DNA of 63,375 nt, counting the filler, from Stramenopiles sp. TOSAG23-6 (lineage: Eukaryota): NCBI GenBank assembly GCA_900128565.1. It is 10 parts of 10 records of this genome, joined end to end, with 100 filler letters (N's around TTAATTAATTAA, not from the genome) between each part and the next. Parts side by side here need not be neighbours in the genome. Positions count along the whole stretch, not along the records: positions 1 to 11,136 come from LT636278.1; positions 11,237 to 22,367 come from LT636279.1; positions 22,468 to 33,572 come from LT636280.1; positions 33,673 to 44,774 come from LT636281.1; positions 44,875 to 55,966 come from LT636282.1; positions 56,067 to 57,449 come from LT639137.1; positions 57,550 to 58,931 come from LT639138.1; positions 59,032 to 60,413 come from LT639139.1; 2 more parts are not named here. The stretch is one strand, 5' to 3'. Below the pieces are notes generated by a model. The model did not search any database. It saw only the letters and a program-made list of their open reading frames with translations, and was not told the origin of the DNA. Of the stretch, positions 1 to 63,375 are shown piece by piece. Both the position numbers and the translations under genes were made by a program. The stretch's first letter is position 1. Every line of letters begins with the position of its first letter.

Positions 1-2
1 AA

Positions 3-1352
3 TGTCTTTTAGATCTTGACGAAGATGGAAAAGATGCTTCGAATGATGATGATGACGATGGTGATGGTATATTAGATGATGATGATTTTTATCCACAAGA
101 TCCGTGTAATGGTCAAGGTGTAGTTGGGGACACGACTAGGATTCTACTATATCCTGGCGCCAAGTGCTCGTATTCAAAAGCATTCAATGATAAAGGTGGT
201 ATAGTATCTTCTCTCGATGAATGTGATGAAGCATCTTTAACAAACCCGACATGTGGCCCAGGTGTATATGATGTTCATGTGGATGATACTGCACAGAAAA
301 CTCAAAGATGTTATTGTGTTGCAAAACAAGATCAATGTGTACAAAAGATAGGCTTTAATTATAATGTATATCGATCAATTCCAAAAAATGTAACTTGTTC
401 AGAGGGTGGTAAATGTATATGTGCTAAATGTAAAAATGGTTATACTGGTGATAATTGTCAATGTAGTAGTAATGGTACACTTGAAAGTGATGGAAAATGT
501 AAGTGCAAAGATGGATTCTACGGGAACGACTGTAGTAAAACGTGTCTTTCTATTCCTGGTTGCAAAGCTGGAAAAGTAACATGCTCTCAACACGGCAATT
601 CAAAATGTTCTGAATGTAATAGCAACAGTTTGGCTGGAGAACAATGTCTTCCAGACTTTGATGAATGATAAAGATACACATCCTCTAGATCCTTGTAATG
701 GTCATGGTGTAATTGAAGATTTTACTAGAACTGTACTATACCCAAACACATATTGCTCTAATGGTATTCCACTTCAAAAGGATACGGTTTTTGATGATCA
801 AAAAAAATGTGATGAGTTATCTTTGTCAAACTCGAAATGTGATGGAACAGGCGTAACTGATGTTACTGTTGTCAATGGTAAATTTGATTGTCGCTGTCTT
901 CCAATTCCATCGAAAGAGACACTTGAAGAAGAATTAGGTCGGAGATTAAAAGAAGACAAGAAATGGAACCAATGCGAGGGTTCTGAAGATTCTACCTATA
1001 ATGTGTATTTATCAATTCCAACGAATATAACTTGTTCAGGAAATGGTCGGTGTACATGTGCTAAATGTGAAAATGGTTATACTGGTGATAATTGTCAATA
1101 TCATGGTGATAGTCACTGTAGTAGTCAGGGTACAGTTGATCGTGATGGAAACTGTACATGTTATGATGGATTTTATGGCACTGACTGCAGTAAAGCATGT
1201 ACTCATGTTCCTGGTTGTCTGGATACAAAAACAACATGTACGAATCAAAATGATCAAAAATGTACTGAATGTAATCACACCAGTTTAATTGGAGAACAAT
1301 GTCTTTTAGATCTTGACGAAGATGGAAAAGATGCTTCGAATGATGATGATGA
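3..1352 (+). CDS. Upstream repeat units of the giant Cys-rich EGF/TSP3-like surface protein (partial; frameshift near 665)
   Basis: Frame open from 3 to TGA at 666-668, then continues in ORF 658..1473. Each unit is CLxDxDEDGKDASNDDDD..DPCNGxG plus EGF-like CxCxxGYxGDNC, the same unit that begins ORF 1313..7483. Confidence 0.7.
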
Positions 1353-1455
1353 NNNNNNNNNNNNNNNNNNNNNNNNNNNNNNNNNNNNNNNNNNNNNNNN
1401 NNNNNNNNNNNNNNNNNNNNNNNNNNNNNNNNNNNNNNNNNNNNNNNNNNNNNNA

Positions 1456-4400
1456 ATGTCTTTTAGATCTTGACGAAGATGGAAAAGATGCTTCGAATGA
1501 TGATGATGATGATGGTGATGGTATATTAGATGTTGATGATGCACATCCCCTAGATCCTTGTAATGGCCAAGGTGTAATTGGAGATATCCAAAAAGTATTA
1601 TTGTATGAAAATTACTTTTGTCAAAATAGCCAACCTCTCGAAGGCGGTCACGGTTTTGTTAGTTCAAAAGATGAATGTAACTCATTAGCTCTATCACTTC
1701 AAAGTTGTGATGGTAGTGGTGTTTTTTATGTAAAGAAAAACAAAGCGCAATGTAAGTGTGTAAGCAAATCAAGTCAGAAAGAGTGTAAGAAAACAAAGAA
1801 TAATGGATACGATGTATATCGTTCCATTTCAAAAAATATTACATGTGCAAATTCAAAGTGTACATGTGCTGCATGCCAAAATGGGTTTATGGGTGATAAT
1901 TGTCAATATCATAGCAGTATTCACTGTAGTGATAATGGTACAGTTGATAAATATGGAAACTGTACATGTAAAGATGGATTCTATGGTACGAACTGTGTTA
2001 AAGCATGTACTGTTATTGATAATTGCATTGGAAAAACAACATGTACGAATGCAAATGATCAAAGATGTAGTGAATGCAAAGCTGGTTTTAAGAAGAACAA
2101 CTTCTATGGAACATGTGTACAATGCCCTCAAATTACCGGTTGCAAAGCTGGTCAATCAACATGTGACGATGATTTGGGTAAGTGTACTGGGAATGACAGT
2201 CGTTGTGGTCACTTTGGAGGTCGGAATTCAAACCCAATGACAAAGGCGACATGCTTGGGGTGCATCGGTGGATGTGACTGCCGATGGGGTTTACAGAGCG
2301 TTGGTACAAAATGTCTGGAATGTTCTGATCCTAATATGAGTGGTGATCGTTGTGATACTTGCCCTACTGGTTACTTTAAAGATGGCACGAAATGTATACA
2401 ATGTACTACTATTCCTGGTTGTAAAGATGGTAAAACAACATGCAAGAATGCAAACGATCAAACATGTACCGAATGTAGTGATCCAAAGATGGTTAATGAT
2501 CAATGTGATAGGTGTCTTTCAGGGTATCAATACGATGTATTAGATGAAAACGCTCGCATAAGAAAGAATTCTCAAGGGCCAGGTTGGGGTGGTCATTACT
2601 ACAAAGAAGGTACTTCATGCAAGTCTTGTGCTGCTATATCCGACTGTTCAAGTTCATCATGTACAAGTTCAACTGACGCTACGTGTGAAATATGTAAAGG
2701 ATCGTATAAAAAAGTAGGAAATTCTTGTGCTCCATGGACTGGTGATATGTGTGAACCGTCTATGCAAGATACCTATAAAGTATTTGGTGATGCAATATGT
2801 GGTGATAAAATTACAGAATTGACAGTTCATTGCCAAGATGTCAGTCATGACAATTCCAATACAGATTGTAAAAGAGGTAATGACTTGAATGAACGTTGTC
2901 GCAAAATCTGTGATGCTACTCCTGATTGTTGGGTTTTCAGCGTGGGTAGTTATAAACACCATAATTATTGTTACTTTTGTAAAGCACCCTATGCAGACAT
3001 TGAAGAAAGAGTTGCTGCTAGTCATAATTATTTTGCAGAATGTGATAATAACGATAACACTGCATTGAAATCAAATGGAAACTGGCGATGTTTGCACCCA
3101 AGTAATAATCCATGGTCATATGACTCTGGTTACACTTCATGGGCAAAGAAAAAATGGCCTTCGGAGATTAATGTTCAGACAGGTAAAGTTCCATGTTGCA
3201 AATCAGGTTCTTTTGAAAAAGACAACGGATGTACAGCATGTGTTCCTATTACTGGATGTAGTCAAATTGAATGTACAAATGAGAATGATCATAAATGCAC
3301 TTCTTGTGATAAAGGATATCATTTATTAAACAGCGGAATATGTAAAAAAGATAATGATAATGATGGACTTCATGATGAAGTTGATCATGATGATGACAAT
3401 GATGGTGTAACTGATGCAGACGAGGATCAATCGGCTACTGGTGGTGTATGTAGCGGTAATGGTATATGCGATGATGGTGTAAATGGTAACGGTACCTGCA
3501 AATGTTCTACTGGTCATAAAGGAACACTTTGTGATACATGTAATAATGGATTTTACAAAGATACAAATAAATGTCATGCATGTACTGCTATTCCAGGTTG
3601 TAAAGATGGTAAAACATATTGTACAAATTCGGAAAATCAAATGTGTTCCGATTGCAGTAGTGGGCTGACAAGGTCTAGATCAACTCCAATTTGTGAAACT
3701 GCATGTGCAAATACACGTGACAACAAAAAAGGTAATAACAAGTGCAGAGCCCAGTTGGGTAATGCGGGAGGTGGAAACCCTCATTGCCAATGGTACGCTG
3801 GTCAAAATAAAAACAAAATGGGTTATAAAGGAGAATGTGACTCTGATTGTGGTTTATGTACATGTTCTACAGCCAAAGGAACAAAAAAAGGACACTGTAG
3901 TGGACATGGTGAATGTAAAACTTCCCCGTGTAAAAAATTTTGGTGTCCTGATGCTCGTTGTGAGTGTAATGTTGGTTTTGGTGGCGTAAAATGCGAGTCT
4001 TGTGATGTAGGCTATTCTGGTAATAAATGTGACGTTTGTATCATGGGTTATTATAAAAAACAAGACGGCTCATGTTCAAAGTGTCAAGCAATTAACAATT
4101 GTACTCCAGGAATGGAAGTATGTACTACTGACAATGATTCAAAGTGTACTCAATGTCTTAAGGGTTATATTAATGACACATGTGATAAAGATCTGGATGA
4201 TGATGGTGTAACTGATGTAGATGAGGATCAAAATGGAACTGATCCAAATAAACCTGATACTTCTGGAGATGGTAAATGTGATGGCACTTTAAGTGTAAAG
4301 GTGGACGGGAAATACGTCTGTTGTAAAGCAGGTGAATTCGGATCTGATTGTCAAAAATGTCCAAGTATGACGTCTTTTGCATGTAGCGGGAATGGTGTAT

Positions 4401-7400
4401 GTGATGATGGTGTGAACGGTAACGGCACCTGTAAATGTTCTACTGGATTTGCCGGTGAATTATGTCAAAAAGATAATGATAATGATGGACTTCATGATGA
4501 AAAAGATCATGATGATGACAATGATGGTGTAGATGATGTAGACGAGAATAAAAATGGAACTGATCCACACAAACCTGATACTTCTGGAGATGGTAAATGT
4601 GATGGTACTGTAAGTGTAAAGGTGGAAGGGAAATACGTTTGTTGTGCAGCAGGTGAATTCGGATCTGATTGTCAAAAATGTCCTAGTATGACGTCTTTAC
4701 CATGTAGCAGTAGCGGTGTCTGTGATGATGGTTTGAAAGGTAAAGGTACATGTACATGTTCTACTGGATTTGCCGGTGAATTGTGTCAAAAAGACAGTGA
4801 TAATGATGGACTTCATGATGAAAAAGATCATGATGATGACAATGATGGTGTAGATGATGTAGACGAGAATAAAAATGGAACTGATCCACACAAACCTGAT
4901 ACTTCTGGAGATGGTAAATGTGATGGTACTGTAAGTGTAAAGGTGGATGGGAAATACGTTTGTTGTGCAGCAGGTGAATTTGGATCTGATTGTCAAAAAT
5001 GTCCAAGTATGACGTCTTCGCCATGTAGCGGTAATGGTGTCTGTGATGATGGTTTGGGTGGTAACGGTACCTGCCAATGTGTAGAAGGATCATCAGGTTC
5101 ATCGTGTGAATACCACAAACATGTTGATTGTTCTTCACATGGTAGTGTTTTTTCCAATGGAAGTTGTAGTTGTTTTGCAGGTTTCATTGGTGCAAAGTGT
5201 GACGGGGTTGTTTTTGTTGAAGGACAAGACATTGGTGCACCTATATCTTTCACTCCTAAATTACTTGATGTAATGTCTGACACTGAGAAGCTGAGTATGA
5301 TATGGACAATTAAACCAAGTCTTCCAGATGGTTTGTCACTAAATCCTACAACTGGCGTTATTCAAGGAACTCCAACATTTCCAACAGTAAGTACGCTTTC
5401 ATTTGTAGTTTCCTACGGAATTTCTCCAAATGAAGTTGCTGGTGTCGTGAATGGTGAGAAATACGAACAATCTTTTGTGTTTAAAATGGACGTACTCCCA
5501 GACACAGATAAGGATGGTTTTCCTGATTATAACGGACCGGGTCAGGCTTCAGAAGGAGGCAAAGGTAAATGTCGTGCTACAGATGCCACTTCTAAGTGTG
5601 ATACTTCTTGTCATGGAACTTACAAATTTTGTAATAAATGCTCTGATGATACAACGAACTGTGAATGGTATCCAGATCAGGATGGTGATGGTATAAGCGA
5701 TTGGGATGAATACATAGATGGAACATTAGGTCTCCGGGAATATCTCGCTGATGAAGATGATGATAATGATGGTATACTTGACAAGGATGAAATGACCGAT
5801 GATGAAATTTCAGTGCCTCAAAACAAAGGGACAAATTCAAAGAAAGCAGATACTGATAATGACGGTATTTGTGATGGAGCCAAGGCGGTACAAGGTGTTT
5901 GTACTGTTGGTCCTGACGCAGATCCATTGGATAGCAATGTCTCCTGTAAAAATGGAAGCTTTGGAAAAGATTGTACTGGTCAGTGCCCAGGAACTAACTC
6001 AACTGCAAAGGGTACATGTGACAGTATTGTCATTGTGAAAGGTAAGGTAATGGAAACAGTTCGATTCCCTGCGTATATGACAGAAGCATTGCTTGGAGAT
6101 GTGAAATGGCAATCGTCTACTCCTGAGGAATGGGCTAATGTTGGATTAACTTTTGCCTTGACTGATAATCATGCAAAAACTCCGGAAGAATCACCTTTAG
6201 GTAAAAAGTACTACACGGTTGAGAGTGGTTGTGGTGATTGTCCAGCAGGAAGAGAACGTGTATTGGAAGCAAACGAATGTTCTAGTAAAATTAGTAATTT
6301 CACAGAGTATACTATGTCTAATACTCCTCAATCCACAGAAGGAAGCAAAGAAGAATTCACATTGGCGACGGAAAAATCACTTGCTGGTAAAGCCCCAAGA
6401 GGATGCATTATCAACAAGCTCGGCAATGTATTCTTCAACACTGAAATGGATGTGCATAAACAGCCCATTGGACAAGAATGTAAATACTTAAGATTTTTTT
6501 GCAAACCAACAGAAACCAAGTCTCTCTCTATTACAGGTACTCCAAAAATAGTAAGTGAAGTAACTTACAAATGGACAGCGTTGCAAACACCAACGCAACT
6601 GAATAATGGAGAAATCCTTGAAAACGGAAATGAACGCCGTTTGACTGCCCCTGCTGAAGTTACTTTAAAAATTACTGTACTTGAGGATACGGATGGTGAT
6701 GGTTTGCCTGATGATTTACCCGAAGGTTACGAAGGAAATTTGGTCGCTGATGATGATGATGATGATGATTCTGTAACTGACGTAGATGAGCTAGCTGCTG
6801 ATCCAAAAACAGATCCTAAAAATCCAGATTCTGATGGTAATCGAGTTTGTGACGGTGGTAAGGTTGTAATCCCTGGTAAATGTGGTAGATTATGCCCTTC
6901 TGGCCAAGGACAAGATAAAATTACAAATGCATGTGTCGATTGCTTTAGGCCTTTTTATTCGCATTCTCTTTCTGGTGAACCGTGCTTTAACGCCGAGGAA
7001 AATGATGCTGCACAATGGTTGACAGCATCTACTGTAGGATGTGCCGAAGGTTACTCTGGTACCCCAACCTATGATGATACAACTGGTTCATACAAGGAAG
7101 GTTGCGTAAAAGAAAATAATGAAACAATTATTGCTCCACCTGAAAATCGAGAACCTAACACCCCGAATGTGATACAAGAGGAACAAAAAGAAAAAACTGA
7201 TATGAAAAAAGATGATGAGGATGGTGGCTTAGCTTTATGGCTTTGGATTCTTATTGCTCTTTTATTATTGTGTTGCTTATGTTGCTTATGTTTTCTATGC
7301 GCAAAATGCAGGAAAAATAATGATAAACATGTTTTGGCAGACAACGATGATATTATATTAACTGTTGGACCCCAGGGAAATTATTTGGGTGGTGAGGGTA

Positions 7401-7483
7401 ATCGTGGGGATGTTTTGCTTAATATTAGTCAAGAGAAACCAATCACAACAGTAACTAGAGCAAATGCATCTGCTGCATTGTAA
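1456..7483 (+). CDS. Giant type I membrane/surface protein with EGF/laminin-EGF and furin-like Cys repeats, DxDxDG (TSP3-like) Ca-binding repeats, putative Ig (He_PIG-like) domains and a C-terminal TM helix
   Basis: Intronless ORF of about 2000 aa with CSGNGVCDDG EGF motifs, DNDNDGLHD repeats, LPDGLSLNPTTGVIQGTP, and hydrophobic LWLWILIALLLLCCLCC near the C-terminus. Confidence 0.85.
4202..5080 (+). repeat. Near-identical intragenic tandem repeat, 321-nt period, about 2.7 copies
   Basis: GATGGTGTA..AATGGAACTGATCC recurs at 4202, 4523 and 4844. Confidence 0.9.
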
Positions 7484-7568
7484 TTTTCTTTATTATTATA
7501 AAATATGTATATAAAATACTATGTGTATGATTTTTATTTTATTTTTTGTTTCTTCAAACAGTCTACTA

Positions 7569-9056
7569 TTACATTTCAATGACTCTTAGTAAACGGTGAG
7601 AGAGTAGGTCTATAACTCCAACGTCTGTTTCTATTTTGTTTTTCAAATCTACAAAAGTTCCATGTGGTTTAGTTTCGATAGCATCTTCAATAGCCTTCAA
7701 TGCCTCAATAGAATTATTATTTTTATGATGCAAATTTGCAATAAAATAGTAAAGTAATGCTATTCTGCGAATCACCGATTCTTCCGTTTTTGGATCGTTT
7801 TGTTCCCTCATCTCAAGTCGTGCCACTTTTTGATGATGTAAACATTCCTCTAAAGAAAACTTCACACTCAGATACGCTTTCTTTGGATCCGTTTCTGTAT
7901 GACCAGACATATACCCTTCAAATATTTTTCTCACCTTTTGAAACGCATTTCTAGAGGAGCCCACAGTTTTATATGCATCAGCCATGGATTTTGACATGTG
8001 ATCTGGAGTCCATTCTTTTTTGGACATGTCATTTTCAGAGACGTCTAAAGAGTGTAATGTATCGTCAGCAGTGGACTTCAGCATGTGAGATGGATTCGTA
8101 TCTTTTGTTTTTGCTGCATCCATGGAAGATTTTGGTTCTGAATCAGGTTCTGGTTCGGCTCTATAGACGAAAGTTTTTTTTGAATTTCTTCTCCTTTTGG
8201 AACTCTTGGTTGTTATCGACTCTCCCGCTTTTCTGTCTTGAACTGGGCTTGATGCTGTCGTCGACAAGAAATCATCTCTACGCATTGTTTGATCCTTGGT
8301 TTGATGCATCATCTTGTTAACAGTTGCTTCTTGCTCAAATGTTGCATCTGGGCTTATTTCCGACACTCTATCTCGTCTTGTTGTCGATAAAATGTTGCCT
8401 GGTGTCGTAGGCACCACCTTGTCAGTCAACGACTCTGGAGATCTTTTGGCATCTGTAGGTTTAAACGTTTCTCCTGGGAGGGTTGATACTGGTTTCGTTT
8501 TCAAGGTAGCTACTTTTGGCAAAATAAAACTTTCAGACGTGTTTTGAGAATTCACCTGTTCAAAGGTTTCGCCTAGGGTATTTCCACGTATTGCAACAGT
8601 AGGTACCGCTTCACCAGCTACGTGCTTTTGCTGTTCGTTTGGTTTCTTCTGCTTTTGGTTTACTCTGTCATTTGCACCAGCTTCTTTTATTTCCCCCGTT
8701 TGTTGCACTTCATCATCGACCAACTCCCAGGAATCAATTTTAACGTCATTTTGAAGAGGAGATGGGCACTGGTCATCTTTACCGTACTCAACTATTTCGC
8801 CGCCAAGTTCTTTACACTGATCAACCAATTTATGCGTGTATGGATTGAAGCAGTTTGACATTTCTTTATCATTGTCAAGAATTCTAGTCACCTTGACTGT
8901 ACAGTACGAACACTTTGTATCGAGTCCTGTAAGCCAACTACTGGGTTTTGTACAAGATGTACAATCTTTAAGTTCCCTACATCCTCTTGCTTGTACACAT
9001 GACAGACATAACGCCACCGTCAGTAAATACACACAATATTTTAGAGAAAAATACAT
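7569..9056 (-). CDS. Hypothetical secreted protein (signal peptide, Cys-rich PSI-like N-terminus, low-complexity middle, TPR-like C-terminus)
   Basis: ORF of about 495 aa; hydrophobic N-terminus LLTVALCLSCVQA; CxxCxxxxCxxC cluster. Confidence 0.6.
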   Translation of the reverse strand: MYFSLKYCVYLLTVALCLSCVQARGCRELKDCTSCTKPSSWLTGLDTKCSYCTVKVTRILDNDKEMSNCFNPYTHKLVDQCKELGGEIVEYGKDDQCPSPLQNDVKIDSWELVDDEVQQTGEIKEAGANDRVNQKQKKPNEQQKHVAGEAVPTVAIRGNTLGETFEQVNSQNTSESFILPKVATLKTKPVSTLPGETFKPTDAKRSPESLTDKVVPTTPGNILSTTRRDRVSEISPDATFEQEATVNKMMHQTKDQTMRRDDFLSTTASSPVQDRKAGESITTKSSKRRRNSKKTFVYRAEPEPDSEPKSSMDAAKTKDTNPSHMLKSTADDTLHSLDVSENDMSKKEWTPDHMSKSMADAYKTVGSSRNAFQKVRKIFEGYMSGHTETDPKKAYLSVKFSLEECLHHQKVARLEMREQNDPKTEESVIRRIALLYYFIANLHHKNNNSIEALKAIEDAIETKPHGTFVDLKNKIETDVGVIDLLSHRLLRVIEM

Positions 9057-9384
9057 TCGCAAATACTCTGAATGTGCAATTGTATTGTGTTGTTTGGTAG
9101 ATGCAACCCGTAGGTGTTTGCGCTGAAACTAGTAGCTGTCAGGTACACCGATAATATATTATAACTTATAAGGTATCACACAATGACCAACAAAAATTTA
9201 GTACTAAAAAAGTAGCAATTTGAACTGTAATTTAAATTTACACGAAATGTATGAAGATAGAGCAGGATAGGGCGAACCCTAATATAGGAAACAAGGGCAA
9301 CTTCTGATTGATATGAAAAAGTATGAAATATTAAATGTACTATAATATTTATAGACTAATAATAGTACTAGTAAATTTATATAA

Positions 9385-10119
9385 CTATTGTATCTGCGAT
9401 GCTTTTGCTCTTTCTATAATTTCCAAGGCTTTCTTTAATTTTTTATGTTCTTTTTTCTCTAATTTTTTCTCTAATTTTTTCTCTAATTTTTTCTTCTTTT
9501 TTTTCTCTTTTTTGTTTTTTTTTCTTTCTTTCTTTTCTCGTTTTTGTCTTTTTTTTTGTCGAGGAGATTCTTCATCTGATAAGTTATTATTCATATCAGA
9601 CGCTGAACATTGTACTTTAGATGGTGAAGTCATTGTGGAAATATTCGTACTCAACGTTGATGTCTGAACTTTAGAATCGGCATTTGCTTTTGTGCTGCTG
9701 GACGGATTTTTGCCATCCGTATTTTTCCCAATTTCACTATTTAAAAAATAAAGACTCTGTGAAGTGACTTGGTTTTTCTTACTATTTGCTAAAGCTTCGA
9801 GTGCTGTCCTTTTATCAACTCTTTTATGATCCCATTCGGCACCAACAACAACCTCACCGTCATCACGAAGTCGTTGCTCATTCATTCTAAGCATCGCTTT
9901 TTCTTCTTCTAGCGATGACGCTTCATTCTGCTTTGCCTTTAAATACCACTGATTGTCATGAATGTTGTGAGAACGACCCACCCTAGCTTTGAGTGAGAAA
10001 CCAAGGTAGTTTTGTCTGTGTTTATCTACCTTGACATCATCCCAATTGAAAAGTGCCGCACCACCTCGTGTTCCACCCACTCTATATTTTTGTCTTGCAA
10101 CCCGATTTCGTTTTGACAT
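9385..10119 (-). CDS. MMTAG2/C1orf35-like protein
   Basis: GTRGGAALFNWDDVKVDKHRQNYLGFSL..VGR resembles the MMtag N-terminal motif; Lys-rich tail. Confidence 0.8.
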   Translation of the reverse strand: MSKRNRVARQKYRVGGTRGGAALFNWDDVKVDKHRQNYLGFSLKARVGRSHNIHDNQWYLKAKQNEASSLEEEKAMLRMNEQRLRDDGEVVVGAEWDHKRVDKRTALEALANSKKNQVTSQSLYFLNSEIGKNTDGKNPSSSTKANADSKVQTSTLSTNISTMTSPSKVQCSASDMNNNLSDEESPRQKKRQKREKKERKKNKKEKKKKKKLEKKLEKKLEKKEHKKLKKALEIIERAKASQIQ

Positions 10120-10455
10120 TTTCAAACAGTATCACAAATGTTAAATCTTCCTCGATGAATACTGGCGTACAACAATGATTGATGAATATCCTCAAGTTAA
10201 TTTGAGTAGAGGGTTATTATAGGTTGCGCACTTCTTCAGGTATGTCTGCAAAAAAAGAAGAACGAGAGAGAGAGATTTTGAGATTTTGAGATTTTACGAA
10301 TGGAATTTTTGGGAATTTTTGAATTTTTTTTTGGTTGGCGTTGGGTCAAAAATAATTGTTTTTCTTTAACTCTCCTTCTTTACATCCGATTATTCCAATA
10401 TAATCCATCTGAAGGACAGCGTAAAAGTCATTATATTGAATTTCCATTTATATCA

Positions 10456-11136
10456 ATGTTAGGTGCCTTTGCAAGAAGGCAAATTTATTTGAGTGTTCGA
10501 CATGTCAGGTACTTTTCTTCTCCTAGTGTTGTAGTAGTTGGTGCATCTGTTATGGATTTGATTACGTATGTACCAAGACTCCCACAACTTGGTGAGACCT
10601 TACATGGTTATAGTTTTGAATCTGGTTTCGGTGGCAAGGGCGCAAATCAAGCAGTATCTGCAGCTCGACTTGGGTCATCTGTGGGACTTGTGTCAAGTGT
10701 TGGTGATGATGTGTATGGAAAAATGACAATAGACAATTTTCATGACCAAAATGTCAACGTAGACAATGTTGCTCTTATCCAAGGTAGTATGACCGGTGTG
10801 GCACCAATAAGTGTCGATAAAAATGGCAATAATTCTGTTGTTGTTATACTTGGTGCAAATTCGTCAATTACAAAAGAGTCAGTCAATACAGCAGAAAAGA
10901 TGATTTCAAAAGCAAATATTTTACTTGTACAACTTGAAATTGAAAATGAAGTTACAAACAAGGCTTTACAACTTGCCAAACAATATGTATGTTTTATTTT
11001 TTTTTTGTTTTCGAAAAAAAAAAAATCGAATTTATTTTTTCATACGAAATTTTGTACCTAACATTTTTTTTTTTCTGAAATATTTTTCCAAAATTCATGG
11101 AATTCTATCTATACTCAATACAGCTCCAGCCCAAAT
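10456..11136 (+). CDS. RBKS: Ribokinase, PfkB family (3' partial; intron 10987-11098)
   Basis: GGKGANQAVSAARLG, VGDDVYG, TGVAPI, LVQLEI; the splice gives LAKQY-GILSILNTAPA. Confidence 0.92.
10987..11098 (+). mobile_element. Introner-like GT-AT intron
   Basis: GTATGT..CATACGAAATTTTGTACCTAAC..AATTCAT; contains no AG; removal restores the ribokinase frame. Confidence 0.85.
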
Positions 11137-11180
11137 NNNNNNNNNNNNNNNNNNNNNNNNNNNNNNNNNNNNNNNNNNNN

Positions 11181-11192
11181 TTAATTAATTAA
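11181..11192. other. Artificial contig spacer N..TTAATTAATTAA..N (also about 22412, 33617, 44819, 56011, 57494, 58976, 60458, 61939)
   Basis: Identical six-frame-stop 12-mer inside N runs; genes are truncated on either side. Confidence 0.95.
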
Positions 11193-11291
11193 NNNNNNNN
11201 NNNNNNNNNNNNNNNNNNNNNNNNNNNNNNNNNNNNAGGTACAAAATTTCGTATGAAAAAAAAATCGAATTTGAAAAAAAATAAAACATAC

Positions 11292-12398
11292 ATATTTCTC
11301 AGATTCTATTTGTTGCTGTGTAATTTCAGATCTAAGTTTCGAAGATGTATTGCTGTTATCATTAGCTGATGCTAATGCAGAGTCAACTTTTTTACACATT
11401 TCTGCAATGACTTCATTATGACTTTTTTCGATATTTTCACGATACTTTAAAAAAAAAAAATATTTCAAAAATTTGAAATTTAAAATCGTTAGGTACAAAA
11501 TTTCGTACTAAAAAACAAATTGAAATTAATGATGAAAACAAACCTGGTATAGTCTTTGATTATACATTTGAGTCATGTCGGTGAATTCTTTACCTTGCGA
11601 AGTCTTCATTGCACATGATTTTTCTTCTAACAACTGAATTTCCTTTTGATATCGTGTCTTTTGGTAGTGAATTTCAAATTTATGTTTTTCTTCTTTTTTT
11701 CGGGAAGTCTTTGACCAAAGCAGCTCAGCTTCCGTATGATTTTTGCATGATCTCCGATGCTGATCGCGTAAGGCTTCTAATGTTATTTCAAGATCAATTA
11801 TTGGTGAACTATGGGAACCACTCGTTTGTAATCTGTGTACTGAATTCACATTATTCAGATTTTCTTTACCAGTGGCATCTGAGTGATAAATACTTTTGAC
11901 AAATTTAGGATTTTCTATTCTTGAAGAAGATACAACCAGAGGCATATTCATTTCACTTGTATGCCCAAGAGAACTTGCATTAGTGGAATTTTTGATACAA
12001 GTTCCTGTGAAAGCAGGCAAAATAAATTTAGGTGGGAGCATAGGAACAGGAACGGAGTGTACCTTGGAACTATTACTTATGTTATTTCGAATATTTGTGT
12101 CACTCTGAATATATTGGGAATTCTCCATACCTTGGAAATCGTCTTTGCTAGCAATCTTATGATTCCTTTGGTCTCCAATTCTTTCTAATTCGTTTTTATG
12201 CGATTTTAATACCTTCGTTCTCATACGAGATTCACGTAGCTTATTTTGCATCGATGTCAGTAGCGACGACGTTTCAACAAGTCTACGCTCAATAGAAGAC
12301 GAAGCAGTCGAATTCAGTGTTTGATTCACGCTTCTCATTGCCGAATCATCCTCGCATAGTGGTACATTCCCCATCAGCATTCTTGATGGGGAAGCCAT
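11292..12398 (-). CDS. Hypothetical coiled-coil protein (3' partial; family introns about 11442/11445-11543 and from 11291)
   Basis: ORF 11526..12398 joins in frame to RENIEKSH..ESEKY. Confidence 0.6.
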
Positions 12399-12709
12399 TG
12401 GAGGAGTTTGTTACTTGCTTTTATTTGCTGCTATATTCCTTGTTTTGTTTTTTTGTGAACAAAGAAAAATTTCAACGTGAAAAAAATTCAGATTCAAAAA
12501 GCCGGGTTTAGTTAGCTAGGGTTAGGGCTCGGCGTTTTTTTCTCCTTTCGGAGCTTATGTGAAACGGTTATTTAACGCTTTGGGTGGAACGTCCCTCTGG
12601 TAGCTAAGATAGTTGTGGGAAGATAGACTCTACATTTTTATTCTTCTTGATAGTGAGGTGGAGTTAGCAGGATCATTATTCCTCCTCCATTTCATTTGCA
12701 CTCTCCATA

Positions 12710-15700
12710 ATGTCAGAAGATAACGATGAATGGGAAACTTATGTAGATAATGAAAGTGGTATGATTTACTACGTAAATAGGTCAACAAATGTCAAACTGT
12801 GGGGACCAAGGGCGTCTTGGCTCCTGCGTTCGAAACGGCCTCTTAGTAGAAATATTTTAAGTAAACAATTGCAGAAGACTGCTGCTGCACATACGAGACA
12901 ACCAACTCCACCATATCTGTTTAGGAAAAACATTACACGAAAGAATAGTAAGAAAAAGAATAGACTTTTACAGAGAGGTAAAAGTAGCAATGAGAGTTCA
13001 GTGAAAAATTTACGAATAGAAAATAGTACAGAAAATAAGATAATGAGTCGTTTACAGAAGATCAATACAAGACGATCTGGTAGAAATACAAGACTTCGTA
13101 AACAAATGAAACGATCATCCGCAGGAAGTAAAAAATTAAAACGTAATCGGATACAAGTGAATATTGATGAAAGGAAGGTGAGTGATAAAATACAGATGGA
13201 AGAACTACTTCATAAAATTTCTGTGGGTTGTAGAACAGATCAAGAACATCAAGAAATCATTAATAAAATTAACAAGCGTATACAACAAGAGAAATTTGAA
13301 AGAGAATTAAAATTAGATAGAGAAAAAAGGGCAATCCATCTTGAATTTCAACGTGAACTTTCAGAACTTAGAAAGTTTGAACAAGATGTAGTAGATAGTG
13401 ACGTCAATAATTCAGGAATGACTACATATTTACACAAAAAACATACACTAAAACAACAAAACACGGGAAATAAATTAGAAATAATTCAACGAAACCTCCG
13501 CGTAATTGATAATAATGAAAATATACAAAATTGTGTATCTGTAGAACGTTCAATATTCTCGAAAAGTTGGTTGAATTTAAGTGAACGGAACCGCGTTGTC
13601 GCTACTCAGCAATTTCTCCGTAGAGTCATTGAGCAAATAATACACAGAGGAACAATGGCAAAAAATAAGAGTGGTAGTATTGGTAGAATATACGGAATGC
13701 ACATTTCTGAAGTTTCGGATTTTTTTAGATCAGCTGATAGAAGTCTCTCTGGAACGATTTCTACTGAAGAATTTATTTCTCTGCTAAAGCAATCAAATCC
13801 ATCTTTATCCTTGCCAGAGATATACTTTATAGCATTGAACTGTCAAAGTTGCCATGCAAATATGACTTCGAAAGAGATTTTTGATTCTGATATAAATTGG
13901 AAAGCTCTTGTAGAAAATATGGAAAAACATTACAATAGGACTGAAATTCAAAAAGTTGATGAATTAGCAGATTTGTTTGAGTTTGAAATGATGCTACAAA
14001 AGGATTCAAAATATAATATTTATACTTGTAAACCTACTAACCAAGACAAAATATCTAAACAAACAGATAAATGGGGACAGTTGTCACAACAAACACGTGA
14101 CCGAGCAGCACAAGAATTTCTTTTACGGGCGATGGAGATTTGTCCAGATGCAACTCTTTATGGGCGCCCGATCACTTCACCAAATGATTTCTTCCTAGCA
14201 GCACAAGTTAATAGATTACCCCACGGAGGCGGAAAGCAAATAATCTCACGTAATGAGCTATGTGCTGCTTTAAGACGAGTTGCATTAGATCGGAAGAGCA
14301 TTGGAAATAGTTCTTTGAATAACGGGTTAGGATTAAGTATGTCTCAAATAAGATCTTTGGTTGGCAGTATTGATGCCAATAAAGATAATTTAATTAATTG
14401 GGTAAATTTACTCGATAAACTGAAAATTCAAATGACAAGACATCCAGAAAAAGCAATGGAGTTAGCTAACGTGTATGAATTAGAACTCCAACTGCATGAA
14501 GAAGGATTATCAACAGGTCATATTGATTCATGGAAGATTGGTGGTAAAACTATTAGTAGTAAAACTATTTCTCCTTATCTTACGCTCCGTCGAGCTTCAA
14601 ATGGAATAATTGTCGGACTACCTTCATTAGCTAGCAAGGGAAACAGTCAAAATATAAACAGAACGAAACAAAGAGTAAAACGTTTGCAATACAAAATGAA
14701 GCAACGTCAAAAGGAGCGTGAACATCGAAGGTTGAGAGAAGAAAGTGATCCTATATTGAAACGTGCAAAGCAACGAGTCGCAAATAGACATTTATCGCGG
14801 CAACTAAAACAAAAACGCATGGAAGTCAAAAATCCATTTATGAAGCACATGAGACATGCTGAGCGAAATGCTTTAGGATATAGCGACAATGAAAATTCTA
14901 GCGATATTGATGATAATGAAGATAGTAGTAAAAAGATATCGCCAACAAACTGGGATGCTAAAACATATAGATTACATAAAGAAGAACGACTTCGTGAAGC
15001 GTTGCGCAAAAGACAAATGCAAAATAAATCTGGGAAATCTATCCAATGGGATAAACATGGTAGAGTTATAGTACCAAAAGATATCGTTAATGATACTGCT
15101 TCGGGTGACATGTCACTAAAACAACAAAGTAAATATCATTTGAAGAATCTACAAACAAAACTCAAGAAGAATGAAATTACCTCTGCAAAATTATTTGCTG
15201 CCCTTGATAGAAAAACATATATACAATATTCAGATTTATGTAAAGCATTAGAAATATTAGCTGTATATGTAAACAAGAGTGAGATACGTACGTTTATGAA
15301 TCTTCAATTTGGTGCATCATTCAAAAAGAATAAACACATTACAAAAGTGAATGTCAGTCATTCAATGAAACAAAATGGAAAAATACAGAACAACTTCGAG
15401 GTGGAGTGGAAAGTTTTGCGCAATACTTTGTTTCCTCATTTAGCAAAATCACTTTTAGAAGATCAGATTCCATCAATGTTAAAAAAGCCGTCTGAACCTA
15501 ATCGACCAATTGGTGAACAGATAAAATACATAAGAGATATTCTTGATACATATGGGGTAACTCCGCCAATTTTCCTTGGTATGCTCCGTCAACGTGGAGG
15601 CAAGGAAACTTTCAATTTTTCAGATATTCAAAGAGTATTTTTGTCTTTAGAAATTAAGTATTCTAATAGTGAATGTAGATCACTTGTACAAAAGTTATCA

Positions 15701-18139
15701 AATAGCGGTGAAAGTATAACTTGGTCAAAGCTCAAGAGTATCTTTTTCATTCCTCATGTGGTTTCAATTAGCGCTGAAGCTAATAAGCGGGCAATTATTC
15801 AGATTACAAAACGCAAAGAGTTGGAGAGGCAGGCAAGTTTAAAGTTGGTTGAATTACGTGAAATTCTTCGAAAAAGGGACATTGCAGATTCAACACTTTT
15901 TATATTTATGGATGCTGACAGATCCAATGCCATCTCATTCGGCGAATTCGAACGTGGGCTTGGTTTAGCTGGCATTTATATTGAACCATTAGCATTATGT
16001 CATACAGTGTTTCAATGTATATCAGGGAAAGATAATCTTGTATCATGGGGCGAATTACGAGACGCCTTATACAAAGGAGGAGGTGGGAAACAGTGGGGTA
16101 GGGGTAGAACTCACGTTGAAAACAACGAGAGAACATCTCATTTACACAAGTCTAATAAGAATAACGATATGCGTACTCACGAAAGCAAAGTACATCGTCA
16201 TAAACATGTCAAGGACATAATTGATACCATCAATAGTATAATTAAAAAAAGGCAGCTTGATCCATATGATTTATTTTCTACTATAGATCGTGGAACATTT
16301 GGCGGATTTATGTCTAAAAATGATTTTATTTCAGGAGTTTCTCGCTTAAATGTAAATAATATAGATGTGGTGAATCATGAACAGATTATGGATTTATTTT
16401 GGTTCCTTTCTGGTAAAAATCAAAGGATTTCTATAACAAGATTATTTGAAGCATTTTTTTCAAATACCGGATACTCCAGCCTGAATAAGCCGGAAATCGT
16501 TAAAACTAAAGAGAAAAAGAGAAAAAAGAAGAGAAAAAAAAAACATGTTGATATTGTACACATGTCAGAATTAATAATGAAACTAGATAATTCTATGCTA
16601 ATGAAACAAATTACTCCTGAGTCATTTATGATCCAACTGGAACCAGATAGTAAAGAAGGCATTAATTTGTTGGAATTTCGAACAGGAATTTTAGATATCC
16701 TAGGGTTAAAGAAATTTACAAAATCTGATTGTCGAGATTTATTTAATATTTTAGATCATAATCATAAAGGTACTCTTCAGCTCAAGGAACTACTCGCTGT
16801 TCAAAGCGGAGCCTGGAAAGAATATGAACTCTTCTCAAAAACTCACCACAGAGAGAAATTGAGCATTGATATTATGAAAGGAAAGACTGCCAAAGAAATT
16901 GAACAACTACAAGAAGCGGAAGAAGTCGTTAAAGCTGTCGAAATAAAGATGTCCCATTATGACACAGACAAAGAATTTCGAGTGTTTTGTAATGATATAT
17001 ACGGGGGAAGGGATGCATACCTAGAGCATATAAAAAGAGTAATTTGCCATGACGTTCACAAAAAAAGAAATGCTACAGTACCCAAGAATAGAAAAGGATT
17101 GGATAATCAAAAAGGTGAAAATAACTGTTTCTTAAATGTCGTAATACAAGCTCTTTGGCATTTGGATGCTTGGCGTGAAGGCTTTCTAAAATACAATGAT
17201 GAAAAAGACCACCAAGATGACCACGGGAAAGATAATTCTGTTCTATGTGCACTGAAAAACGTATTTGCTAATTTAAAAGGGTCATCGGAAGGTCTTGTTA
17301 GTTCTTCAGGCTTAAGAAAGTCACTTGCGAAGGCCTTTTCTGAGTTTAAAGAAGGTGATATGAGCGATGCATCGGAAGCTCATCTTCAAATTCTTACATT
17401 ACTCCACAGCAATTTAGGTGGAATCGCTGATGATCATGTAAATACTAAGTGTTCGTGTCTTGTTCATAAAATATTCGGTCAGAGGTTTAGGGAAAACTAT
17501 GAACTGACAAAAAAAGGTCGCAATGATTGGAATAAGCGGATGATCGAAATATCTGAAGATGCGGATAATGGCATTGAGCGAACCGAAGCACAAAAAACAT
17601 ATGATGTCCCTCCAATTCCCAAATTATCTGAAACATTGCTTCATTATAGTTGGGTTAATCCTCTCGTGGAAGGAAAGTCTCAAAATCCTTCTGCAAATTT
17701 TGATGATTTATTATGTCAAGCAACTAAAGACGTAAGAGTTCTAGGTGGCTGTGAGTATGATCTAGTAAATCAGTTACTTCAACCACCACCTATTTTTACA
17801 ATAGGCTTGGTTTGGGCTTCTGCTCGAGAACCTAAAACTGTTGTAAACAAGCTCTTAGACTCAATTGACCCATGGATAGATTTATCAAAATTAGGTTACA
17901 AAGAATCAAGGGGGGCAAAATTGAAAGGAATGTATTGTTTTTACATATCTCACTACATGGCTATATTCAAAGATTCAGTAAGTGGTGTGTGGTTGAGGCT
18001 AGATGATGCAGTAGTCGCAGAGATTGGTAATGATTGGAATTCTGTGTTACAATCATGTCGTGCGAATACATATCAACCTTCCGTATTATTTTATGAAACA
18101 CAATCGATTGATTGCCCAATACCCAAAAACAGAAGCTAA
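12710..18139 (+). CDS. WW + multiple EF-hand + C-terminal USP53/USP54-like ubiquitin protease
   Basis: WETYVDNESGMIYYVN..W (WW); DADRSNAISFGEF and DHNHKGTLQLKEL (EF-hands); GLDNQKGENNCFLNVVIQALWHL Cys box; FYISHY..WLRLDD His box. Confidence 0.85.
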   Translation: MSEDNDEWETYVDNESGMIYYVNRSTNVKLWGPRASWLLRSKRPLSRNILSKQLQKTAAAHTRQPTPPYLFRKNITRKNSKKKNRLLQRGKSSNESSVKNLRIENSTENKIMSRLQKINTRRSGRNTRLRKQMKRSSAGSKKLKRNRIQVNIDERKVSDKIQMEELLHKISVGCRTDQEHQEIINKINKRIQQEKFERELKLDREKRAIHLEFQRELSELRKFEQDVVDSDVNNSGMTTYLHKKHTLKQQNTGNKLEIIQRNLRVIDNNENIQNCVSVERSIFSKSWLNLSERNRVVATQQFLRRVIEQIIHRGTMAKNKSGSIGRIYGMHISEVSDFFRSADRSLSGTISTEEFISLLKQSNPSLSLPEIYFIALNCQSCHANMTSKEIFDSDINWKALVENMEKHYNRTEIQKVDELADLFEFEMMLQKDSKYNIYTCKPTNQDKISKQTDKWGQLSQQTRDRAAQEFLLRAMEICPDATLYGRPITSPNDFFLAAQVNRLPHGGGKQIISRNELCAALRRVALDRKSIGNSSLNNGLGLSMSQIRSLVGSIDANKDNLINWVNLLDKLKIQMTRHPEKAMELANVYELELQLHEEGLSTGHIDSWKIGGKTISSKTISPYLTLRRASNGIIVGLPSLASKGNSQNINRTKQRVKRLQYKMKQRQKEREHRRLREESDPILKRAKQRVANRHLSRQLKQKRMEVKNPFMKHMRHAERNALGYSDNENSSDIDDNEDSSKKISPTNWDAKTYRLHKEERLREALRKRQMQNKSGKSIQWDKHGRVIVPKDIVNDTASGDMSLKQQSKYHLKNLQTKLKKNEITSAKLFAALDRKTYIQYSDLCKALEILAVYVNKSEIRTFMNLQFGASFKKNKHITKVNVSHSMKQNGKIQNNFEVEWKVLRNTLFPHLAKSLLEDQIPSMLKKPSEPNRPIGEQIKYIRDILDTYGVTPPIFLGMLRQRGGKETFNFSDIQRVFLSLEIKYSNSECRSLVQKLSNSGESITWSKLKSIFFIPHVVSISAEANKRAIIQITKRKELERQASLKLVELREILRKRDIADSTLFIFMDADRSNAISFGEFERGLGLAGIYIEPLALCHTVFQCISGKDNLVSWGELRDALYKGGGGKQWGRGRTHVENNERTSHLHKSNKNNDMRTHESKVHRHKHVKDIIDTINSIIKKRQLDPYDLFSTIDRGTFGGFMSKNDFISGVSRLNVNNIDVVNHEQIMDLFWFLSGKNQRISITRLFEAFFSNTGYSSLNKPEIVKTKEKKRKKKRKKKHVDIVHMSELIMKLDNSMLMKQITPESFMIQLEPDSKEGINLLEFRTGILDILGLKKFTKSDCRDLFNILDHNHKGTLQLKELLAVQSGAWKEYELFSKTHHREKLSIDIMKGKTAKEIEQLQEAEEVVKAVEIKMSHYDTDKEFRVFCNDIYGGRDAYLEHIKRVICHDVHKKRNATVPKNRKGLDNQKGENNCFLNVVIQALWHLDAWREGFLKYNDEKDHQDDHGKDNSVLCALKNVFANLKGSSEGLVSSSGLRKSLAKAFSEFKEGDMSDASEAHLQILTLLHSNLGGIADDHVNTKCSCLVHKIFGQRFRENYELTKKGRNDWNKRMIEISEDADNGIERTEAQKTYDVPPIPKLSETLLHYSWVNPLVEGKSQNPSANFDDLLCQATKDVRVLGGCEYDLVNQLLQPPPIFTIGLVWASAREPKTVVNKLLDSIDPWIDLSKLGYKESRGAKLKGMYCFYISHYMAIFKDSVSGVWLRLDDAVVAEIGNDWNSVLQSCRANTYQPSVLFYETQSIDCPIPKNRS

Positions 18140-18375
18140 TTTATAATAAATATAAATAAATAAAAATTTCCTTCACACGTGTAAAAAAAGGCATGCACAT
18201 CAGCTGCTGCATAGCATATGCATGGTACCCGGTACCTTCAGATTGCGGCGACGGCGACAATTCCAAATTATTTTGCGATTTTGTTGATATTCTATCAGTC
18301 ATCGATCGACACGCGCAGACAGAATTCTTACGTACAGTACTGCTTACAACAACACTTTTGTCGAGAATAATAAAA

Positions 18376-19525
18376 ATGGCCCGAGAGACAGCAGTAGAAC
18401 ATAAAAAGTAAGTTGCTACATTCAATTATCTATTGTTTATATCATTGTGACTGAGTTGCTATGCTTAACTTTAACTTTCTTTTTACCATGATGTTTGACT
18501 TGTTACTAGCTTGCCGCATTGCTCTTATGTACTAGTCAACACTTTCCCTCTATATTCTCTCTGTATTCTGAGTATTATTTTCTCTAATGATAAGTTTGTG
18601 ATAATTTCCTATCCTAACATATAACATTACTTTGATATTTATCTACAATTATAGCACTGGTAATGGTTTTTTCAAGTCAGGTGATTTGGATAACGCAATT
18701 ATTCACTACACCAAGTCCATCGAAGCTGACCCAAGCTACCACGTCCCTTACTCCAACAGGTCTCAAGCTTATTTCAAACAGAAAAAGTACGAAAAAGCTG
18801 CTGCTGATGGCCAGTCTTGTATCCGTGTCAACCCAGAGTTTTTGAAAGGTTACCATCGCGCTGCTAATGCTCTTTTGGCTCTGAGAAAGTACGACGTCGT
18901 CATGGAGTGTTTGGATGTCGCTTACCGCAGTGGTTTCCGTGCTAACGGTGATTTGGCTGATATTGATGCTCAAGCACGCCCAATGGCTGAGAAAATGGCA
19001 CTTGCTAAGCGTCAAAATATGTCAAGAGCAGAACAATTGAAATTTGAAGGAAATGACTTAGTCAAGAAAGGAATGTACGAACAAGCTTTGGAAAAATATA
19101 ATCAAGCAGTTGCTGCTTGCAAAATGCCAGAAGATAAGAAGCTTTACGTTGCTTGCGTAGGCAACCGTGCTCTTTGCTGGCAACAGCAAAGTGCATTCCA
19201 TCAGATGATTGAAGATTGTAATCTTGTCCTTGAGCATGATCCAAAAAATATCAAAGCTNTCTTCCGTCGTGCATNTATGTTTTTTTTCTTTCAACTTCAA
19301 ATTATTTTTTTTCGTACGAATTTTTGTACCTAACGATATTTTTTTTTTTTTTAAATATTTTTTCAACATACATGCGGATTCGAAGGAAGGGAAAAGTATC
19401 GCCTTGCTCTTCAAGACATCAAAGCTGTACTTGCAATCAATCCTACGTGGGATGCTGCCAACAAAGCTCAACATCGTCTTGGCCGCGCTGTCAATATGTT
19501 GAAGAAAGTAAAACAAGCTAGATAA
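18376..19525 (+). CDS. TPR co-chaperone-like protein (STI1/TOM34-like); exons 18376-18407, 18655-19274, 19374-19525
   Basis: GNGFFKSG..YSNRSQAY and KFEGNDLVKKG..GNRALC TPR clamps; intron 1 is GT-AG, intron 2 is GT-AT family. Confidence 0.85.
18408..18654 (+). other. Canonical GT-AG intron
   Basis: GTAAGT..ATAG; joins HK-N-TGNGFF in frame. Confidence 0.85.
19275..19373 (+). mobile_element. Introner-like (G)T-AT intron
   Basis: nTATGT..core..ATACAT; gives FRRA-C-GFEG..ALQD. Confidence 0.8.
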
Positions 19526-19715
19526 ATAATTTCATTTTTGGTGATGGCTAATTTACTTGCACAAAAACAATTAATCCTGGAATTGATCATAAATCTTTTA
19601 TTTTAGATATCCTATATACTACTATTGTGTTACAAATATGAATGTTTAATATTACACAAAGATGCAATACTACTTCAACATACTATTGCTTCACAAAATC
19701 TGTCATATTCTACAA

Positions 19716-21548
19716 CTAAGGATCTTTGACTAAATTAATGAAGTTTCTTTCAATATTCATCAATTCTTCTTCGATCAGAACACCCCCTGGACCCCCGAGA
19801 TCAGCAGCTGCCTTCTTTGCTTCCATAGCAGCGCGTTTCTCCCGTTTCTGTGCATCTCTTGCAAGAGTCAATAAATTCTTTTCTCGCATAAATTCTCTCT
19901 CCAGCATTGCTCCCATCGCTGGTTTTTCATTTCCTTGAGGTTTCCATAAGCTATCGCTTAACTCTAAAAGCGACACTGTGCCACTATTATCACCAATTGC
20001 AACAAGTTGAACGGAAGCCTTATTATTTTGGCTATTAGAAATCGCAATGGAAGACAACGCATCGTCACATACTTTATGCGAATATGCGACCTCATTTTGC
20101 CTGAAGAAGTAATCCCAAACATCGACAACACCATCTTGACGGGCGACAAAAAATACCCCGGGTCTTGTTGGAGACCAACAACCTGCAGTTAAATACGATT
20201 GATGATATTTTGTAGTCATGATTGGTGTTTTCAAATCTTCTGTCCAAATACGGGCTGTCCAATCACCCACATGTATCTTGGAAAAATACTTCAAAAAACA
20301 AAAAAAATTGTTAGGTACAAAATTTCCTATAAAAAAATAAATTTGAAATTGAAAAAAAATAAAACATACAGTCATAAAATATTTTGTGTGAACTGGATTT
20401 CTCTGTATTGAATATATTGGAGCATGGTGCTTGCCAGGTCCATCTGAATATATTGATACACCATTTTTTGTTTTTTTGCTTCTCTTATTAATCGACGCAA
20501 CGATTCCTTGTTCGGTTCCAACTAAGTACTTATGAGGTCCAGCTTCTGAGTTATAGGCCATACAAGATGCACCATATACTTTATCAGTGCCTTCTAGGGT
20601 GATCCGTTCAACTGGCTCATTTAATCTTCGAGTATCCCACCACAATATTTGCCCATCAGTAGAACAAGAAACACAAGAAGTTCCGGTTTTACTTTGAGGC
20701 CATTGGACGTCATATACTGGATCATGATGCGATGTCTCAATTTGACTTGTTGAAGTCGCACTCTCACTGCTTCGTCGATCAAAGGTGCAAATCAAACCGT
20801 TATACGAACCACCGACAAGGACTTCAGTATTCTTTGGATTGAATCGGAGAGCGCATAATGGCGAATCAGGAGTTAACGTCGACTCTGGTGCATTAGGTTT
20901 CTGAACGTCCCAAATATATGAACTTACAGGTAAATTTTTTTGAAGCAGTCTGGGATCTTGAAATTGTAACACAGAATACGAAACAGCAATTCTTGTTGGT
21001 CCATCAGGGATCCAATCAATCGTAGCTGCTGTGCGACGCATAGAACATGGGTCACGAAGGACAGCCAAGCCTTTTGCCGAAGGAGGTTCTGAAGAGTGAT
21101 CCTCCAAGAGTTCGTCAAAATATGTTTCATAAATATTAATTGTGTTATTTTGTTTGACTCCCATTTGTATGACAGGTCCAAGTTTGGAAACGGAAGATCC
21201 TAGTGGCTCTGCAGCTTCTGTGCTTCCTTTTGTCTTTCCACCCTTTTCCCTTCGTTTTCTGTATCGTACCAACGCAGCTTCATCATCTATGTCAATCTCT
21301 TGTGGCCACCCACCTTCATTATGCGTTTGTCCCTTTTCACCCATAGCAACAGGTTTTGTAGTCACTTTAGACACCGATAATTGTGGCGCGGTGTCTAATG
21401 TAACATGTAAACTTTCCTTTCTTAATAAGGAAACACCTCCATCACTAGAAGATATAACTTGCGCTAAAACTTCTGCGGGCATGTCGTCAAATTTTAGTTC
21501 TTTTCCAAAATGTCTTCGGGGTTTTGAGTACTCATAGACGAGATCCAT
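19716..21548 (-). CDS. DNAI2: Axonemal dynein intermediate chain 2 (WD40; ODA6/IC69-like)
   Basis: MDLVYEYSKPRRHFG, HNEGGWP, KQNNTINIYETYF, SHHDPVY, VGDWTARIW, WSPTRPGVFF. Confidence 0.92.
   Translation of the reverse strand: MDLVYEYSKPRRHFGKELKFDDMPAEVLAQVISSSDGGVSLLRKESLHVTLDTAPQLSVSKVTTKPVAMGEKGQTHNEGGWPQEIDIDDEAALVRYRKRREKGGKTKGSTEAAEPLGSSVSKLGPVIQMGVKQNNTINIYETYFDELLEDHSSEPPSAKGLAVLRDPCSMRRTAATIDWIPDGPTRIAVSYSVLQFQDPRLLQKNLPVSSYIWDVQKPNAPESTLTPDSPLCALRFNPKNTEVLVGGSYNGLICTFDRRSSESATSTSQIETSHHDPVYDVQWPQSKTGTSCVSCSTDGQILWWDTRRLNEPVERITLEGTDKVYGASCMAYNSEAGPHKYLVGTEQGIVASINKRSKKTKNGVSIYSDGPGKHHAPIYSIQRNPVHTKYFMTVCFIFFQFQIYFFIGNFVPNNFFCFLKYFSKIHVGDWTARIWTEDLKTPIMTTKYHQSYLTAGCWSPTRPGVFFVARQDGVVDVWDYFFRQNEVAYSHKVCDDALSSIAISNSQNNKASVQLVAIGDNSGTVSLLELSDSLWKPQGNEKPAMGAMLEREFMREKNLLTLARDAQKREKRAAMEAKKAAADLGGPGGVLIEEELMNIERNFINLVKDP
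20271..20369 (-). mobile_element. Introner-like GT-AT intron (99 nt, read through in the ORF track)
   Basis: A 33-aa Phe-rich insert splits FMT|VGDWTARIW; GTATGT..GATACAT. Confidence 0.9.
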
Positions 21549-21916
21549 CGTAGAATAACCTTCTTAATTGTAGGTAATCTAAATCTAAGAATGTGGCAAT
21601 TAATTAAAAATATATTCTTCCACGTTAGTCTAAGAGATCTTCTTTCAAAGGTTTTGGAGGTACATACTCAATGTAACCGCGTAGAGAATTGTAACGCCAA
21701 AAATCCAATTAGGTACGAAAAGTTTGTATGAAANTATATCCAACGATCAGAATTTGATTTGCACGATAGTACAAAGACTAGCTACTACAAACAGTTGTAC
21801 CAGTATTGATCACAACATTGATCACATTGATCTGAGATATCAAGTCTATTTTCTATCGTACATTTGCTAAAAGCAAGTAACTTACAGTTGAGCTCAACTT
21901 GAAAATATCTCATTCA

Positions 21917-22356
21917 ATGTCAGAAGAGTTAAAAGGAGATATTGATGTGTCAGAAGAAGAAATTAATGAAATCAGAAAAGCATTTGACTACTATGACGAA
22001 GACAAGGTATGTTGTATTGATGAATCATCTATATCCCTCCACCAGTGTACCTTCTTATATTACACAAGTTATTGTTATTATGCATCGCTTGCAATTTATT
22101 CTTCTTTTCCCCCGAAAGTTTTTTTTCTCTTTTCATTTTTCTAGAATTTCTTCTTTGTACGAAAAAAAAAAATCAACTTTCTTATGAAAATATATATCGT
22201 ACTTCAATTCAAAAGAGTTTATTATTAGAAACATTATCGTATTAACAATCTAATTATTTGTTTTATCTATCAATTACTCAGAGTGGTACAATGGAAAGGT
22301 CAGAATTGAATAATCTAGCCCTGGACTTGGGCCAAGAATTTGACGAAGATGAGCTT
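21917..22356 (+). CDS. Calmodulin/centrin-like EF-hand protein (partial); GT-AG intron 22007-22281, family donor at 22357
   Basis: EIRKAFDYYDEDK|SGTMERSEL forms an EF-hand after splicing. Confidence 0.8.
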
Positions 22357-22573
22357 GTACGTTTTCANNNNNNNNNNNNNNNNNNNNNNNNNNNNNNNNN
22401 NNNNNNNNNNNTTAATTAATTAANNNNNNNNNNNNNNNNNNNNNNNNNNNNNNNNNNNNNNNNNNNNTTTCTGCATAGATCGTGCAATTTGGATTTAGAT
22501 TCAGAGTATCCCACAACTTTTTCAGTACTTCATTATTGCTCCACTATTTTATAAAAAGAGCAAAAGAGCAAAT

Positions 22574-25500
22574 ATGTGTCATATGTTACTACTAGTAATA
22601 TTTTCTCTTTTTAGAGGCACTCACTCAGCTCAAGAGTTAAAACATTATGAACATTATCGCACCCAGCGTCACACCAGCAGCAGTGTTGAACGACCCTTAA
22701 AAGTATTGCAGTATAATGTATACAATTTTTACGACAATGATTGGTACCATAGGATGAATTTTGAAGAAAGCAAACAACATCGAAGCTTTGCGCAACAAAT
22801 GAGAATTATCAAAGAGTCAGACGCAGATGTTGTTGCTCTGGAAGAGGTTGTATTTAAAAGGCCCGATGGACCTCTACAGACAGCTTATATTTCAGAAAGG
22901 AGATTTCGGCTTGTTATGAAGGCGATGAAGTATTCGATCTTTTATTGTGAAGCTTCGCGAGATTTCGATAACCCTATAAATGGAAAAACGGCACTTTGGA
23001 ATGTTCTTGCCATCAAAGATGAACTTTCCCCCAACTTACATCCACCTAAAACTCTAGTATTAAGTACACAAGATGAAGAACGTAGATGTATATTTTCATC
23101 ATTAAAAAAAAAATATTTTTTTGTACCAAATTTTTGTACCTAACAAATGTTTTTTTTACCGAGAAAAAAAAAATGTTTTCACTATACATGCGTTGTTCAA
23201 GCACACTTTTACTATGGAGGGATAAAAATCACAGCAGCAGCAACTCATTTGTCATTTGGGGAAGTTTCGTACCAAGAAAAAAACCTAGTCAATTTTATGA
23301 AACCATCACGACCATCACTTACAGTATCTTCACATCAAATAATTATCGGAGATTTCAATCATTCAAAAACGGACCTAATATTGTTAAACAGGCATTACGA
23401 AATTGATGAATTTATCGGGAGTACAGGTAATAAGAGAAATCTTAATGGTGAAGCCATAGACCTAATATTTCATACAAAAACGTTGCAAAGTATTGGTAGA
23501 GCTGAAGCTATCAAAGGGTCTAATGTACGTTAATGATGAATTTTAAATTTATTGTTCATTCAAATGTTCAAATGTGTATTTTTTCTTTGCATTTTTCGAG
23601 GAATTGTTTTTGACCAATGCCGAATTTCTACATTTTTTTCATAATACATGTACATTCAGATCATTTTGCAATTCAGCAGTCATTTAAATGGGAAGATACA
23701 CCGTCAAATTCACAAGAGAGAAAGGAAGGCAAATCACGTTTACAGGAACTTATCCTTCAGAGAGTAAGAAAAGTGCAAAATGCTCTACAGAAAAAGTCTT
23801 TACCACAATTACAGCAGGAACGTTGCTGTGTAATGATGCAACTTCCTCAGAGATGTTTGCCTTTAGCGATGCCAGTTTTACCTCTTTGTACCCTTCAATG
23901 CCCTGAACTGTTGACATGTGTCGACAAATCACAGTTAAAACCACCACAACCAAAGCCAGTCAGGCAATTATTACTATGTAATGACACACAGAGTAGTTGT
24001 ATGTATAATCTTCATCATAAATTTAAAATTTATTTTGTTTTCCTAGAAAATTACTTAATGTTTTGTACCTAACAAAAATGAAAATTTTATGACATATTTT
24101 TCCAAAATACATCTGCAGTAAAGGAGTACATTGTAAAAGCTATTTTTTCTGGAAAATCTTTCCCAAGAGATGTATTAGAGAGTTTAGTTAAACAAAATCT
24201 TTTATATCAAAAAGATGTGGAGTTGATATTAAAAATGCAAAAATTACAGACAAAATCTTGTGTTCTTGCAGGTGGTGGTAGAGAGGTCAGTGGTGGTGGT
24301 TTTGGTGGCGGTGCTAGCATGCGTGTTGATGGTGGTGCTGCTGTTGCTGCTGTTGGGGGTGGTGGCGATCGTACTTCTACTGTCCGTTTTGGCACTCGTT
24401 ACGATCGTGCATCAGCTGGTGGTGGTGGTGGTGGTGCTGCTCTTGTCGCTGCTGTCGCTGATGTCGCTCGCGGTCAACTTTTTTTTCCTGGTCTTACTGG
24501 TCTTTTGGCTAGTATTGGTGGTGATAGAGGTGAACGCAGGATCTATCAACCAAATGGTATTTTGTATCTGGGTCACTCAATTGGTGGTGGAGGTGCCAAA
24601 AATGTGCTTCTTCGTATTGTCAAAAGTATGAAATTAGGTACATATCATGATAACAAATCGTTTTTGAAAAAAACAGGTCACAATAAACATAGTAGTAACG
24701 ATCACGTCGCATATGTTACACCACATCTTGAACAAGAGCCACAACCAATGACTATTGAAAATACTATAATCATCTCTCCTGATGCTATTAGCAGACATGA
24801 AAATAGCTATTGGTTTAGTCAGGGTTGGCTGTATGGTAAATTGTCAGGTAATCCAATTGTTGCAGCACGAGAAAATGGTTCAAACATTATTATTGGATCT
24901 CGAAACGGGGGTAAACGTGTAGTATGTAGAAATCTTGAGTATGCATTTGAAGATCCAGTGTCTCCAGAGATTAAAAGTGCTGAATTTGAAGTTGACATTG
25001 GAAGGCAGGGAGGCGAAAAAAGTTGTTATGAAAGCCAACCCGGTAATAATGATGATGCAGCATTATATTACAGTAAAATGTGTTTCCAACGACGTCAAAA
25101 ACTTGATCATGTCTCAACAAAAGTATGCCAAGATGTAATTAAAAAAATGCTCGAAACTGGTTATTACACAAAAGGAGTTAAATTTCATAATTTTGTCGGG
25201 GATTTTGAAAAGACACTCGGTGGAACTGATTATAGACATGGCGAGGCTTGTTTTTGGGGTGGTTTGGATTTACGCAATGTTCAGCGCGTTGACTTATTTA
25301 CAAGGACAAAGGATGAAGAACAACAATTAAAAAACCAACTAAGAATGCAGGGGACAACAAATGTTCATGTGAATGATCGAGATGGTTGTAAGAATTTTTA
25401 CAATTCTCGGGCTCGAAAATATCAACCATTGAAAACACCCGCGAGTAAAAGAGCAAAACGGATTCATGACGTTTTGGAAAATAATAAAATTTACTATTCC

Positions 25501-25731
25501 ACCTACACCATCACTCCTGAGGAATACAAAATATTGAAAGACAAACTTCTTGCGGCTTGCGATGATCTCATGGTTGGTCGGCACATTGCTGTGGAGAGGA
25601 AACACGCAGATAAACCTGAAGTTGGTATTATACAACTCCAAGATGGAACTATTGAGCATCTCAAACCTGAATGGGAAGAGCATGAAGATGAAGAAGGTAA
25701 TAAGTATTACTTTAACGCAAGGCCGATATGA
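22574..25731 (+). CDS. Secreted EEP (endonuclease/exonuclease/phosphatase) protein fused to a Gly-rich linker, ART-like domain and WW/Tudor-like tail; introns 23088-23189, 23525-23649, 23999-24112
   Basis: Signal peptide; LQYNV, ADVVALEEV, ATHLS, IGDFN, IDLIF and SDHF EEP motifs become contiguous after GT-AT splicing. Confidence 0.75.
23088..23189 (+). mobile_element. Introner-like GT-AT intron
   Basis: GTATAT..TTTTGTACCTAAC..TATACAT; ERR-C-VVQA. Confidence 0.8.
23525..23649 (+). mobile_element. Degenerate GT-AT intron (core eroded)
   Basis: GTACGT..AATACAT; KGSN-VHSDHF. Confidence 0.75.
23999..24112 (+). mobile_element. Introner-like GT-AT intron
   Basis: GTATGT..GTACCTAAC..AATACAT; joins to the frame of ORF 24217. 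Confidence 0.75.
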
Positions 25732-26232
25732 GGGTACTGTGGCTACATATGACCATATCACAGGGAAATACACAGTGAAATATGAAGATGGCGATGTGCG
25801 GAGTATGACTTTTCGACCATGAGCCCAAACAAATCTTTTGGGTTATCTCCAAAGATTCCAAAGATCCTAGTGTTGCTGGTGGCGGCCGTATGCGTGGTGG
25901 TGTGTAGAACGGCTTTTTATTATTCAATATCCTTTGTAGGGTCTTTTAATTACATATATACTTCCTTTATTATAAAATTATATATCGTTCGCTCTTCTTC
26001 CAATTCGTGAAAATATACAACTAGCTACAATAAGGGGTACCCTAACCTTTGGTGTTGGATCGTTTGGATGTCCTTCCGAAAAACAAACATCTGCTCCTCC
26101 CCCCCTTTTTTTTTTGACGCGAAAATTCAGAAAATTCAAATCATTATTTTTTTTTTTGTGAACTCGTGAGAGAAACAAAAACAAAACAATCTTCGCGCCA
26201 ATTAACCAATTAAATTCTGTTTGCACGGAGTA

Positions 26233-27551
26233 ATGCCAGCGAGAAGGAAACGTGCATGTAATGCACAAGAAAACATAGATGCTGGAAACAAGAGGACAAA
26301 AAAGATTTCTGAAAAAAAGACAAAGAAAGTGTCCAAAAAAAAATCGAAAAAGACCAGAGAACGTAGTGTTAGTCGAGACGATGACGACTGTGATAGTATG
26401 GCAAACAAAAAGCAGAGACGACTCAGTACAGGTCCAGTAAATATATCTCTAATGGGATTAAATTCCCATGAAGAAAAGTCTGTTGCTGAAGAAGAAAAGG
26501 TTGTTGATAAAATTTCAGAAAGAAAAGTGTCAAAGAAATCCAAAAAAAGTACAAAGACCAAGGCCAATAAGAAAAAACAAAAAATCCAAAAAGAAGCAAA
26601 GGACGCTACGTCTGATGGTGACAGTACATCACTTGAAATTCAAGATACTACTACGGCATCAGCAACGCTACATTCTTTACAAAATATTGTTTCTATTTTA
26701 AATGAGACACTTTTACCGCCATCAAACTCTGAATCGAAACTCCGTCAAAAATTGGAAGAATTGCAAGCCAATTATGATGAGTTGCGAACACTCCGTGAGA
26801 CTGAATCCGAAAAACAGTTACATAAAGCAAAAGAAACGATAAAGAAATTACAATCCGCAAATGAGTCCTATTTAGCTTTTTTCGATAAGGAACAAGAAAT
26901 TTCAAACCCTAACCCTACTGAATCTAAAAATTCAAAAGATGAGATTTTATTGGAGACTGAAAAAAAGCTCGCTGCAAAAAGCTACGAAATTAAGGTTATG
27001 AGAATGTTAACTGGCCTATATGTTAAAGCAGATGAGTCTAATCATAAAAAGTTTCTTTGCACTTCAATTTGTCACAGTCAATCGAGAGCAAGTGAGTTTG
27101 CAATTGTTCTTCCTGAGGATGATGTACGTTTTCATTTGAATATTTTTTTGGTACGAAATTTTGTACCTAAACAAAAAAANTTTTTTTTTTTTTTTNGATT
27201 TTTTTTTTACTATAAAAATCCTCCACCTCACTTTTTTTTTAATTTGTCATATATTCCCCCAAATAAATGATTCAGTAGAGTTCGTGGCCCGTAAGAATGT
27301 CAATCTTTTACCAGATTTTTTACAGGAGCCAATTGCTTTTTCAATGGAAGATGTACGTTTTCAAAATTGAATTTCAAATTTATCTTTTTTTTTTCGTACG
27401 AAATTCCGTACCTAACGAATTTTGACTACATTTTTTTTTCACAATACATGCTCCTGGTGTTATATCACAGGTAACGCATGCCCTTCGCTGGGGCGTTGAT
27501 GACGAGGAGGAAGGCAGTGGAGATGAGAGTGGAGTTGAAAGCACCGGTTGA
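26233..27551 (+). CDS. Monopolin Csm1/Pcs1 (Titan9)-like kinetochore protein; introns 27124-27268, 27353-27449
   Basis: Coiled coil YDELRTLRETESE, then MLTGL and LPDFLQEPIAFSMED-AP, typical of the Csm1 RWD C-terminus. Confidence 0.65.
27124..27268 (+). mobile_element. Introner-like GT-AT intron
   Basis: GTACGT..core..AATAAAT; phase 0 join. Confidence 0.75.
27353..27449 (+). mobile_element. Introner-like GT-AT intron
   Basis: GTACGT..GTACGAAATTCCGTACCTAAC..CAATACAT. Confidence 0.8.
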
Positions 27552-28059
27552 AGTTTCGTTAACCCTAACCCTGCACTTCATATATATATATATCTATAAT
27601 GAATTGGGGTGTCGGGATTAACACTACGTAAATCAACTATATTGAGCTATAAGATGGAAAAAAAAGCTTTTATTAATATTTTCTACATTCTTTTATTACG
27701 GAAGTGAAGCTATTATTATTATTATATTTTACATATTTTGAACATATTTTAAAAGTTAGATTTTGACTAGAGAGATTGTAGTTCTTTTTCTATAAAGTTT
27801 GATCTACTTCCCAATTATACGTTTTTGAATATTTTCTTTTTACATTTTTTTAAATATTTTACATTTTTAAAACGTTTGAAATTCTTTTTTTACATTTTTA
27901 AATATTGAAATGACGTTCTATGAATAGATAAAAAATCAAGAATGAAATCAATGAAACGTTTATATATATATATATATATAATAATTCACTATTTCAACTC
28001 TTGAAACGTGTTTATATGATAAAAACCTAACAAATTGTTGCAGGAAACACTGTAGTCTT

Positions 28060-28725
28060 TTACTTGTAAATGGATGACTCAAATGTTTGATCTTTGGATT
28101 CTTCTTCTACAGCTGGAGGATTTGATGTAGTTGGCAATCCTCCCTCCATTGCACTCACACTATCAGCGCTAACGCGAGTGTAAGCTACGGAAGAATTGAA
28201 TAAACTCTTGTGTAATATTCTAAGGCCACGAAGAAACAAACCCTCTCTTAAATCATCGTCGGCAACCAAATAAATAAACAAAACTAAGAATCGAATCATT
28301 TGATATGTACTTCCAAACAACATACTCGCGGTTGGACCTACTATAGCAGTAGAAACAAGGCAAATTACGTCCCCAAGTAACTCTGTGAAGGCAAAGATGA
28401 ACCAATACACAAGCCACTCTGTCTGTGTAGATTTCTCCTCAATTGCACTAATAGATCTGAATGATTCCAATAAGGGGAAAGGCAAAACAACAGCAACGTA
28501 GACAAGATGAAGGAATGTATCAGCACCAGTCATTAGGAAAATTAAAACACATAAACATACAGACACAGCAAGGACGAATCTGCCTTTTGAGACTCCAGAA
28601 CTTTGCTCAACTTGTCTGAGGATTGGCTGGTTTTCAACTTCTGAGCTGAACTTTGTAGCCACTCGTCTCAGCCGTGCTCCAAGTTTCTGTCCCATCATTC
28701 GTGTATCCCAATCATTTGAACTCAT
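28060..28725 (-). CDS. HVA22/TB2/DP1 (REEP/Yop1) family membrane protein
   Basis: P..ESFRSI..TEWLVYWFIFA with hydrophobic hairpins. Confidence 0.75.
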   Translation of the reverse strand: MSSNDWDTRMMGQKLGARLRRVATKFSSEVENQPILRQVEQSSGVSKGRFVLAVSVCLCVLIFLMTGADTFLHLVYVAVVLPFPLLESFRSISAIEEKSTQTEWLVYWFIFAFTELLGDVICLVSTAIVGPTASMLFGSTYQMIRFLVLFIYLVADDDLREGLFLRGLRILHKSLFNSSVAYTRVSADSVSAMEGGLPTTSNPPAVEEESKDQTFESSIYK

Positions 28726-29144
28726 TTTAAAAAATATACAATCCCTTTGATAAGAAAACCTCTTACGTCTTTAAAAGTTTTTTAAATTTACCCAGCACGC
28801 AGAGAGCAAAGCTGTGCATCTGCCGCAGCCAGTGCAGAAAAATTAACGACAATTTTTTTTTTCTAGCTAGGGTTGGGGGTATTTTAGTAAAATTATGCAT
28901 TGTATTTTGCTTCACACCATGTCATTAAGAAGTAGTTCAACTACTGATTACAGCGATACAGATGGAATTGATGCCAATAAGGCTCTGACGAGTCGAACAA
29001 GGAGCGAAGTTACCCCATTGATTATAGCTTCACAGAATTGGAGGTTTAGGGTTAGGTTAGGGTAGATCTCTCAGGCTCATTTTAAAAATCGTAACAAAAA
29101 ACGTTTTAAAAATCGTAACAAAAACAAGCAATAACCAGAGAAAG

Positions 29145-29958
29145 TCACAACTTCGAATCCATACTTTCTTCTGAATAAACACCCATATATCCAGGAATCA
29201 ATACTCGTTCCATTGTACCAAATATAATATTTTGAGGTACAGGTTTTCGCATCAAATTAGACACAATTTTTTCTTTCACTTTTTCTGAGACAAAAAGAAT
29301 TTCAACATTTTGTGGAACAGTTAAATTGATTTCATGTTGAAAGACAGCTTCGCCATCCCAATTTGTAATGAAAGGGTTACGATTTGGAAATCTATTTACC
29401 ATTGCTTTGGTGTCACAATCACCAACGGTACAAGAGTTAACTGAATCAGTGGATACATATACACCAGCTTTGTTCATTTTCCACTCCTCGAGATAGCCTA
29501 CAGAATGGACCCAACAGCACTTATTTCCACCATCCATTATCATTGCCATTACTTCACTAGTTTTATCATTTGTTGTTATGGTAGATATATTTGCAACAAG
29601 TGAATTTCGCCCAATTTTTCCGAATTGTTTCTGTGGGTTGATGAAAAAACTATCNGTATGNTTTTTCTNTTATGNCACCTGAAATAATGATGAGTACTTC
29701 ATCAATTATCACTGAATGAAGCGTAGTTTCTTGGAAAAACATTGGTGAAAAATAAACTCCACCTCCAAAGCAATAATGTTCTTTCACCTTTCTATTATCT
29801 GGAGAACGTAGTTTGTATCCGTCCTCGGCAATTTGTAAAAGAGTATCAATTCTAGTTTTATGAATAAAATATATACCACTTTCTCTTTGAATTACATCAG
29901 CACCACTAATACAGTAGACTATAGATAATGCAAGAATGCTAAATAGCCAGATATTCAT
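29145..29958 (-). CDS. Secreted protein with an ADP-ribosyltransferase-like domain (apparent frameshift in N-containing bases about 29655-29675)
   Basis: Signal peptide; YFIHKT, GVYFS, GEAVF; two ORFs meet in a low-quality stretch. Confidence 0.5.
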
Positions 29959-30230
29959 TATTCAGACTAGTATGCAGCAATTCAGAACCATAAATTAACG
30001 AATATTATGTTTATCTTATTTGTAATAGTAAAATAAGAGAGGACGAAGTGTGGCCAACTCGAAAAGAGAGACACAAACCAAACGCAAAGGCTAAATCAAA
30101 TGGTTTTTTTGTTTTGAACTTTTTGAGTTGATTGATTGGCCCACACTCTAAAAGAGACGCTAAAAATACTCTAAAAGAGTGTGTTTACTTCTCAAAGAAT
30201 GCTTGTAATGCTATAGAAATACTCCGAATT

Positions 30231-33200
30231 ATGGGAGCGTCCAATTCTCATCTAAGTAAAGTAGACGAATATCTTGTTGACCAAGTTTGTCTGTGGAGTG
30301 GTTGGTTGTTAAAGTCTAAAGTGCAAAGAAACTGGACTCGACGTTATTTTGAGATATATTCCAAGATTCCTTTTGGTTCTGTTGATAATGTTACATCCGT
30401 TCTAGTATACAGAGTTTCTCCAGATGGACCAATCAAAGACATTATAAAACTAAGCGAATTTTGTTGTTTTTCCAGGATTGCAATAGAGAAAAATGCTAAT
30501 GACAACCGAATGCTAGTGCTTGTTACCCGGGAGCAAGTATGGCAAATGAAGTTTGTATCTCCTGAACAGGAACCAAAATTTTCTGCTGCCCTTGCTCGAA
30601 TAATCCCTTTTAAGTCCGTTATCAAAGAAGGATGGATCGAAAAGTTCAGTTGTAAAATCGGAAGTGTAGCTGGGCTTGGAGAAAATGATGGAATTTTCCC
30701 TGGAAAAATATCTCAGGATACTAATCTCAATCGTGTTTCTTCACCTTCTTCATCATCTTCTTCATCATCTGCTGGTGGTAAAGGTAATTTATCAAGTAGT
30801 ACATGCAAGCAAATTGGGTCGACTACAAATCCTTCACCTAGAAAGCAGAAAACACCGTTGGAAGAATCTCTGAAAAGTATTCGAGAAACTCTGATGGGAG
30901 AGTCAGGAAGCTTCAGACAAAGATTATTCGGTTTACGATGTACGTTTTCAAAATTGAATTTCAATTTTTTTTTCATACGAAATTTTGTACCTAAGAAAAA
31001 AATTTCAAATTTTGAAAAAAAACAAATTCACAATACATCCGAATGGAAGCGTCGATATGCTGTTTTATTAGAGTCGAGTACTCTGTTATATTTCACGAAT
31101 GAAAAAATGCAAATTTTACGTGGTTGGATGGATCTCAAACACTGTAAAAATATTAGTTATGCATATAGTACAATTGAGAATGGAAATGTACATTTTCATA
31201 ATCAATTTCATTTTGTTTTTTTTTCATACGAAATTTTGTACCTAACAAAAAAAATCAATTTTTTTTTTAATATTTTCCAAAAATTCATCGACCAGAAATT
31301 TCCTTTTATGATTTGAGACTTCCTCCCAAAGTTTATCATTTTCGTGTACCTAATGATAGTACAGATATAAATAGCGATATTTATATCGATGAGATGAATC
31401 CTAGTAGAGAGCCGTTACGCGTTGCAGAGTGTACCTTTTCATTTCAATTTTAAATTTATTTTTATTTCGTACGAAATTTTGTACCTAACAAATTTTAGTT
31501 TTTTTTTTTTGAAATATTTTTTCATAATCCATGGCTCTCTGCAATGAATGAAACTGTCAAGACTTGTAAAGAGTCTTTAAGTACATCTTCAACTGTATCT
31601 TCAGATATATCTTCAAATACGTCACTGAATAGTTTAGAGTCTGTAAATAAAGCAAAACTAAAACAATTAAAAAAACTAAAAAAACAAAAAAATGTTAAAA
31701 AAACTAAAAACAAAGCTTCAAAAATGAAAAACATTTCTTTTGTTTTAGATCAAAAACAACCAAGAAGAAGACATAAAAAAATTTCAGCTGGATATAGAGG
31801 TATGGCAAAACGTCGAAGTGCGAGAGGTGTCATTCGCTTGCGTGAAGCTGCAGAGAAAGATTTAATGTATACAAAAGAATGTTCGACAAACCCTAACTCA
31901 AACCCTAACCCTAACTCAAATCAACAAAAACTTAAATGTAATAATGATGATGAACATGGGCAAGAGGATACTGTTTTCTTGGATGATGATTCAATTATAA
32001 ATGATTCTATCAAAGAAAATACACAAAATATACAAAATAGTGAGGTAAGATTAGATAAGAATCAAAATAATCAAAATAATCAAAATGAAAAAATTCAGAA
32101 AAAAATACACAAAAGAAATCAAAAACACGAAAATCTAGGAAAATCAAATCATTCAAATGGTGGTGATGTCATAACACGTGTGAAAGTTATTATTCAAACG
32201 TCATCAAATAAAGGAATATCATTAGAATCACAAGCACGAATGTTAAAAAATAGTATTATTTCTGAATATGGAAGAGAAATTTTTGAAAGGCGAAAATCCG
32301 AATTCGAACAGCTATTGCTACAAGCTGCAGTGAGTAATACAAAACTTAATAAGAAGAATCCGAGCGATATTGTTGATGATGATGATACAGTTAATTGTAC
32401 AACAAAGATTAATGATGATGATGTTGTTGATGATGAGACAGTTGATTTTAAAACAAAGATACCAAAGCAAAACAAACAGGAAACAAATAATGATACTTCT
32501 CAAACTCGTCAATGTTCTAGTGCAACGTTGTACGTTTTATTTTTTTTTTTACAGAAAAATCGAATTTTTTTTTCGTACGAAATTTTGTACCTAACAAATT
32601 TTACAAAAAAAAAATTTCACAATATATGTACAATTCTTCTTCAAATGATAATACACAAACAATAGATGATAAAATTCGACTTTGGTCTTCTGGGCTTGAT
32701 TTTCTATCCCTTATCGAAAATATCCATATTCCTATATTTGGTTTTTCTGTATGTCACTCTCTCATAGATTTTAATTTATTTTTTTCATACAAAATTTTGT
32801 ACCTAATGAATTTGAATTTATTTTTTTTCATACAAAATCTCTCTCATGAATTTTAATTTTTTTTTCATACAAAATTTTGTAAAATTATTTTTTATTTATT
32901 TGTTCATATTTTATGCTTTACAAAATCAAGGAAAACAAATTCACTTTAAAGGTCCAGAGGTTGGGGAACTCGTCACACTTCGTGACATTCGGCGTACATT
33001 TTATATGAATTTCTAATTTTTTTTTAAATTTTTTTTTTTCGTACGAAATTTCGTACCTAACGATTTTTTTTTTTTGGTAAAATTTTTTTTTTTCACAATA
33101 TATGTGGCTATCAATTTGCTCTACGTATTTGCCATCCGGATAAGCAAGGGCCTAATGCAAGTGTTGAACAGTTACAACGCTCTGCCGCTGTGTTTCGATT

Positions 33201-33291
33201 GTTGCAAATTAGATATGAAGTTTTAACAGAAACATTCAAAGAAAATGGCAGTGAATCATTTTGTAGAACTTTATCACCCTGGTTGGGATAA
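30231..33291 (+). CDS. Putatively myristoylated PH-PH protein with a C-terminal auxilin-like J-domain; 7 exons, 6 GT-AT introns
   Basis: MGASNS; SGWLLK..WTRRYF; EGWIEK..WKRRYAVL..EWLSAM; DIRRGYQFALRICHPDK; all joins in frame. Confidence 0.8.
30940..31038 (+). mobile_element. Introner-like GT-AT intron (99 nt, read-through)
   Basis: GTACGT..core..CAATACAT. Confidence 0.8.
31188..31288 (+). mobile_element. Introner-like GT-AT intron
   Basis: GTACAT..core..AATTCAT. Confidence 0.8.
31431..31532 (+). mobile_element. Introner-like GT-AT intron
   Basis: GTACCT..core..AATCCAT; T+GG rebuilds the PH-domain Trp. Confidence 0.85.
32530..32627 (+). mobile_element. Introner-like GT-AT intron
   Basis: GTACGT..core..CAATATAT. 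Confidence 0.8.
32749..32914 (+). mobile_element. GT-AT intron with internally triplicated core
   Basis: TTTTTTTCATACAAAA occurs three times; phase 0 join. Confidence 0.65.
32994..33103 (+). mobile_element. Introner-like GT-AT intron
   Basis: Perfect palindrome GTACGAAATTTCGTAC at 33041-33056; joins DIR-R-GYQ of the J-domain. Confidence 0.85.
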
Positions 33292-33389
33292 ACTAACCCT
33301 AACCCTAACTAAAAAAAATACGAAATATCTAAAAAAAAAATAAAACAAATTTATATAACTTTTGGTAGAATATTTTATGTATATACTAA

Positions 33390-33494
33390 CTATAAGCGAC
33401 TTCTATATTGCCTTGAAGAATGTTTTTCATTTCTATTTGATTGATTTTGTATGAGATGTGCCGCTTCGTGGTAGTCTTGCTCTACAGCTAAGTC
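33390..33494 (-). CDS. Terminal exon, ankyrin-repeat-like (partial)
   Basis: DLAVEQDYHEAAHLI..stop directly after a family acceptor AAACACAT. Confidence 0.5.
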   Translation of the reverse strand, partial: DLAVEQDYHEAAHLIQNQSNRNEKHSSRQYRSRL

Positions 33495-33727
33495 ATGTGT
33501 TTTGTAAAAATATTTCAAAAAAAAATACTTAAATTTGTTAGGTACAAAATTTCGTACGAAAAAAAAAATCGANNNNNNNNNNNNNNNNNNNNNNNNNNNN
33601 NNNNNNNNNNNNNNNNTTAATTAATTAANNNNNNNNNNNNNNNNNNNNNNNNNNNNNNNNNNNNNNNNNNNNTACGAAATTTCGTACCTAACGATTTTAA
33701 TTTTTGAAATATTTTTTCATAATCCAT

Positions 33728-34247
33728 GTACGAGTCAAAAGGTCAAATGGACAAAGCAAAGGAAATACGTCGTCAAATAGAAATAACAAGAAAGAATATC
33801 TCTGGACAAATGCAGGAAGTACGTACTAAATATATACGAAATTTAGATTTTTCAAATCCAACTGAAGAAATGCGACAAAATGCGATTCGTCATGGAATTG
33901 ATTTGAATGACTCTGTTACTGTTGAAGCTTTACAAAATATGCAAAAAAAAGGAGATTTTTTATCTTTGAATGATTCAAAAAGTCCTGATGTATTCAATTC
34001 TAATAATTCTCGAAGTTTTTATATAGCAATTTCTGTATTTATTTTCGTTTTGCTTCGATTGTACACATCAGGTTTATTAGGTTCGTTATTAACGTTTTTC
34101 ATGTTTCATAGTGTAAAAAAAACAAATGAAGTAGGGTTAGGGTTACATGGTGATATTGGTGATATTGGTGATAGTGATGACATAGGAAATATTGATATGT
34201 ATACAAATAATGGTAACACTGGATTTGATGACTCAAGAGAATTTTAA
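33728..34247 (+). CDS. Terminal exon of a hypothetical membrane-anchored protein (partial)
   Basis: Open frame after the family acceptor AATCCAT; TM segment FYIAISVFIFVLL. Confidence 0.6.
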
Positions 34248-34398
34248 GTTTTTTAACACTTGTAGAAAAATGTTATTTTGTAAAATGAGTGTATATAAAT
34301 AAATGAAAAATTCGTTTCTTCCTTACAATTTAAAAACTGGACGCACATTCAATATATTAGTCTACGCTCAATCAAAATACTAAAAATATTATATTACT

Positions 34399-35985
34399 TT
34401 ATTTAATTGTATCCTCATCTAATTGAGAAATGGATTCTTTCGCCTCTAATAAATCTGTGTGGTATGATTCACCAAACACAAAGGATTCACTTACATCATA
34501 ACTGAATACATCACAAATCATTCCAAAAATTGATTGACTATTTGCAAATCGAACAGGCAAATGATCTTTGAAATAGTTGTGAGTGAACCAATGTCGCATT
34601 TGAGTTGTTGTAAAAGGTCCTTGTACTACTAGATTATCATCGAGATACTCCCAACGGTCTTTTAGATGAGGAGGTGATGCTAGAATTTCATACACTCGAA
34701 GAGCTTTATACAAGAATTTTTGAATACTAGANTATTGTTTTTTTCTTCTTATATTTTTATTTCTTGATGACACATTCTGATTGATTACTATTTTAGGCAA
34801 TTCATTATTAATACTCTTATAATTACGATTATTTGCACTATTATAGTCTTTGCGGCGAGTACTTTTTTGTGAAAACGCGATTCTAGCGTTTTGAATTTTC
34901 TTGTGTCGATTATTAAATGAAACTAATCTTTGTAATGTAGCGTTGAATATATCTTTATGATATTCACTTTTACCATGAAAATTTCGTACATTTTGTGTTT
35001 GCTGTTGTAATGCTATACTCCTTGACAATATTTCAGTAGCATCCAAATTAGACGTTTGTTCAATCTTTTGTGTGAAGCACGGTAGTACACTGCATAATTG
35101 TTTTGGTAAACTGTTATTTTTTTTTGAAATGATTTGTGGTGTTGTTTCACTTTCACTAGGTAGATTCGATATTGAATTCATATCAAATTTTGTACCTAAG
35201 GTATTTTGAATTTGCGGAATTTTATCCTCTTTTAGTATTGTCTGGGACAAGCTCATAAGCCGAAACATTTGATTACTTTCGCAACATTTTACTATATGAT
35301 TTTCACTTCTAAGAATTTGATTCTTTTCTATTNTTGCTATTTGGTTTTTAATATGATTTCGTTCTGTAATCACTAATTTACATTTACTAGTTTCTTGACT
35401 CCCCATCTTCTTTAACCATTTTATTAGACTTTCGCTTGATGATACTCTCCCATTGTTTAATATTGCTATATCTAATACACTCAAACCATCTATGTTGACA
35501 GCGTCAAACGATAAAATTCGTTTTAGCGTTGCTGTTTTATATACTGTACACTGCTTATACAAGAGTTTACATATCTCTAAAGAATCATCACCATGTGTAG
35601 CGGCATAGTGCAGTGGTGTTTCTTTCCGAGCGTCTAAGGCACCGGCATCTGCACCATGCTCAAGTAAAAGATTAATAGTATATATATTACCTGACAAGAC
35701 ACATGAATGTAGCAGGGTCGAAAAGGATGAATTGCGTATATTCACAAGGGAATTTATCACACATTTAGAGCCACGATACATAACAATTTCTTCTTTTAAT
35801 GGTGCCAGTCGGTCATAAGGCGATGAGCATGAGAGCAAGTGTCTCACACGGGAAGTTGTACCTTTATAGCAGGCTATATCACACTGATTCAGCCATGAAG
35901 CTAAACGTTTTCGCATAATGTAAGAATACATACATTTTTCAATAATTAAGCATGCTTGAGAATTGATGCTACACTGCGATTCCAT
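34399..35985 (-). CDS. Ankyrin-repeat + GYF domain protein (start uncertain)
   Basis: TLLHSCV..LLEHGAD, ETPLHYAA; WEYLD..VQGPFTTTQMRHWFTHNYF. Confidence 0.8.
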   Translation of the reverse strand: MESQCSINSQACLIIEKCMYSYIMRKRLASWLNQCDIACYKGTTSRVRHLLSCSSPYDRLAPLKEEIVMYRGSKCVINSLVNIRNSSFSTLLHSCVLSGNIYTINLLLEHGADAGALDARKETPLHYAATHGDDSLEICKLLYKQCTVYKTATLKRILSFDAVNIDGLSVLDIAILNNGRVSSSESLIKWLKKMGSQETSKCKLVITERNHIKNQIAXIEKNQILRSENHIVKCCESNQMFRLMSLSQTILKEDKIPQIQNTLGTKFDMNSISNLPSESETTPQIISKKNNSLPKQLCSVLPCFTQKIEQTSNLDATEILSRSIALQQQTQNVRNFHGKSEYHKDIFNATLQRLVSFNNRHKKIQNARIAFSQKSTRRKDYNSANNRNYKSINNELPKIVINQNVSSRNKNIRRKKQXSSIQKFLYKALRVYEILASPPHLKDRWEYLDDNLVVQGPFTTTQMRHWFTHNYFKDHLPVRFANSQSIFGMICDVFSYDVSESFVFGESYHTDLLEAKESISQLDEDTIK

Positions 35986-36403
35986 CTAGAGCTTAGTAGT
36001 AGCCATTACTTATATCGGAATGAAGCTGAAACAGCATTGTGGTTTGTAAGTGCCCTCCAGGGAAGTGTAGTACTTGTTGCTGTACAAAAGCTAAGTCGTA
36101 TTGCTCTTCTGAATGTGACTGCAATTCAGGTTGTAGTATACGAACACAGAGGCAATGAAATTGGAAGGGAGGAGGCCGTTAATTCTAAAATTTAACGGAA
36201 ATAAAATATATAAAAATGCACATTGCGCGCGAAATTTATTCAAAATCAAAAAACAAGTTTGAATCCCGTTTTCTCATTCGCTCTTTCGTTGTTCGTTACT
36301 GTATCGGTCGACACTTGTCTTCCTTGGATACTATTTATTTTTGGACGATAATTACAAATTACTCATTGAATTTTGATTGATCAGTATTTCATTACTGGTA
36401 AAT

Positions 36404-39400
36404 ATGCCTCCTGTTAGTACTCTATCAGATCAATTGGGTGGCTCGAATATGCCCGATCCACACCAATTTTCACAATTGAAGCGAAAACTTGAGGCAATGG
36501 ACTATTTCCAACCTTTAGGAATCGATACTGTACCTTTGGTAGAAAAACTTCTCCTTGACCTTGTAGTGACAACCGAAAATTACCAAGCCATGGTAGGCAA
36601 AGTAGAGGAGTTACAAAAGAGCAGTATATTGGCGAACTCACAGTCTTTACCATTACGAAAGCACAATGCACGTCTTACTCGGGAAAACAATAGTCTTCAC
36701 GAGGAGCTCATCAAAAAAACAGAGGAGCAGCGAAAGTCAAGTCGCAAAGCTGATGAAGTTTTGCGTCCTTTGCAGGAAAAACTCGCAACTACAGAATTTC
36801 GTTACGATATGACCAAGAAGGATTTAAAAAGGTTAGAAAAAGAAAATACTGGGCTAAAACTTCGCTGTTCCCAATTATTGCAACAAAATGAAGTGTTAGT
36901 TGCTACACCTGCTCCAAGTATACTAAAGGGAAAGAAGAAAAAATCGCGAGATTGGTCTGGCCCAAAGCAAGTTTTAGAGAGAAGTCGNAGTGCTGCTCGT
37001 AATTCTTCGCCTGCAATGCGGCAAATTAATCTTCAAGAATCAAATGGTAATCAAAATGAACGCCATATGAAATTTAAGTTAAAGCAGGTTCGGTCAAAAG
37101 TTCAACCTAAAAATTCAATCAACCCTAAAAATGCTAGTATAATCGAAAAATCTGAGATGATAGTGAATAGATTACAGAAGCGAAATGATGAGTTACAAAA
37201 TGCGAAAGATGAACTANTAAAGGCAGTAGAAATTAGAAATGCTGAAATTTCTCGTCTTGGTCGTCGACTTGTGGAAGAAGGTCCGAAGGGAGGTGGTGGT
37301 GATATTGGGGGTGCTCAATCCGCTCATATCAACGAAGCAAACCAAAGAATTGTAGAGCAACTTAATGACCAAGTCGACTTCCTCAACGAGCAACTTGCAA
37401 GAAAGGATAAACAATTAAAATCATCCAGTGTAAAAAGTCGNGCTTTTGATGCGAAATGGTTAAAATTACGTGAGCAATTTGCTGCACAAGAAAAGAAGTT
37501 ACAAGATACTCGTGCAGCACTTGTGGAGCTTAAAGTAGAAGCAACTTCATCGGGTTTATCTGATCCAAAATCTGAAAGATCTAACAATTCTCTGCGAAAT
37601 GAATCTGAAAATGCTTCAGAGAGAGAGAAGTCTTTACTCGAGACTGTNGCATTAACACAAAAAAAAGCACAAGAAGCCGCAAATTTGTCTTTACTCGCCG
37701 CAGCCAAAAATGAAAATCTTGTTTCCGAAAATGCACGCATTGCAGATGTCATTGAAGCGTATCGAAAAGATAAATTAATATTTACTGCTGCACTTCAAAA
37801 AGCTGAAGAAAATGATGCAGAGCTTCGACTGAATATCGAACTTCAATCAAAAGAAATTGAAGATTTGAAATGTGAAAGAGATCGGACAAATGCAGAATTA
37901 AAAAATGTGTATGCAATGAAGGCTGGCATGAAAGACGATGAGGAAGCTTATCAGGCAGCCGTCATGCGCTTACAAAGAAAAGGTTTTTCTCAAAGTGATC
38001 AATTAAATAACTTAAAAAAAGATAAAAAATCTTTAGAAATTGCTCTTGATGCGCAATCACAGGATATTACTATCATTCAACAATCCCTCAAAAATTCTCA
38101 AAGTGAAAATGACAGACTTGTCGAAGAATTGGAAAAGTGTGCGAAAAAACATTTGAAAATTTCTGAGCGTTTGAGTTCAAGTACGTTTTTATTTTTTTTT
38201 TTTTTTTCAAATTTATATATTTTTTTTCATACGTAATTTTGTACCTAAACAAAAAATATTTTGTTTTACATATTTTTCCTCAATACATGTGATGCTGAAG
38301 CAAGACATACAAAAAATCTATTTCGACAAATGGAAGGAGATAGAGATAGAATTCGCAATTCACTAGCANTAGCNGAGGATCAATTATTAAAAAATATAGA
38401 AGAAAAGAACATGTAAGTTTTCATCATCATCATGAAACAAATATTTTGCTTTATATAGAAGATTTTGTACCTAACAATGTTATATATATATAGATATATA
38501 TTTCAAAATACATTTCTGATCAGAAAATGAAATATGCAATAGAAGCTCATGCAGTAGCCAAAGCTGAAATGGAAGCAATGCGTGATGATCGTGATGCTTT
38601 GCAGGAGAGAGTCTCTGCCCAATCAATTGAAATTGGAAGAATTGTTGCTGAAGCGGATGGATTATCAAAATTACAAAATCTTCCGGATGTTGTAGCAAAT
38701 CTTGAAAACCTCGCTCAGAAATGGAGAAATGAATCAATGAACATTGCACAGGAATTAAATACGTGTCAACGCCAGAAGCAGAGATTGGAGAATCAATTAG
38801 AGAATATACGTTTTTATCATTCATTTCATTTTTTTTTACTAAGAATATTACGTACCTAACAAAAACATCAAATGTTACATATTTTCCCGAAATACATGCG
38901 ACAATTGATAAAAATCGATCTGAATTATCTCTGAAGGATTGTAAAGAAGAGCGTGATGAACTTGATAAAAGTTACCAAAAACTTGTTTATGAATTAGAGG
39001 AGAAATCTGATTCATATTTTGCGTTACAGGCGCGAGAAAAAGAATTACAACAAATACACCGACAAAATATGGAGGCTCTCAATCAAGCTCGTTTAAAACA
39101 AAGAGATCAAGAAGAGGCTCTTATCGATGCACAACAACGTGGAATCAAGACATCTGAGAATGCAACTGCAGCTGCGAAACGTTTCGAAGCAATGAAGCAA
39201 CGTTGTGAAGTTGCGCAAAATGAAGTTGTGTCCCTATTGGCACAACTTAGATCTGAACAAGCTCGTTGTTCTGATGCGCTCACAGACAGAGAAAATCTCG
39301 CGAGGGAATTAAACACCAGTCGTGCTTTAGAAGAAAGATTGAAACTAGAACTTCAAGGTGCTACAGGTTTGGTCGGATCAGAAAAAGAAGTTGCGCAAAA

Positions 39401-40928
39401 TACTCAGAGACAGTTATTACAAACTCAAACAAAGGTTAGTGAGCTGGAGGAACAATTATCTCAAATGAGAACTCTCTTTACGCAATTGGATTCAACAAGA
39501 CGGCAGTTGGCTCAGAAATTAACAGCTTGCTACGTGACTATTGATGCACAGAGAGATTCTGAATTGGAATTAAAGCGAAAATATTCTGAGAAAGAACAAC
39601 AAATTGCAGAATTAAAAAATAATACCGATATATTGAAAATATCTTTAAATGACGTGGATCAAGGAAGGGATGATCTTCAACGTGAGCTTGATGAAAAGAC
39701 AGAAGAACTTGCTGCGGCATGTGAGCATCAGCGTACAAGTGCTGCAAGGGAGCAAGATGCTATAGAGCAAGTAATTTCATTACGTTCTCAATTACAGTCC
39801 TTGTCGACATCTTCTGGTAATAGAGAGCGTGACATTGTTCTACTTGAAAGGCGTGTGCAGGAGATGGAACGTGTACGTCAACAATTAACTCGACAAATTG
39901 GAATTAAAGATCAAGAAAATCGAGAATCACAAAATGATTTACGTGCAATGACGACAGAGAACGCCGCAGTAAACAATGAGTGTTTGAATCAAAGACAACA
40001 AAGGGAAGAAATGGAAAGACGCCTTCGCGATACGACATCGCAGCTATTACAAGCAAGAGAATTATGCAAAAGTCTTCAAACNGACAAGGACGATTTAATG
40101 GTNAATTACAGGTCAGCTTGCGACGAAAGAGCTAGGTTAGGACTGGCCGCGGATGCCTTTAGTGCAGAAGCTGCAGAATTACGTCGAAATGCACAAGACG
40201 CAGGACTTGAAGTGAATCATCTTCGAGCAGCTCTTGATGAAAAAAAAATGTTTGCTCGGGAACAGCAAGTTGAAGTTCAAACGTATAAGAATCGATTATC
40301 TAGTCAAAATCGTAGTTTAATGGAAGCAGAACAGGCGAGTGTCCGAGTCCAACAAGAGATGGCTAACGTTGCATCGACACATGCGAGCACAGAAGCAGTA
40401 GCTCATACATTGTCGTCGAAATCGGAGGCTTCACAAGCAAGAGCCATTGCAGCTGAAGCGGAAGCAGCAGCATTACGCCAGCGTGTTTCGATGATGCAAA
40501 ATGAATCAAAAATGATGCAAGACCAACTAAAGAATTCTGATAAAAAATTAAGACAAATGGAAGGTATCGTCGCTGAAGCCCGTTCAATTCAAGCAGGAAT
40601 AGGTGCAGGCGAAGTTTCCACAGAGATAGGCATTGATCCATACGTTTCACCAGTAGTCCCAAAACACACTCCAACCATATCAGCAGCTAGTACAAAGAGT
40701 GCTGATCAAGATACCACTAGGGAAGCATTTTCTGATGGATCTCCAATGAGTATGCCATCCGATATCGATAGTATTGATAGCGCGCATAATTTATTTATGA
40801 ATATTGAAGACGATGCTGATAGAAGCAGAGCTTCCCTTGATGCTGTAATTCTTGAAAATGAAAGATTACGCAATCAGCTTCGTTCAACAATTGCTGACAC
40901 ACAATATGAGACTACTAGCAAAAAGTAA
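36404..40928 (+). CDS. CEP135: Centriolar cartwheel protein CEP135/BLD10; introns 38181-38288, 38413-38513, 38806-38897
   Basis: LKRKLEAMDYFQPLGIDTVPLVEKLLLDLVVTTENY..NARLTRENNSLH N-terminus followed by long coiled coils. Confidence 0.85.
38181..38288 (+). mobile_element. Introner-like GT-AT intron
   Basis: GTACGT..GTACCTAAAC..CAATACAT. Confidence 0.8.
38413..38513 (+). mobile_element. Introner-like GT-AT intron
   Basis: GTAAGT..GTACCTAAC..AATACAT; the nearby CAG at 38521-38523 is out of frame. Confidence 0.8.
38806..38897 (+). mobile_element. Family intron with AT donor (AT-AT, or AT-AC if slid 2 nt)
   Basis: ATACGTTTTT..GTACCTAAC..AATACAT; restores the CEP135 frame. Confidence 0.75.
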
Positions 40929-41110
40929 ACATTTATCAGACAATTATGTCGTATTAAAATGGAATGAAAGTGGATATAAAAAAAATGTGTTTTTATTAGA
41001 ATAAAAAAAAAGAAAAGGTTATTATTATATTGTTTTGTATGCTTCAGATGATTTTCCAGCACATTGTAAAAAAATGGAAGCTGAAAAAAAGTGCCTTTTT
41101 CTTTAAACAT

Positions 41111-43177
41111 TCAATTCCAGGGGGCGGAAAAAGGAGGACTTCTGCTTGAAAACAAGATACCAGTGCATATACCTGCTAATCCATCACCGGCAAGAAAGCC
41201 AGCAGCAACAATTTTCAGTCTTGCTTTTAACTCATCAGTGTTGCTTTCTTTTACATGAATAATTACACTATCAATCATTTCGTTTTCTTCTTTCTTTTTT
41301 TCGACATCATCATCATCCAATAGATGTGTTGATAATGACTGTTGAGATGCACTTAATTGTATATCACATACTTCCCTTTGCTTTGGCATCTTCCAACCAT
41401 AACGAAGCAATCCAATTCGGACGCATAGTCCGAAAAGAACAGTGAGAGATTGTCCAGGTAATAAGTAGATACCTATACCAACTGCAGTAGAGTGGGGCAT
41501 ATATTTTTTATTCTTTTCGCTTAGCATATAATCACTTAAAATATTATTCATAAGTGCAAACATTGCACAGATTACAGAGATTTCACCAACATTGTCTGGC
41601 AACGCACTAAACCCACCGGAAAATATAACTGCAATAGCGCGATATGACCTTGAAATTACAGCTGGCAACGAATCAGAAGGAGCAGAAGAACTTAGTATTA
41701 AATATGCAGCACTGGACACAACACAGCTTACAGCTGCCCCAAGCAACTGTGCAGCTACCATTGCTCTTGGATCTGCACCAATTATTTCGGCCGTTTTAAA
41801 ATCCCGAACAAGATCCATCGCAGCATCTACAATTGCAATTGATAATGCTCCCAATGCAAGTGCAGGAACGATATGATCAAATCCTGTTGTATCACTTGTT
41901 GCTCCTTCCCAAGCAGAGAAAAATATAATCATGAGTTTTCCACAAGCACTTGCTAAATTAGATCCAGTGACTCCAACAGATTCTCCAATTCCAATAGACC
42001 AAATTGGTCCTGCAATGACAGCAATCAGTACTTGATATGTTTTTGTTTTCGGAAAAAGTATTGGAAAAATAAAAACAGGAAGCAATCCAGTAATGAGGAC
42101 ACCGCAAAGCCATACTGAAGGTGACATTACATCTCCATTCACGCCAAAAATGCTTGTAAATGTAGAAATATCAGATTTTTTTTGAATGTTCTTTTGTTTT
42201 TCCTCTATAACATTATTTCTATTACTAGGATATCGTCTCAAGCGTTGGGCTGAGCTCAACGCGAGATGTCCAACTTTCCAAGCAGAATCAAGAACAATAA
42301 TTGATATAGCAGGCAGAATATAAAAAGCATCAAGTCCTTCAAATCCANTTGCATCTTCNGCATACCAATTTCCTTTTTTAGAATATGCAATAGGTAATAA
42401 AATACCTGATGCGATAAATGAACCAAATACTTGTGAAAGTATATATTTTGGTTCAACTATAAAGCCTTGTCCAAAATTTGCAGGAGATAAATTAGCTTTC
42501 CAATAATAGCGGTTCTTTAAAAGTGTCCCAAATATTGGGAAATCTTCGAGATCTTTCATTGTCCATATGGCCAATTTGAAAAGTATCGCAGATCCAAGAG
42601 ACTTGAGCATCAGAACAACTGTACTATCGCAATTTTTATCTATATTGGTGCTATGTAAGGATTTAATTGCCTCTGCAGATGCAGTCGCATATGGAAACGG
42701 TAGCATTAATCGTTTAATAAGTCTAGCACGAAGTGGCAGTGCAAGAAAGAAACCAAAAAAGCAAAGGGAAAAGCAGAAAAGGACGAGTTGTGCAAAAGTT
42801 GGATCAAAAGTACTACTTTCACCAACCAGAGAATCACCAGGGTACGAATTATATTTCCTCAACTGGTTGGACATGGCAAAAACAGCAAATGGGAGGGAAG
42901 CACCACCTACCATGCTTGCTGCAGCAACCGAAGTTGTTTGAAGAACTGTATTTTCCTTTGCATTGGCGAGTGGTAGATGTCTCACGGAGAATTTATGTCG
43001 CACTTTATCAGAGACTTTAAGCATTCCACATCCAAGAATTGCTGATGTAGTATTGCCCATTGTTGTCCATCCATATCGAAAAGCAAAAAAACAATTCTGT
43101 AATGCCGTTAGTGAACCCAAGAATAATCCAAAAATAAGGGCTCTAGATGTGAACTCTTCTGGCCTTTTCTTCCACAT
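41111..43177 (-). CDS. OPT/YSL family oligopeptide or metal-chelate transporter
   Basis: KENTVLQT, LPFPYATASAEAI, DLVRDFKTA..GADPRAM..AQLLG; many TM helices. Confidence 0.9.
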   Translation of the reverse strand: MWKKRPEEFTSRALIFGLFLGSLTALQNCFFAFRYGWTTMGNTTSAILGCGMLKVSDKVRHKFSVRHLPLANAKENTVLQTTSVAAASMVGGASLPFAVFAMSNQLRKYNSYPGDSLVGESSTFDPTFAQLVLFCFSLCFFGFFLALPLRARLIKRLMLPFPYATASAEAIKSLHSTNIDKNCDSTVVLMLKSLGSAILFKLAIWTMKDLEDFPIFGTLLKNRYYWKANLSPANFGQGFIVEPKYILSQVFGSFIASGILLPIAYSKKGNWYXEDAXGFEGLDAFYILPAISIIVLDSAWKVGHLALSSAQRLRRYPSNRNNVIEEKQKNIQKKSDISTFTSIFGVNGDVMSPSVWLCGVLITGLLPVFIFPILFPKTKTYQVLIAVIAGPIWSIGIGESVGVTGSNLASACGKLMIIFFSAWEGATSDTTGFDHIVPALALGALSIAIVDAAMDLVRDFKTAEIIGADPRAMVAAQLLGAAVSCVVSSAAYLILSSSAPSDSLPAVISRSYRAIAVIFSGGFSALPDNVGEISVICAMFALMNNILSDYMLSEKNKKYMPHSTAVGIGIYLLPGQSLTVLFGLCVRIGLLRYGWKMPKQREVCDIQLSASQQSLSTHLLDDDDVEKKKEENEMIDSVIIHVKESNTDELKARLKIVAAGFLAGDGLAGICTGILFSSRSPPFSAPWN

Positions 43178-43619
43178 TCTGTAAACGTCAATCTTTTGTA
43201 TTGAACTAATTGAAGGTTGTTATCTAGTTGAAAAAAAAACTTATTCTAGCTGATTTAAAATATTTATATCTGGCAAATTGGTACATAAATACAGCAAATA
43301 CTATTATTCATAGTGTTGTTGACAATGTTTTGGAAGTTCAGATGTTTCGATAGAAGAAGACATTTTTTTTGTTTGGCCTTCATCAATCTGACTCGCTCTC
43401 TCAGGAGAGCGAGTAGTTCCTCAATTTCGATTTCTCCCTTCTTTGCTAAATTGCAAATTGGAAAATTTAGATTCGAAGGTCAAAAAAAATGCAAAAAAAA
43501 TGATCAATCATCTTTTGGTGGCCATCTCGAAAGTTCGAACAAACAATTAATTCATAAACTTTATTTTTCCAGTAGTCTTTACAGTGTAACACTGGATTAT
43601 TCTAATTTATTAGTGTAAA

Positions 43620-44690
43620 ATGATGGAGCCATCAGAATCTCCTCCTTCACACAAGGTACAAAATGTCGGGATACTAAGTGATACTTCACCCCCCCCCAGT
43701 ACCACCTCCTCGACCTCAAGTGTTTGAAAAAGCACGTATCGAACGTTCACGACGAGACGCTAGTATAGAACGTGCTCGTGACGCAAGGGAGGCACTTGCT
43801 GATCTGAAACTTGAAAAGGAGCCATCAGCAGCAAAGAAATTGTTTTCTCGTTTCCTTCAAAATGTGACACCACGAACTAAAGCTCGGAGAGAGGCGAAGA
43901 GTCTTGCGCGTAAGAAAAACTTGCGCCTTGAAAAGCAAATCGCCGATAACACTCGTGAATGGGTAGAAGTTGTTTTGCCTGATATTAAAAATATGTTATC
44001 TAAGCCTAAACAATTACAACGACTTTGTTTTGCGGGGATTCCACCCAAATGTAGGTCCAGAGCATGGCTTGAATTAATCGGAAATCGAATGCAAGTGACG
44101 CCAGAGCTACTGAAAATATTTAGCGGACAAGCTACTATNTTGCGAAATAAGATAATGGATGAAAATAGACTTTTAAATAATACGAATAAAAATAAACCTC
44201 ATATTGAAAATATTAATGAGACGAAAACTAATGAGACTAATAGCAGCAAGCAAACATCAGATATACAACACAATCAACAGTTACGAAAAAAGAGTAGTTG
44301 CACACAAAATAGAAAAGAAAGTAGGTTTTTTTTGAATTTTTTTTTCATAGTAAATTTTGTACCTAACAAAAAAAATATTTTCATACCATTATAGTTCCAC
44401 TTATGTATTGATTTCAATTTTTTTCATAGAAAATTTTGTACCTAACGATTTTTTTTACTAAAAAAAAAAAAAAAAAAATATTTTTTCACAATACTCCCAC
44501 TAGAAAAGAACCAAAACAAATGGAAAAATCTCCACCGTCCAACCCTAACCCTAATACTCCCACTAGAAAAGAACCAAAACAAATGGAAAAAACTCCACCG
44601 TCCAAAAGTCGTAGATTTTCTGATACAATCACAAGAGATAAAAATATATTAGATTTAGGTCGATTGAAAAGTTTGCGTCTTATTTTTCAT
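43620..44690 (+). CDS. TBC-domain Rab-GAP, TBC1D12/14-like (partial; probable indel in the C-run near 43690; family introns about 44321-44492 and from 44691)
   Basis: EWVEVVLP..LCFAGIPPKCRSRAWLELIGNRMQVTPEL. Confidence 0.75.
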
Positions 44691-44956
44691 GTATGTTTTT
44701 TTTTTTTCAAATTCAATTTTTTTTTTCGTACGAAATTTTGTACCTAACGATTTTTTTTTGAAATATTTTTCCAANNNNNNNNNNNNNNNNNNNNNNNNNN
44801 NNNNNNNNNNNNNNNNNNTTAATTAATTAANNNNNNNNNNNNNNNNNNNNNNNNNNNNNNNNNNNNNNNNNNNNGAAAAATATTTCAAAAAAAAAATCGT
44901 TAGGTACAAAATTTCGTATGAAAAAAAAACGAATTTGAAAAAAAATTAAAACATAC

Positions 44957-45677
44957 ATTCGAAATCAGTATGTTCGCCTATACCTAACTGACGACTATCT
45001 AATTGACCAGAAAGTATTGCAGGATAATGTATGCAATTCATTGAATTCATTCCTTCAGATACAAGAGAATCAAAAAAGTCATGTGGTAAGTTCAAACTAA
45101 TTGCAAAAAGTTCGAACAACTCATCTGATAAATGATGAAGTGAGTCGTAATATTGTTGTAAGTCACGTCTAAAAGCATAAATCTCTGACTCATTCATAAC
45201 GGAGTCATCAGGCCAAATGTTACTACTAAATAGTTCGTGCCGATAACAGGGGTGGTCTATAGGCAATTCTGCTCCTATATGGAAAACTTCTTTGTGGTCC
45301 ATCAACTCTGGAGCTTCATCTGAAGTCCTTTTATCCGTCGCATCCTGGCTATAACCCCCTTGTTCGTACATTCCGCTATATCCACGATATCCTTCTTTTT
45401 TACCTATATGGATTTGCATTTTCTTTTCCTTTGGAAGAGCAAAAAACGCTTTTAAATGATTGTGTGTCCGCATGATTAGTTTTGGGTCTATAGCGTGGCC
45501 ACTAACATAAAAGAAGCCATTACTCGACGCAGCTTCTCTAAGAGATGCTGCTACTCGTTGCTTGTCTTTGACGCCAACGTCTATTATTGGTAGCACAGCA
45601 GTTGAAAATAGTCCAACATTTTTTACACAACTGCTTTTACAATTTAAACGAAAAGATTGCCTCAATGTTCCAAACAT
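44957..45677 (-). CDS. 2-oxoglutarate/Fe(II) dioxygenase, IPNS/DIOX_N type (3' partial)
   Basis: LPIIDV, GFFYVSGH, FFALPKEKK, YRGY, NIWP, HYP, GEHTDF; family donor at 44956. Confidence 0.9.
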
Positions 45678-45947
45678 AGTTCTAATGAAACGATGTCATG
45701 TCTGATACAGTATAAAATAACCTGAACTTGGCTAATGAATATAGTAATAATAAATCTTGCGCCTTGAAATTCCTTGAAATTATTTGATTCAAAAAAAAAA
45801 ATCAAATTTTTTCAAACAACGGTCAAATTTTGATTTTCCCCTAACTTAAGTCGGACTTAACACAACCAACATATTACGATTGCCAAAAAAAGTCAAAGAA
45901 AAACGAGAAAAAGAGGATTACTCCAACTATTTGTTTTGTTGTTTTAA

Positions 45948-48425
45948 ATGAATTCACTGGAGACACGAAACAATGTCATTCCTTCATTGTTTGAACTTTC
46001 CACACAGCAGTTAAGAGCACGATGCCGTACAGACTTATTGGTTTTGATATCATCTCTGACAAAAAATGCTCGTTATGTTAGTTGTGCCAAACGTGCAGGT
46101 CAACTTCATGATATTTTCCTAAAGTTAGCTAGACCCTGCTCTCGTCAAAAGTCATTCACCGCACTCGATCATTGGTTATTCCTTCTAGACGCTTGGAAAA
46201 CTACTACACTTACTGTCTGTCGCACAAATATAACTTTCCATCCATCTTTATCTCCAGGTTTGTCGCGTTTCTCACTGTTACGAAAACTTGACGCGAGCAA
46301 CTCATGTGTTCGCGATGACTCCCTTTGTCATATTGCTACTTCACTTCCAAATATAGAATGGCTAAATTTAGATGGATGTCATATAACCGATGATGGTGTG
46401 TTTGCATTATCACAAATAAGTCTACCTTACTTGCGTATTTTGGGTCTCCGCTGTCGCAGGGTCAATATTGTATGTTTTATTTTTTTTCGATTTTGAATTT
46501 TTTTTTCGTACGCAATTTTGTACCTAACAGTTTTTTTTGAATTTTTTTCTAAAAATATTTTTACAAAATACTTGCATCTTGTAGAGCTCTCGTATTGAGT
46601 CCTAGCCAAAATAGCCAAAATAGCCAAAATAGCCCAAATAATAATATGACTTCGGGTAATTCTACCCAATCGCACACATCAAATAGCTACTCTGTCCAAA
46701 GTGCTAACAATACCACATTCATTTCGAATAAGACTGACAATATAATAATATCACAGAAAAACCTAAAACTTCCATCTTTAGAAAAACTTTCTCTCAATGA
46801 AAATGTAACATCTTGGATTTATAACAAACCTGCCCTATCAAAGACAGAATGTTCAACAATTAATATTGACTTTTCAAACATTCAAAAAATATCCCTCTCA
46901 AAATTAAAAAGAGTGTTGCGTGCATATGGCCGTAGTGGTGAAGCACTTGAAGGTTGTAGAAAATCTCTAATTAAACGCGTGTATATTTTATTTTTTTTTC
47001 AAATTCATTTTTTTTTCGTAGTAAATTTAGTACCTAACGATTTTTTTCAAAAAAAAAATATTTTTCACAAAATAGTAGTGTTATCAAAATGCAACATATA
47101 GCTGATAGAAAACTGAAACAAATGTTATTATATAATGATACTTCAGAACATAAATATATCCCTCGGCCTGTATTGTCCGTTGTCCTCTTGAAATTTCAAT
47201 TTTAGTTTTTTTCCATAGTAAATTTTGTACCTAACAAAAAAAAAAAAATTTTGAAATATTTTTTCACAATTCTTAAAAACTAAAAATATTTTTTGTGTAT
47301 GTACAGATACAAACACAGTCTGTAATTATCCACAGTGCTCTGTACATGCATCAATCCGGCCTGGCTTGTCCGGGTTACTAATGGGAGGTTGTAGTGGAAA
47401 CTGGGTAGGAAAAAGTGTAATTTTAAACATTGAATTTTTTATATTTTTTTTTTTTCGTACCAAAATTTGTACCTAATAAAAATATTCAAAAAAAATCAAA
47501 AAAAATATTTTTTCACAATACAAATCACAAACAAAAATGAAGTCACTATATGGACGAGTTGTTGGATTAGAATGGAGAAAGGTAAAATACAAGGTGGTGG
47601 TATATCATATACGTTCTCCTGATGCATTTCAATTAGTTTTCATAGAAAATTTTGTACCAGAACAAAAACGAGTTTTTTTTTANAAANTTTTTTTTTTTTT
47701 TTTGGTAAAAAAATTTTGTACCTAACAATTTCTTTATAATTTTTTTTAATTTTTTTTACAATACATTTTGGCGTAATATTCAAATCCCATTTTTATTAGA
47801 AGGAACTTATGCATGTCATATATGTGATACTAAAAAAACAAAACAAAGCACGTGTAACCCTAACCCTAATAAGATTTTAGTCAGTGATGAAAATGATACA
47901 CCCAAAAATTCCCTGAATGATTTTCATACAAAAATAGTTACAAAAAAAAAGATGAACCCTAACCCTAATTTTTCTTCAAAAATAATTACAAAAAAAGAAA
48001 TGACTTTGATAAAAAAACATATAGGAAAATACCGAAATGAAATTCAATATAAAGGAACATTAATGCATATAAAAACTAATGATTTTCATAGTAATTTAGA
48101 CAGTAAAAAAAAATATTCATGGGCTTTCGTAGGTATGTTTTCTTTTTTAATTTCGAATTTAGTTGGTTTTTTTTTATAAAAATTTTGTACCTAACAATTT
48201 TTTGTTTTTGAAATATTTTTTCACAATATATGTAAATATAATAATGGCACAATTTCTTTGAATTCCGTATGTGCAGACTTTCGTACAAAACAATTCTTAG
48301 GTACAGATTTAAATACAAAAACGAATGATGTTGTAAAGCACGAAAAACGTCGTTTGAATAGTTTTGAGTTTAGTGATTCACAAAAAGAATTTGCCCGAAA
48401 AAAAAAAAAAAAAAAAAAAAAATGA
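45948..48425 (+). CDS. LRR-containing hypothetical protein with about 6 family introns (some boundaries uncertain)
   Basis: LRKLDAS..LPNIEWLNLDGCHITDDGV LRRs; open exons between core-bearing inserts. Confidence 0.55.
47609..47766 (+). mobile_element. Family intron with AT donor and duplicated core
   Basis: ATACGT..CAATACAT; T+TT joins GGIS-F-WRN. Confidence 0.6.
48133..48231 (+). mobile_element. Introner-like GT-AT intron
   Basis: AG|GTATGT..core..CAATATAT|GT. Confidence 0.75.
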
Positions 48426-48977
48426 TTAAGTACAAAATTTTCATACAAAAAGAATTTTTTCGCAAAAAAAAATAAAATAAGTGAAGGACAAAATTTTTAT
48501 AGTACAAAAAATAAATTTGGATAGATATAATATATTTTATTCTTCACGAAAAACTTGTCTGACTTTGGATTTCGTACCATTTTTTTGTACTTATTTTTTT
48601 AGGTATGAAAAAATGGTACGGAATCCAAAGATACGTAGTCTGAAACAACTTTATTCATTCATTTATTTTTGTTGATGATGATGGAGGTAGAACAAGCGGT
48701 TTTTCATTCGGAGTAATACTACAAAACCTGCACGCAACTAGTACTTTTGGGTCCTCCACAATCCGGATTTTGAATTTCTATGGGAACCGGGTAACGATAC
48801 ATCTTGAGCGTTTCTGTTGAGATAACGTATATTAGTAACGACTTTTTTCACTTATGAGGTAGGTCATCGTACCTTTACCATTCAAGGACGCAGAATTTTC
48901 ATTCATACATCACATATATATGCGATTAATCAATCCCATGAATTGCATTTTAACTCTAGACTAAAGCAATTGCTCAT

Positions 48978-51900
48978 ATGGCACAAATTTTTAATCCTGC
49001 TCATCCACTTGGACAGGGCGCGCCGACTATGACAAGAGGGGAGAGACTTCTAAAACGTCAAGACGATCGATTACAAAGACGCAATAAAAAGAAACAAACT
49101 ATCGTTACTTTTTCTCCATTACCTCCCAAAAATATGAATGTTATAGTACCACAAACTGTATCTAATAATCAAAATACACAGTACACACAAATTGCATCAG
49201 CTGTACCACAGCGTATACAAAATAATAATAATCAAAGTACTCTATCGATGAATCATACAAATAATAATCAAAGTACTCTATCGATGAATCATACAAATAA
49301 TAATCAAAATACTCTATCGATGAATCATACAAATAATAATCCAAATACTCTATCGATGAATCATACAAATTCTCATTCATCGACTCAACTTCAACCAATG
49401 TTAAGTTCACTAGATAAAACTTCAATACCGGGTCCACCGACATCCACAACGACCATGCCTTTTGATACTGTGTATGGTAAACAGCATGAAGGCAAAGATA
49501 CAGAAAGTCATGTAATATTTGGGCAATCCACACAAAAGGATATTTATAAAGATAAACAACTTCAACAATCAAAAAAAATGATGAAACTTCAATATGCAGC
49601 AGATTTACGTGCTCAAATGCAACAACAAAAACAACGAAAAGCAGCTGATAAAAAAAAGCAACGACAAACAGTTTCAAAATTACCACCGCCACCGTTGACA
49701 GTCTATGCGCAGAAATCAACAAAAGAACAATATGCAGCAGATTTACGTGCTCAAATGCAACAACAAAAACAACGAAAAGCAGCTGATAAAAAAAAGCAAC
49801 GACAAACAGTTTCAAAATTACCACCGCCACCGTTGACAGTCTATGCGCAGAAATCAACAAAAGAACAATATGCAGCAGATTTACGTGCTCAAATGCAACA
49901 ACAAAAACAACGAAAAGCAGCTAATAAAAAGGAATTTTCTAGAAACGTAAACATCTCAAATACAGACAAAACTCAAAATCAGAGGAATTACAATAATTAC
50001 AATTTTATGCCCCAAGTTCAAGTTGATCGAAACTTTGGCTACCCTCTAGGAAGCAATAGCAGTCGTGTAGATCCTACGCAGCAATCGATTCGTGCAAATG
50101 TTGTTGATAAAAAAGCAATATATGGTGCTGAATTGCGTGAACAAATCCGACAAAAACAAATGCAGAAAGAAGCACAGGAACGCCATCATAATCCAAGAAA
50201 TACTGTGCCATATAACAGTGTACATAATACCATGCCAACATCACTTGATCATCAGCAAAATGTTGTTGATAAAAAGGCAATATATGGTGCTGAATTGCGT
50301 GAACAAATCCGACAAAAACAAATGCAGAAAGAAGCACAGGAACGCCATCATAATCCAAGAAATACTGTGCCATATAACAGTGTACATAATACCATGCCAA
50401 CATCATTTGATCATATTAATACTCCAGGGATCAATCAACAACCAATGGGAATATCACAACAGTTACCCCAACAAGAAATAGGAATGTCAAAACATTTAAC
50501 CCACCAACAACCAATAGGAATACCACGACGCTTCTCTCCCCGATCATTGGATATTCCACAACAACCAATGGGAATGCTACAACAACCAATGGGAATGCTA
50601 CAACAACCAATGGGAATGCTACAACAACCGATGGGAATGCTACAACAACCAATAGGAATGCCACAACAACCAATGGGAATGCCACAACAACCAATGGGAA
50701 TGCCACAACAACCAATAGGAATGACACAACAACCAATGGGAATGCCACAACAATTACGACCAAATATTTCACTTCCCCGACATGAAATCCATGGTGGGAT
50801 GAAGGATACAACTTCACCAACGTCGAATGCAAGGTACGGTTACATTCACATGCCATTGCATGAACAAGAGGCAATGATAGCGAAGGCAAATAAATCAGCT
50901 CGGCATCAATCAGAATTGATAGCTCAGATACGAGCTGTAAAAGCTCGTAAAGAAGCAGCTATTGCAAAAGAAAGGGAACAAGAAAGAATTGACAATGAAA
51001 AACTACAAAGGCAGCGACAAGAGTTAGCTTTAGAAGAAGAAATGCGTATCAAAGAACAAAAGGAAAGAGCGGCTGAAAAGTTGAGAGAAGAGCAAGAGAA
51101 ACAAATTAAAGCTGTACAGGCGCGGAAGGTCGAAGAGGCTAGAAGAGAAGCCGAAGCAGAACGAAAAGAAGAAGAAAAATTGCAAAGACAAAGAGCTGAG
51201 CTGTTGGCAGAAGAAGAACAACGTCAAGCTGACAAAGAAATGCAGCAAAGACGAATGGCCGAAATCAAACATTCACAAAAAATGCAAAACACAACTGCCC
51301 AAAGAAGAATGAGTCATACAAGTCAAATTAGTTCAAATAATAGGATTCCAGGTGGAGGGTTAGAAAAAAGTAGTAATGATAAAGATAATAGAAGTAATGA
51401 TATTCTAAGTATAGACAATACAAGTAATGATATCCGAAGTATAGATAATACAAATAATGGTAGAAAAAATAGTTTGAGTAAAACCTCAATATATGAAATT
51501 CCTGTTGAACGTTCGATAAATTCACAATTGAATGCACAACCGTATGAATATGGTAATAATAATAATAATATTTCACCTCATGCAAACATTGGACTTGGCA
51601 TTTCTCCTAGTAACTCTGTTGCTAAAGGATTTGATGAGAAAGAATTAGAAAATTTCCCTGAACAAATTATTAGGTTTAATGAAGAGAAACAACATCCATT
51701 GAAAACATATAACACAGTGTATGACAACAGGCCGAAAATGTTGGAACAAAATGGAAATTACCAACAAATACAAATTGCTCAATTACGCCAAGAAGTTGCT
51801 GATGCACGTAGAGCTCTTACAATCCAGAAAAATATAGATACTCAAAATAAATTAGATGTGGGTAATGAACCAAATCTTGTATCAAAACAAAACCATGACA

Positions 51901-53579
51901 TGAAAAATATCGCATCCAATACAGAAATTTCACCAAGTCACATCTCATTACAACCACCACCTGGAATATTTGATGATTCAAAGATTGAAGAAATATTACA
52001 GGATCTCAATGTACCTTACCAAAACACCGAAATTCCCACTACAACAAATGATTTCACAGGAAAAAATCTTATTCATAAAAATACAAGTAGCATTAATAGT
52101 GATATGCTTGAAACATCAGATAGACCGAAAAGCTCTTACTCTGATGTTACAATACTATTTTCTGATAATATTGATGGTGGCGTAAAAGTTGTAAAGAAGC
52201 AAAAACAGAATAACTCTTTTCTCCTGAAAAATAATACTGCTCAAGGGAAAAGAAATAATACACAAAATGACGATGAATCAACACTTGGCGTTTCCCTGTA
52301 TGGAAATAGTCATTTAATATTTGAAAAGAAAAGTAGAAATACAGATGTAAGTACATTTGAAAATTTGAATAATCTTCAGATGTTTGATGAGAGTGGAACA
52401 GAAAATGCAATGTTTAAAAAAGATGAGCGCAATGAAACACGACCTAATACGGCATCATCAATGAACTCGCAGCTCACAACAGAAACGTCGTACCATGCTG
52501 TAGAAAAATCATTAGGTACAAATAATGTGTACTCATCAAACGAAATAAATAAAATAAATCAACGTCGTCACGAGTCTAGTAATACAATTAAAAATACTAA
52601 AACTGTAGCAACTTCTCAGTCAAATATTGAAAAAATTCCTGATGCATTGGACATGTTGACGTCATCTGTCACTCGACCAAGAAGTACCAGTCGTTTCCAA
52701 CACCAAAATAATTCTGAGGAGTACGCATCTTTCAAAAGACATGGCGATTCAGTCATTATACAAGGCAATGCATCAAGACAATTACGATCCGCGGGTAATT
52801 CTTCTCAACATAATTTGAGAAAAAAGAAGCTCTCTTTGGCTGGTCAATATATTATATCAAATACACAAAATACACAAAATATAAAAAGAAGAAAACCAAT
52901 CGTAACAGTTCAAATAGACAGACAACAAAAATCACATCATATTGATAGTAGGTATGATACATATACAAAACAACCATTACCTCTATCTCCTTCTGTGACT
53001 AGAGCAAATGATGCTGCACGAAATCGGCATGAAAGAATCAAATATAAACGAAATGTAAAAGATGGACGGACTATTTCAATGACGTTGAATAATAACATTA
53101 AAACGACTCAGTCACAAATGAACACAGATAGTATGAAAAATAACTCTAACTCTAACCCTAACCCTAATGATTCAACAATGAACATTAAAAAATTGTTCGA
53201 TTTGAATAAAAAAAGACTTTCAGCTCTTGAATCAATTTCAGCGTATGAAGATAATGAAATCATTCAAAATTTACATACGACTGAAACCAACAACGATGAA
53301 ACATATTCTGATGATTTCTCTCTTTTTGATTTGTATAAAAAAAAACAAAATGAAACAAAAAAATCAAGTACAAAAATTAGTACTGAAAACTTTAATTATC
53401 CATCTAAAATCAATGATAGTGAAATTGAAAATTTTTTAGGAAAGTTTTTATTAAATGATAGTGGTGATTTACAAAACACAGATTATAATAATACATATAA
53501 CAGTAACGATGAAATTTCAAATGTTTTTAATTTCGAGTTAGAAGGAAATTCTCAATTCCAAACAATGACGTCACGTTAA
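48978..53579 (+). CDS. Large low-complexity/coiled-coil protein, CSPP1/CCDC66-like repeats
   Basis: Intronless 1533 aa; repeated YAADLRAQM, YGAELREQI and HQSELIAQI helices. Confidence 0.6.
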   Translation: MAQIFNPAHPLGQGAPTMTRGERLLKRQDDRLQRRNKKKQTIVTFSPLPPKNMNVIVPQTVSNNQNTQYTQIASAVPQRIQNNNNQSTLSMNHTNNNQSTLSMNHTNNNQNTLSMNHTNNNPNTLSMNHTNSHSSTQLQPMLSSLDKTSIPGPPTSTTTMPFDTVYGKQHEGKDTESHVIFGQSTQKDIYKDKQLQQSKKMMKLQYAADLRAQMQQQKQRKAADKKKQRQTVSKLPPPPLTVYAQKSTKEQYAADLRAQMQQQKQRKAADKKKQRQTVSKLPPPPLTVYAQKSTKEQYAADLRAQMQQQKQRKAANKKEFSRNVNISNTDKTQNQRNYNNYNFMPQVQVDRNFGYPLGSNSSRVDPTQQSIRANVVDKKAIYGAELREQIRQKQMQKEAQERHHNPRNTVPYNSVHNTMPTSLDHQQNVVDKKAIYGAELREQIRQKQMQKEAQERHHNPRNTVPYNSVHNTMPTSFDHINTPGINQQPMGISQQLPQQEIGMSKHLTHQQPIGIPRRFSPRSLDIPQQPMGMLQQPMGMLQQPMGMLQQPMGMLQQPIGMPQQPMGMPQQPMGMPQQPIGMTQQPMGMPQQLRPNISLPRHEIHGGMKDTTSPTSNARYGYIHMPLHEQEAMIAKANKSARHQSELIAQIRAVKARKEAAIAKEREQERIDNEKLQRQRQELALEEEMRIKEQKERAAEKLREEQEKQIKAVQARKVEEARREAEAERKEEEKLQRQRAELLAEEEQRQADKEMQQRRMAEIKHSQKMQNTTAQRRMSHTSQISSNNRIPGGGLEKSSNDKDNRSNDILSIDNTSNDIRSIDNTNNGRKNSLSKTSIYEIPVERSINSQLNAQPYEYGNNNNNISPHANIGLGISPSNSVAKGFDEKELENFPEQIIRFNEEKQHPLKTYNTVYDNRPKMLEQNGNYQQIQIAQLRQEVADARRALTIQKNIDTQNKLDVGNEPNLVSKQNHDMKNIASNTEISPSHISLQPPPGIFDDSKIEEILQDLNVPYQNTEIPTTTNDFTGKNLIHKNTSSINSDMLETSDRPKSSYSDVTILFSDNIDGGVKVVKKQKQNNSFLLKNNTAQGKRNNTQNDDESTLGVSLYGNSHLIFEKKSRNTDVSTFENLNNLQMFDESGTENAMFKKDERNETRPNTASSMNSQLTTETSYHAVEKSLGTNNVYSSNEINKINQRRHESSNTIKNTKTVATSQSNIEKIPDALDMLTSSVTRPRSTSRFQHQNNSEEYASFKRHGDSVIIQGNASRQLRSAGNSSQHNLRKKKLSLAGQYIISNTQNTQNIKRRKPIVTVQIDRQQKSHHIDSRYDTYTKQPLPLSPSVTRANDAARNRHERIKYKRNVKDGRTISMTLNNNIKTTQSQMNTDSMKNNSNSNPNPNDSTMNIKKLFDLNKKRLSALESISAYEDNEIIQNLHTTETNNDETYSDDFSLFDLYKKKQNETKKSSTKISTENFNYPSKINDSEIENFLGKFLLNDSGDLQNTDYNNTYNSNDEISNVFNFELEGNSQFQTMTSR
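49224..50755 (+). repeat. Series of coding tandem repeats: 36 nt x4, 138 nt x~2.4, 162 nt x2, 21 nt x~9
   Basis: NNNQSTLSMNHT; unit starts 49590/49728/49866; 50097/50259; QQPMGML. Confidence 0.9.
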
Positions 53580-53699
53580 TGCAGATGAAATATAGCTATT
53601 CTTTGTTTTTCGTGCTTATGCTGAATAAAAAGCAGAAAGAAAATATACAATAAAAGAATCGCAAAATAATCTGTCTTTTTTGTTTTAATTTGTTTCTTT

Positions 53700-54290
53700 T
53701 TATTTTTTATCAATCAATGGCTCTTCTTCATCAACTGTGCTCTCACTTCTTCCATTCTTTTCTTTGTTTTCTTTCATGTTTTCAAGACATAGCTGATAGG
53801 ATAGTCCTATTCCTATAAATAGAGCGAGTACATGTGCTACAGTCGATAGAGGAGCTATGACAATGGCATAAAATATGATGAAGGCAAAACCAGCGAGGAT
53901 GGTAAGACCTATGATGATAAACTCTATAATCTCAAAAGATATAGTACCCGAAACTCTTTCAAATGTCTTTCCATTGGATTCAGATTTGTTAAGGTAACGC
54001 TGTGCGTAGCGTATACCTAATTGTACAGAAAGTGCACCGATGAGTCCACACCAAATCAGTGAAATACCATCTACATGAAACAACATCCAAACTACTACTT
54101 GTAAAACTAGAAATCCCAAAAAGAATCCTAAATTTTGACGCCAGACTGTTCGCAATGTAGGTAAGAATAACACAAGAGTTGTAGCTGCGAGCATAGCATA
54201 GTTGATTGCAATTTCCCGTGTAGCTTCCTCTGGAACATCCTGGTAAAAAGGAGCTCCCGACAAATCCCAGTCTTTGTCATTGTTGGGCAT
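53700..54290 (-). CDS. Hypothetical multi-pass membrane protein
   Basis: 196 aa with about 5 hydrophobic segments. Confidence 0.65.
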   Translation of the reverse strand: MPNNDKDWDLSGAPFYQDVPEEATREIAINYAMLAATTLVLFLPTLRTVWRQNLGFFLGFLVLQVVVWMLFHVDGISLIWCGLIGALSVQLGIRYAQRYLNKSESNGKTFERVSGTISFEIIEFIIIGLTILAGFAFIIFYAIVIAPLSTVAHVLALFIGIGLSYQLCLENMKENKEKNGRSESTVDEEEPLIDKK

Positions 54291-54579
54291 ATTTAGTAGC
54301 TCTACTGCAAGGTAGATTTTATAAAAGATTTCTATTTAGTATATTATTCTAAACTTCTTTCACGTGCCGTACGTTTTTTTCTTCGGATTTCGATACCCGG
54401 TCCCCTCAAATTTATTGGCCGCACCCACAAAACAGTCAAAACTGATTGGCCGCATGTCAATCGCAAATGAAATCATCAGAATTCTGAGATTTCTGCTACT
54501 CCACTCAATTGTGAGAGATTGTGAGACACTATCTCTTGCTCATTCTTTTGCTTTCACGACAAAACATTCATAATCTATC

Positions 54580-55783
54580 ATGGCCGATAAAGTTGATACT
54601 CGCGTTCCAGTGACTGTACTTACTGGATTTCTTGGAAGTGGTAAGACTACTCTCTTGAATTACATTCTTAAAGTCCAGACTGGTTTAAAGATTGCTGTTA
54701 TTGAGAATGAGTAACTTAACTCCGAACATCTTATTTTCAAAGTAACTCGTTTCTATCATACACATCATTTGTACTTATATAAATGTTTTATTATATTGTT
54801 TACTCTATACAGGTTTGGTGAAGTTGGAGTTGATGACGCGCTTGTTAGGAAGAAATACGACTCAGAGGAAGAAATTTTCGAAATGAATAATGGTTGCATT
54901 TGCTGCACTGTTCGAGGTGACTTAATCCGTATTCTCGGAAAGATTTTCAAGCGCAAGACAAAACTTGACGCTTTGATTATTGAAACCACTGGCTTAGCTG
55001 ATCCAGCTCCAGTGGCTCAAACCTTTTTCATGGATGAAGAAATCAAGAGCAAAGCACGTCTAGATGGTGTGTTAACTGTTGTCGACTGTGCGCATATTAT
55101 TCAACACTTAGATGAGATCAAACCAGAAGGTGTTGAAAACGAAGCTGTAGAACAAGTCGCTTTCGCAGATCGCTTGCTTGTGAATAAAACAGACCTCGTT
55201 GATGAAAAGACTTTGGCAGAGGTAAAGAAACGTCTTAAGAGTCTTAATCCTGCAGCGAAACAAATTGAGTGTCAGTACTCACAAGTCGACCTTAAAGAGC
55301 TGATGGGACTCGGAGGATTTAATTTGAAACGTGTTCTCGAATTTGAGCCAGATTTTCTTGACGATGACGGTGGAGAACACATGCATGATCAATCAGTCTC
55401 CTCAGTAGGTATTCGAGAACCTGGGGAGCTCGATATGGATAAATTAAATGCCTGGCTTGGTAAATTATTGAAAGAGGACGGCGCAAACATTTATCGCATG
55501 TACGTTGTAACCCTAACCCTAACCCTTTTTTTTTTTCTAACACTTTTTTTTGACCATTTTAGAATTTCTATTTTTTTTACATTACATGAAAGGAGTGTTG
55601 GCAATCAAAGGTATGAAGGAAAAGTTTGTCTTTCAAGGAGTTCACATGCTTTTCGATGGAGAGCCAATGGTAGGAGAGGAGTGGCAAGAGGGCGAGACGA
55701 AAACGAACAAATTTATCTTTATTGGTAAAAACCTTAAAGAAGATGAACTACTTGCATCCTTTCGCGCTTGTATTGCAAAGTAA
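54580..55783 (+). CDS. ZNG1: COG0523/CobW-family Zn metallochaperone GTPase; exons 54580-54710, 54813-55499, 55588-55783
   Basis: [51 protein letters not shown]. Confidence 0.92.
54711..54812 (+). other. Canonical GT-AG intron
   Basis: GTAACT..TACAG; rebuilds ENE-FGE. Confidence 0.9.
55500..55587 (+). mobile_element. GT-AT intron carrying (CCCTAA)n instead of the hairpin core
   Basis: GTACGT..TTACAT; AT+G rebuilds IYR-M-KGVL. Confidence 0.85.
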
Positions 55784-56066
55784 TTGTGGAATATCCTCAA
55801 CTTTTGTGATGGGAAATGGTGCATTGATGCATCTAATACGATGATGATATGAATGAAGTATGTATGAGTGTGTAAGGCTAAAAAGTGTGTGACGTGTATA
55901 TGTATGTTTTATTATTTTTTTTTAACAAAAAAATCGATTTTTTTTTCGTACGAAATTTTGTACCTANNNNNNNNNNNNNNNNNNNNNNNNNNNNNNNNNN
56001 NNNNNNNNNNTTAATTAATTAANNNNNNNNNNNNNNNNNNNNNNNNNNNNNNNNNNNNNNNNNNNN

Positions 56067-57449
56067 CACAATAGTATGCTTTTGAAAAATCTGTAATTTT
56101 ATTTTGTGAAGAATCCCCAACTCCAGTGACAATAACGAAATCAGATTCCCCTGCTGGCGCAGCGATAACTCTTATATTTGAAGTATCAAGTATAATTTTG
56201 TCGCCCACCATATAACCACTGCCCCTATATACTTCATTGACCTTTACGCTCTTGAAAGTCCCAGAATCATTTAATTCAACGTCAAATTTTGCATTAACTT
56301 GATCTATTCCATTTATTGTTGCCAAATCGCTTGCCGTAAAATCAGATAAAGTTCTCTCTCCAAGTGTGGAATCAAGAAGAAACACTCCTGTGTGAATATT
56401 GCTGTTAAACTTAGCACCCTTTTCAATTAATTTAGCAGATGATACGGTAGAGATATTGGAAGAAGCTTGTGCACATGAATACTTAAACTTCCCCTCCTGA
56501 CAGTAATAGCCACTAGGACACTTCTCTTTGGTGAGTGAACCTTCAGGGCATAAATACTCAAGGCCACCACCGTTAGATTTACAAAGATGCTCTTTTCCAT
56601 TTTGACAAAACGAGCCTAGAGGGCACTTTTTTAATACTGGACCACTGAAATCGGTGGACGCAACAGCGCCTGTTCCAACAGGACAAACCCACGCTACATT
56701 TTGTCCACCATCGCTAACCAACCCTGGAGTAATTTCACAATTGTCTTTATCTCCCATGACGTCACAATTTCTGTAGACACATGTACTATATTTCGACGAT
56801 GCCACATCACAATAAGAACCTGCAGGGCAGTCTTTACAAGTTGAACTACCCAATACATTGTTAAACTTGCCTTGCTCACATGCTTTACACACGTCTGCTC
56901 CAGAGCAAAGCCCATTCCACTTACAACCAGGAGTTTTCTTGCACTTCGCAGCGCCAGCATCGTCCTTATACATACTAATATGATTACATGTTATTGAAGA
57001 ATCTAATGCAGTTCCTGTACAGCTTCCAGCAATCCATATTCGTTCAATATCTATTGTCGATGCTTTCGAATAGTGATCCCACATACCTGTACAACTTTTT
57101 TTGTTTGTTTGCAACACATCTGAGCAACCAGGTTGAGGTCGCCACTGACATGATGGTAATACACAATCACTTTGCTTCAGATGAAAGCTACATTCGCTAC
57201 TCCATTTTCCACTACCTGCTTCTCGGCAACCAAACCAGGAACACCTATTTGTCACATTAATAGCCTCATTACACACATTTTCAGATGTTTCTTCGATCGC
57301 AAGTACAACAATTTCTGTATAATCTGGATAATATCCTGTAAAAGTGTCACCAACTGAATAACCCGAACCACTCTTTATGATATTACATAATTTTGTATTT
57401 TTTTCGGCTTTAAATTGAGCCCCAAGTCCTCTACACTCTTCACCTCCAG
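56067..57449 (-). CDS. Cys-rich surface protein fragment (GCC2/GCC3, ephrin-receptor-like repeats)
   Basis: CKACEQGKF..CKDCPAGSYC and CPSGYYC; frame open across the whole contig. Confidence 0.7.
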
Positions 57450-57603
57450 NNNNNNNNNNNNNNNNNNNNNNNNNNNNNNNNNNNNNNNNNNNNTTAATTA
57501 ATTAANNNNNNNNNNNNNNNNNNNNNNNNNNNNNNNNNNNNNNNNNNNNGGTACAAAATTTCGTACGAAAAAAAAACGAATTTGAAAAAAAAATAAAACA
57601 TAC

Positions 57604-58639
57604 AAGTCGCTGATCGACAAAGAGAATTTGAGAATAGATCTGATAACTCTTTTATGCAACATTTTACTTCAACATCTGTAAACATAACTACAACTAAAGC
57701 TAGTATTGCCTGGTGTAATTGTATACTCTCCGGGCTACTCTGAAGTTCAGCAAAAGAAAACCCGCATGGAATCCAATAACGAAGACATGACAGAGTCTGT
57801 TTCAGAGCCTTGCGACGAATTTCACCTTGTTTTGCTGTCAGAAGGTATAAAAACATACGCAAAACATCAGATTTATTTGAAGATAATTCTTCGCGCAATT
57901 GTGAAATTTTTTCAGGTGTACAAAAACCGTTGTATACTTTTGAAGATGTCGTTAATTCATCGAGTTCTGTCTGAAGCGCTTCTAAAATTAGTAAAGCAGG
58001 GACAAGATGTATTGTGAAAAAAAAATCGAATTTTTTTTTGTTAGGTACAAAATTTCGTATGAAAAAAAATAAATTTGAAATTCGAAATTGAAAACGTACA
58101 TGGGTGTCTAACACTGACAAACAGTTTCTTACACACTCAGCAACACAGCCACTACCTACTGCAATAGAAACTGACGCATGTGCTAAACAAACACGTTTGC
58201 ATACACCAGGTGCCATTGCTGGAGTATCTCGCACAAGTGTATTGAGAAATTCGCGTACATTGTTCTGACCTGCCACGTCCAACGTATCCCATTGCTTCTG
58301 TACTTTTGAATATAACATATTCGCCGCATAAAATTGAACTTGCATTGATGCTACTGGTTGTTCTTGCTTTAACAATTCATATGACATTAGCCATGCTTGG
58401 GGGCTCCGGGAAAATGCAGACATCCAGTCAATAGCACGCTTATTGCCTTCATACATTGCTTTAAGTGCAATCTCAACTTGTGCCCTAGTATGGCCTTGTC
58501 CAGCATATCTAGGACTTGACACTGGAGAAATGAAGCCATCTCTCGGTGATCGTGGTGATCCTGCTAAAGATCGCGGTGTTCCTGCAGGAGATCCAAAGGA
58601 TAGTGCAGCGGATTCGCCAGTATTGGAATTAATAAACAT
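57604..58639 (-). CDS. Importin-beta family, transportin-3/importin-13-like (3' partial; intron 58007-58099)
   Basis: AIDWMSAFSRSPQAW..QFYAANMLYSKVQKQW (IBN_N). Confidence 0.75.
58007..58099 (-). mobile_element. Introner-like GT-AT intron (93 nt, read-through)
   Basis: GTACGT..core..CAATACAT. Confidence 0.8.
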
Positions 58640-58893
58640 CTTTCTTGCAGAAATGTATCCAATAAATACTACTGTAGTATTACATTTGTTTTTATCTTGA
58701 GTCAAAAACATCATTCAAAAAAATGGAAACTCGGTCGATCATTTTGCTCAATTTGCAATTTAAATGTAAAAAAGACGCTCAGAAATCGCGAACACGTGAA
58801 AAATGAATGGCTGTTGTTCATCGAAAGTCGAACAATCAGAAGCCAATCAGAAGATTCCAGCAGAAATTATTTTATAATAAAACAAAAGTAAAA

Positions 58894-58931
58894 ATGGAAG
58901 AAGATAAAGCAGCTCTCGTTGTCGATAATGG
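58894..58931 (+). CDS. Actin or actin-related protein, N-terminal fragment
   Basis: MEEDKAALVVDNG at the contig end. Confidence 0.7.
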
Positions 58932-59031
58932 NNNNNNNNNNNNNNNNNNNNNNNNNNNNNNNNNNNNNNNNNNNNTTAATTAATTAANNNNNNNNNNNNN
59001 NNNNNNNNNNNNNNNNNNNNNNNNNNNNNNN

Positions 59032-60413
59032 GCAATGCCAATGGCAAGACAAGCTCCATAACGCACATGAGAGCAATAACTAGTACTAAGTACTTTGACG
59101 AGATCTGGAACTAATTCAGGAGAACGAAATAAAACAAAACCAAGACACATAACAGCAGATCGGCGAACATCCTTATTGACATCAGTGACGGCAACGCGTA
59201 ATAAACGTTTAATGGCCGTGTTGTTTGAAGTTCCACAGAAAGCCATGCCAATAGTAAAGCATCCACCATAACGCAAAATGTGATCCTTGTCACGTAACAA
59301 TTGTTCAATAAGAGTGTTCGCTACCTCTTCTTGTGCGTACATTGTTAATGCTAAAGCCATTGCTAAACCACGAATGATTTTCTCATGTTTTGTGTCATGT
59401 GCATGAGTAAGTAATTCTTGTACACCGGCGACAACTAAATTGTCAGAGACTGAATATAAAATATCTTTCAAGTTAGAATAAATTGAAGTAGACCCGGAAG
59501 CCATCGCAGCACACCCAAGGCCAAGACAAGCCCCGTGTAAAACAGTTGGATCTCGTGTATTGTTTTGCGCATTCGTCAAATAGTCAACAATCTTGCCACC
59601 ATCCGTCCATCCTTTATTTGCATGAATTAGACCCAGAGCATAGAGAGCTCCGCCTTCAGAGAAAGGATCTGTAGTTACACTTCCACCACCAACTTGTGGA
59701 AGATATGGCTTTAAAAGTGTCAAGCTTTCACTTAAATGTCCTTTGTGTACAACACCAAGTCCTCCTATTGCAGTGAATTTTGCCCAATCAGTAGCCTTAC
59801 CTAGCCATTCAAGATTATTTCGGAGAAATACATCATGTGTTGTACCACAATTCATAAAAGCATGAGCAGTGATACAAGCATTATGTAATACAGAACTGCG
59901 AGTTCCAATTCCATCTTTCAACTTTTGAAGTAGTAATTGATCAGTTTGGTTGTGGGAACACAAGAAGTCAAGCATAATTCGAGTAGCTGCATTACCATCA
60001 AGAATACTCTTTAGAGTAATTAAACGTTCAGAATAGTCCGAATCCTCAACATCGTCAACAACGTTGGATGATTTTTCAAGCTTTACAGTGTCAACAGTAG
60101 GTACGGCATCAGCATGCATTGTGATAAAATATTTTTTTAGTAAAAAAAATTGTTAGGTACAAAATTTCGTATGAAAAATAAATTTGAAATTCATAATGAA
60201 AACGTACATTTGTCTCAGTTGACGCTGCTACTAATTTGGCTTCCTCTTCCTCTTTTTTCATCTCACTCTTCAGTTTTGGTAACGCTGTATGAACCTCACT
60301 CAAAAACTTTTGGTTTTCGCTTTCTTGTACTCGAAAAGCGACTTGATATGCAATGAGAGATTTGTTTTCTCCAGCTTTCAACAAACGATTAAGATATTCC
60401 GCCACACCAGAGG
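59032..60413 (-). CDS. PSMD1: 26S proteasome subunit RPN2 (internal fragment; intron 60114-60207)
   Basis: FLRNNLEWLGKATDWAKFTA, EGGALYALGLIHAN, HEKIIRGL, DVNKDVRR. Confidence 0.93.
60114..60207 (-). mobile_element. Introner-like GT-AT intron
   Basis: GTACGT..core..CAATGCAT; TETN-ADAV. Confidence 0.8.
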
Positions 60414-60572
60414 NNNNNNNNNNNNNNNNNNNNNNNNNNNNNNNNNNNNNNNNNNNNTTAATTAATTAANNNNNNNNNNNNNNNNNNNNNNNNNNNNNNN
60501 NNNNNNNNNNNNNGTTAGGTACAAAATTTCGTATGAAAAATAAATTCGAAATTGAAAAAAAATAAAACGTAC

Positions 60573-61741
60573 AAGCGCAAGACTATTTGTTTGTTTTTTA
60601 TGTACAATTTGAGTCGTCCAAGATCTCCACGCATGAGATTTTTGACGATGTAAAAGTATACCTATAACACGTTCTATAGAATATACAGCAACATCAATAT
60701 GAGAATTCCAAACATTACCTAATGCATTTCTTCTCAACGCTTCACATGTATTTTTGAAAAATATATATATATTTATATTTTTTTTAGTAAAAATGTTTTT
60801 GCAAGGTATGAAATTTTTTTACGAAAAAAAAAAATAATAGTTTTTTTGAAATCTCTGAAAAAAAAAAATAATAGTTTTTTTGAAATCTCTGAAAACGACG
60901 TACAGGTCCAAGTATTCCAACTTCGAGCGATTCGTACATAAATAAAATGTTGAACAACTTTATCTAATTTTAATATTGCATGTGTTTTGGAAAAATATTT
61001 CACAAAAAATCTAAAAAATTTTGTTAGGTACAAAATTTTTATAAAAAAATAAATTCGATTTTTTTGTAAAAAATAAAAAAAAATAAAATGTACATGATGC
61101 TTATTTTGATTTTGTAAAGACTCATACAACTCCGTATTGAATCCATCAACTCGAAGGCTCTCTAGTTTAGCTTGGTTTAATTTATCATGTATTTTGAAAA
61201 CATATTTGTAAAAGTTTGAACGTTTTGTAAGGTACGAAATTATTTTTGTTAGGTACGAAATTTCGTACGAAAAAACAAATGAAAGTGAAAAAATACATGT
61301 ACATGAGAACCAAACACAAACATATCCCATGCTCGAAATCCTTTTGCTTTTCGTTTGTGCAAAGCATAATCAAGAGTTCGTCCTAGTAGACGAGCNGCAT
61401 GTAGTTTGAAAAAATATTTCAAAAAAAAAATTTAAAATTTGTTAGGTACAAAATTTCGTACGAAACCAAAAAAAAAAAAAAAAATCGATTTTTTTGTTAA
61501 AAATAAAAATAAAACGTACATGCATTTTTGTCATTTTTTCATAGTACAAACTAGCCTTATTTTGGATATCACTAATTTTTTGACGTGTATTTCTATTATT
61601 TTTTTGTAAAATTACCACAATTGATTTTTGATACCATTTTGAAAACCCTTTATGAATTGCTTTGATACGAAATCGATCAATATACTTGTTAAACAATAAC
61701 AATATACTATACAAACCCTGTCGATGGAAGAGGTTGTCGAC
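60573..61741 (-). CDS. Sfi1-like Trp-repeat protein fragment; GT-AT introns 61399-61519, 61187-61302, 60980-61093, 60746-60903
   Basis: Five short exons join in frame; repeats KGFSKW, KGFRAW, RSWNTW, HAWRSW. Confidence 0.6.
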
Positions 61742-61995
61742 ATATATATTGCAAAGAATATTTAAAAATTTTGAAATTTGTTTGTTAGGTATGAATGTAA
61801 ATATTTGTTTTTAACCCTAACCCTAGTTTTTATTAGTTTCAAAAAAAAAAAAAAAAAAAAAAAAATTGAAAAGTTTAAAATTTTTGTTATTTTTNNNNNN
61901 NNNNNNNNNNNNNNNNNNNNNNNNNNNNNNNNNNNNNNTTAATTAATTAANNNNNNNNNNNNNNNNNNNNNNNNNNNNNNNNNNNNNNNNNNNNT

Positions 61996-63337
61996 ATTTG
62001 AATCCATTTCAGGAGATACACTACTCTCATCGCTTTTACCTCTACTGATCTTTCTGCGTGGCTCATGAGGCTTCCAAATATTTGGGACGGGGAGAATTTT
62101 ATTATCACACGATTGACCGTTAGCTAGTTTATACTTCTTTACTTGTCGAAAATCAGTCGAGGAAAAATCCGTTGAAGGATGAAACGTCATCATTAATCGA
62201 AAGACTTCCTCACGAATAGTTTCTGTAGTCATATTTTTCTTTTCAAAGTCAAAACTAAATAAACTATTTGCAACAGGTTCATCTTCAGGGCAATGTAAAT
62301 CTTCAAAGTATTCATGTTTTAAAATCTAATGCCATTTTGTTTGTAGTAGGGTATAATTGTGTAAATGGAATTTTCTCCCGTTTTGGAAGATTTTGCATAA
62401 ATCTTTGAGCCTTTTCATTTTTAATAAAATGCATATCTGATTCTGTTGGTGAACCTAGCTTATCAGATATTAACTGAAGTTGGTGTATATAATCATCACC
62501 TGGGAATAATGGTTTACGACCAATACATTCCGCAAAAATACAACCAACTGACCAAATATCAACAGCACTGGCATACTCTTGACATGAAAGCATAATTTCA
62601 GGTGCACGATACCAACGTGTAACTACATATTCTGTCAAATCCGATGTTTCGTCTATACCACGTGACAAACCAAAATCACAAATCTTCAAATCACAATCAG
62701 AGTTCAACAAAATATTTGAAGGTTTCAAGTCACGATGTAATACTTTAGCTGAATGCATGTACTTAAGACCACGTAATATTTGATATATAAAGTATTGAGT
62801 ATGATCGTTTGTCAATGGTTGGCGTGAATAAATAATACGATGTAAGTCAGTTTCCATCAATGGTGCAACAATGTAAACATCTTTAAATGATTGTAGTGTC
62901 TTTGAACGAGGTTGCTGTATATCTATAATATTCATTAGATTATCATGTTGGAAATGCATAAGTAACTTAATTTCTCTAAGAACGCGTTTTGCGGAAACAA
63001 TATCATCAAATGGATTTGGAATTTTCTTCACGGCAACATTACTTTCACTTTGCTTATCAACACAGGATATTACTATACCATATGCACCATGTCCAATTGA
63101 TTTAATTAGTTCATATCGACCATCAAGGTCAAACTTCGTTCCTAACACTGTAATCACATTTGATGTATCCTTGCTATCACAATGAGTTCGATTATCAGTA
63201 TTAGAATATTCACTTGAAAAATCTCTTTTTGTGACAGATTCATTCACCTGTTTCATTGGGGTAATATTTTTTTTCCCTGAGCTACTTATTTCCATCTGAC
63301 TCATTGGGGTAGACATACCGCTACCAAGACTATCCAT
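61996..63337 (-). CDS. MAP kinase, TEY type (frameshift near 62325; partial)
   Basis: GHGAYG, HRDLKPSN, DFGLSR, TEYVVTRWYRAPE; tail LKHEYFEDLHCPEDEPVA in another frame. Confidence 0.9.
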
Positions 63338-63375
63338 AGATTCTCCAAGTCTAAACCACTCTCTTTCCTTTGTTG

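Follow-up and report, generated by a model that had tools for sequence, protein, structure and literature searches.

Within the window, by which we mean the whole 63-kb stretch of DNA analyzed here, the genes of a marine single-celled eukaryote carry dozens of copies of one family of short, AT-rich inserts, which lie in the sense orientation of their hosts, restore the reading frame when excised from GT to AT, and, at four exactly fixed joins, have GT-AT as their sole common register. These inserts are likely major (U2)-type spliceosomal introns that arose from an introner-like mobile element and are removed from pre-mRNA as GT...AT, AG being the near-universal intron end.

The initial annotation had proposed an introner-like family of about 40 copies, and this figure is borne out. 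An nhmmer profile derived from 20 complete copies returns 41 matches, or 40 copies after removal of one palindrome echo, spanning positions 10985-61523, and the core RTACGAAATTTYGTACCTAAC has 36 matches with ≤3 mismatches versus 0.02 expected (none of 100 shuffles reaches 36), several of the matches being second, reverse-strand readings of a copy through its palindromic part. By our own reading of the flanking open frames, 37 of the 38 copies with an assignable gene strand are sense to the host gene, as had been claimed (binomial p ~3e-10, our arithmetic; the other 2 of the 40 fall outside this count); the sole antisense copy, at 35165-35219 inside an ankyrin/GYF gene, is a weak partial match of 13 bits. 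Given an identity between copies of 52-82% (median, 66%; ungapped columns), the family is no fresh burst. By our count, 8 of the 18 contig ends fall within a family copy, and another copy, in frame and with matching ends, lies on an independent metagenome contig (L001). In one seawater DNA run, depth over the element bins exceeds that over the exon bins thousands-fold, a mere hint of abundance because depth sums over organisms. Direct repeats of at least 2 nt flank 22 of 24 copies (19.5 expected with flanks swapped among copies; p about 0.05); the family shows no target duplication of clear, fixed length, no autonomous partner was found for it, and an Rfam search of the window gave no matches.

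The family layout consists of a GTAYGT donor, a 16-nt palindrome that adjoins the CTAAC branch motif without a gap, ~40 nt of T-rich sequence, and an end reading ...TATTTTTYCAMAATACAT, in which AATACAT is conserved. Among 24 curated complete introns (88-158 nt), 23 have the CTAA motif, which lies 23-62 nt from the end (median, 40 nt). The 5' end is GT in 22 (the others have N in place of G at 19275 and AT at 38806), with G+1 in 22, T+2 in 24, A+3 in 23, and T+6 in 24; the 3' end at the family-homologous position is AT in all 24, with C-3 in 20, A-2 and T-1 in 24 each, and a last triplet of CAT or TAT throughout. Directly upstream, AT precedes 15 of the 24 (exonic A-2 in 18, T-1 in 20). Three introns missed by the profile (23525-23649, 55500-55587, and 60746-60903) also read GTACGT...ATACAT, which makes AT the dominant acceptor in this window, the one 63-kb stretch to which "dominant" applies. 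When every copy with a determinable homologous end is considered, 27 of 32 carry AT; the exceptions, most of them in apparently noncoding stretches, are AG in 46981-47075, TT in the copies at 46470 and 47170, AA in the copy at 47415, and TC in the copy at 44414. Because of these ends, together with two AT starts, the rule is not a strict dinucleotide.

Excision ending on AT, which had been said to restore the frame, does so: four multi-intron genes become single open frames across 15 of 15 junctions (3/3, 6/6, 4/4, and 2/2), with a chance expectation of ~(1/3)^15 by our arithmetic, and the frame is likewise kept in single-intron genes. Two of the individual joins proposed earlier stand in part. 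For QY|GIL in the ribokinase-like gene (10987-11098), the frame is consistent, the insert by our reading contains no AG, and the first AG beyond it (25 nt downstream) falls out of frame, but just 12 codons follow before the contig end; E-W-LSA in the PH domain (31431-31532) has the support of the whole-gene open frame and stands at that level only.

Four joins are fixed exactly. In the gene for axonemal dynein intermediate chain 2 (IC2; 20271-20369), FMT|VGDW is gapless in 10 of 10 homologs, and alignments with solved structures reveal an insertion of 31-33 residues. In the CobW gene (55500-55587), whose insert P0121 reads through, full-length homologs read IYRMKGV without a gap in 11 of 12 cases; the exception, a bacterial protein, has S instead of M and is likewise gapless. 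Both joins agree with the initial annotation, as does that of the copy after C in the J domain (32994-33103), where ortholog P0242 is gapless across the join (TLRDVRRAYQ versus TLRDIR|RGYQ). The remaining join, at 30940-31038, comes from a 208-nt contig of a polyA metatranscriptome run (X9, record 25) that covers 30790-30937 and 31037-31096 and skips 99 nt, placing the junction at 30937|31037, an AT-equivalent site; it is a single contig of low depth (2.7) and the only join seen in the RNA-library data. The registers allowed by the four joins are {AT-AC, TG-CA, GT-AT}, {TG-CA, GT-AT, TA-TG, AT-GT}, {AT-AC, TG-CA, GT-AT, TA-TG}, and {GT-AT, TA-TG, AC-GT}. Their intersection leaves GT-AT as the only register common to all, upholding the earlier preference for it over TG-CA or AT-AC as the general register. 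In 15 of 24 introns an AT stands directly before the GT, and there an AT-AC cut yields the same message; the register is therefore chosen by parsimony over all copies rather than settled for each one.

Table 1. Family copies and related introns in the window ("profile" denotes a match to the family profile; "open frame," a spliced open frame)
Position	Strand	Feature	Evidence and remarks
10987..11098	+	Complete family intron, 112 nt, GT..AT, PfkB/ribokinase-like gene	Core with 0 mismatches; profile, 49 bits; exon 1 matches PfkB
11237..11291	-	5' part of copy at contig end	Profile positions 4-58; adjoins N linker
11442..11543	-	Family intron GTTTGT...GTAT, 102 nt	AG 3 nt before end; acceptor ambiguous because 99-nt and 102-nt excisions both keep frame
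19275..19373	+	Family intron, 99 nt, first base N, TPR gene	Phase 1 join continues TPR-like sequence (our reading)
20271..20369	-	Family intron, 99 nt, GT..AT, axonemal dynein intermediate chain 2	Exact join from homologs
23088..23189	+	Family intron, 102 nt	Profile; 1 of 3/3 junctions, 963-aa open frame
23525..23649	+	Core-less intron, 125 nt, GTACGT...CATAATACAT	1 of 3/3 junctions, 963-aa open frame
23999..24112	+	Diverged family intron, 114 nt	Profile; open frame
27124..27179	+	Family copy, 5' part	Profile; N bases obscure 3' end
27353..27449	+	Family intron, 97 nt	Profile; another in-frame CAT 18 nt upstream
30940..31038	+	Family intron, 99 nt	Join in RNA-library contig
31188..31288	+	Family intron, 101 nt, inside PH domain	Profile; open frame
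31431..31532	+	Family intron, 102 nt, join E|WLSAM	Profile; open frame
32530..32627	+	Family intron, 98 nt	Profile; open frame
32749..32927	+	Composite or degenerate intron with partial copy	3' end 32909 (TAT) or 32927 (AAT), either keeping 801-807 aa open frame; flanking exons homologous to P0242
32994..33103	+	Family intron, 110 nt, C before it, J domain	Exact join from ortholog P0242
33495..33572	-	3' part of copy at contig end, end CACAT	Profile
33673..33727	+	3' part of copy at contig end, end TCCAT	Profile
38181..38288	+	Family intron, 108 nt, A before it	Profile; N bases in next exon make frame test ambiguous
38413..38513	+	Diverged family intron, 101 nt, GTAAGT donor	Profile; open frame
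38806..38897	+	Family copy AT..AT, 92 nt, start ATACGT	Homologous start joins 97-codon and 677-codon exons; between 38740 and 38857, no in-frame donor starts with GT
44325..44494	+	Two degenerate copies downstream of gene, second ends ACTC	Profile
44691..44774	+	5' part of copy at contig end	Profile
44875..44956	-	5' part of copy at contig end, 2OG-dioxygenase-like gene	Profile
46470..46573	+	Family copy, homologous end ACTT	TT (104 nt) and AG 12 nt downstream (116 nt) both in frame
46981..47075	+	Family copy, AG at homologous end (AAAATAG)	In frame (our reading)
47170..47523	+	Two degenerate copies, ends TT and AA	Shortly before likely start codon 47537
47609..47766	+	Composite copy, homologous donor ATACGT, 158 nt	GTATAT 9 nt upstream also in frame
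48133..48231	+	Family intron, 99 nt, G before it	Profile; open frame
55500..55587	+	Core-less intron, 88 nt, GTACGT...ACATTACAT, CCCTAA repeats, CobW gene	Exact join from homologs
55902..55966	+	5' part of copy at contig end	Profile
57550..57605	-	5' part of copy at contig end	Profile
58007..58099	-	Family intron, 93 nt, importin/exportin-like gene	Profile
60114..60207	-	Family intron, 94 nt, gene with HEAT and proteasome/cyclosome (PC) repeats, taken here for a proteasome regulatory subunit (our reading)	Profile
60514..60572	-	5' part of copy at contig end	Profile
60746..60903	-	Core-less intron, 158 nt, GTACGT...AAAATACAT	Open frame
60980..61093	-	Family intron, 114 nt	Profile; open frame
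61187..61302	-	Family intron, 116 nt, duplicated branch region	Profile; open frame
61399..61519	-	Family intron, 121 nt	Profile; open frame

It is very unlikely that AT-AC splicing (ATGTAYG...ATAC, whether through a U12-like or a U2-type AT-AC route) removes the AT-preceded copies, with GT-AT confined to the minority lacking an upstream AT. Such a cut would apply to the 15 of 24 with AT directly upstream and, at 30940 and 55500, leaves an identical message, and the portion of the literature cited treats AT-AC as an established intron class (PMC1557818). The exact joins at 20369 (CT before) and 32994 (GC before) are, however, impossible with AT-AC, GTAYGT occupies the canonical donor positions in the GT register, and the 5' end is unlike the U12 donor [AG]TATCCTT. 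U12 introns typically have their branch site 10-20 nt from the end, versus the median of 40 nt here. Ordinary GT-AG splicing to a nearby AG, as assumed by public gene model P0001, fares worse and is extremely unlikely. For the dynein insert, that model takes as acceptor an AG located 6 nt ahead of the AT and thereby retains two extra residues, IH, that are absent from 10 of 10 homologs; as judged by these homologs, it appears to be mis-spliced at the family intron. The 46981 copy does have AG at its homologous end, and in-frame AG options exist at 11543 and 46470, but 17 of 23 copies contain no AG between branch motif and end, and AG is unusable (absent or out of frame) at 30940, 32994, and 55500, where the next one downstream is out of frame as well (41 nt away for 32994-33103, which has none after the branch motif). 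Moreover, the sole AG inside the CobW insert breaks the frame, and the RNA-library junction falls at the AT-equivalent site.

The ends of the element are inverted repeats (ATGTAY, exonic AT included, versus RTACAT, with 4-6 possible pairs), as might suit nonstandard excision guided by end pairing of the kind suggested for the nonconventional introns of euglenids and the introner elements of Amoebophrya. Six folded copies nevertheless yielded no consistent end-joining structure (z-scores, -2.2 to +0.5), the last ~15 nt were unpaired in 6 of 6 minimum-energy folds (folded without exonic bases), copies without an upstream AT have only 4 weak pairs, and the complete spliceosomal signal set is conserved, all of which renders this route highly improbable. 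Exceedingly improbable, too, is that the inserts are removed from DNA by programmed elimination, or are missing in some strains, and that the joined contig reflects such DNA. The joined form is one contig only and could in principle be DNA of an insert-less strain because the library is not proven DNA-free, but strict sense orientation is unexpected under DNA excision, DNA contigs of run X4 span exon into insert (record 11 continuously into that at 30940-31038), and inserts are present in both the assembly and the independent metagenome contig.

Spliceosomal removal as GT...AT, the reading that we prefer, can be set beside several known systems. Introner elements, reported from Micromonas, Aureococcus, and about 5% of surveyed eukaryotes, resemble the present family in that frequent, related copies form whole introns in unrelated genes of a marine protist, carry splice signals, show a sense bias, are AT-rich relative to exons, and leave the message restored (PMC9860276, PMC12130899). 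The families described in these accounts have GY (rarely GA) donors and AG acceptors, in contrast to the AT acceptor here, and the 2025 survey gives AG and AC as 3' sites, with families having unfamiliar sites dropped unless RNA-supported (PMC9860276, PMC12130899). Amoebophrya, as portrayed in the cited excerpts, is likewise marine and a protist, and its introns are repeated, with short direct repeats spanning their boundaries and with inverted repeats, but it has no dominant terminal dinucleotides, whereas one GT-AT pair dominates here, and its inverted repeats of 8-20 nt form end-joining hairpins (PMC7789003); our copies have only ~6 nt of complementary sequence at their ends and no fold that stably joins these. 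The rare GT-AT introns of animals and Physarum share the same terminal dinucleotides and indicate that spliceosomes are able to ligate after AT (PMC1557818, 10.1101/2020.10.12.336362). According to the same excerpts, these number a handful per genome, or 17% of U12-type-classed noncanonical introns in Physarum (where noncanonical introns are 0.8% of all introns), and are mostly U12-type with the branch site near the 3' end; here, GT-AT is the window's majority class and has U2-type signals (PMC1557818, 10.1101/2020.10.12.336362).

A precedent for the acceptor is Fritillaria, in which, as far as the cited text extends, 3' AT is the most frequent intron end (44% in F. pellucida and 34% in F. borealis), the last triplet is YAY, the U-rich tract is retained, and the major spliceosome splices the noncanonical introns (PMC13326754). 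The first three traits are matched here (the YAY triplet as CAT or TAT in 24/24), and the fourth would be a further likeness. A YAY triplet just upstream of the 5' site, often present in Fritillaria, occurs in 8 of 24 introns here; 5' ends in Fritillaria are very diverse and mostly AG (classes AG/AC and AG/AT), as opposed to the canonical GTAYGT, and a yeast-like branch motif and a protist host further separate our family from that animal (PMC13326754). An AT acceptor is thus not itself wholly new: the initial annotation was right about its dominance within this window but not in taking it to be undescribed, having named Fritillaria without crediting its dominant 3' AT (PMC13326754).

Under the mechanism that we favor, every copy supplies its own sense-oriented splice signals, and excising exactly that unit restores the host frame. 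Cutting would be carried out by the major spliceosome, with the last U standing in for the usual G opposite the intron's first G and the A at -2 retained. Since splicing passes over a conserved TAT located 15 nt upstream, the site is probably marked by the longer AATACAT motif rather than by a bare AT. The terminal AT itself may stem from a 2-bp AT target duplication, such that the intron would equal the element plus one duplicate. The literature searched contained no GT-AT introner family from a stramenopile-like protist, and relative to Fritillaria our family stands apart in its canonical 5' splice site and branch site, its introner setting, and its protist host.

The conserved central motif (core) of this family of AT-rich introns, which have a GT donor and an AT acceptor, occurs 36 times in the window when up to 3 mismatches are allowed, against 0.02 occurrences expected, and a profile built from 20 complete copies returned 41 matches, one of them a palindrome echo, leaving 40 copies. 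An alignment of 21 complete copies, which is co-terminal with the introns, has the consensus (a)TGTAyGTTTT - variable A/T - TTTTTTTTTCrTACGAAATTTTGTACCTAAC - variable A/T - GAAATATTTTTyCAmAATACAT(g). Identity between copies ranges from 52 to 82% (median, 66%), with the divergence held in the A/T stretches and both the ends and the core nearly invariant. Most copies contain, within the core, a 16-nt palindrome (GTACGAAATTTCGTAC) that leads straight into the branch motif; we know of no role for it in splicing, and it could be a protein-binding site remaining from a mobile element.

The host genes are unrelated to one another (they include dynein IC2, CobW, PfkB kinase, TPR, PH/J-domain, importin-like, PC/HEAT-repeat, and coiled-coil genes), and 37 of the 38 strand-assignable copies, judged from flanking open frames and gene identities, lie sense to the gene. 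The sole other case, a weak partial profile match lying antisense to its gene, may be due to chance or may be a relic. Inserts are strongly clustered by gene, with 4 to 6 in some short genes and none in some very long ones.

The window consists of short contigs chained by nine N44-TTAATTAATTAA-N44 linkers, with scattered single N bases; its G+C content is ~24 to 40%, its genes are densely packed, and many long open frames run without interruption. By our count, 8 of the 18 linker-side contig ends break within a family copy, and abundant repeats typically break assemblies in this way. Among homologs of the dynein gene with a named organism, the nearest come from stramenopiles. Near-identical DNA is present in three small runs of one organism and in seawater metagenomes, and small parts of the window sequence are present in three seawater metatranscriptomes. 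In a seawater DNA run, the depth of bins covering the element exceeds that of exon bins by a factor of thousands; this depth is summed over all organisms and gives only a hint of abundance. Scanning with the exact core yielded one locus among metagenome contigs, too few for statistics on the ends, and none among viral contigs; this further copy, on the independent metagenome contig L001, has the same ends and is in frame. Short telomere-like runs (CCCTAA/TTAGGG) occur in an intron, in apparent coding sequence, and in intergenic DNA, both in the window and on the metagenome contig. Rfam at gathering thresholds gave no match within the window.

Precise removal of the inserts restores the message, both at four exact joins and at all 15 junctions placed within the spliced frames of four genes. 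These frames come from a test in which curated GT...AT units were excised and single open frames then sought; by our arithmetic, 15 of 15 junctions would fall in frame by chance with a probability of ~7e-8.

Coordinates of joins, genes, atypical copies, and other features (window positions unless a contig is named; single positions given for genes are their start coordinates)
Feature	Position (strand)	Details
Fixed join	30940-31038	Registers allowed: AT-AC, TG-CA, GT-AT
Fixed join, dynein IC2	20271-20369	Registers allowed: TG-CA, GT-AT, TA-TG, AT-GT
Fixed join, CobW	55500-55587	Registers allowed: AT-AC, TG-CA, GT-AT, TA-TG
Fixed join, J domain	32994-33103	Registers allowed: GT-AT, TA-TG, AC-GT
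Spliced gene	22499	963 aa; 3/3 junctions inside frame
Spliced gene	30132	801-807 aa; 6/6 junctions inside frame
Spliced gene	60520 (-)	260 aa; 4/4 junctions inside frame
Spliced gene	47480	225-228 aa; 2/2 junctions inside frame
Fifth gene	36377	2/3 junctions inside frame; third cut off by N bases
Profile-missed introns	23525-23649; 55500-55587; 60746-60903	GTACGT...ATACAT
Exception at 3' end	46981-47075	AG at homologous end, in frame
Exception at 3' end	46470	TT at homologous end, or in-frame AG 12 nt downstream
Antisense profile match	35165-35219 (+)	55-nt partial match, 13 bits, E = 0.003, in ankyrin/GYF coding frame
Core with palindrome	33036-33061	
Long insert-free genes	1310-7483; 12668-18139; 41111-43219; 48960-53579	2057-aa open frame, 1823-aa EF-hand/UCH gene, OPT transporter, 1539-aa open frame
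Telomere-like runs	55510-55527; 47848-47862; 47956-47970; 28900-28925 (-); L001 ~2290-2330 (-)	

Each of the four joins is fixed by separate evidence. A 208-nt contig from X9, a polyA metatranscriptome, matches positions 30790-30937 and 31037-31096 apart from a single mismatch in each piece, and the 99 nt that it skips equal the predicted intron at 30940, given a 2-nt sliding ambiguity; a contig from the DNA run X4 passes continuously from exon into insert at the same copy. This mapping covered 29676-33572, where most of the joints listed connect different repeat copies and are noise, and there the RNA runs X7 and X10 gave no bridging record among those listed; further true junctions may exist beyond the listed ones, and stretches without coverage carry no weight either way. 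The 99-nt insert of dynein IC2 is open in frame, and solved structures align on both its sides; the join reads KYFMT|VGDWTAR, ungapped, in all 10 homologs aligned. For CobW, the GT...AT product has YRMKG at the same columns as 11 of 12 full-length homologs, the twelfth (bacterial) having RSKG, all ungapped, and the one AG that the insert contains would break the frame. When the CobW exons were compared singly with solved structures and Pfam, exon 2 was placed at CobW_C position 34 with the join unbridged; it was the homolog alignment that bridged it. The J-domain join is given by P0242, an uninterrupted 341-residue ortholog that is 67% identical and reads HYSGPKVGQRVTLRDVRRAYQRGLRLCHPDKQG against the spliced HFKGPEVGELVTLRDIR|RGYQFALRICHPDKQG, ungapped. 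In a search of representative proteins, exon 1 of the PH/J gene had one weak match (E = 1.8e-4) and no ortholog. The read-through of the importin-like gene aligns with solved structures as far as residue 187, short of the junction.

Owing to repeated bases at the boundaries, more than one cut is possible at each join, and GT-AT is the sole register common to all four. The initial annotation had excluded TG-CA and AT-AC as the general register from copies with unlike flanks; its argument is confirmed now that the join at 32994 has been verified and only GT-AT fits the four joins.

Public gene models bear the marks of these introns. The best database match to the dynein gene, protein P0001, shows no difference from the window's sequence in any aligned block and is, therefore, a public gene model of that very sequence (19716-21563, minus strand), the one such model compared here. 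Its source label, together with the homologs, points to a marine heterotrophic stramenopile of the MAST type. It contains an extra IH because the splice was placed at an AG that precedes the AT by 6 nt, and it skips three stretches (9, 7, and 8 residues) across which the DNA stays open in frame; the deletions and the IH insertion look like spurious mini-introns produced by a predictor confined to GT-AG. The public protein P0121, which is 99% identical to CobW exon 1 (54715-55499), ends by reading on into the insert, and gene callers on environmental contigs thus truncate such genes at the inserts.

The 24 complete introns of the curated set begin with G (22 introns), T (24), A (23), Y, G/A, and T (24), the donor being GTAYGT or GTAYAT in 22 of them (consensus, GTAYGTTTT), and end with C (20), A (24), and T (24) in the context T-rich...YCAMAATACAT. 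A CTAA motif is present in 23 of the 24, at a median of 40 nt (range, 23 to 62) from the end and followed by a T-rich tail; AG is absent between the motif and the end in 17 of these 23. These signals are the full major-spliceosome set apart from the last base: the YAG end of U2-type introns occurs in none of the curated introns, all of which have CAT or TAT, and AG stands at the homologous end in 1 of the 32 copies for which it can be determined. A conserved TAT that lies 15 nt upstream of the end goes unused, and two copies also have an earlier CAT; a context longer than the bare AT must therefore mark the acceptor. Two introns depart at the 3' end, and TT, AA, or TC closes several degenerate copies located in what appears to be non-coding sequence. 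Two copies begin with ATACGT. The copy at 38806 looks like an AT-AT intron, because there is no in-frame GT donor within 38740-38857; an error in the sequence or a non-functional gene could also account for it. Three introns missed by the profile are either old, eroded copies or examples of a general intron type of this genome. No clear ordinary GT-AG intron was found in the window by a non-exhaustive pattern scan, whose hits were mostly false pairs inside long open frames.

Two other routes to unusual termini were weighed against the major spliceosome. The branch site of U12-type introns lies about 10 to 20 nt from the 3' end. The family has no TCCTTAAC-like branch site near that end, its motif TACCTAAC lying at a median of 40 nt (23-62), and its donor consensus does not match the U12-type [AG]TATCCTT. 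The GT-AT introns of animals and Physarum are rare and mostly of U12 type, according to the portions of those reports that were available (PMC1557818, 10.1101/2020.10.12.336362). The other route, pairing between the intron ends, has been proposed for euglenids and for Amoebophrya, whose introns, in the sections available, lack dominant termini and carry hairpin-forming repeats (PMC7789003); unlike these, the family showed no stable pairing that joins both ends in folds of six copies (z of -2.2 to +0.5, with the 3' ends unpaired), which argues against such a route.

As to how the copies spread, the ends form a 6-nt inverted repeat (ATGTAY/RTACAT) if the exonic AT is counted, and the curated introns have AT upstream in 15 of 24 cases and G downstream in 18 of 24. 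This flank pattern fits a 2-bp AT target duplication, with the intron corresponding to the element plus the downstream duplicate, but insertion favoring AT|G sites, as in reverse splicing, would explain it just as well. A swapped-flank control is marginal and does not separate duplication from site preference (flanking direct repeats in 22 of 24 versus 19.5 expected; p ~0.05). GT lies immediately downstream of none of the 15 introns preceded by AT versus 6 of the 9 others, as scored by eye, and a simple fixed target duplication does not account for this anticorrelation. A MITE is defined by terminal inverted repeats and a target duplication of fixed length; in this family the inverted repeat is short, and the direct repeats flanking the curated introns measure anything from 0 to 6 nt. 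The large open frames scanned in the window included no transposase. The inserts are absent from the relatives' homologs P0002, P0122, and P0242, a comparison made at the protein level with sequences whose contigs are not necessarily DNA.

The family shares with introners the presence of related whole-intron copies in unrelated genes and their precise removal. In the parts of the literature available, the donors of introners are described as GY (rarely GA) and their acceptors as AG (PMC9860276), and a 2025 survey, likewise available in part, gives AG and AC as 3' sites and left out families whose sites were unfamiliar and lacked RNA support (PMC12130899). Such surveys appear, from the same partial text, to start from annotated introns (PMC9860276), and a family of this kind could therefore be missed. 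The closest parallel for the acceptor is the animal Fritillaria, where, in the sections available, 3'AT is the commonest end (34% in F. borealis and 44% in F. pellucida), the last triplet is YAY, AG/AC and AG/AT make up the main non-canonical classes, and the non-canonical ends are bound by divergent U2AF paralogs (PMC13326754). A majority AT acceptor is therefore already known in one animal lineage; the present family resembles it in its YAY last triplet (24 of 24 curated introns) and differs in that 22 of 24 begin with GT, whereas the 5' end in Fritillaria is mostly AG. The interpretation offered in the initial annotation was thus essentially right, and its claim to be without precedent was overstated. 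In the available text of a study of single-cell genomes from uncultured stramenopiles, the words "splice" and "canonical" are absent and "intron" appears twice, in the methods only (PMC5778133), and the available part of a 2026 preprint on marine single-cell genomes gives intron proportions only. In the literature searched, which included few subscription journals and no supplements, we came across neither a GT-AT introner family nor any account of MAST-type stramenopiles with non-canonical splicing.

The finding is real: an introner family with a non-AG acceptor, in a new lineage and with a clean signal architecture. Spliceosomes are generally pictured as pairing the first and last bases of the intron. 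On that basis, the A at -2 would retain its usual contacts and U would substitute for G opposite the first base, with A-U pairing in copies that begin with A (AT-AT). It is possible, at odds that we put a little short of even, that this lineage of marine heterotrophic flagellates has undergone a genome-wide shift in which the major spliceosome came to use AT (in an AATACAT setting) as its usual 3' splice site. An invading mobile element would have driven the change, with the acceptor supplied by the element's end or by a 2-bp AT target duplication. If so, AT acceptors would have arisen independently a second time, besides in Fritillaria, and in a cleaner form because the donor and branch site stayed canonical. 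If the damage seen in P0001 and P0121 is general, the predicted proteomes of the group, which are used in phylogenomics and ecology, would be systematically damaged. The family offers a test case for the unsolved question of why almost every intron ends in AG: its introns depart from the usual pattern in the last base alone (U for G), and the donor, branch site, and U-tract are canonical, which isolates 3' splice-site recognition better than in Fritillaria, where both ends have changed.

Follow-up and report, generated by a model that had tools for sequence, protein, structure and literature searches.

The analysed window, a joined stretch of 63,375 nt from Stramenopiles sp. TOSAG23-6, carries at least 35 copies of one GT..AT intron family; all copy counts given here cover that one window of 63 kb. 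We consider it probable that the family is an introner-like mobile intron in which selection acts on the right half of an internal palindrome together with the adjoining CTAAC, the palindrome as a whole being a relic, and which is spliced from GT to AT without an AG. The hairpin proposed in the initial annotation is a decaying palindrome of this repeat and not a conserved RNA structure, and no sign was found that it is needed.

Over the whole window, GTACGAAATTTYGTAC gave 23 matches at up to two mismatches where 0.06 were expected, and none of 100 shuffled sequences reached 23. The right arm of the palindrome plus CTAAC (TTTTGTACCTAAC) gave 42 matches at the same threshold vs. 3.1 in shuffles. 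Family copies are 93-125 nt long, T-rich and AT-rich. In the alignments, their parts follow the order GTAYGTTTT, T-run, palindrome, CTAAC, T-rich stretch and TTTYCAMAATACAT, and the similarity of the copies ends outside the GT..AT borders. The hosts are unrelated genes, among them those for axonemal dynein intermediate chain 2 (IC2) and the proteasome subunit RPN2, a PH-domain gene and an importin-like gene, and 31 of 33 copies lie in sense orientation to the longer flanking frames. Alike introns at unrelated sites, with similarity stopping at the borders, are what defines introners. Removal from the transcript is likewise seen, in the reading frames, in IC2 homologues and, for one copy only, in RNA.

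The 5' splice site is of the U2 type (GTRNGT-like). All 30 visible 5' ends have G1, T2, A3 and T6; of these 30, 16 have C and 13 have T at position +4, and 23 have G and 6 have A at position +5. The family consensus is GTAYGTTTT. CTAAC, a yUnAy motif ahead of a pyrimidine-rich tract, has the form of a U2-type branch site and is a candidate for it. The 3' end is not the U2-type YAG: A-2 and T-1 occur in 20/20 introns and C-3 in 16/20, so that the introns end in YAT, and the terminal motif further keeps C-10, A-9 and A-7 (18/20 each). An AG at the 3' end is among the most constant rules of nuclear splicing, and the AG-independent YAT end is the unusual feature of the family.

The palindrome under study lies in a complete 110-nt intron at 32994..33103 (plus strand, as are all introns below unless stated otherwise), and its removal from GT to AT joins the flanking frames in frame. 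It consists of the 5' splice site GTACATTTT (32994..33002), the left arm GTACGAAA (33041..33048), the right arm TTTCGTAC (33049..33056; TTTTGTAC in most copies), CTAAC (33057..33061) and the terminal motif CACAATATAT (33094..33103). The predicted branch A is 33060, 43 nt from the intron end. The second perfect palindrome belongs to an intron at 61187..61302 (minus strand; match search and frame check), which has a duplicated right arm with CTTAC closer to its 3' end. Introns located by frame check are those at 27353..27449, 31431..31532, 32530..32627 and 38181..38288, and on the minus strand those at 60114..60207 (RPN2) and 58007..58099 (an importin/exportin-like gene); for 10987..11098 the spacing was used as well. 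The intron at 31188..31288 was placed by sequence analysis including a check for downstream AG, and a further family intron lies at 61399..61519 (minus strand). Several copies have lost or degraded the left arm: it is degenerate at 23088..23189 (TACCAAAT; frame check and spacing) and at 38413..38513 (ATAGAAGA; frame check), lost at 48133..48231 and at 60980..61093 on the minus strand (TATAAAAA in both; frame check), and absent at 23999..24112 (ACTTAATG; TTTTGTACCTAAC search and frame check), where the right arm and CTAAC are intact. Exceptional forms are a longer intron of 178 nt at 32749..32926, with degenerate tandem pieces of the core and an AT end whose neighbouring AG is out of frame, and an in-frame intron at 23525..23649 that has the family ends GTACGTTAA .. 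TTCATAATACAT without the palindrome and without GTACCTAAC.

That the elements are introns with AT rather than AG at the 3' end is supported by three kinds of observation. GT..AT removal is in frame for 12 of the 13 unique introns with clear flanking frames (13/14 rows, one intron being counted twice), and in the single out-of-frame case the 5' site had been mis-picked. For the 99-nt intron at 30940..31038, a polyA-RNA contig (X8 record 25) maps to 30790-30937 and 31037-31096 and skips exactly the 99 nt of 30938-31036, while a DNA contig (X4 record 11) continues into the intron. This metatranscriptome contig, with a depth of 2.7, is the sole direct RNA evidence and concerns one copy; its source might conceivably be a strain that lacks the insertion at this site. 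In the IC2 gene, the 33 in-frame residues encoded by the 99-nt intron at 20271..20369 (minus strand) are missing in 8/8 homologues, which read FMT|VGDW across the junction. No AG lies between CTAAC and the intron end in 14 of 20 introns, and use of the first downstream AG would keep the frame in only 6 of 20. AT-AC borders were rejected, as IC2 would then read FMN and not the conserved FMT.

Over most of the stretch, no intron-bridging RNA contig was found among the matches listed. Homology was uninformative at the RPN2 junction, which falls in a variable acidic linker (the contig holds only residues ~264-719); the second exon piece of the PH-domain gene had no Pfam match, and the alignment of the importin-like ORF to PDB entries ends before the intron. 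The many long skips in the mapping of RNA and DNA contigs join one copy of the element to another and are repeat artefacts.

Non-AG 3' ends and short AT-rich elements interrupting coding sequence would also be expected if removal were not spliceosomal, either by ciliate-like DNA elimination or by the kind of structure-guided endonuclease that has been suggested for euglenid nonconventional introns. We regard this as extremely improbable: the strict GTAYGT and CTAAC are spliceosomal signals, the element is retained in DNA metagenome contigs (X4 records 11, 15 and 16), and the intron ends form no stable helix, pairing in the minimum-energy folds of 2 of 12 introns (48133 and 23088; energies of -6.4 to -15 kcal/mol). 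TA-to-TA excision, as for sequences eliminated in ciliates, predicts a skip of 93 nt at 30940, whereas 99 nt were seen, and was rejected.

The initial annotation had described the palindrome as the best-conserved part of the element, directly followed by CTAAC. Both perfect copies of GTACGAAATTTCGTAC (33041-33056 and 61253-61268) were recovered, and CTAAC does follow at once. The conservation is uneven: departures from the majority affect 58/232 cells of the left arm and 8/232 of the right arm, and changes in the outer GTAC affect 37/116 cells on the left vs. 0/116 on the right. GTACCTAA, CTAA included, is invariant in 33/33 aligned cores, a count biased by the fact that the set was found via the same motif. 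When copies were collected by their 5' splice site only, all 22 had an intact GTAC in the right arm, and only 9 of the 22 had it in the left arm. The best-conserved unit is therefore the right arm with the branch-like motif, which bears out the earlier description for that half but not for the whole palindrome.

Being invariant and at a fixed distance of 33-46 nt from the intron end, CTAAC is the obvious candidate for the branch site. The distance from its second A to the terminal T falls in this range in 17 of 19 complete motif-bearing copies (62 and 120 nt in the other two), close to the 35-50 nt before the AT that had been claimed. TTCAC inside the 3' terminal motif also fits the loose yUnAy branch consensus. 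Branching could be placed in that motif (TTCACAAT...), with GTACCTAAC serving another role such as a splicing enhancer; fused branch and 3' site motifs exist in some intron-poor protists, the terminal motif is conserved at C-10, A-9 and A-7, and it is kept in the intron at 23525-23649 that lacks GTACCTAAC. This arrangement seems very unlikely, since CTAAC fits the strict branch consensus and exceeds the 3' motif in conservation, and a distance of 9 nt between branch and 3' end would be uncommonly short.

The commonest form of the palindrome is GTACGAAATTTTGTAC, and ATACAAAATTTTGTAC occurs at 32787-32802. These variants had been read as G-U and A-U pairs of an RNA stem that makes a structured branch site and thereby enables AG-independent choice of the 3' end. 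The AT end and the branch candidate of that proposal hold up; the stem does not. Pairing holds for 73.6% of cells in an alignment of 33 copies (29 distinct rows) vs. 72.5% after shuffling, and 65 of 500 shuffles score at least as high as the real alignment. G1-C16 is unpaired in 18/29 rows and C4-G13 in 10/29, and a single double-sided, compensated change was seen, a U-A pair in the copy at 47018. The palindrome thus fails to show the compensatory change expected of a conserved RNA hairpin; the power of this comparison is limited because only about 35 copies from one window enter it, many of them related by descent. A single C-to-T change at a CpG, passed on by descent, accounts for the G-U asymmetry. 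CpG transitions of the same kind (GTACG to GTATG or GTACA) also prevail at the 5' splice site, for which no stem has been proposed.

Pairing of the two arms in the pre-mRNA, with a branch-presenting or protein-binding stem that allows an AG-less 3' end to be chosen at a set distance, would account for a palindrome that adjoins CTAAC in most copies and for the 33-46 nt spacing. It also agrees with a consensus G-T pair tolerated on the sense strand only, with the composition of pair 5-12 (GU 13, AU 8, GC 3, UA 1) and with the presence of the stem in the minimum-energy folds of 2 of 12 introns, those at 30940 and 31431. Whole-intron folding is slightly better than in shuffles (mean z of about -1.3, range -2.64 to +0.25, n=12). 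We nevertheless judge such a stem unlikely. Besides covariation that does not exceed shuffles and variants that match CpG decay, changes are confined to the left arm, and the intron at 23525-23649 lacks the core altogether. The stem is without stability in 11 of 33 apparently working copies, including the homology-verified IC2 intron (ATAGGAAA), and weak in the rest, the commonest form reaching only -3.3 kcal/mol. Rfam and tRNA scans of the window gave no match, a search of metagenome contigs with the 21-nt exact core gave 0 loci and thus no further copies for the covariation analysis, and 16-mers of the palindrome were found in no paper in a literature search.

A role of the palindrome at the DNA level was also weighed, namely as a binding site or cruciform for the copying machinery, with splicing holding only the right half and the left half decaying once a copy has ceased to move. 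Such a role would suit a palindrome that is perfect over 16 nt, carries two GTAC sites and sits near the centre of an element present in many copies; it would also suit the observation that perfect and near-perfect forms are the commonest and degenerate forms are rarer. When the flanking AT is included, the element ends form a short inverted repeat, ATGTA..TACAT, with about 5 nt of complementarity, and the exon ends in AT in 17/30 copies (background 9.6%) and in T in 27/30. Yet no transposase gene was seen, and the copies in the window showed neither a long terminal inverted repeat nor a consistent target-site duplication; in IC2, ACT precedes the intron and CAT ends it, so that no AT is duplicated. 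On either side of the palindrome, T outnumbers A on one and the same strand (T/A 1.48), and the element as a whole is no foldback, a structure that was rejected on this ground. With these points on either side, a DNA-level function is rather doubtful. MITEs carry a target-site duplication and terminal inverted repeats of at least about 10 nt; the element is small and AT-rich, as they are, its terminal inverted repeats span at most about 5 nt, and no consistent duplication was found. A Helitron was rejected because neither the ends nor the hairpin position known for these elements fit. An origin of the window from a Mirusvirus or from Amoebophrya was rejected as well: in the available parts of the sources, other intron types are described for them, and the genes found here are those of a cellular stramenopile.

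The introner-like reading that we prefer can be laid out as follows. A short, T-rich intron would have spread in many copies to genes of a marine stramenopile, each copy bringing its own GTAYGTTTT, palindrome and CTAAC and, 33-46 nt further on, its own TTTYCAMAATACAT end, with GT..AT splicing restoring the reading frame. TTTTGTACCTAAC would act as an extended branch-site region, with the branch predicted at the second A of CTAAC, and the 3' end would be picked without an AG, at the YAT of the conserved terminal motif. The left arm would be free to decay, and since it does decay, pairing of the arms appears unneeded for splicing. The palindrome itself most likely goes back to the mobile element ancestral to the family, where it may have been a DNA-level signal used in spreading. 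Pairing to the canonical U2 GUAGUA does not explain the GUAC beside CUAAC. A tentative extension, possible but not favoured, is that most or all introns of the lineage are this one mobile GT..AT intron and that its spliceosome has adapted to an AG-less 3' choice, made via the terminal motif at a set distance from the GUACCUAAC box, whose GUAC would have two possible pairing partners, the left arm and the GUAY of the 5' site.

If the introner-like reading is true, a family that has YAT at its 3' end together with a canonical 5' site and a textbook branch box would offer a natural experiment in how the second step of splicing selects its site, of greatest value if the family were the predominant intron class in an ocean grazer that is abundant and uncultured. 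The family would also add another example of a mobile element as a source of new introns. Gene models trained on GT-AG introns mis-call the family, as in a public model of the IC2 orthologue, which retains two spurious residues; for this reason, proteomes of the lineage are probably wrong at many sites.

U12-type introns have the 5' site RTATCCTT and the branch box TCCTTAAC, which precedes the 3' end by about 10-20 nt, and tolerate non-AG 3' ends. The family resembles them in its CCT.AAC-like branch motif and its non-AG end, but the comparison, already drawn in the initial annotation, breaks down at the 5' site (RTATCCTT in 0/30, with G/A at +5 and T at +6) and at the spacing, as GTACCTAAC lies at 33-46 nt in 17/19 copies. 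Yeast-type U2 introns, in which GTATGT and TACTAAC are strict, are similar in the near-invariant extended 5' site and the CTAAC-bearing branch box. They differ in that the box here is GTACCTAAC, with an extra C relative to TACTAAC, and that the 3' end is YAT instead of YAG.

A literature search on GT-AT introns, introners and stramenopiles/MAST, which covered intron passages of PMC5269757 and PMC5778133, yielded no description of the family. Introner elements of Amoebophrya and nonconventional introns of euglenids share with it repeated, non-canonical introns with palindromic motifs, and a hairpin has been proposed to aid their excision, according to the sections available (PMC7789003, PMC11282704). 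Their inverted repeats join the intron ends and their borders vary, whereas here the palindrome is internal and beside the branch motif, pairing between the ends is poor and the borders do not vary; neither a stable end-joining helix nor variable borders are found in the family. The MITE-derived introns of the tunicate Fritillaria borealis are likewise numerous transposon-like introns in one lineage, with non-GT/AG borders, and an adapted major spliceosome is believed to process them, as summarised in PMC11282704 and PMC13326754. Their host belongs to a different kingdom, and their borders are diverse and mainly AG-AC/AG-AT, in contrast to a strict GTAYGT from which only the 3' end (YAT) departs. 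Introners are known from Micromonas, Aureococcus, dinoflagellates and other aquatic protists (bioRxiv 10.1101/2022.06.06.494994). The families described in the consulted portion of that work are GY..AG with only rare GC/GA 5' sites, compared with AT in 20/20 introns here, and the present family showed no clear target-site duplication or terminal inverted repeat. It shares with introners, as far as that portion covers them, the many near-identical short introns at unrelated sites, each with its own splice signals, inserted in sense orientation in a marine host and removed with the reading frame restored.

The perfect palindrome described in the initial annotation at 33041-33056 and 61253-61268, with CTAAC directly abutting, is confirmed in the sequence: 33041-33061 consists of GTACGAAATTTCGTAC followed by CTAAC, and the identical 16-mer recurs at the second position. 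The variants cited alongside it are also found in the window. With up to two mismatches (≤2), the palindrome has 23 matches in the window versus 0.06 expected, a number reached in 0 of 100 dinucleotide-preserving shuffles. Both strands hold copies when these are oriented by the CTAA 3' of the palindrome. A search for the right arm together with the branch motif (TTTTGTACCTAAC, ≤2 mismatches) yields 42 matches versus 3.1 in 50 shuffles; judged by context, the true copies among them number about 36-38. This palindrome forms the core of a repeat element measuring about 93-125 nt (a single copy has 178 nt), with an A+T content of 75-86% and a T/A ratio of 1.48 on its T-rich strand. From 5' to 3', the element comprises GTAYGTTTT(C), a variable AT-rich stretch, often AATTTCAAATTT, a T-run with a final C, (G/A)TACGAAA TTTTGTAC, CTAAC, a T-rich stretch and (G)AAATATTTTTYCAMAATACAT. 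The proposed narrow distance between CTAAC and the terminal AT is borne out: counted between the second adenine of CTAAC and the final T, it is 33-46 nt for 17 of the 19 complete copies, with 62 and 120 nt in the remaining two. Tandem partial core duplications are located inside the introns 61187-61302 (-), 44321-44500 (+) and 32749-32926 (+). In the first of these, the duplication covers only the right arm and CTTAC, with the proximal copy bringing the spacing to the 3' end back to the usual ~40 nt.

The element is a multi-copy intron family, and its copies are removed as GT..AT. Intron ends were chosen by their match to GTAYGTTTT (5') and TTTTCACAATACAT (3'), ignoring reading frames. Removal from GT to AT connects the dominant frames on either side in 13 of the 14 rows where these are clear, or 12 of 13 unique introns as one was entered twice; chance predicts one third, and the sole miss reflects a wrongly picked 5' site. 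The sense strand of the element carries the longer flanking frames in 31 of 33 copies. Three introns, 30940-31038 (+), 20271-20369 (-) and 58007-58099 (-), are 99, 99 and 93 nt long, multiples of three, and stop-free in frame. Their retention would add 31-33 mostly hydrophobic residues and leave the protein untruncated.

RNA and homology were also compared with the predicted borders. Among the matches listed, a 208-nt contig of the polyA metatranscriptome run X8 (record 25) aligned to 30790-30937 and 31037-31096; given the repeated AT, its 99-nt skip equals the predicted intron 30940-31038, in one contig of low depth (2.7). The DNA metagenome contig X4 record 11, also among the matches listed, continues into this intron. 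ORF 19719-21563 (-) encodes axonemal dynein intermediate chain 2 (IC2) and holds the stop-free, in-frame 99-nt family intron 20271-20369 (-). The corresponding 33 residues are missing in all eight aligned homologues, which read ...KYFMT/VGDWTARIW.... AT-AC borders are ruled out at that locus, as they would yield FMN versus the conserved FMT. A ninth aligned sequence, the public predicted coding sequence P0124, has two additional residues, IH, where the intron lies, as expected if a predictor trained on GT-AG introns takes as acceptor an AG located 6 nt before the ..ACAT end. In this stramenopile lineage, gene models are probably wrong at many family introns.

In the initial annotation, a structured branch site or protein-binding stem was proposed to permit 3' end selection independent of AG. 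The independence from AG stands. A-2 and T-1 are present in 20 of 20 curated complete introns, a count that is not independent in that three of them (23525, 31188, 32749) were frame-assisted, and C-3 in 16 of 20. AG is absent between CTAAC and the intron end in 14 of 20, and in 6 of 20 the first AG 3' of the end would be in frame, as chance predicts. No GT-AG introns were recognised in the window, which is a weak negative. The 3' site may be read from the conserved terminal motif.

The hairpin interpretation, in contrast, is not supported. In a covariation check on 33 cores aligned ungapped, the proposed 6-bp stem has 73.6% paired cells versus 72.5% in column shuffles, 65 of 500 of which reach the observed value, and sliding the stem partner by -2 gives an identical share. 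The only double-sided change among the 33 cores belongs to the copy at 47018, where pair 5-12 is U-A; G1-C16 is unpaired in 18 and C4-G13 in 10 of 29 distinct rows. Departures from the majority amount to 58/232 cells in the left arm versus 8/232 in the right arm, and changes of the outer GTAC cells to 37/116 versus 0/116. These cores had been retrieved via the right arm, and the arm count was redone on copies retrieved via the 5' splice site alone. This set has 28 candidate sites, 22 with a core. All 22 retain GTAC in the right arm, and the left arm reads GTAC in 9, ATAC in 7, ATAG in 2, GTAG in 1 and is unrelated in 3. The right arm and CTAA are invariant and the left arm is decaying. The perfect form (2 copies) has a stem energy of -5.4 kcal/mol, the commonest (8) one of -3.3 and the ATAC form (6) one of -1.2, and 11 of 33 have no stem. 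Minimum-energy folds of 12 whole introns (-6.4 to -15 kcal/mol; z-scores -2.64 to +0.25, mean near -1.3) pair the arms with each other in two cases. Several contain an alternative helix, TTTTGT/ACAAAA, that leaves CTAAC in a loop, and one pairs the 5' GUACG with the right arm. The homology-verified IC2 intron is among the copies without a pairable left arm, and intron 23525-23649 has the family ends and lacks the core. As a feature in its own right, the hairpin holds little interest.

The G-U and A-U variants, previously taken as evidence of a stem, match CpG transitions that also dominate the 5' splice site, for which a stem has not been suggested. CpG sites mutate at a fast rate. The perfect palindrome contains two of them; the commonest variant is a change of CG to TG at the second, and the 'A-U' variant has an additional change of CG to CA at the first. 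Similarly, among 30 5' splice sites, position +4 is C in 16 and T in 13, and +5 is G in 23 and A in 6. The T at palindrome position 12 is common to 28 of 33 copies, which is most simply one ancestral change and not many independent ones.

CTAAC keeps its proposed role as candidate branch site, judged by sequence only, and loses the structured stem. The flanking GTAC would be part of an extended branch box. The invariant GUAC does not lengthen the pairing with the canonical GUAGUA of U2; speculatively, its self-complementarity may involve the GUAY at the 5' site. The palindrome may be left over from the origin of the element, or may be a DNA-level signal by which the element spreads. Possible routes are a DNA transposon with selection for sense insertions, or RNA-mediated insertion. 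The last exon base is T in 27 of 30 copies and the last two are AT in 17 (background 9.6%), and exon position +1 is G in 14 of 20. A consistent target-site duplication and a long terminal inverted repeat were sought among the family copies, and neither was found.

The window is eukaryotic, with about 35% G+C and long open frames in the standard code. Its 10 contigs are sorted by size (five of ~11.1 kb, five of ~1.38 kb) and joined by nine six-frame-stop linkers of 44 N, TTAATTAATTAA and 44 N (11137-11236, 22368-22467, 33573-33672, 44775-44874, 55967-56066, 57450-57549, 58932-59031, 60414-60513, 61895-61994); linker neighbours are not necessarily genomic neighbours. Nine of the 18 contig ends fall within an element core, so the assembly breaks at the repeat. 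Cellular genes encode OPT transporter, UCH/EF-hand, RPN2, dynein IC2, PH, ankyrin/GYF and importin-like proteins, and the best named relatives are stramenopiles. The closest protein, P0124, has 91% identity to IC2 and is labelled in its source as marine stramenopile. The window DNA is present in seawater metagenomes and metatranscriptomes. Across 29676-33572 (runs X7, X8 and X4), element stretches have summed contig depths in the thousands (DNA and RNA) versus single digits for exons; the family, or its relatives, is very abundant in those samples. The copy at 55902-55966 (+) begins ~120 nt past the stop codon of ORF 54715-55725, so copies can occupy untranslated regions or the start of a neighbouring gene.

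Telomere-like CCCTAA/TTAGGG runs of 2-3 units lie within open frames or at their ends at ~33286-33310 (+), ~31900-31930 and ~53100. They account for the loose ends CTAACCCTAAC and for the very high depth that one RNA run shows at 31886-32015. The MAP-kinase-like ORF 61942-63373 (-) changes frame near 62330 and seemingly lacks ~18 residues conserved in such kinases; an assembly error, a deletion or a pseudogene could explain the break. Another frame break, at ~655-670 (+) in the cysteine-rich (EGF / He_PIG) giant ORF 5' of 1310-7480, has no intron-like sequence and is probably a sequencing frameshift.

By its 5' site and by its spacing, the family is not of U12 type. The core sequence was found in no paper, and no GT-AT intron family is described for stramenopiles in the literature searched; supplementary tables might list one. 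In the available portions of two genome papers on uncultured marine stramenopiles, introns receive only a passing mention. The element works like an introner. Many introner families with varied duplication and repeat use are known from aquatic protists, with GY-AG ends in the available part of the report on them (10.1101/2022.06.06.494994). The non-canonical introns of Fritillaria (PMC11282704), the introner elements of Amoebophrya (PMC7789003) and the nonconventional introns of euglenids (PMC11282704), as covered in the accessible text, share a non-canonical, repeat-derived character with the present family, but it is still distinct from each. If its junctions are borne out genome-wide by RNA data, the intron family will merit considerable interest. 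It is an introner-like family with YAT acceptors.

What the first reader, a model, noticed from the sequence alone, without database searches (positions are those of the whole stretch)
54580..55783. Canonical GT-AG and GT-AT introns in the same genes
Seen: CobW has a GT-AG intron (54711-54812) and a GT-AT intron (55500-55587). The TPR gene (18408-18654 vs 19275-19373) shows the same pattern, and the EF-hand gene has a GT-AG intron (22007-22281) followed by a family donor at 22357. All three canonical introns are first introns and lack the core. Inference: either a relaxed spliceosome or a second machinery with duplicated U2AF35, Prp8, Slu7 or snRNAs.
Basis: partly seen in the sequence, partly recalled or inferred. 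Interest (0 to 1): 0.7.

Follow-up and report, generated by a model that had tools for sequence, protein, structure and literature searches.

The report
GT-AT introner family beside GT-AG introns
A marine protist's genes hold, next to ordinary introns, many copies of a repeat-derived intron that ends in AT instead of the near-universal AG, so its splicing machinery must read an unusual 3' signal.

Summary
CobW (54580-55783) has a GT-AG intron (54711-54812) that polyA-RNA contigs of two studies skip exactly. It also has an 88-nt insert (55500-55587) that must be removed to give the ..NIYR-M-KGV.. join found in 6 of 6 full-length homologs. No GT-AG pair can give that join. The TPR and EF-hand genes show the same pairing at the stated coordinates.

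The GT-AT introns belong to a dense repeat superfamily of about 100 nt and 18% GC. I curated 27 complete copies in 62 kb, and about a dozen partial ones, nine of them cut by contig ends. The family has a standard 5' end (GTAYGTTTT), an invariant TTTTGTACCTAAC and a conserved 3' end CAMAATACAT. Removing exactly GT..NN restores long reading frames in 23 of 27 copies. In the dynein IC2 gene the break falls exactly at KYFMT|VGDW.

The family shows no conserved end-pairing fold and no U12-type signals. The organism looks like a stramenopile, not a euglenozoan. My best reading is an introner-type family spliced by the major spliceosome with a broadened or duplicated 3' reader, as in Fritillaria.

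Two things are not shown. No RNA contig covered a GT-AT junction, and no spliceosome inventory was possible because no genome is held.

The parts
54580..54710 (+). CobW/COG0523 GTPase, exon 1 (ATG at 54580)
   Evidence: Translation [24 protein letters not shown].. aligns with homologs.
54711..54812 (+). CobW intron 1, canonical GT-AG, 102 nt
   Evidence: Skipped exactly in RNA contigs X5 rec13 and X6 rec19. Present in DNA contig X2 rec7. The join IENE|FGEVG matches 6 of 6 homologs. No family-profile hit.
54813..55499 (+). CobW exon 2
   Evidence: P0001, 228 aa, PF02492-type homologs. 5 of 7 strain differences are synonymous.
55500..55587 (+). CobW intron 2, GT-AT, 88 nt, diverged family member without the core
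   Evidence: It must be removed to give NIYR-M-KGV. Retention shifts the frame (P0123). It is present in independent DNA contig X2 rec7 with a 1-nt deletion. Its 3' half resembles 23525-23649. Removal from RNA was not observed.
55509..55525 (+). Telomere-like (CCCTAA) block inside intron 2
55588..55783 (+). CobW exon 3 (CobW C-terminal domain, stop at 55781-55783)
   Evidence: P0002 aligns with homologs. 4 of 5 strain differences are synonymous in this frame.
55902..55966 (+). 5' part of a family element downstream of the CobW stop, cut by the contig end
   Evidence: nhmmer E 2.2e-06; sequence.
18376..18407 (+). TPR gene exon 1
18408..18654 (+). TPR intron 1, canonical GT-AG, 247 nt, CTAAC 37 nt from the 3' end
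   Evidence: No family-profile hit.
18655..19274 (+). TPR exon 2
   Evidence: TPR hits in PDB.
19275..19373 (+). TPR intron 2, family member with core, NT..AT, 99 nt
   Evidence: nhmmer E 1.8e-13, but it is a training row. The intron has in-frame stops. The join is supported only by TPR periodicity (inference).
19374..19525 (+). TPR exon 3
21917..22006 (+). EF-hand gene exon 1
22007..22281 (+). EF-hand intron 1, canonical GT-AG, 275 nt
   Evidence: The join gives the loop DEDK|SGTMERSE. The only family-profile hit is antisense, E 1.7.
22282..22356 (+). EF-hand exon 2
22357..22367 (+). Family donor GTACGTTTTCA, cut by a contig gap
20271..20369 (-). Family intron in the outer-arm dynein IC2 (DNAI2/IC70) gene, 99 nt, GT-AT
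   Evidence: PDB alignments break exactly here: KYFMT|VGDWTARIW against KYFLS|(I/V)GDW in 5 of 5 chains shown.
10987..11098 (+). Family intron (pfkB kinase gene)
23088..23189 (+). Family intron
   Evidence: 49/49 open codons.
23525..23649 (+). GT-AT intron without core, closest relative of CobW intron 2
23999..24112 (+). Family intron
27353..27449 (+). Family intron
30940..31038 (+). Family intron (PH-domain gene)
31188..31288 (+). Family intron
31431..31532 (+). Family intron, upstream exon ends GT
32530..32627 (+). Family intron
32994..33103 (+). Family intron, upstream exon ends GC
38181..38288 (+). Family intron, upstream exon ends AA
38413..38513 (+). Family intron
38806..38897 (+). Family intron that starts ATACG (AT..AT)
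   Evidence: 50/50 open codons.
46470..46573 (+). Family intron ending TT; upstream exon also ends TT
46981..47075 (+). Family intron ending AG (a GT-AG family member)
47175..47274 (+). Family intron ending TT; upstream exon also ends TT
47417..47523 (+). Family intron ending AA
47609..47766 (+). Compound family intron with two cores, starts ATACG
48133..48231 (+). Family intron
61399..61519 (-). Family intron
61187..61296 (-). Family intron
60980..61093 (-). Family intron
60746..60903 (-). GT-AT intron with a degenerate core and an internal duplication
60114..60207 (-). Family intron in the proteasome Rpn2 gene
58007..58099 (-). Family intron in an importin/exportin-like gene
11445..11543 (-). 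Family intron ending AG; upstream exon also ends AG

Best explanation
The window comes from a marine stramenopile-like flagellate. Its genes hold two kinds of spliceosomal intron.

The first kind is a few ordinary GT-AG introns, here the first introns of CobW, a TPR gene and an EF-hand gene.

The second kind is much more numerous. It is a repeat-derived ('introner'-type) intron of about 100 nt. Each copy brings its own standard donor (GTAYGTTTT), a branch-like box (TTTTGTACCTAAC), a T-run and a conserved 3' end CAMAATAC followed by two bases. Those two bases are AT in 22 of 27 copies. They copy the last two exon bases more often than chance, which suggests a target-site duplication or microhomology.

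Both kinds sit in one pre-mRNA. I propose that the major (U2-type) spliceosome removes both, and that its 3' splice-site reading has been broadened or duplicated so that ..ACAT| is accepted beside YAG|.

Shown here:
- the elements interrupt reading frames, and removing exactly GT..NN restores them;
- the CobW and dynein IC2 joins are exact by homology;
- the CobW GT-AG intron is spliced in RNA;
- the CobW GT-AT intron is present in DNA of an independent sample.

Inferred:
- the GT-AT introns are removed from RNA;
- the major spliceosome removes them;
- the family arose from a mobile element.
For: Exact joins:
- CobW needs exactly 88 nt removed, in 6 of 6 full-length homologs.
- Dynein IC2 breaks at KYFMT|VGDW against KYFLS|(I/V)GDW in 5 of 5 PDB chains shown.

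Reading frames: 23 of 27 elements have at least 26 open codons on both sides in the phase set by GT..NN. Shifting the acceptor by 1 or 2 nt closes the frame in 11 cleanly flanked copies.

Selection on the downstream exon: 4 of 5 strain differences in CobW exon 3 are synonymous in the frame reached only after removal. The intron itself carries a 1-nt deletion in the other strain.

Repeat family:
- 29 core hits against 0.00 expected.
- The 26-row alignment keeps TTTTGTACCTAAC invariant while mean column identity is 49%.
- 9 of 18 contig ends cut an element.
- All 27 copies are in the sense orientation of the reading frame they interrupt.

Spliceosome-like signals: 24 of 27 start with GT, and +1 to +6 read GTAYGT. 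CTAAC lies 33-47 nt (median 40) from the 3' end, against 37 nt in the TPR GT-AG intron.

Family members ending in AG exist (46981-47075 and 11445-11543), so the same element can make a canonical intron.

Direct repeat: the exon's last 2 nt equal the intron's last 2 nt in 18 of 27 copies against 12.7 in shuffles, p 0.0009. This includes TT/TT twice and AG/AG once.

Precedent: in Fritillaria borealis, non-canonical 3' ends are read by diverged U2AF paralogs (PMC13326754, abstract). There, GT-AG introns sit at conserved positions and non-canonical ones with inverted repeats at species-specific ones (PMC11282704, passage read).
Against: No RNA contig covered 55462-55602, so removal of the CobW GT-AT intron from RNA was not seen. 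No family junction was tested with reads.

A final T is not known to satisfy the first-base/last-base interaction of the major spliceosome. That statement rests on my recall of yeast and mammalian work, not on any call.

The 3' AT is as conserved as the rest of the 3' motif (A 24 of 26, T 23 of 26), while the upstream exon ends in AT in only 15 of 27. A simple 2-bp target duplication therefore does not explain everything.

Terminal inverted repeats are weak: 5.8 of 14 bases against 4.1 shuffled.

No transposase partner, no presence/absence polymorphism and no snRNA or U2AF inventory could be examined.

Only one of the three GT-AG acceptors resembles the family 3' motif. CobW intron 1 ranks 193 of 123,392 sites; the others rank 4678 and 7205.
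Confidence: 0.6

Rival explanations
1. The family is removed by a transformed minor (U12-type) spliceosome, or is really an AT-AC class. Where the exon ends in AT, the intron can be read as ATGTACG..ATAC. That reading gives the A-first/C-last pairing known for AT-AC introns.
For: The AT..AC reading is possible in the 15 of 27 copies whose upstream exon ends in AT, CobW among them. U12-type introns are known to tolerate several 3' dinucleotides (recalled). Physarum shows that a minor system can expand and change its signals (cited in PMC11282704; I saw only the reference-list entry). Two copies start ATACG.
Against: None of the 27 has the RTATCCTT donor. The window has 4 such 9-mers against 1.6 expected, and by my reading of the ORF table none lies in the sense of the neighbouring long frame. 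The branch-like box is 33-47 nt from the 3' end, not the 10-26 nt I recall for U12 introns. In 12 of 27 copies the exon does not end in AT. In dynein IC2 the AT..AC-type shift would give N where 5 of 5 homologs have S and GT..AT gives T. Under this reading both ends become variable.
Confidence: 0.12
2. The GT-AT elements are 'nonconventional' introns of the Euglena or diplonemid kind. Those are cut out by an unknown, possibly spliceosome-independent route guided by pairing of the intron ends.
For: Conventional and nonconventional introns share genes in Euglena (PMC6221363, abstract and passages). The ends CATGTA..TACATG can pair over 5-6 bp and close the minimum-energy fold in 4 of 10 folded copies. 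Marine habitat.
Against: RNAalifold finds 0 conserved pairs in 26 copies. Folding z-scores run from -2.1 to +0.3, and only 1 of 10 is below -2. Borders are regular, with GT in 24 of 27. The best named Rpn2 relatives are oomycetes and brown algae, with no euglenozoan among the 120 listed.
Confidence: 0.1
3. The elements are not removed from RNA at all. They could be recent insertions in dead genes, DNA that is excised before transcription, or assembly artefacts.
For: No RNA contig was seen across a GT-AT junction. The assembly is fragmented, with single Ns.
Against: An independent DNA contig (X2 rec7, 1339 nt) runs through both CobW introns. The 27 copies sit in phase in long frames of conserved genes such as dynein IC2, Rpn2 and CobW. 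CobW exon 3 shows 4 of 5 synonymous differences. The GT-AG intron of the same gene is spliced, so the gene is expressed.
Confidence: 0.04

Closest known systems
Non-canonical introns of the tunicate Fritillaria borealis (Henriet et al. 2019, seen only as cited; PMC13326754 abstract read; PMC11282704 passage read)
   Same: Most introns are non-canonical and repeat-derived, beside a few GT-AG introns in the same genome. Non-AG 3' ends, AT among them, are handled by the U2-type spliceosome. The element ends are inverted-repeat-like.
   Different: In Fritillaria the 5' end is non-canonical too (AG-AC and AG-AT prevail) and the borders are highly diverse. Here the 5' end is a standard GTAYGT and one 3' form (ACAT) dominates. 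The host here is a stramenopile-like protist. Duplicated U2AF could not be examined.
Introners (transposon-derived intron families) of Micromonas, Aureococcus, dinoflagellates and others (PMC9860276 and PMC12130899, passages read)
   Same: A short, AT-rich, multi-copy element inserted in sense orientation in unrelated genes. It carries part of its splice signals and shows a short direct repeat at the borders, and its removal leaves the mRNA length unchanged.
   Different: Published families use GT/GC/GA-AG, and the surveys start from annotated introns and check for familiar splice sites. This family ends in AT in 22 of 27 copies and in AG in only 2 of 27. Its inverted repeats are weak.
Non-canonical introns and introner elements of Amoebophrya (PMC7789003, abstract and passages read)
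   Same: A marine protist in which more than 60% of introns are non-canonical. A subset is repeated, with direct repeats of 3-5 nt over the borders.
   Different: Amoebophrya shows no dominant dinucleotide pair, has 8-20 nt inverted repeats that form hairpins, and no U1 snRNA was detected in it. Here the borders are regular, the donor looks U1-compatible, and there is no hairpin.
Nonconventional introns of euglenids and hemistasiid diplonemids (PMC6221363 and PMC12621601)
   Same: They coexist with conventional introns in the same genes.
   Different: Those have variable borders and extensive end pairing. Neither was found here, and the host is not a euglenozoan.
[quoted passage not shown]
   Same: GT-AT is among the rare terminal pairs reported for U12-type introns (recalled; PMC1557818 seen only in a search listing).
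   Different: The donor and the branch-to-3'-end spacing do not fit.

Membership tests
Major (U2-type) spliceosomal intron | GT (or GC) at the 5' end within a U1/U6-compatible GTRNGT-like donor | tested here: met
   24 of 27 start with GT. Position counts are +3 A 24/26, +5 G 18/26 and +6 T 26/26.
Major (U2-type) spliceosomal intron | Branch-point box of the CTRAY type upstream of the 3' end | tested here: met
   GTACCTAAC is nearly invariant in the 25 core-bearing rows of the 26-row alignment, 33-47 nt from the 3' end. CobW intron 2, the 26th row, has its own CTAAC 47 nt from the end. Use as a branch point is not shown.
Major (U2-type) spliceosomal intron | AG at the 3' end | tested here: not met
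   AT 22, TT 2, AG 2 and AA 1 of 27.
Major (U2-type) spliceosomal intron | Removal from RNA at these borders | tested here: inconclusive
   Met for the CobW GT-AG intron, with two RNA contigs from two studies. No RNA contig covers the GT-AT junction.
Minor (U12-type) intron | Donor RTATCCTT | tested here: not met
   0 of 27. The window-wide count is 4 against 1.6 expected.
Minor (U12-type) intron | Branch box TCCTTAAC close to the 3' end | tested here: not met
   The box reads GTACCTAAC and lies 33-47 nt from the end. The consensus and the spacing of the U12 class are recalled.
Minor (U12-type) intron | U11, U12, U4atac and U6atac snRNAs in the genome | not testable with these tools
   No genome is held. 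There are no Rfam hits in the window.
Euglenid/diplonemid nonconventional intron | Variable borders without a conserved GT | tested here: not met
   GT in 24 of 27 and AT at the 3' end in 22 of 27.
Euglenid/diplonemid nonconventional intron | Stable secondary structure that brings the ends together | tested here: not met
   0 consensus pairs. 1 of 10 folds has z below -2.
Introner (mobile-element-derived intron family) | Many similar copies in unrelated genes | tested here: met
   27 complete copies and about 12 partial ones in CobW, TPR, dynein IC2, Rpn2, pfkB, PH-domain and other genes.
Introner (mobile-element-derived intron family) | Target-site duplication at the borders | tested here: inconclusive
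   A 2-nt direct repeat is found in 18 of 27 against 12.7 shuffled, p 0.0009. But the 3' AT is more uniform than the exon AT.
Introner (mobile-element-derived intron family) | Terminal inverted repeats or an autonomous partner with a transposase | tested here: inconclusive
   Inverted-repeat identity is 5.8 of 14 against 4.1 shuffled. A partner cannot be searched for without a genome.
Introner (mobile-element-derived intron family) | Presence/absence differences between close relatives | not tested
   Relatives P0124 (89%) and P0125 (84%) are known only as proteins.
Fritillaria-type non-canonical splicing | Duplicated, diverged U2AF1/U2AF2 paralogs | not testable with these tools
   No genome is held.
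Ciliate-type internal eliminated sequence (DNA excision) | A DNA form without the element | tested here: not met
   The only independent DNA contig over CobW keeps both introns. Contigs can miss rare forms.

The most novel reading that the evidence does not exclude
In an abundant marine stramenopile lineage, one introner superfamily ending in ..CAMAATACAT has become the majority intron class. The major spliceosome has gained a dedicated reader for a non-AG 3' end, for example a diverged U2AF1/U2AF2 pair or altered step-2 factors. This would be convergent with Fritillaria, but with a fully canonical 5' end. It would make this the cleanest natural system in which only 3' splice-site recognition has been rewired.
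Probability: 0.3. Interest if true: 0.85.

Novelty: new variant of a known kind. Interest (0 to 1): 0.66.

Why it matters
The terminal AG is among the most conserved signals in eukaryotic gene expression. A genome in which most introns of conserved genes end in AT, while keeping ordinary donors and branch boxes, isolates the 3' recognition step. It would allow a direct test of which factor reads the last two bases: U2AF1, Slu7/Prp18/Prp8, or the first-base/last-base contact.

It would also be a new case of intron gain by a repeat family, and one that annotation-based introner surveys would miss. Published gene models for such organisms, made with GT-AG-only predictors, would then be systematically wrong: truncated or split proteins and underestimated intron density.

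My literature searches found no description of this for marine stramenopiles. I did not look at supplements.

Tried and rejected
- Diplonemid origin. I first suspected a marine diplonemid with nonconventional introns. I rejected this because the best named Rpn2 relatives are stramenopiles and no end-pairing fold exists.
- Reads. Read laying on 47688-55966 gave no RNA contig over 55462-55602; X5 rec14 ends at 55461 and X6 rec22 starts at 55603. Many rows were not shown, so a junction contig may exist unseen. One RNA contig, X7 rec30, stops at 55902, the first base of the downstream family element, with 2 unlaid letters. That is too little to use.
- Whole genome: none is held, so there was no snRNA or splicing-factor inventory.
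- Earlier notes of this scan: nothing.
- An exact 25-nt core pattern in JGI metagenome contigs gave 0 matches. That collection also had no CobW relative above 73% identity.
- Two ab initio scans for further GT-AG introns were far too noisy to count canonical introns. The true ratio of canonical to GT-AT introns in the window is therefore open, and 'canonical introns are always first introns' rests on three genes.
- The TPR junction could not be fixed by PDB homology because exon 3 is too short, with best E 0.065.
- Cluster look-up gave no names for P0124, P0125 or P0127.
- Rfam and tRNA scans of the window found nothing.
- Gawryluk et al. 2016 is not held; what I say of it comes from papers citing it.
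Full report
**What the window is.** It is eukaryotic DNA of about 35% GC. It is made of contigs joined by N44-TTAATTAATTAA-N44 linkers. No whole genome is held for it. The stretch around CobW is found in seawater metagenomes and polyA metatranscriptomes, so the organism is marine. A 360-residue piece of proteasome subunit Rpn2 (window 58983-60113, minus strand) has oomycetes (55-56% identity), brown algae and an ochromonad as its best named relatives. No euglenozoan is among the 120 rows listed. The window also encodes an outer-arm dynein intermediate chain, so the organism is a flagellate. I read it as a stramenopile. The GC content is close to the 33.9% published for MAST-4A single-cell assemblies (PMC5269757, passages read), but the lineage is not established here.

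**The observation in CobW.** The gene reads as follows:
- Exon 1 is 54580-54710.
- A GT-AG intron is 54711-54812.
- Exon 2 is 54813-55499.
- An 88-nt insert is 55500-55587.
- Exon 3 is 55588-55783.

I aligned the three exon translations with six full-length homologs: P0124 (89% identity to exon 2), P0125 (84%), P0126, P0127, Guillardia and Diacronema. Both joins are continuous in 6 of 6. The first is IENE|(F/Y)G. At the second, exactly one residue lies between R and K (..IYR-M/S-KGV..).

Retaining the insert shifts the frame. A gene call on a DNA contig that keeps it (P0123) reads MYVVTLTL.. instead.

The insert is flanked by CATG on both sides. Five border pairs therefore give the same mRNA (CA..TA, AT..AC, TG..CA, GT..AT, TA..TG), and none of them is GT-AG.

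**Reads.**
- Two RNA contigs from two studies skip 54711-54812 exactly. X5 rec13 joins 54513-54710 to 54813-55190. X6 rec19 joins 54599-54710 to 54813-54917.
- A 1339-nt DNA contig of an independent seawater sample (X2 rec7) runs from 54348 to 55689 through both introns. Inside the second it carries T>A at 55526 and a 1-nt deletion at 55527.
- No RNA contig covers 55462-55602, so removal of the second intron from RNA was not seen.

Of the strain differences listed by that call, 5 of 7 in exon 2 and 4 of 5 in exon 3 are synonymous, and the fifth in exon 3 is E>D. Exon 3 is therefore under purifying selection in a frame that is reached only if the 88 nt are removed.

**The other two genes.** The TPR gene has a GT-AG intron at 18408-18654 and an NT..AT intron at 19275-19373. 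The EF-hand gene has a GT-AG intron at 22007-22281 whose removal rejoins a calcium-binding loop, DEDK|SGTMERSE. I recall the loop consensus; it comes from no call. A donor GTACGTTTTCA follows at 22357 and is cut by a contig gap. The TPR second join rests on TPR periodicity only, because the PDB searches were not decisive.

**The GT-AT introns are a repeat family.** The motif TTTCGTACGAAWTTTTGTACCTA occurs 29 times with up to 3 mismatches, against 0.00 expected. I curated 27 complete elements: 26 with the core, plus CobW intron 2.
- All 27 lie in the sense orientation of the frame they interrupt.
- In 23 of 27 the phase fixed by the borders is open for at least 26 codons on both sides. The other four are limited by an N or a contig end.
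- In 11 cleanly flanked copies, only the unshifted acceptor gives an open frame.
- Lengths are 92-158 nt with a median of 101. GC is 18%, against 42% in CobW exon 2.

The consensus from the 26-row alignment is GTACGTTTT..ATTTCAAAT..TTTTTTTTCRTACGAAATTTTGTACCTAAC..T/A-rich..AAATATTTTTTCACAATACAT. TTTTGTACCTAAC is invariant or nearly so, while mean column identity is only 49%. The donor, the box and the 3' end are therefore constrained.

A profile of 25 copies finds about a dozen further partial copies. Nine of the 18 contig ends cut an element, as expected of a high-copy dispersed repeat.

**Which borders.** In the dynein IC2 gene (window 19719-21563, minus strand), alignments to solved axonemal dynein chains break exactly at the 99-nt element 20271-20369. 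The window reads KYFMT|VGDWTARIW, against KYFLS|(I/V)GDW in the 5 of 5 chains shown. There the upstream exon ends in CT, so only GT..AT or TG..CA gives T. An AT..AC-type shift would give N. Copies whose exon ends in GC, AA or AG exclude TG..CA if one rule holds for all. GT..NN is the only reading with regular ends:
- 5' end: GT 24, AT 2 and N 1 of 27.
- 3' end: AT 22, TT 2, AG 2 and AA 1 of 27.

**Direct repeat.** The last two exon bases equal the last two intron bases in 18 of 27 copies. Shuffling gives 12.7, and 92 of 100,000 shuffles reach 18. The matches include TT/TT twice and AG/AG once. This points to a 2-nt target duplication or to microhomology at insertion. However, the intron's AT is more uniform (A 24 of 26, T 23 of 26) than the exon's AT (15 of 27). 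So AT is also selected for, or belongs to the element. Inverted repeats at the ends are weak, 5.8 of 14 against 4.1 shuffled.

**Where CobW intron 2 belongs.** The family profile does not hit it at E up to 10. It still shares GTACGTT, a T-run with CTAAC, and TTTTTTTACATTACAT. Its 3' half closely matches another core-less GT-AT intron, 23525-23649, through TTTTTGACCAWT..GAATTTCTAY.TTTTTT.CAT..TACAT. A third, 60746-60903 on the minus strand, has a degenerate core. I read all GT-AT introns of the window as one superfamily at different ages. In CobW, a (CCCTAA) block replaces the 5' A/T-rich part.

**The canonical introns.** None of the three has a sense-strand hit to the family profile. The only hit is an antisense one of E 1.7 inside 22007-22281. 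I scored acceptors with a weight matrix of the family 3' motif without its last two bases. CobW intron 1 ranks 193 of 123,392 sites, and the other two rank 4678 and 7205. The resemblance is therefore real for one at most. The TPR GT-AG intron has CTAAC 37 nt from its end, inside the family range of 33-47.

**Mechanism.** These features fit the major spliceosome:
- The donor is GTAYGT.
- A CTAAC box lies at a fairly fixed 33-47 nt from the 3' end.
- A T-run precedes the 3' end.
- Members ending in AG exist.

These features argue against the alternatives:
- A U12-type system is unlikely. There is no RTATCCTT donor and the branch spacing is wrong.
- A Euglena-type nonconventional route is unlikely. 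RNAalifold predicts no pair, single folds have z from -2.1 to +0.3, and the borders are regular.
- DNA-level excision and artefact are unlikely, given the independent DNA contig and the selection on exon 3.

What the machinery does with a final T is unknown. The conserved CAMAATACAT suggests sequence-specific reading of the 3' end. The published precedent is Fritillaria borealis. There, diverged U2AF1/U2AF2 paralogs recognise non-canonical 3' ends (PMC13326754, abstract). The rare GT-AG introns occupy conserved positions, and the non-canonical ones are recent and carry inverted repeats (PMC11282704, passage). Amoebophrya is a second analogue, with hairpins and irregular borders (PMC7789003, passages).

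**Novelty.** Introner surveys start from annotated introns and check for familiar splice sites (PMC9860276 and PMC12130899, passages), so they would miss a GT-AT family. Papers on uncultured marine stramenopile genomes that I could read do not mention non-canonical introns. PMC5269757 reports 'few but long introns'. The main text of PMC5778133 has no occurrence of 'splice', and it mentions introns only in its methods (exon-intron boundaries, and intron plus exon in an RPKM definition). Searches for GT-AT, introner and MAST-4 gave nothing relevant. I did not read supplements. I rate this a new variant of a known kind.

**What remains open.**
- Removal of any GT-AT intron from RNA.
- The branch point.
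- The spliceosome inventory.
- The true share of canonical introns; my two ab initio scans were too noisy.
- The mobile origin of the family.

Noticed in passing
window-wide; e.g. 44541-44551, 47856-47866, 47955-47965, 53148-53164, 31889-31917, 34134-34144, 55509-55525: Telomere-like AACCCTAACCC blocks occur 18 times (up to 1 mismatch) against 0.34 expected. Several lie in frame inside long reading frames, where they encode NPNPN (or GLGL on the other strand). One lies inside CobW intron 2. Because the unit is 6 nt, insertions keep the frame. These may be breaks healed by telomerase.
   Followed up: partly
contig ends at 11237, 22367, 33572, 33673, 44774, 44875, 55966, 57550, 60514: Nine of 18 contig ends beside the TTAATTAATTAA linkers fall inside family elements. 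The assembly breaks at this repeat, so its genome-wide copy number must be high.
   Followed up: partly
38806-38897 and 47609-47766 (+): Two family members begin ATACG instead of GTACG and still end in ACAT, with 49-50 open codons on both sides. Either the first base can be A, or these read as AT..AC introns shifted by 2 nt.
   Followed up: no
32745-32900 (+) and 44321-44496 (+): Compound or tandem degenerate family copies with two cores each. The one at 44321-44496 ends in TC after a perfect 3' motif. Their borders were not resolved.
   Followed up: no
19719-21563 (-): A complete outer-arm dynein intermediate chain IC2/IC70 gene (E 1e-129 to Chlamydomonas IC70). Its only intron is a 99-nt family member that is in frame and has no stop.
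   Followed up: yes
1-55, 1298-1352, 1455-1509: Three identical 55-nt copies flank the N run 1353-1454 at the start of a 2057-codon frame (1310-7483) with He_PIG and teneurin-type EGF hits. This is probably an assembly duplication around a gap.
   Followed up: no
48960-53579 (+): A 1539-codon frame without Pfam hits. It holds 21-nt tandem repeats (about 10-12 copies, 50426-50795) and 36-nt repeats (49188-49403).
   Followed up: no
56067-63375: The last five contigs all measure 1381-1383 nt, after four of about 11.1 kb. The record seems to join contigs sorted by length, so neighbouring contigs are not linked in the genome.
   Followed up: no
41114-43219 (-): An OPT oligopeptide transporter (E 4e-78) in a single uninterrupted 702-codon frame, with no family intron.
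   Followed up: no
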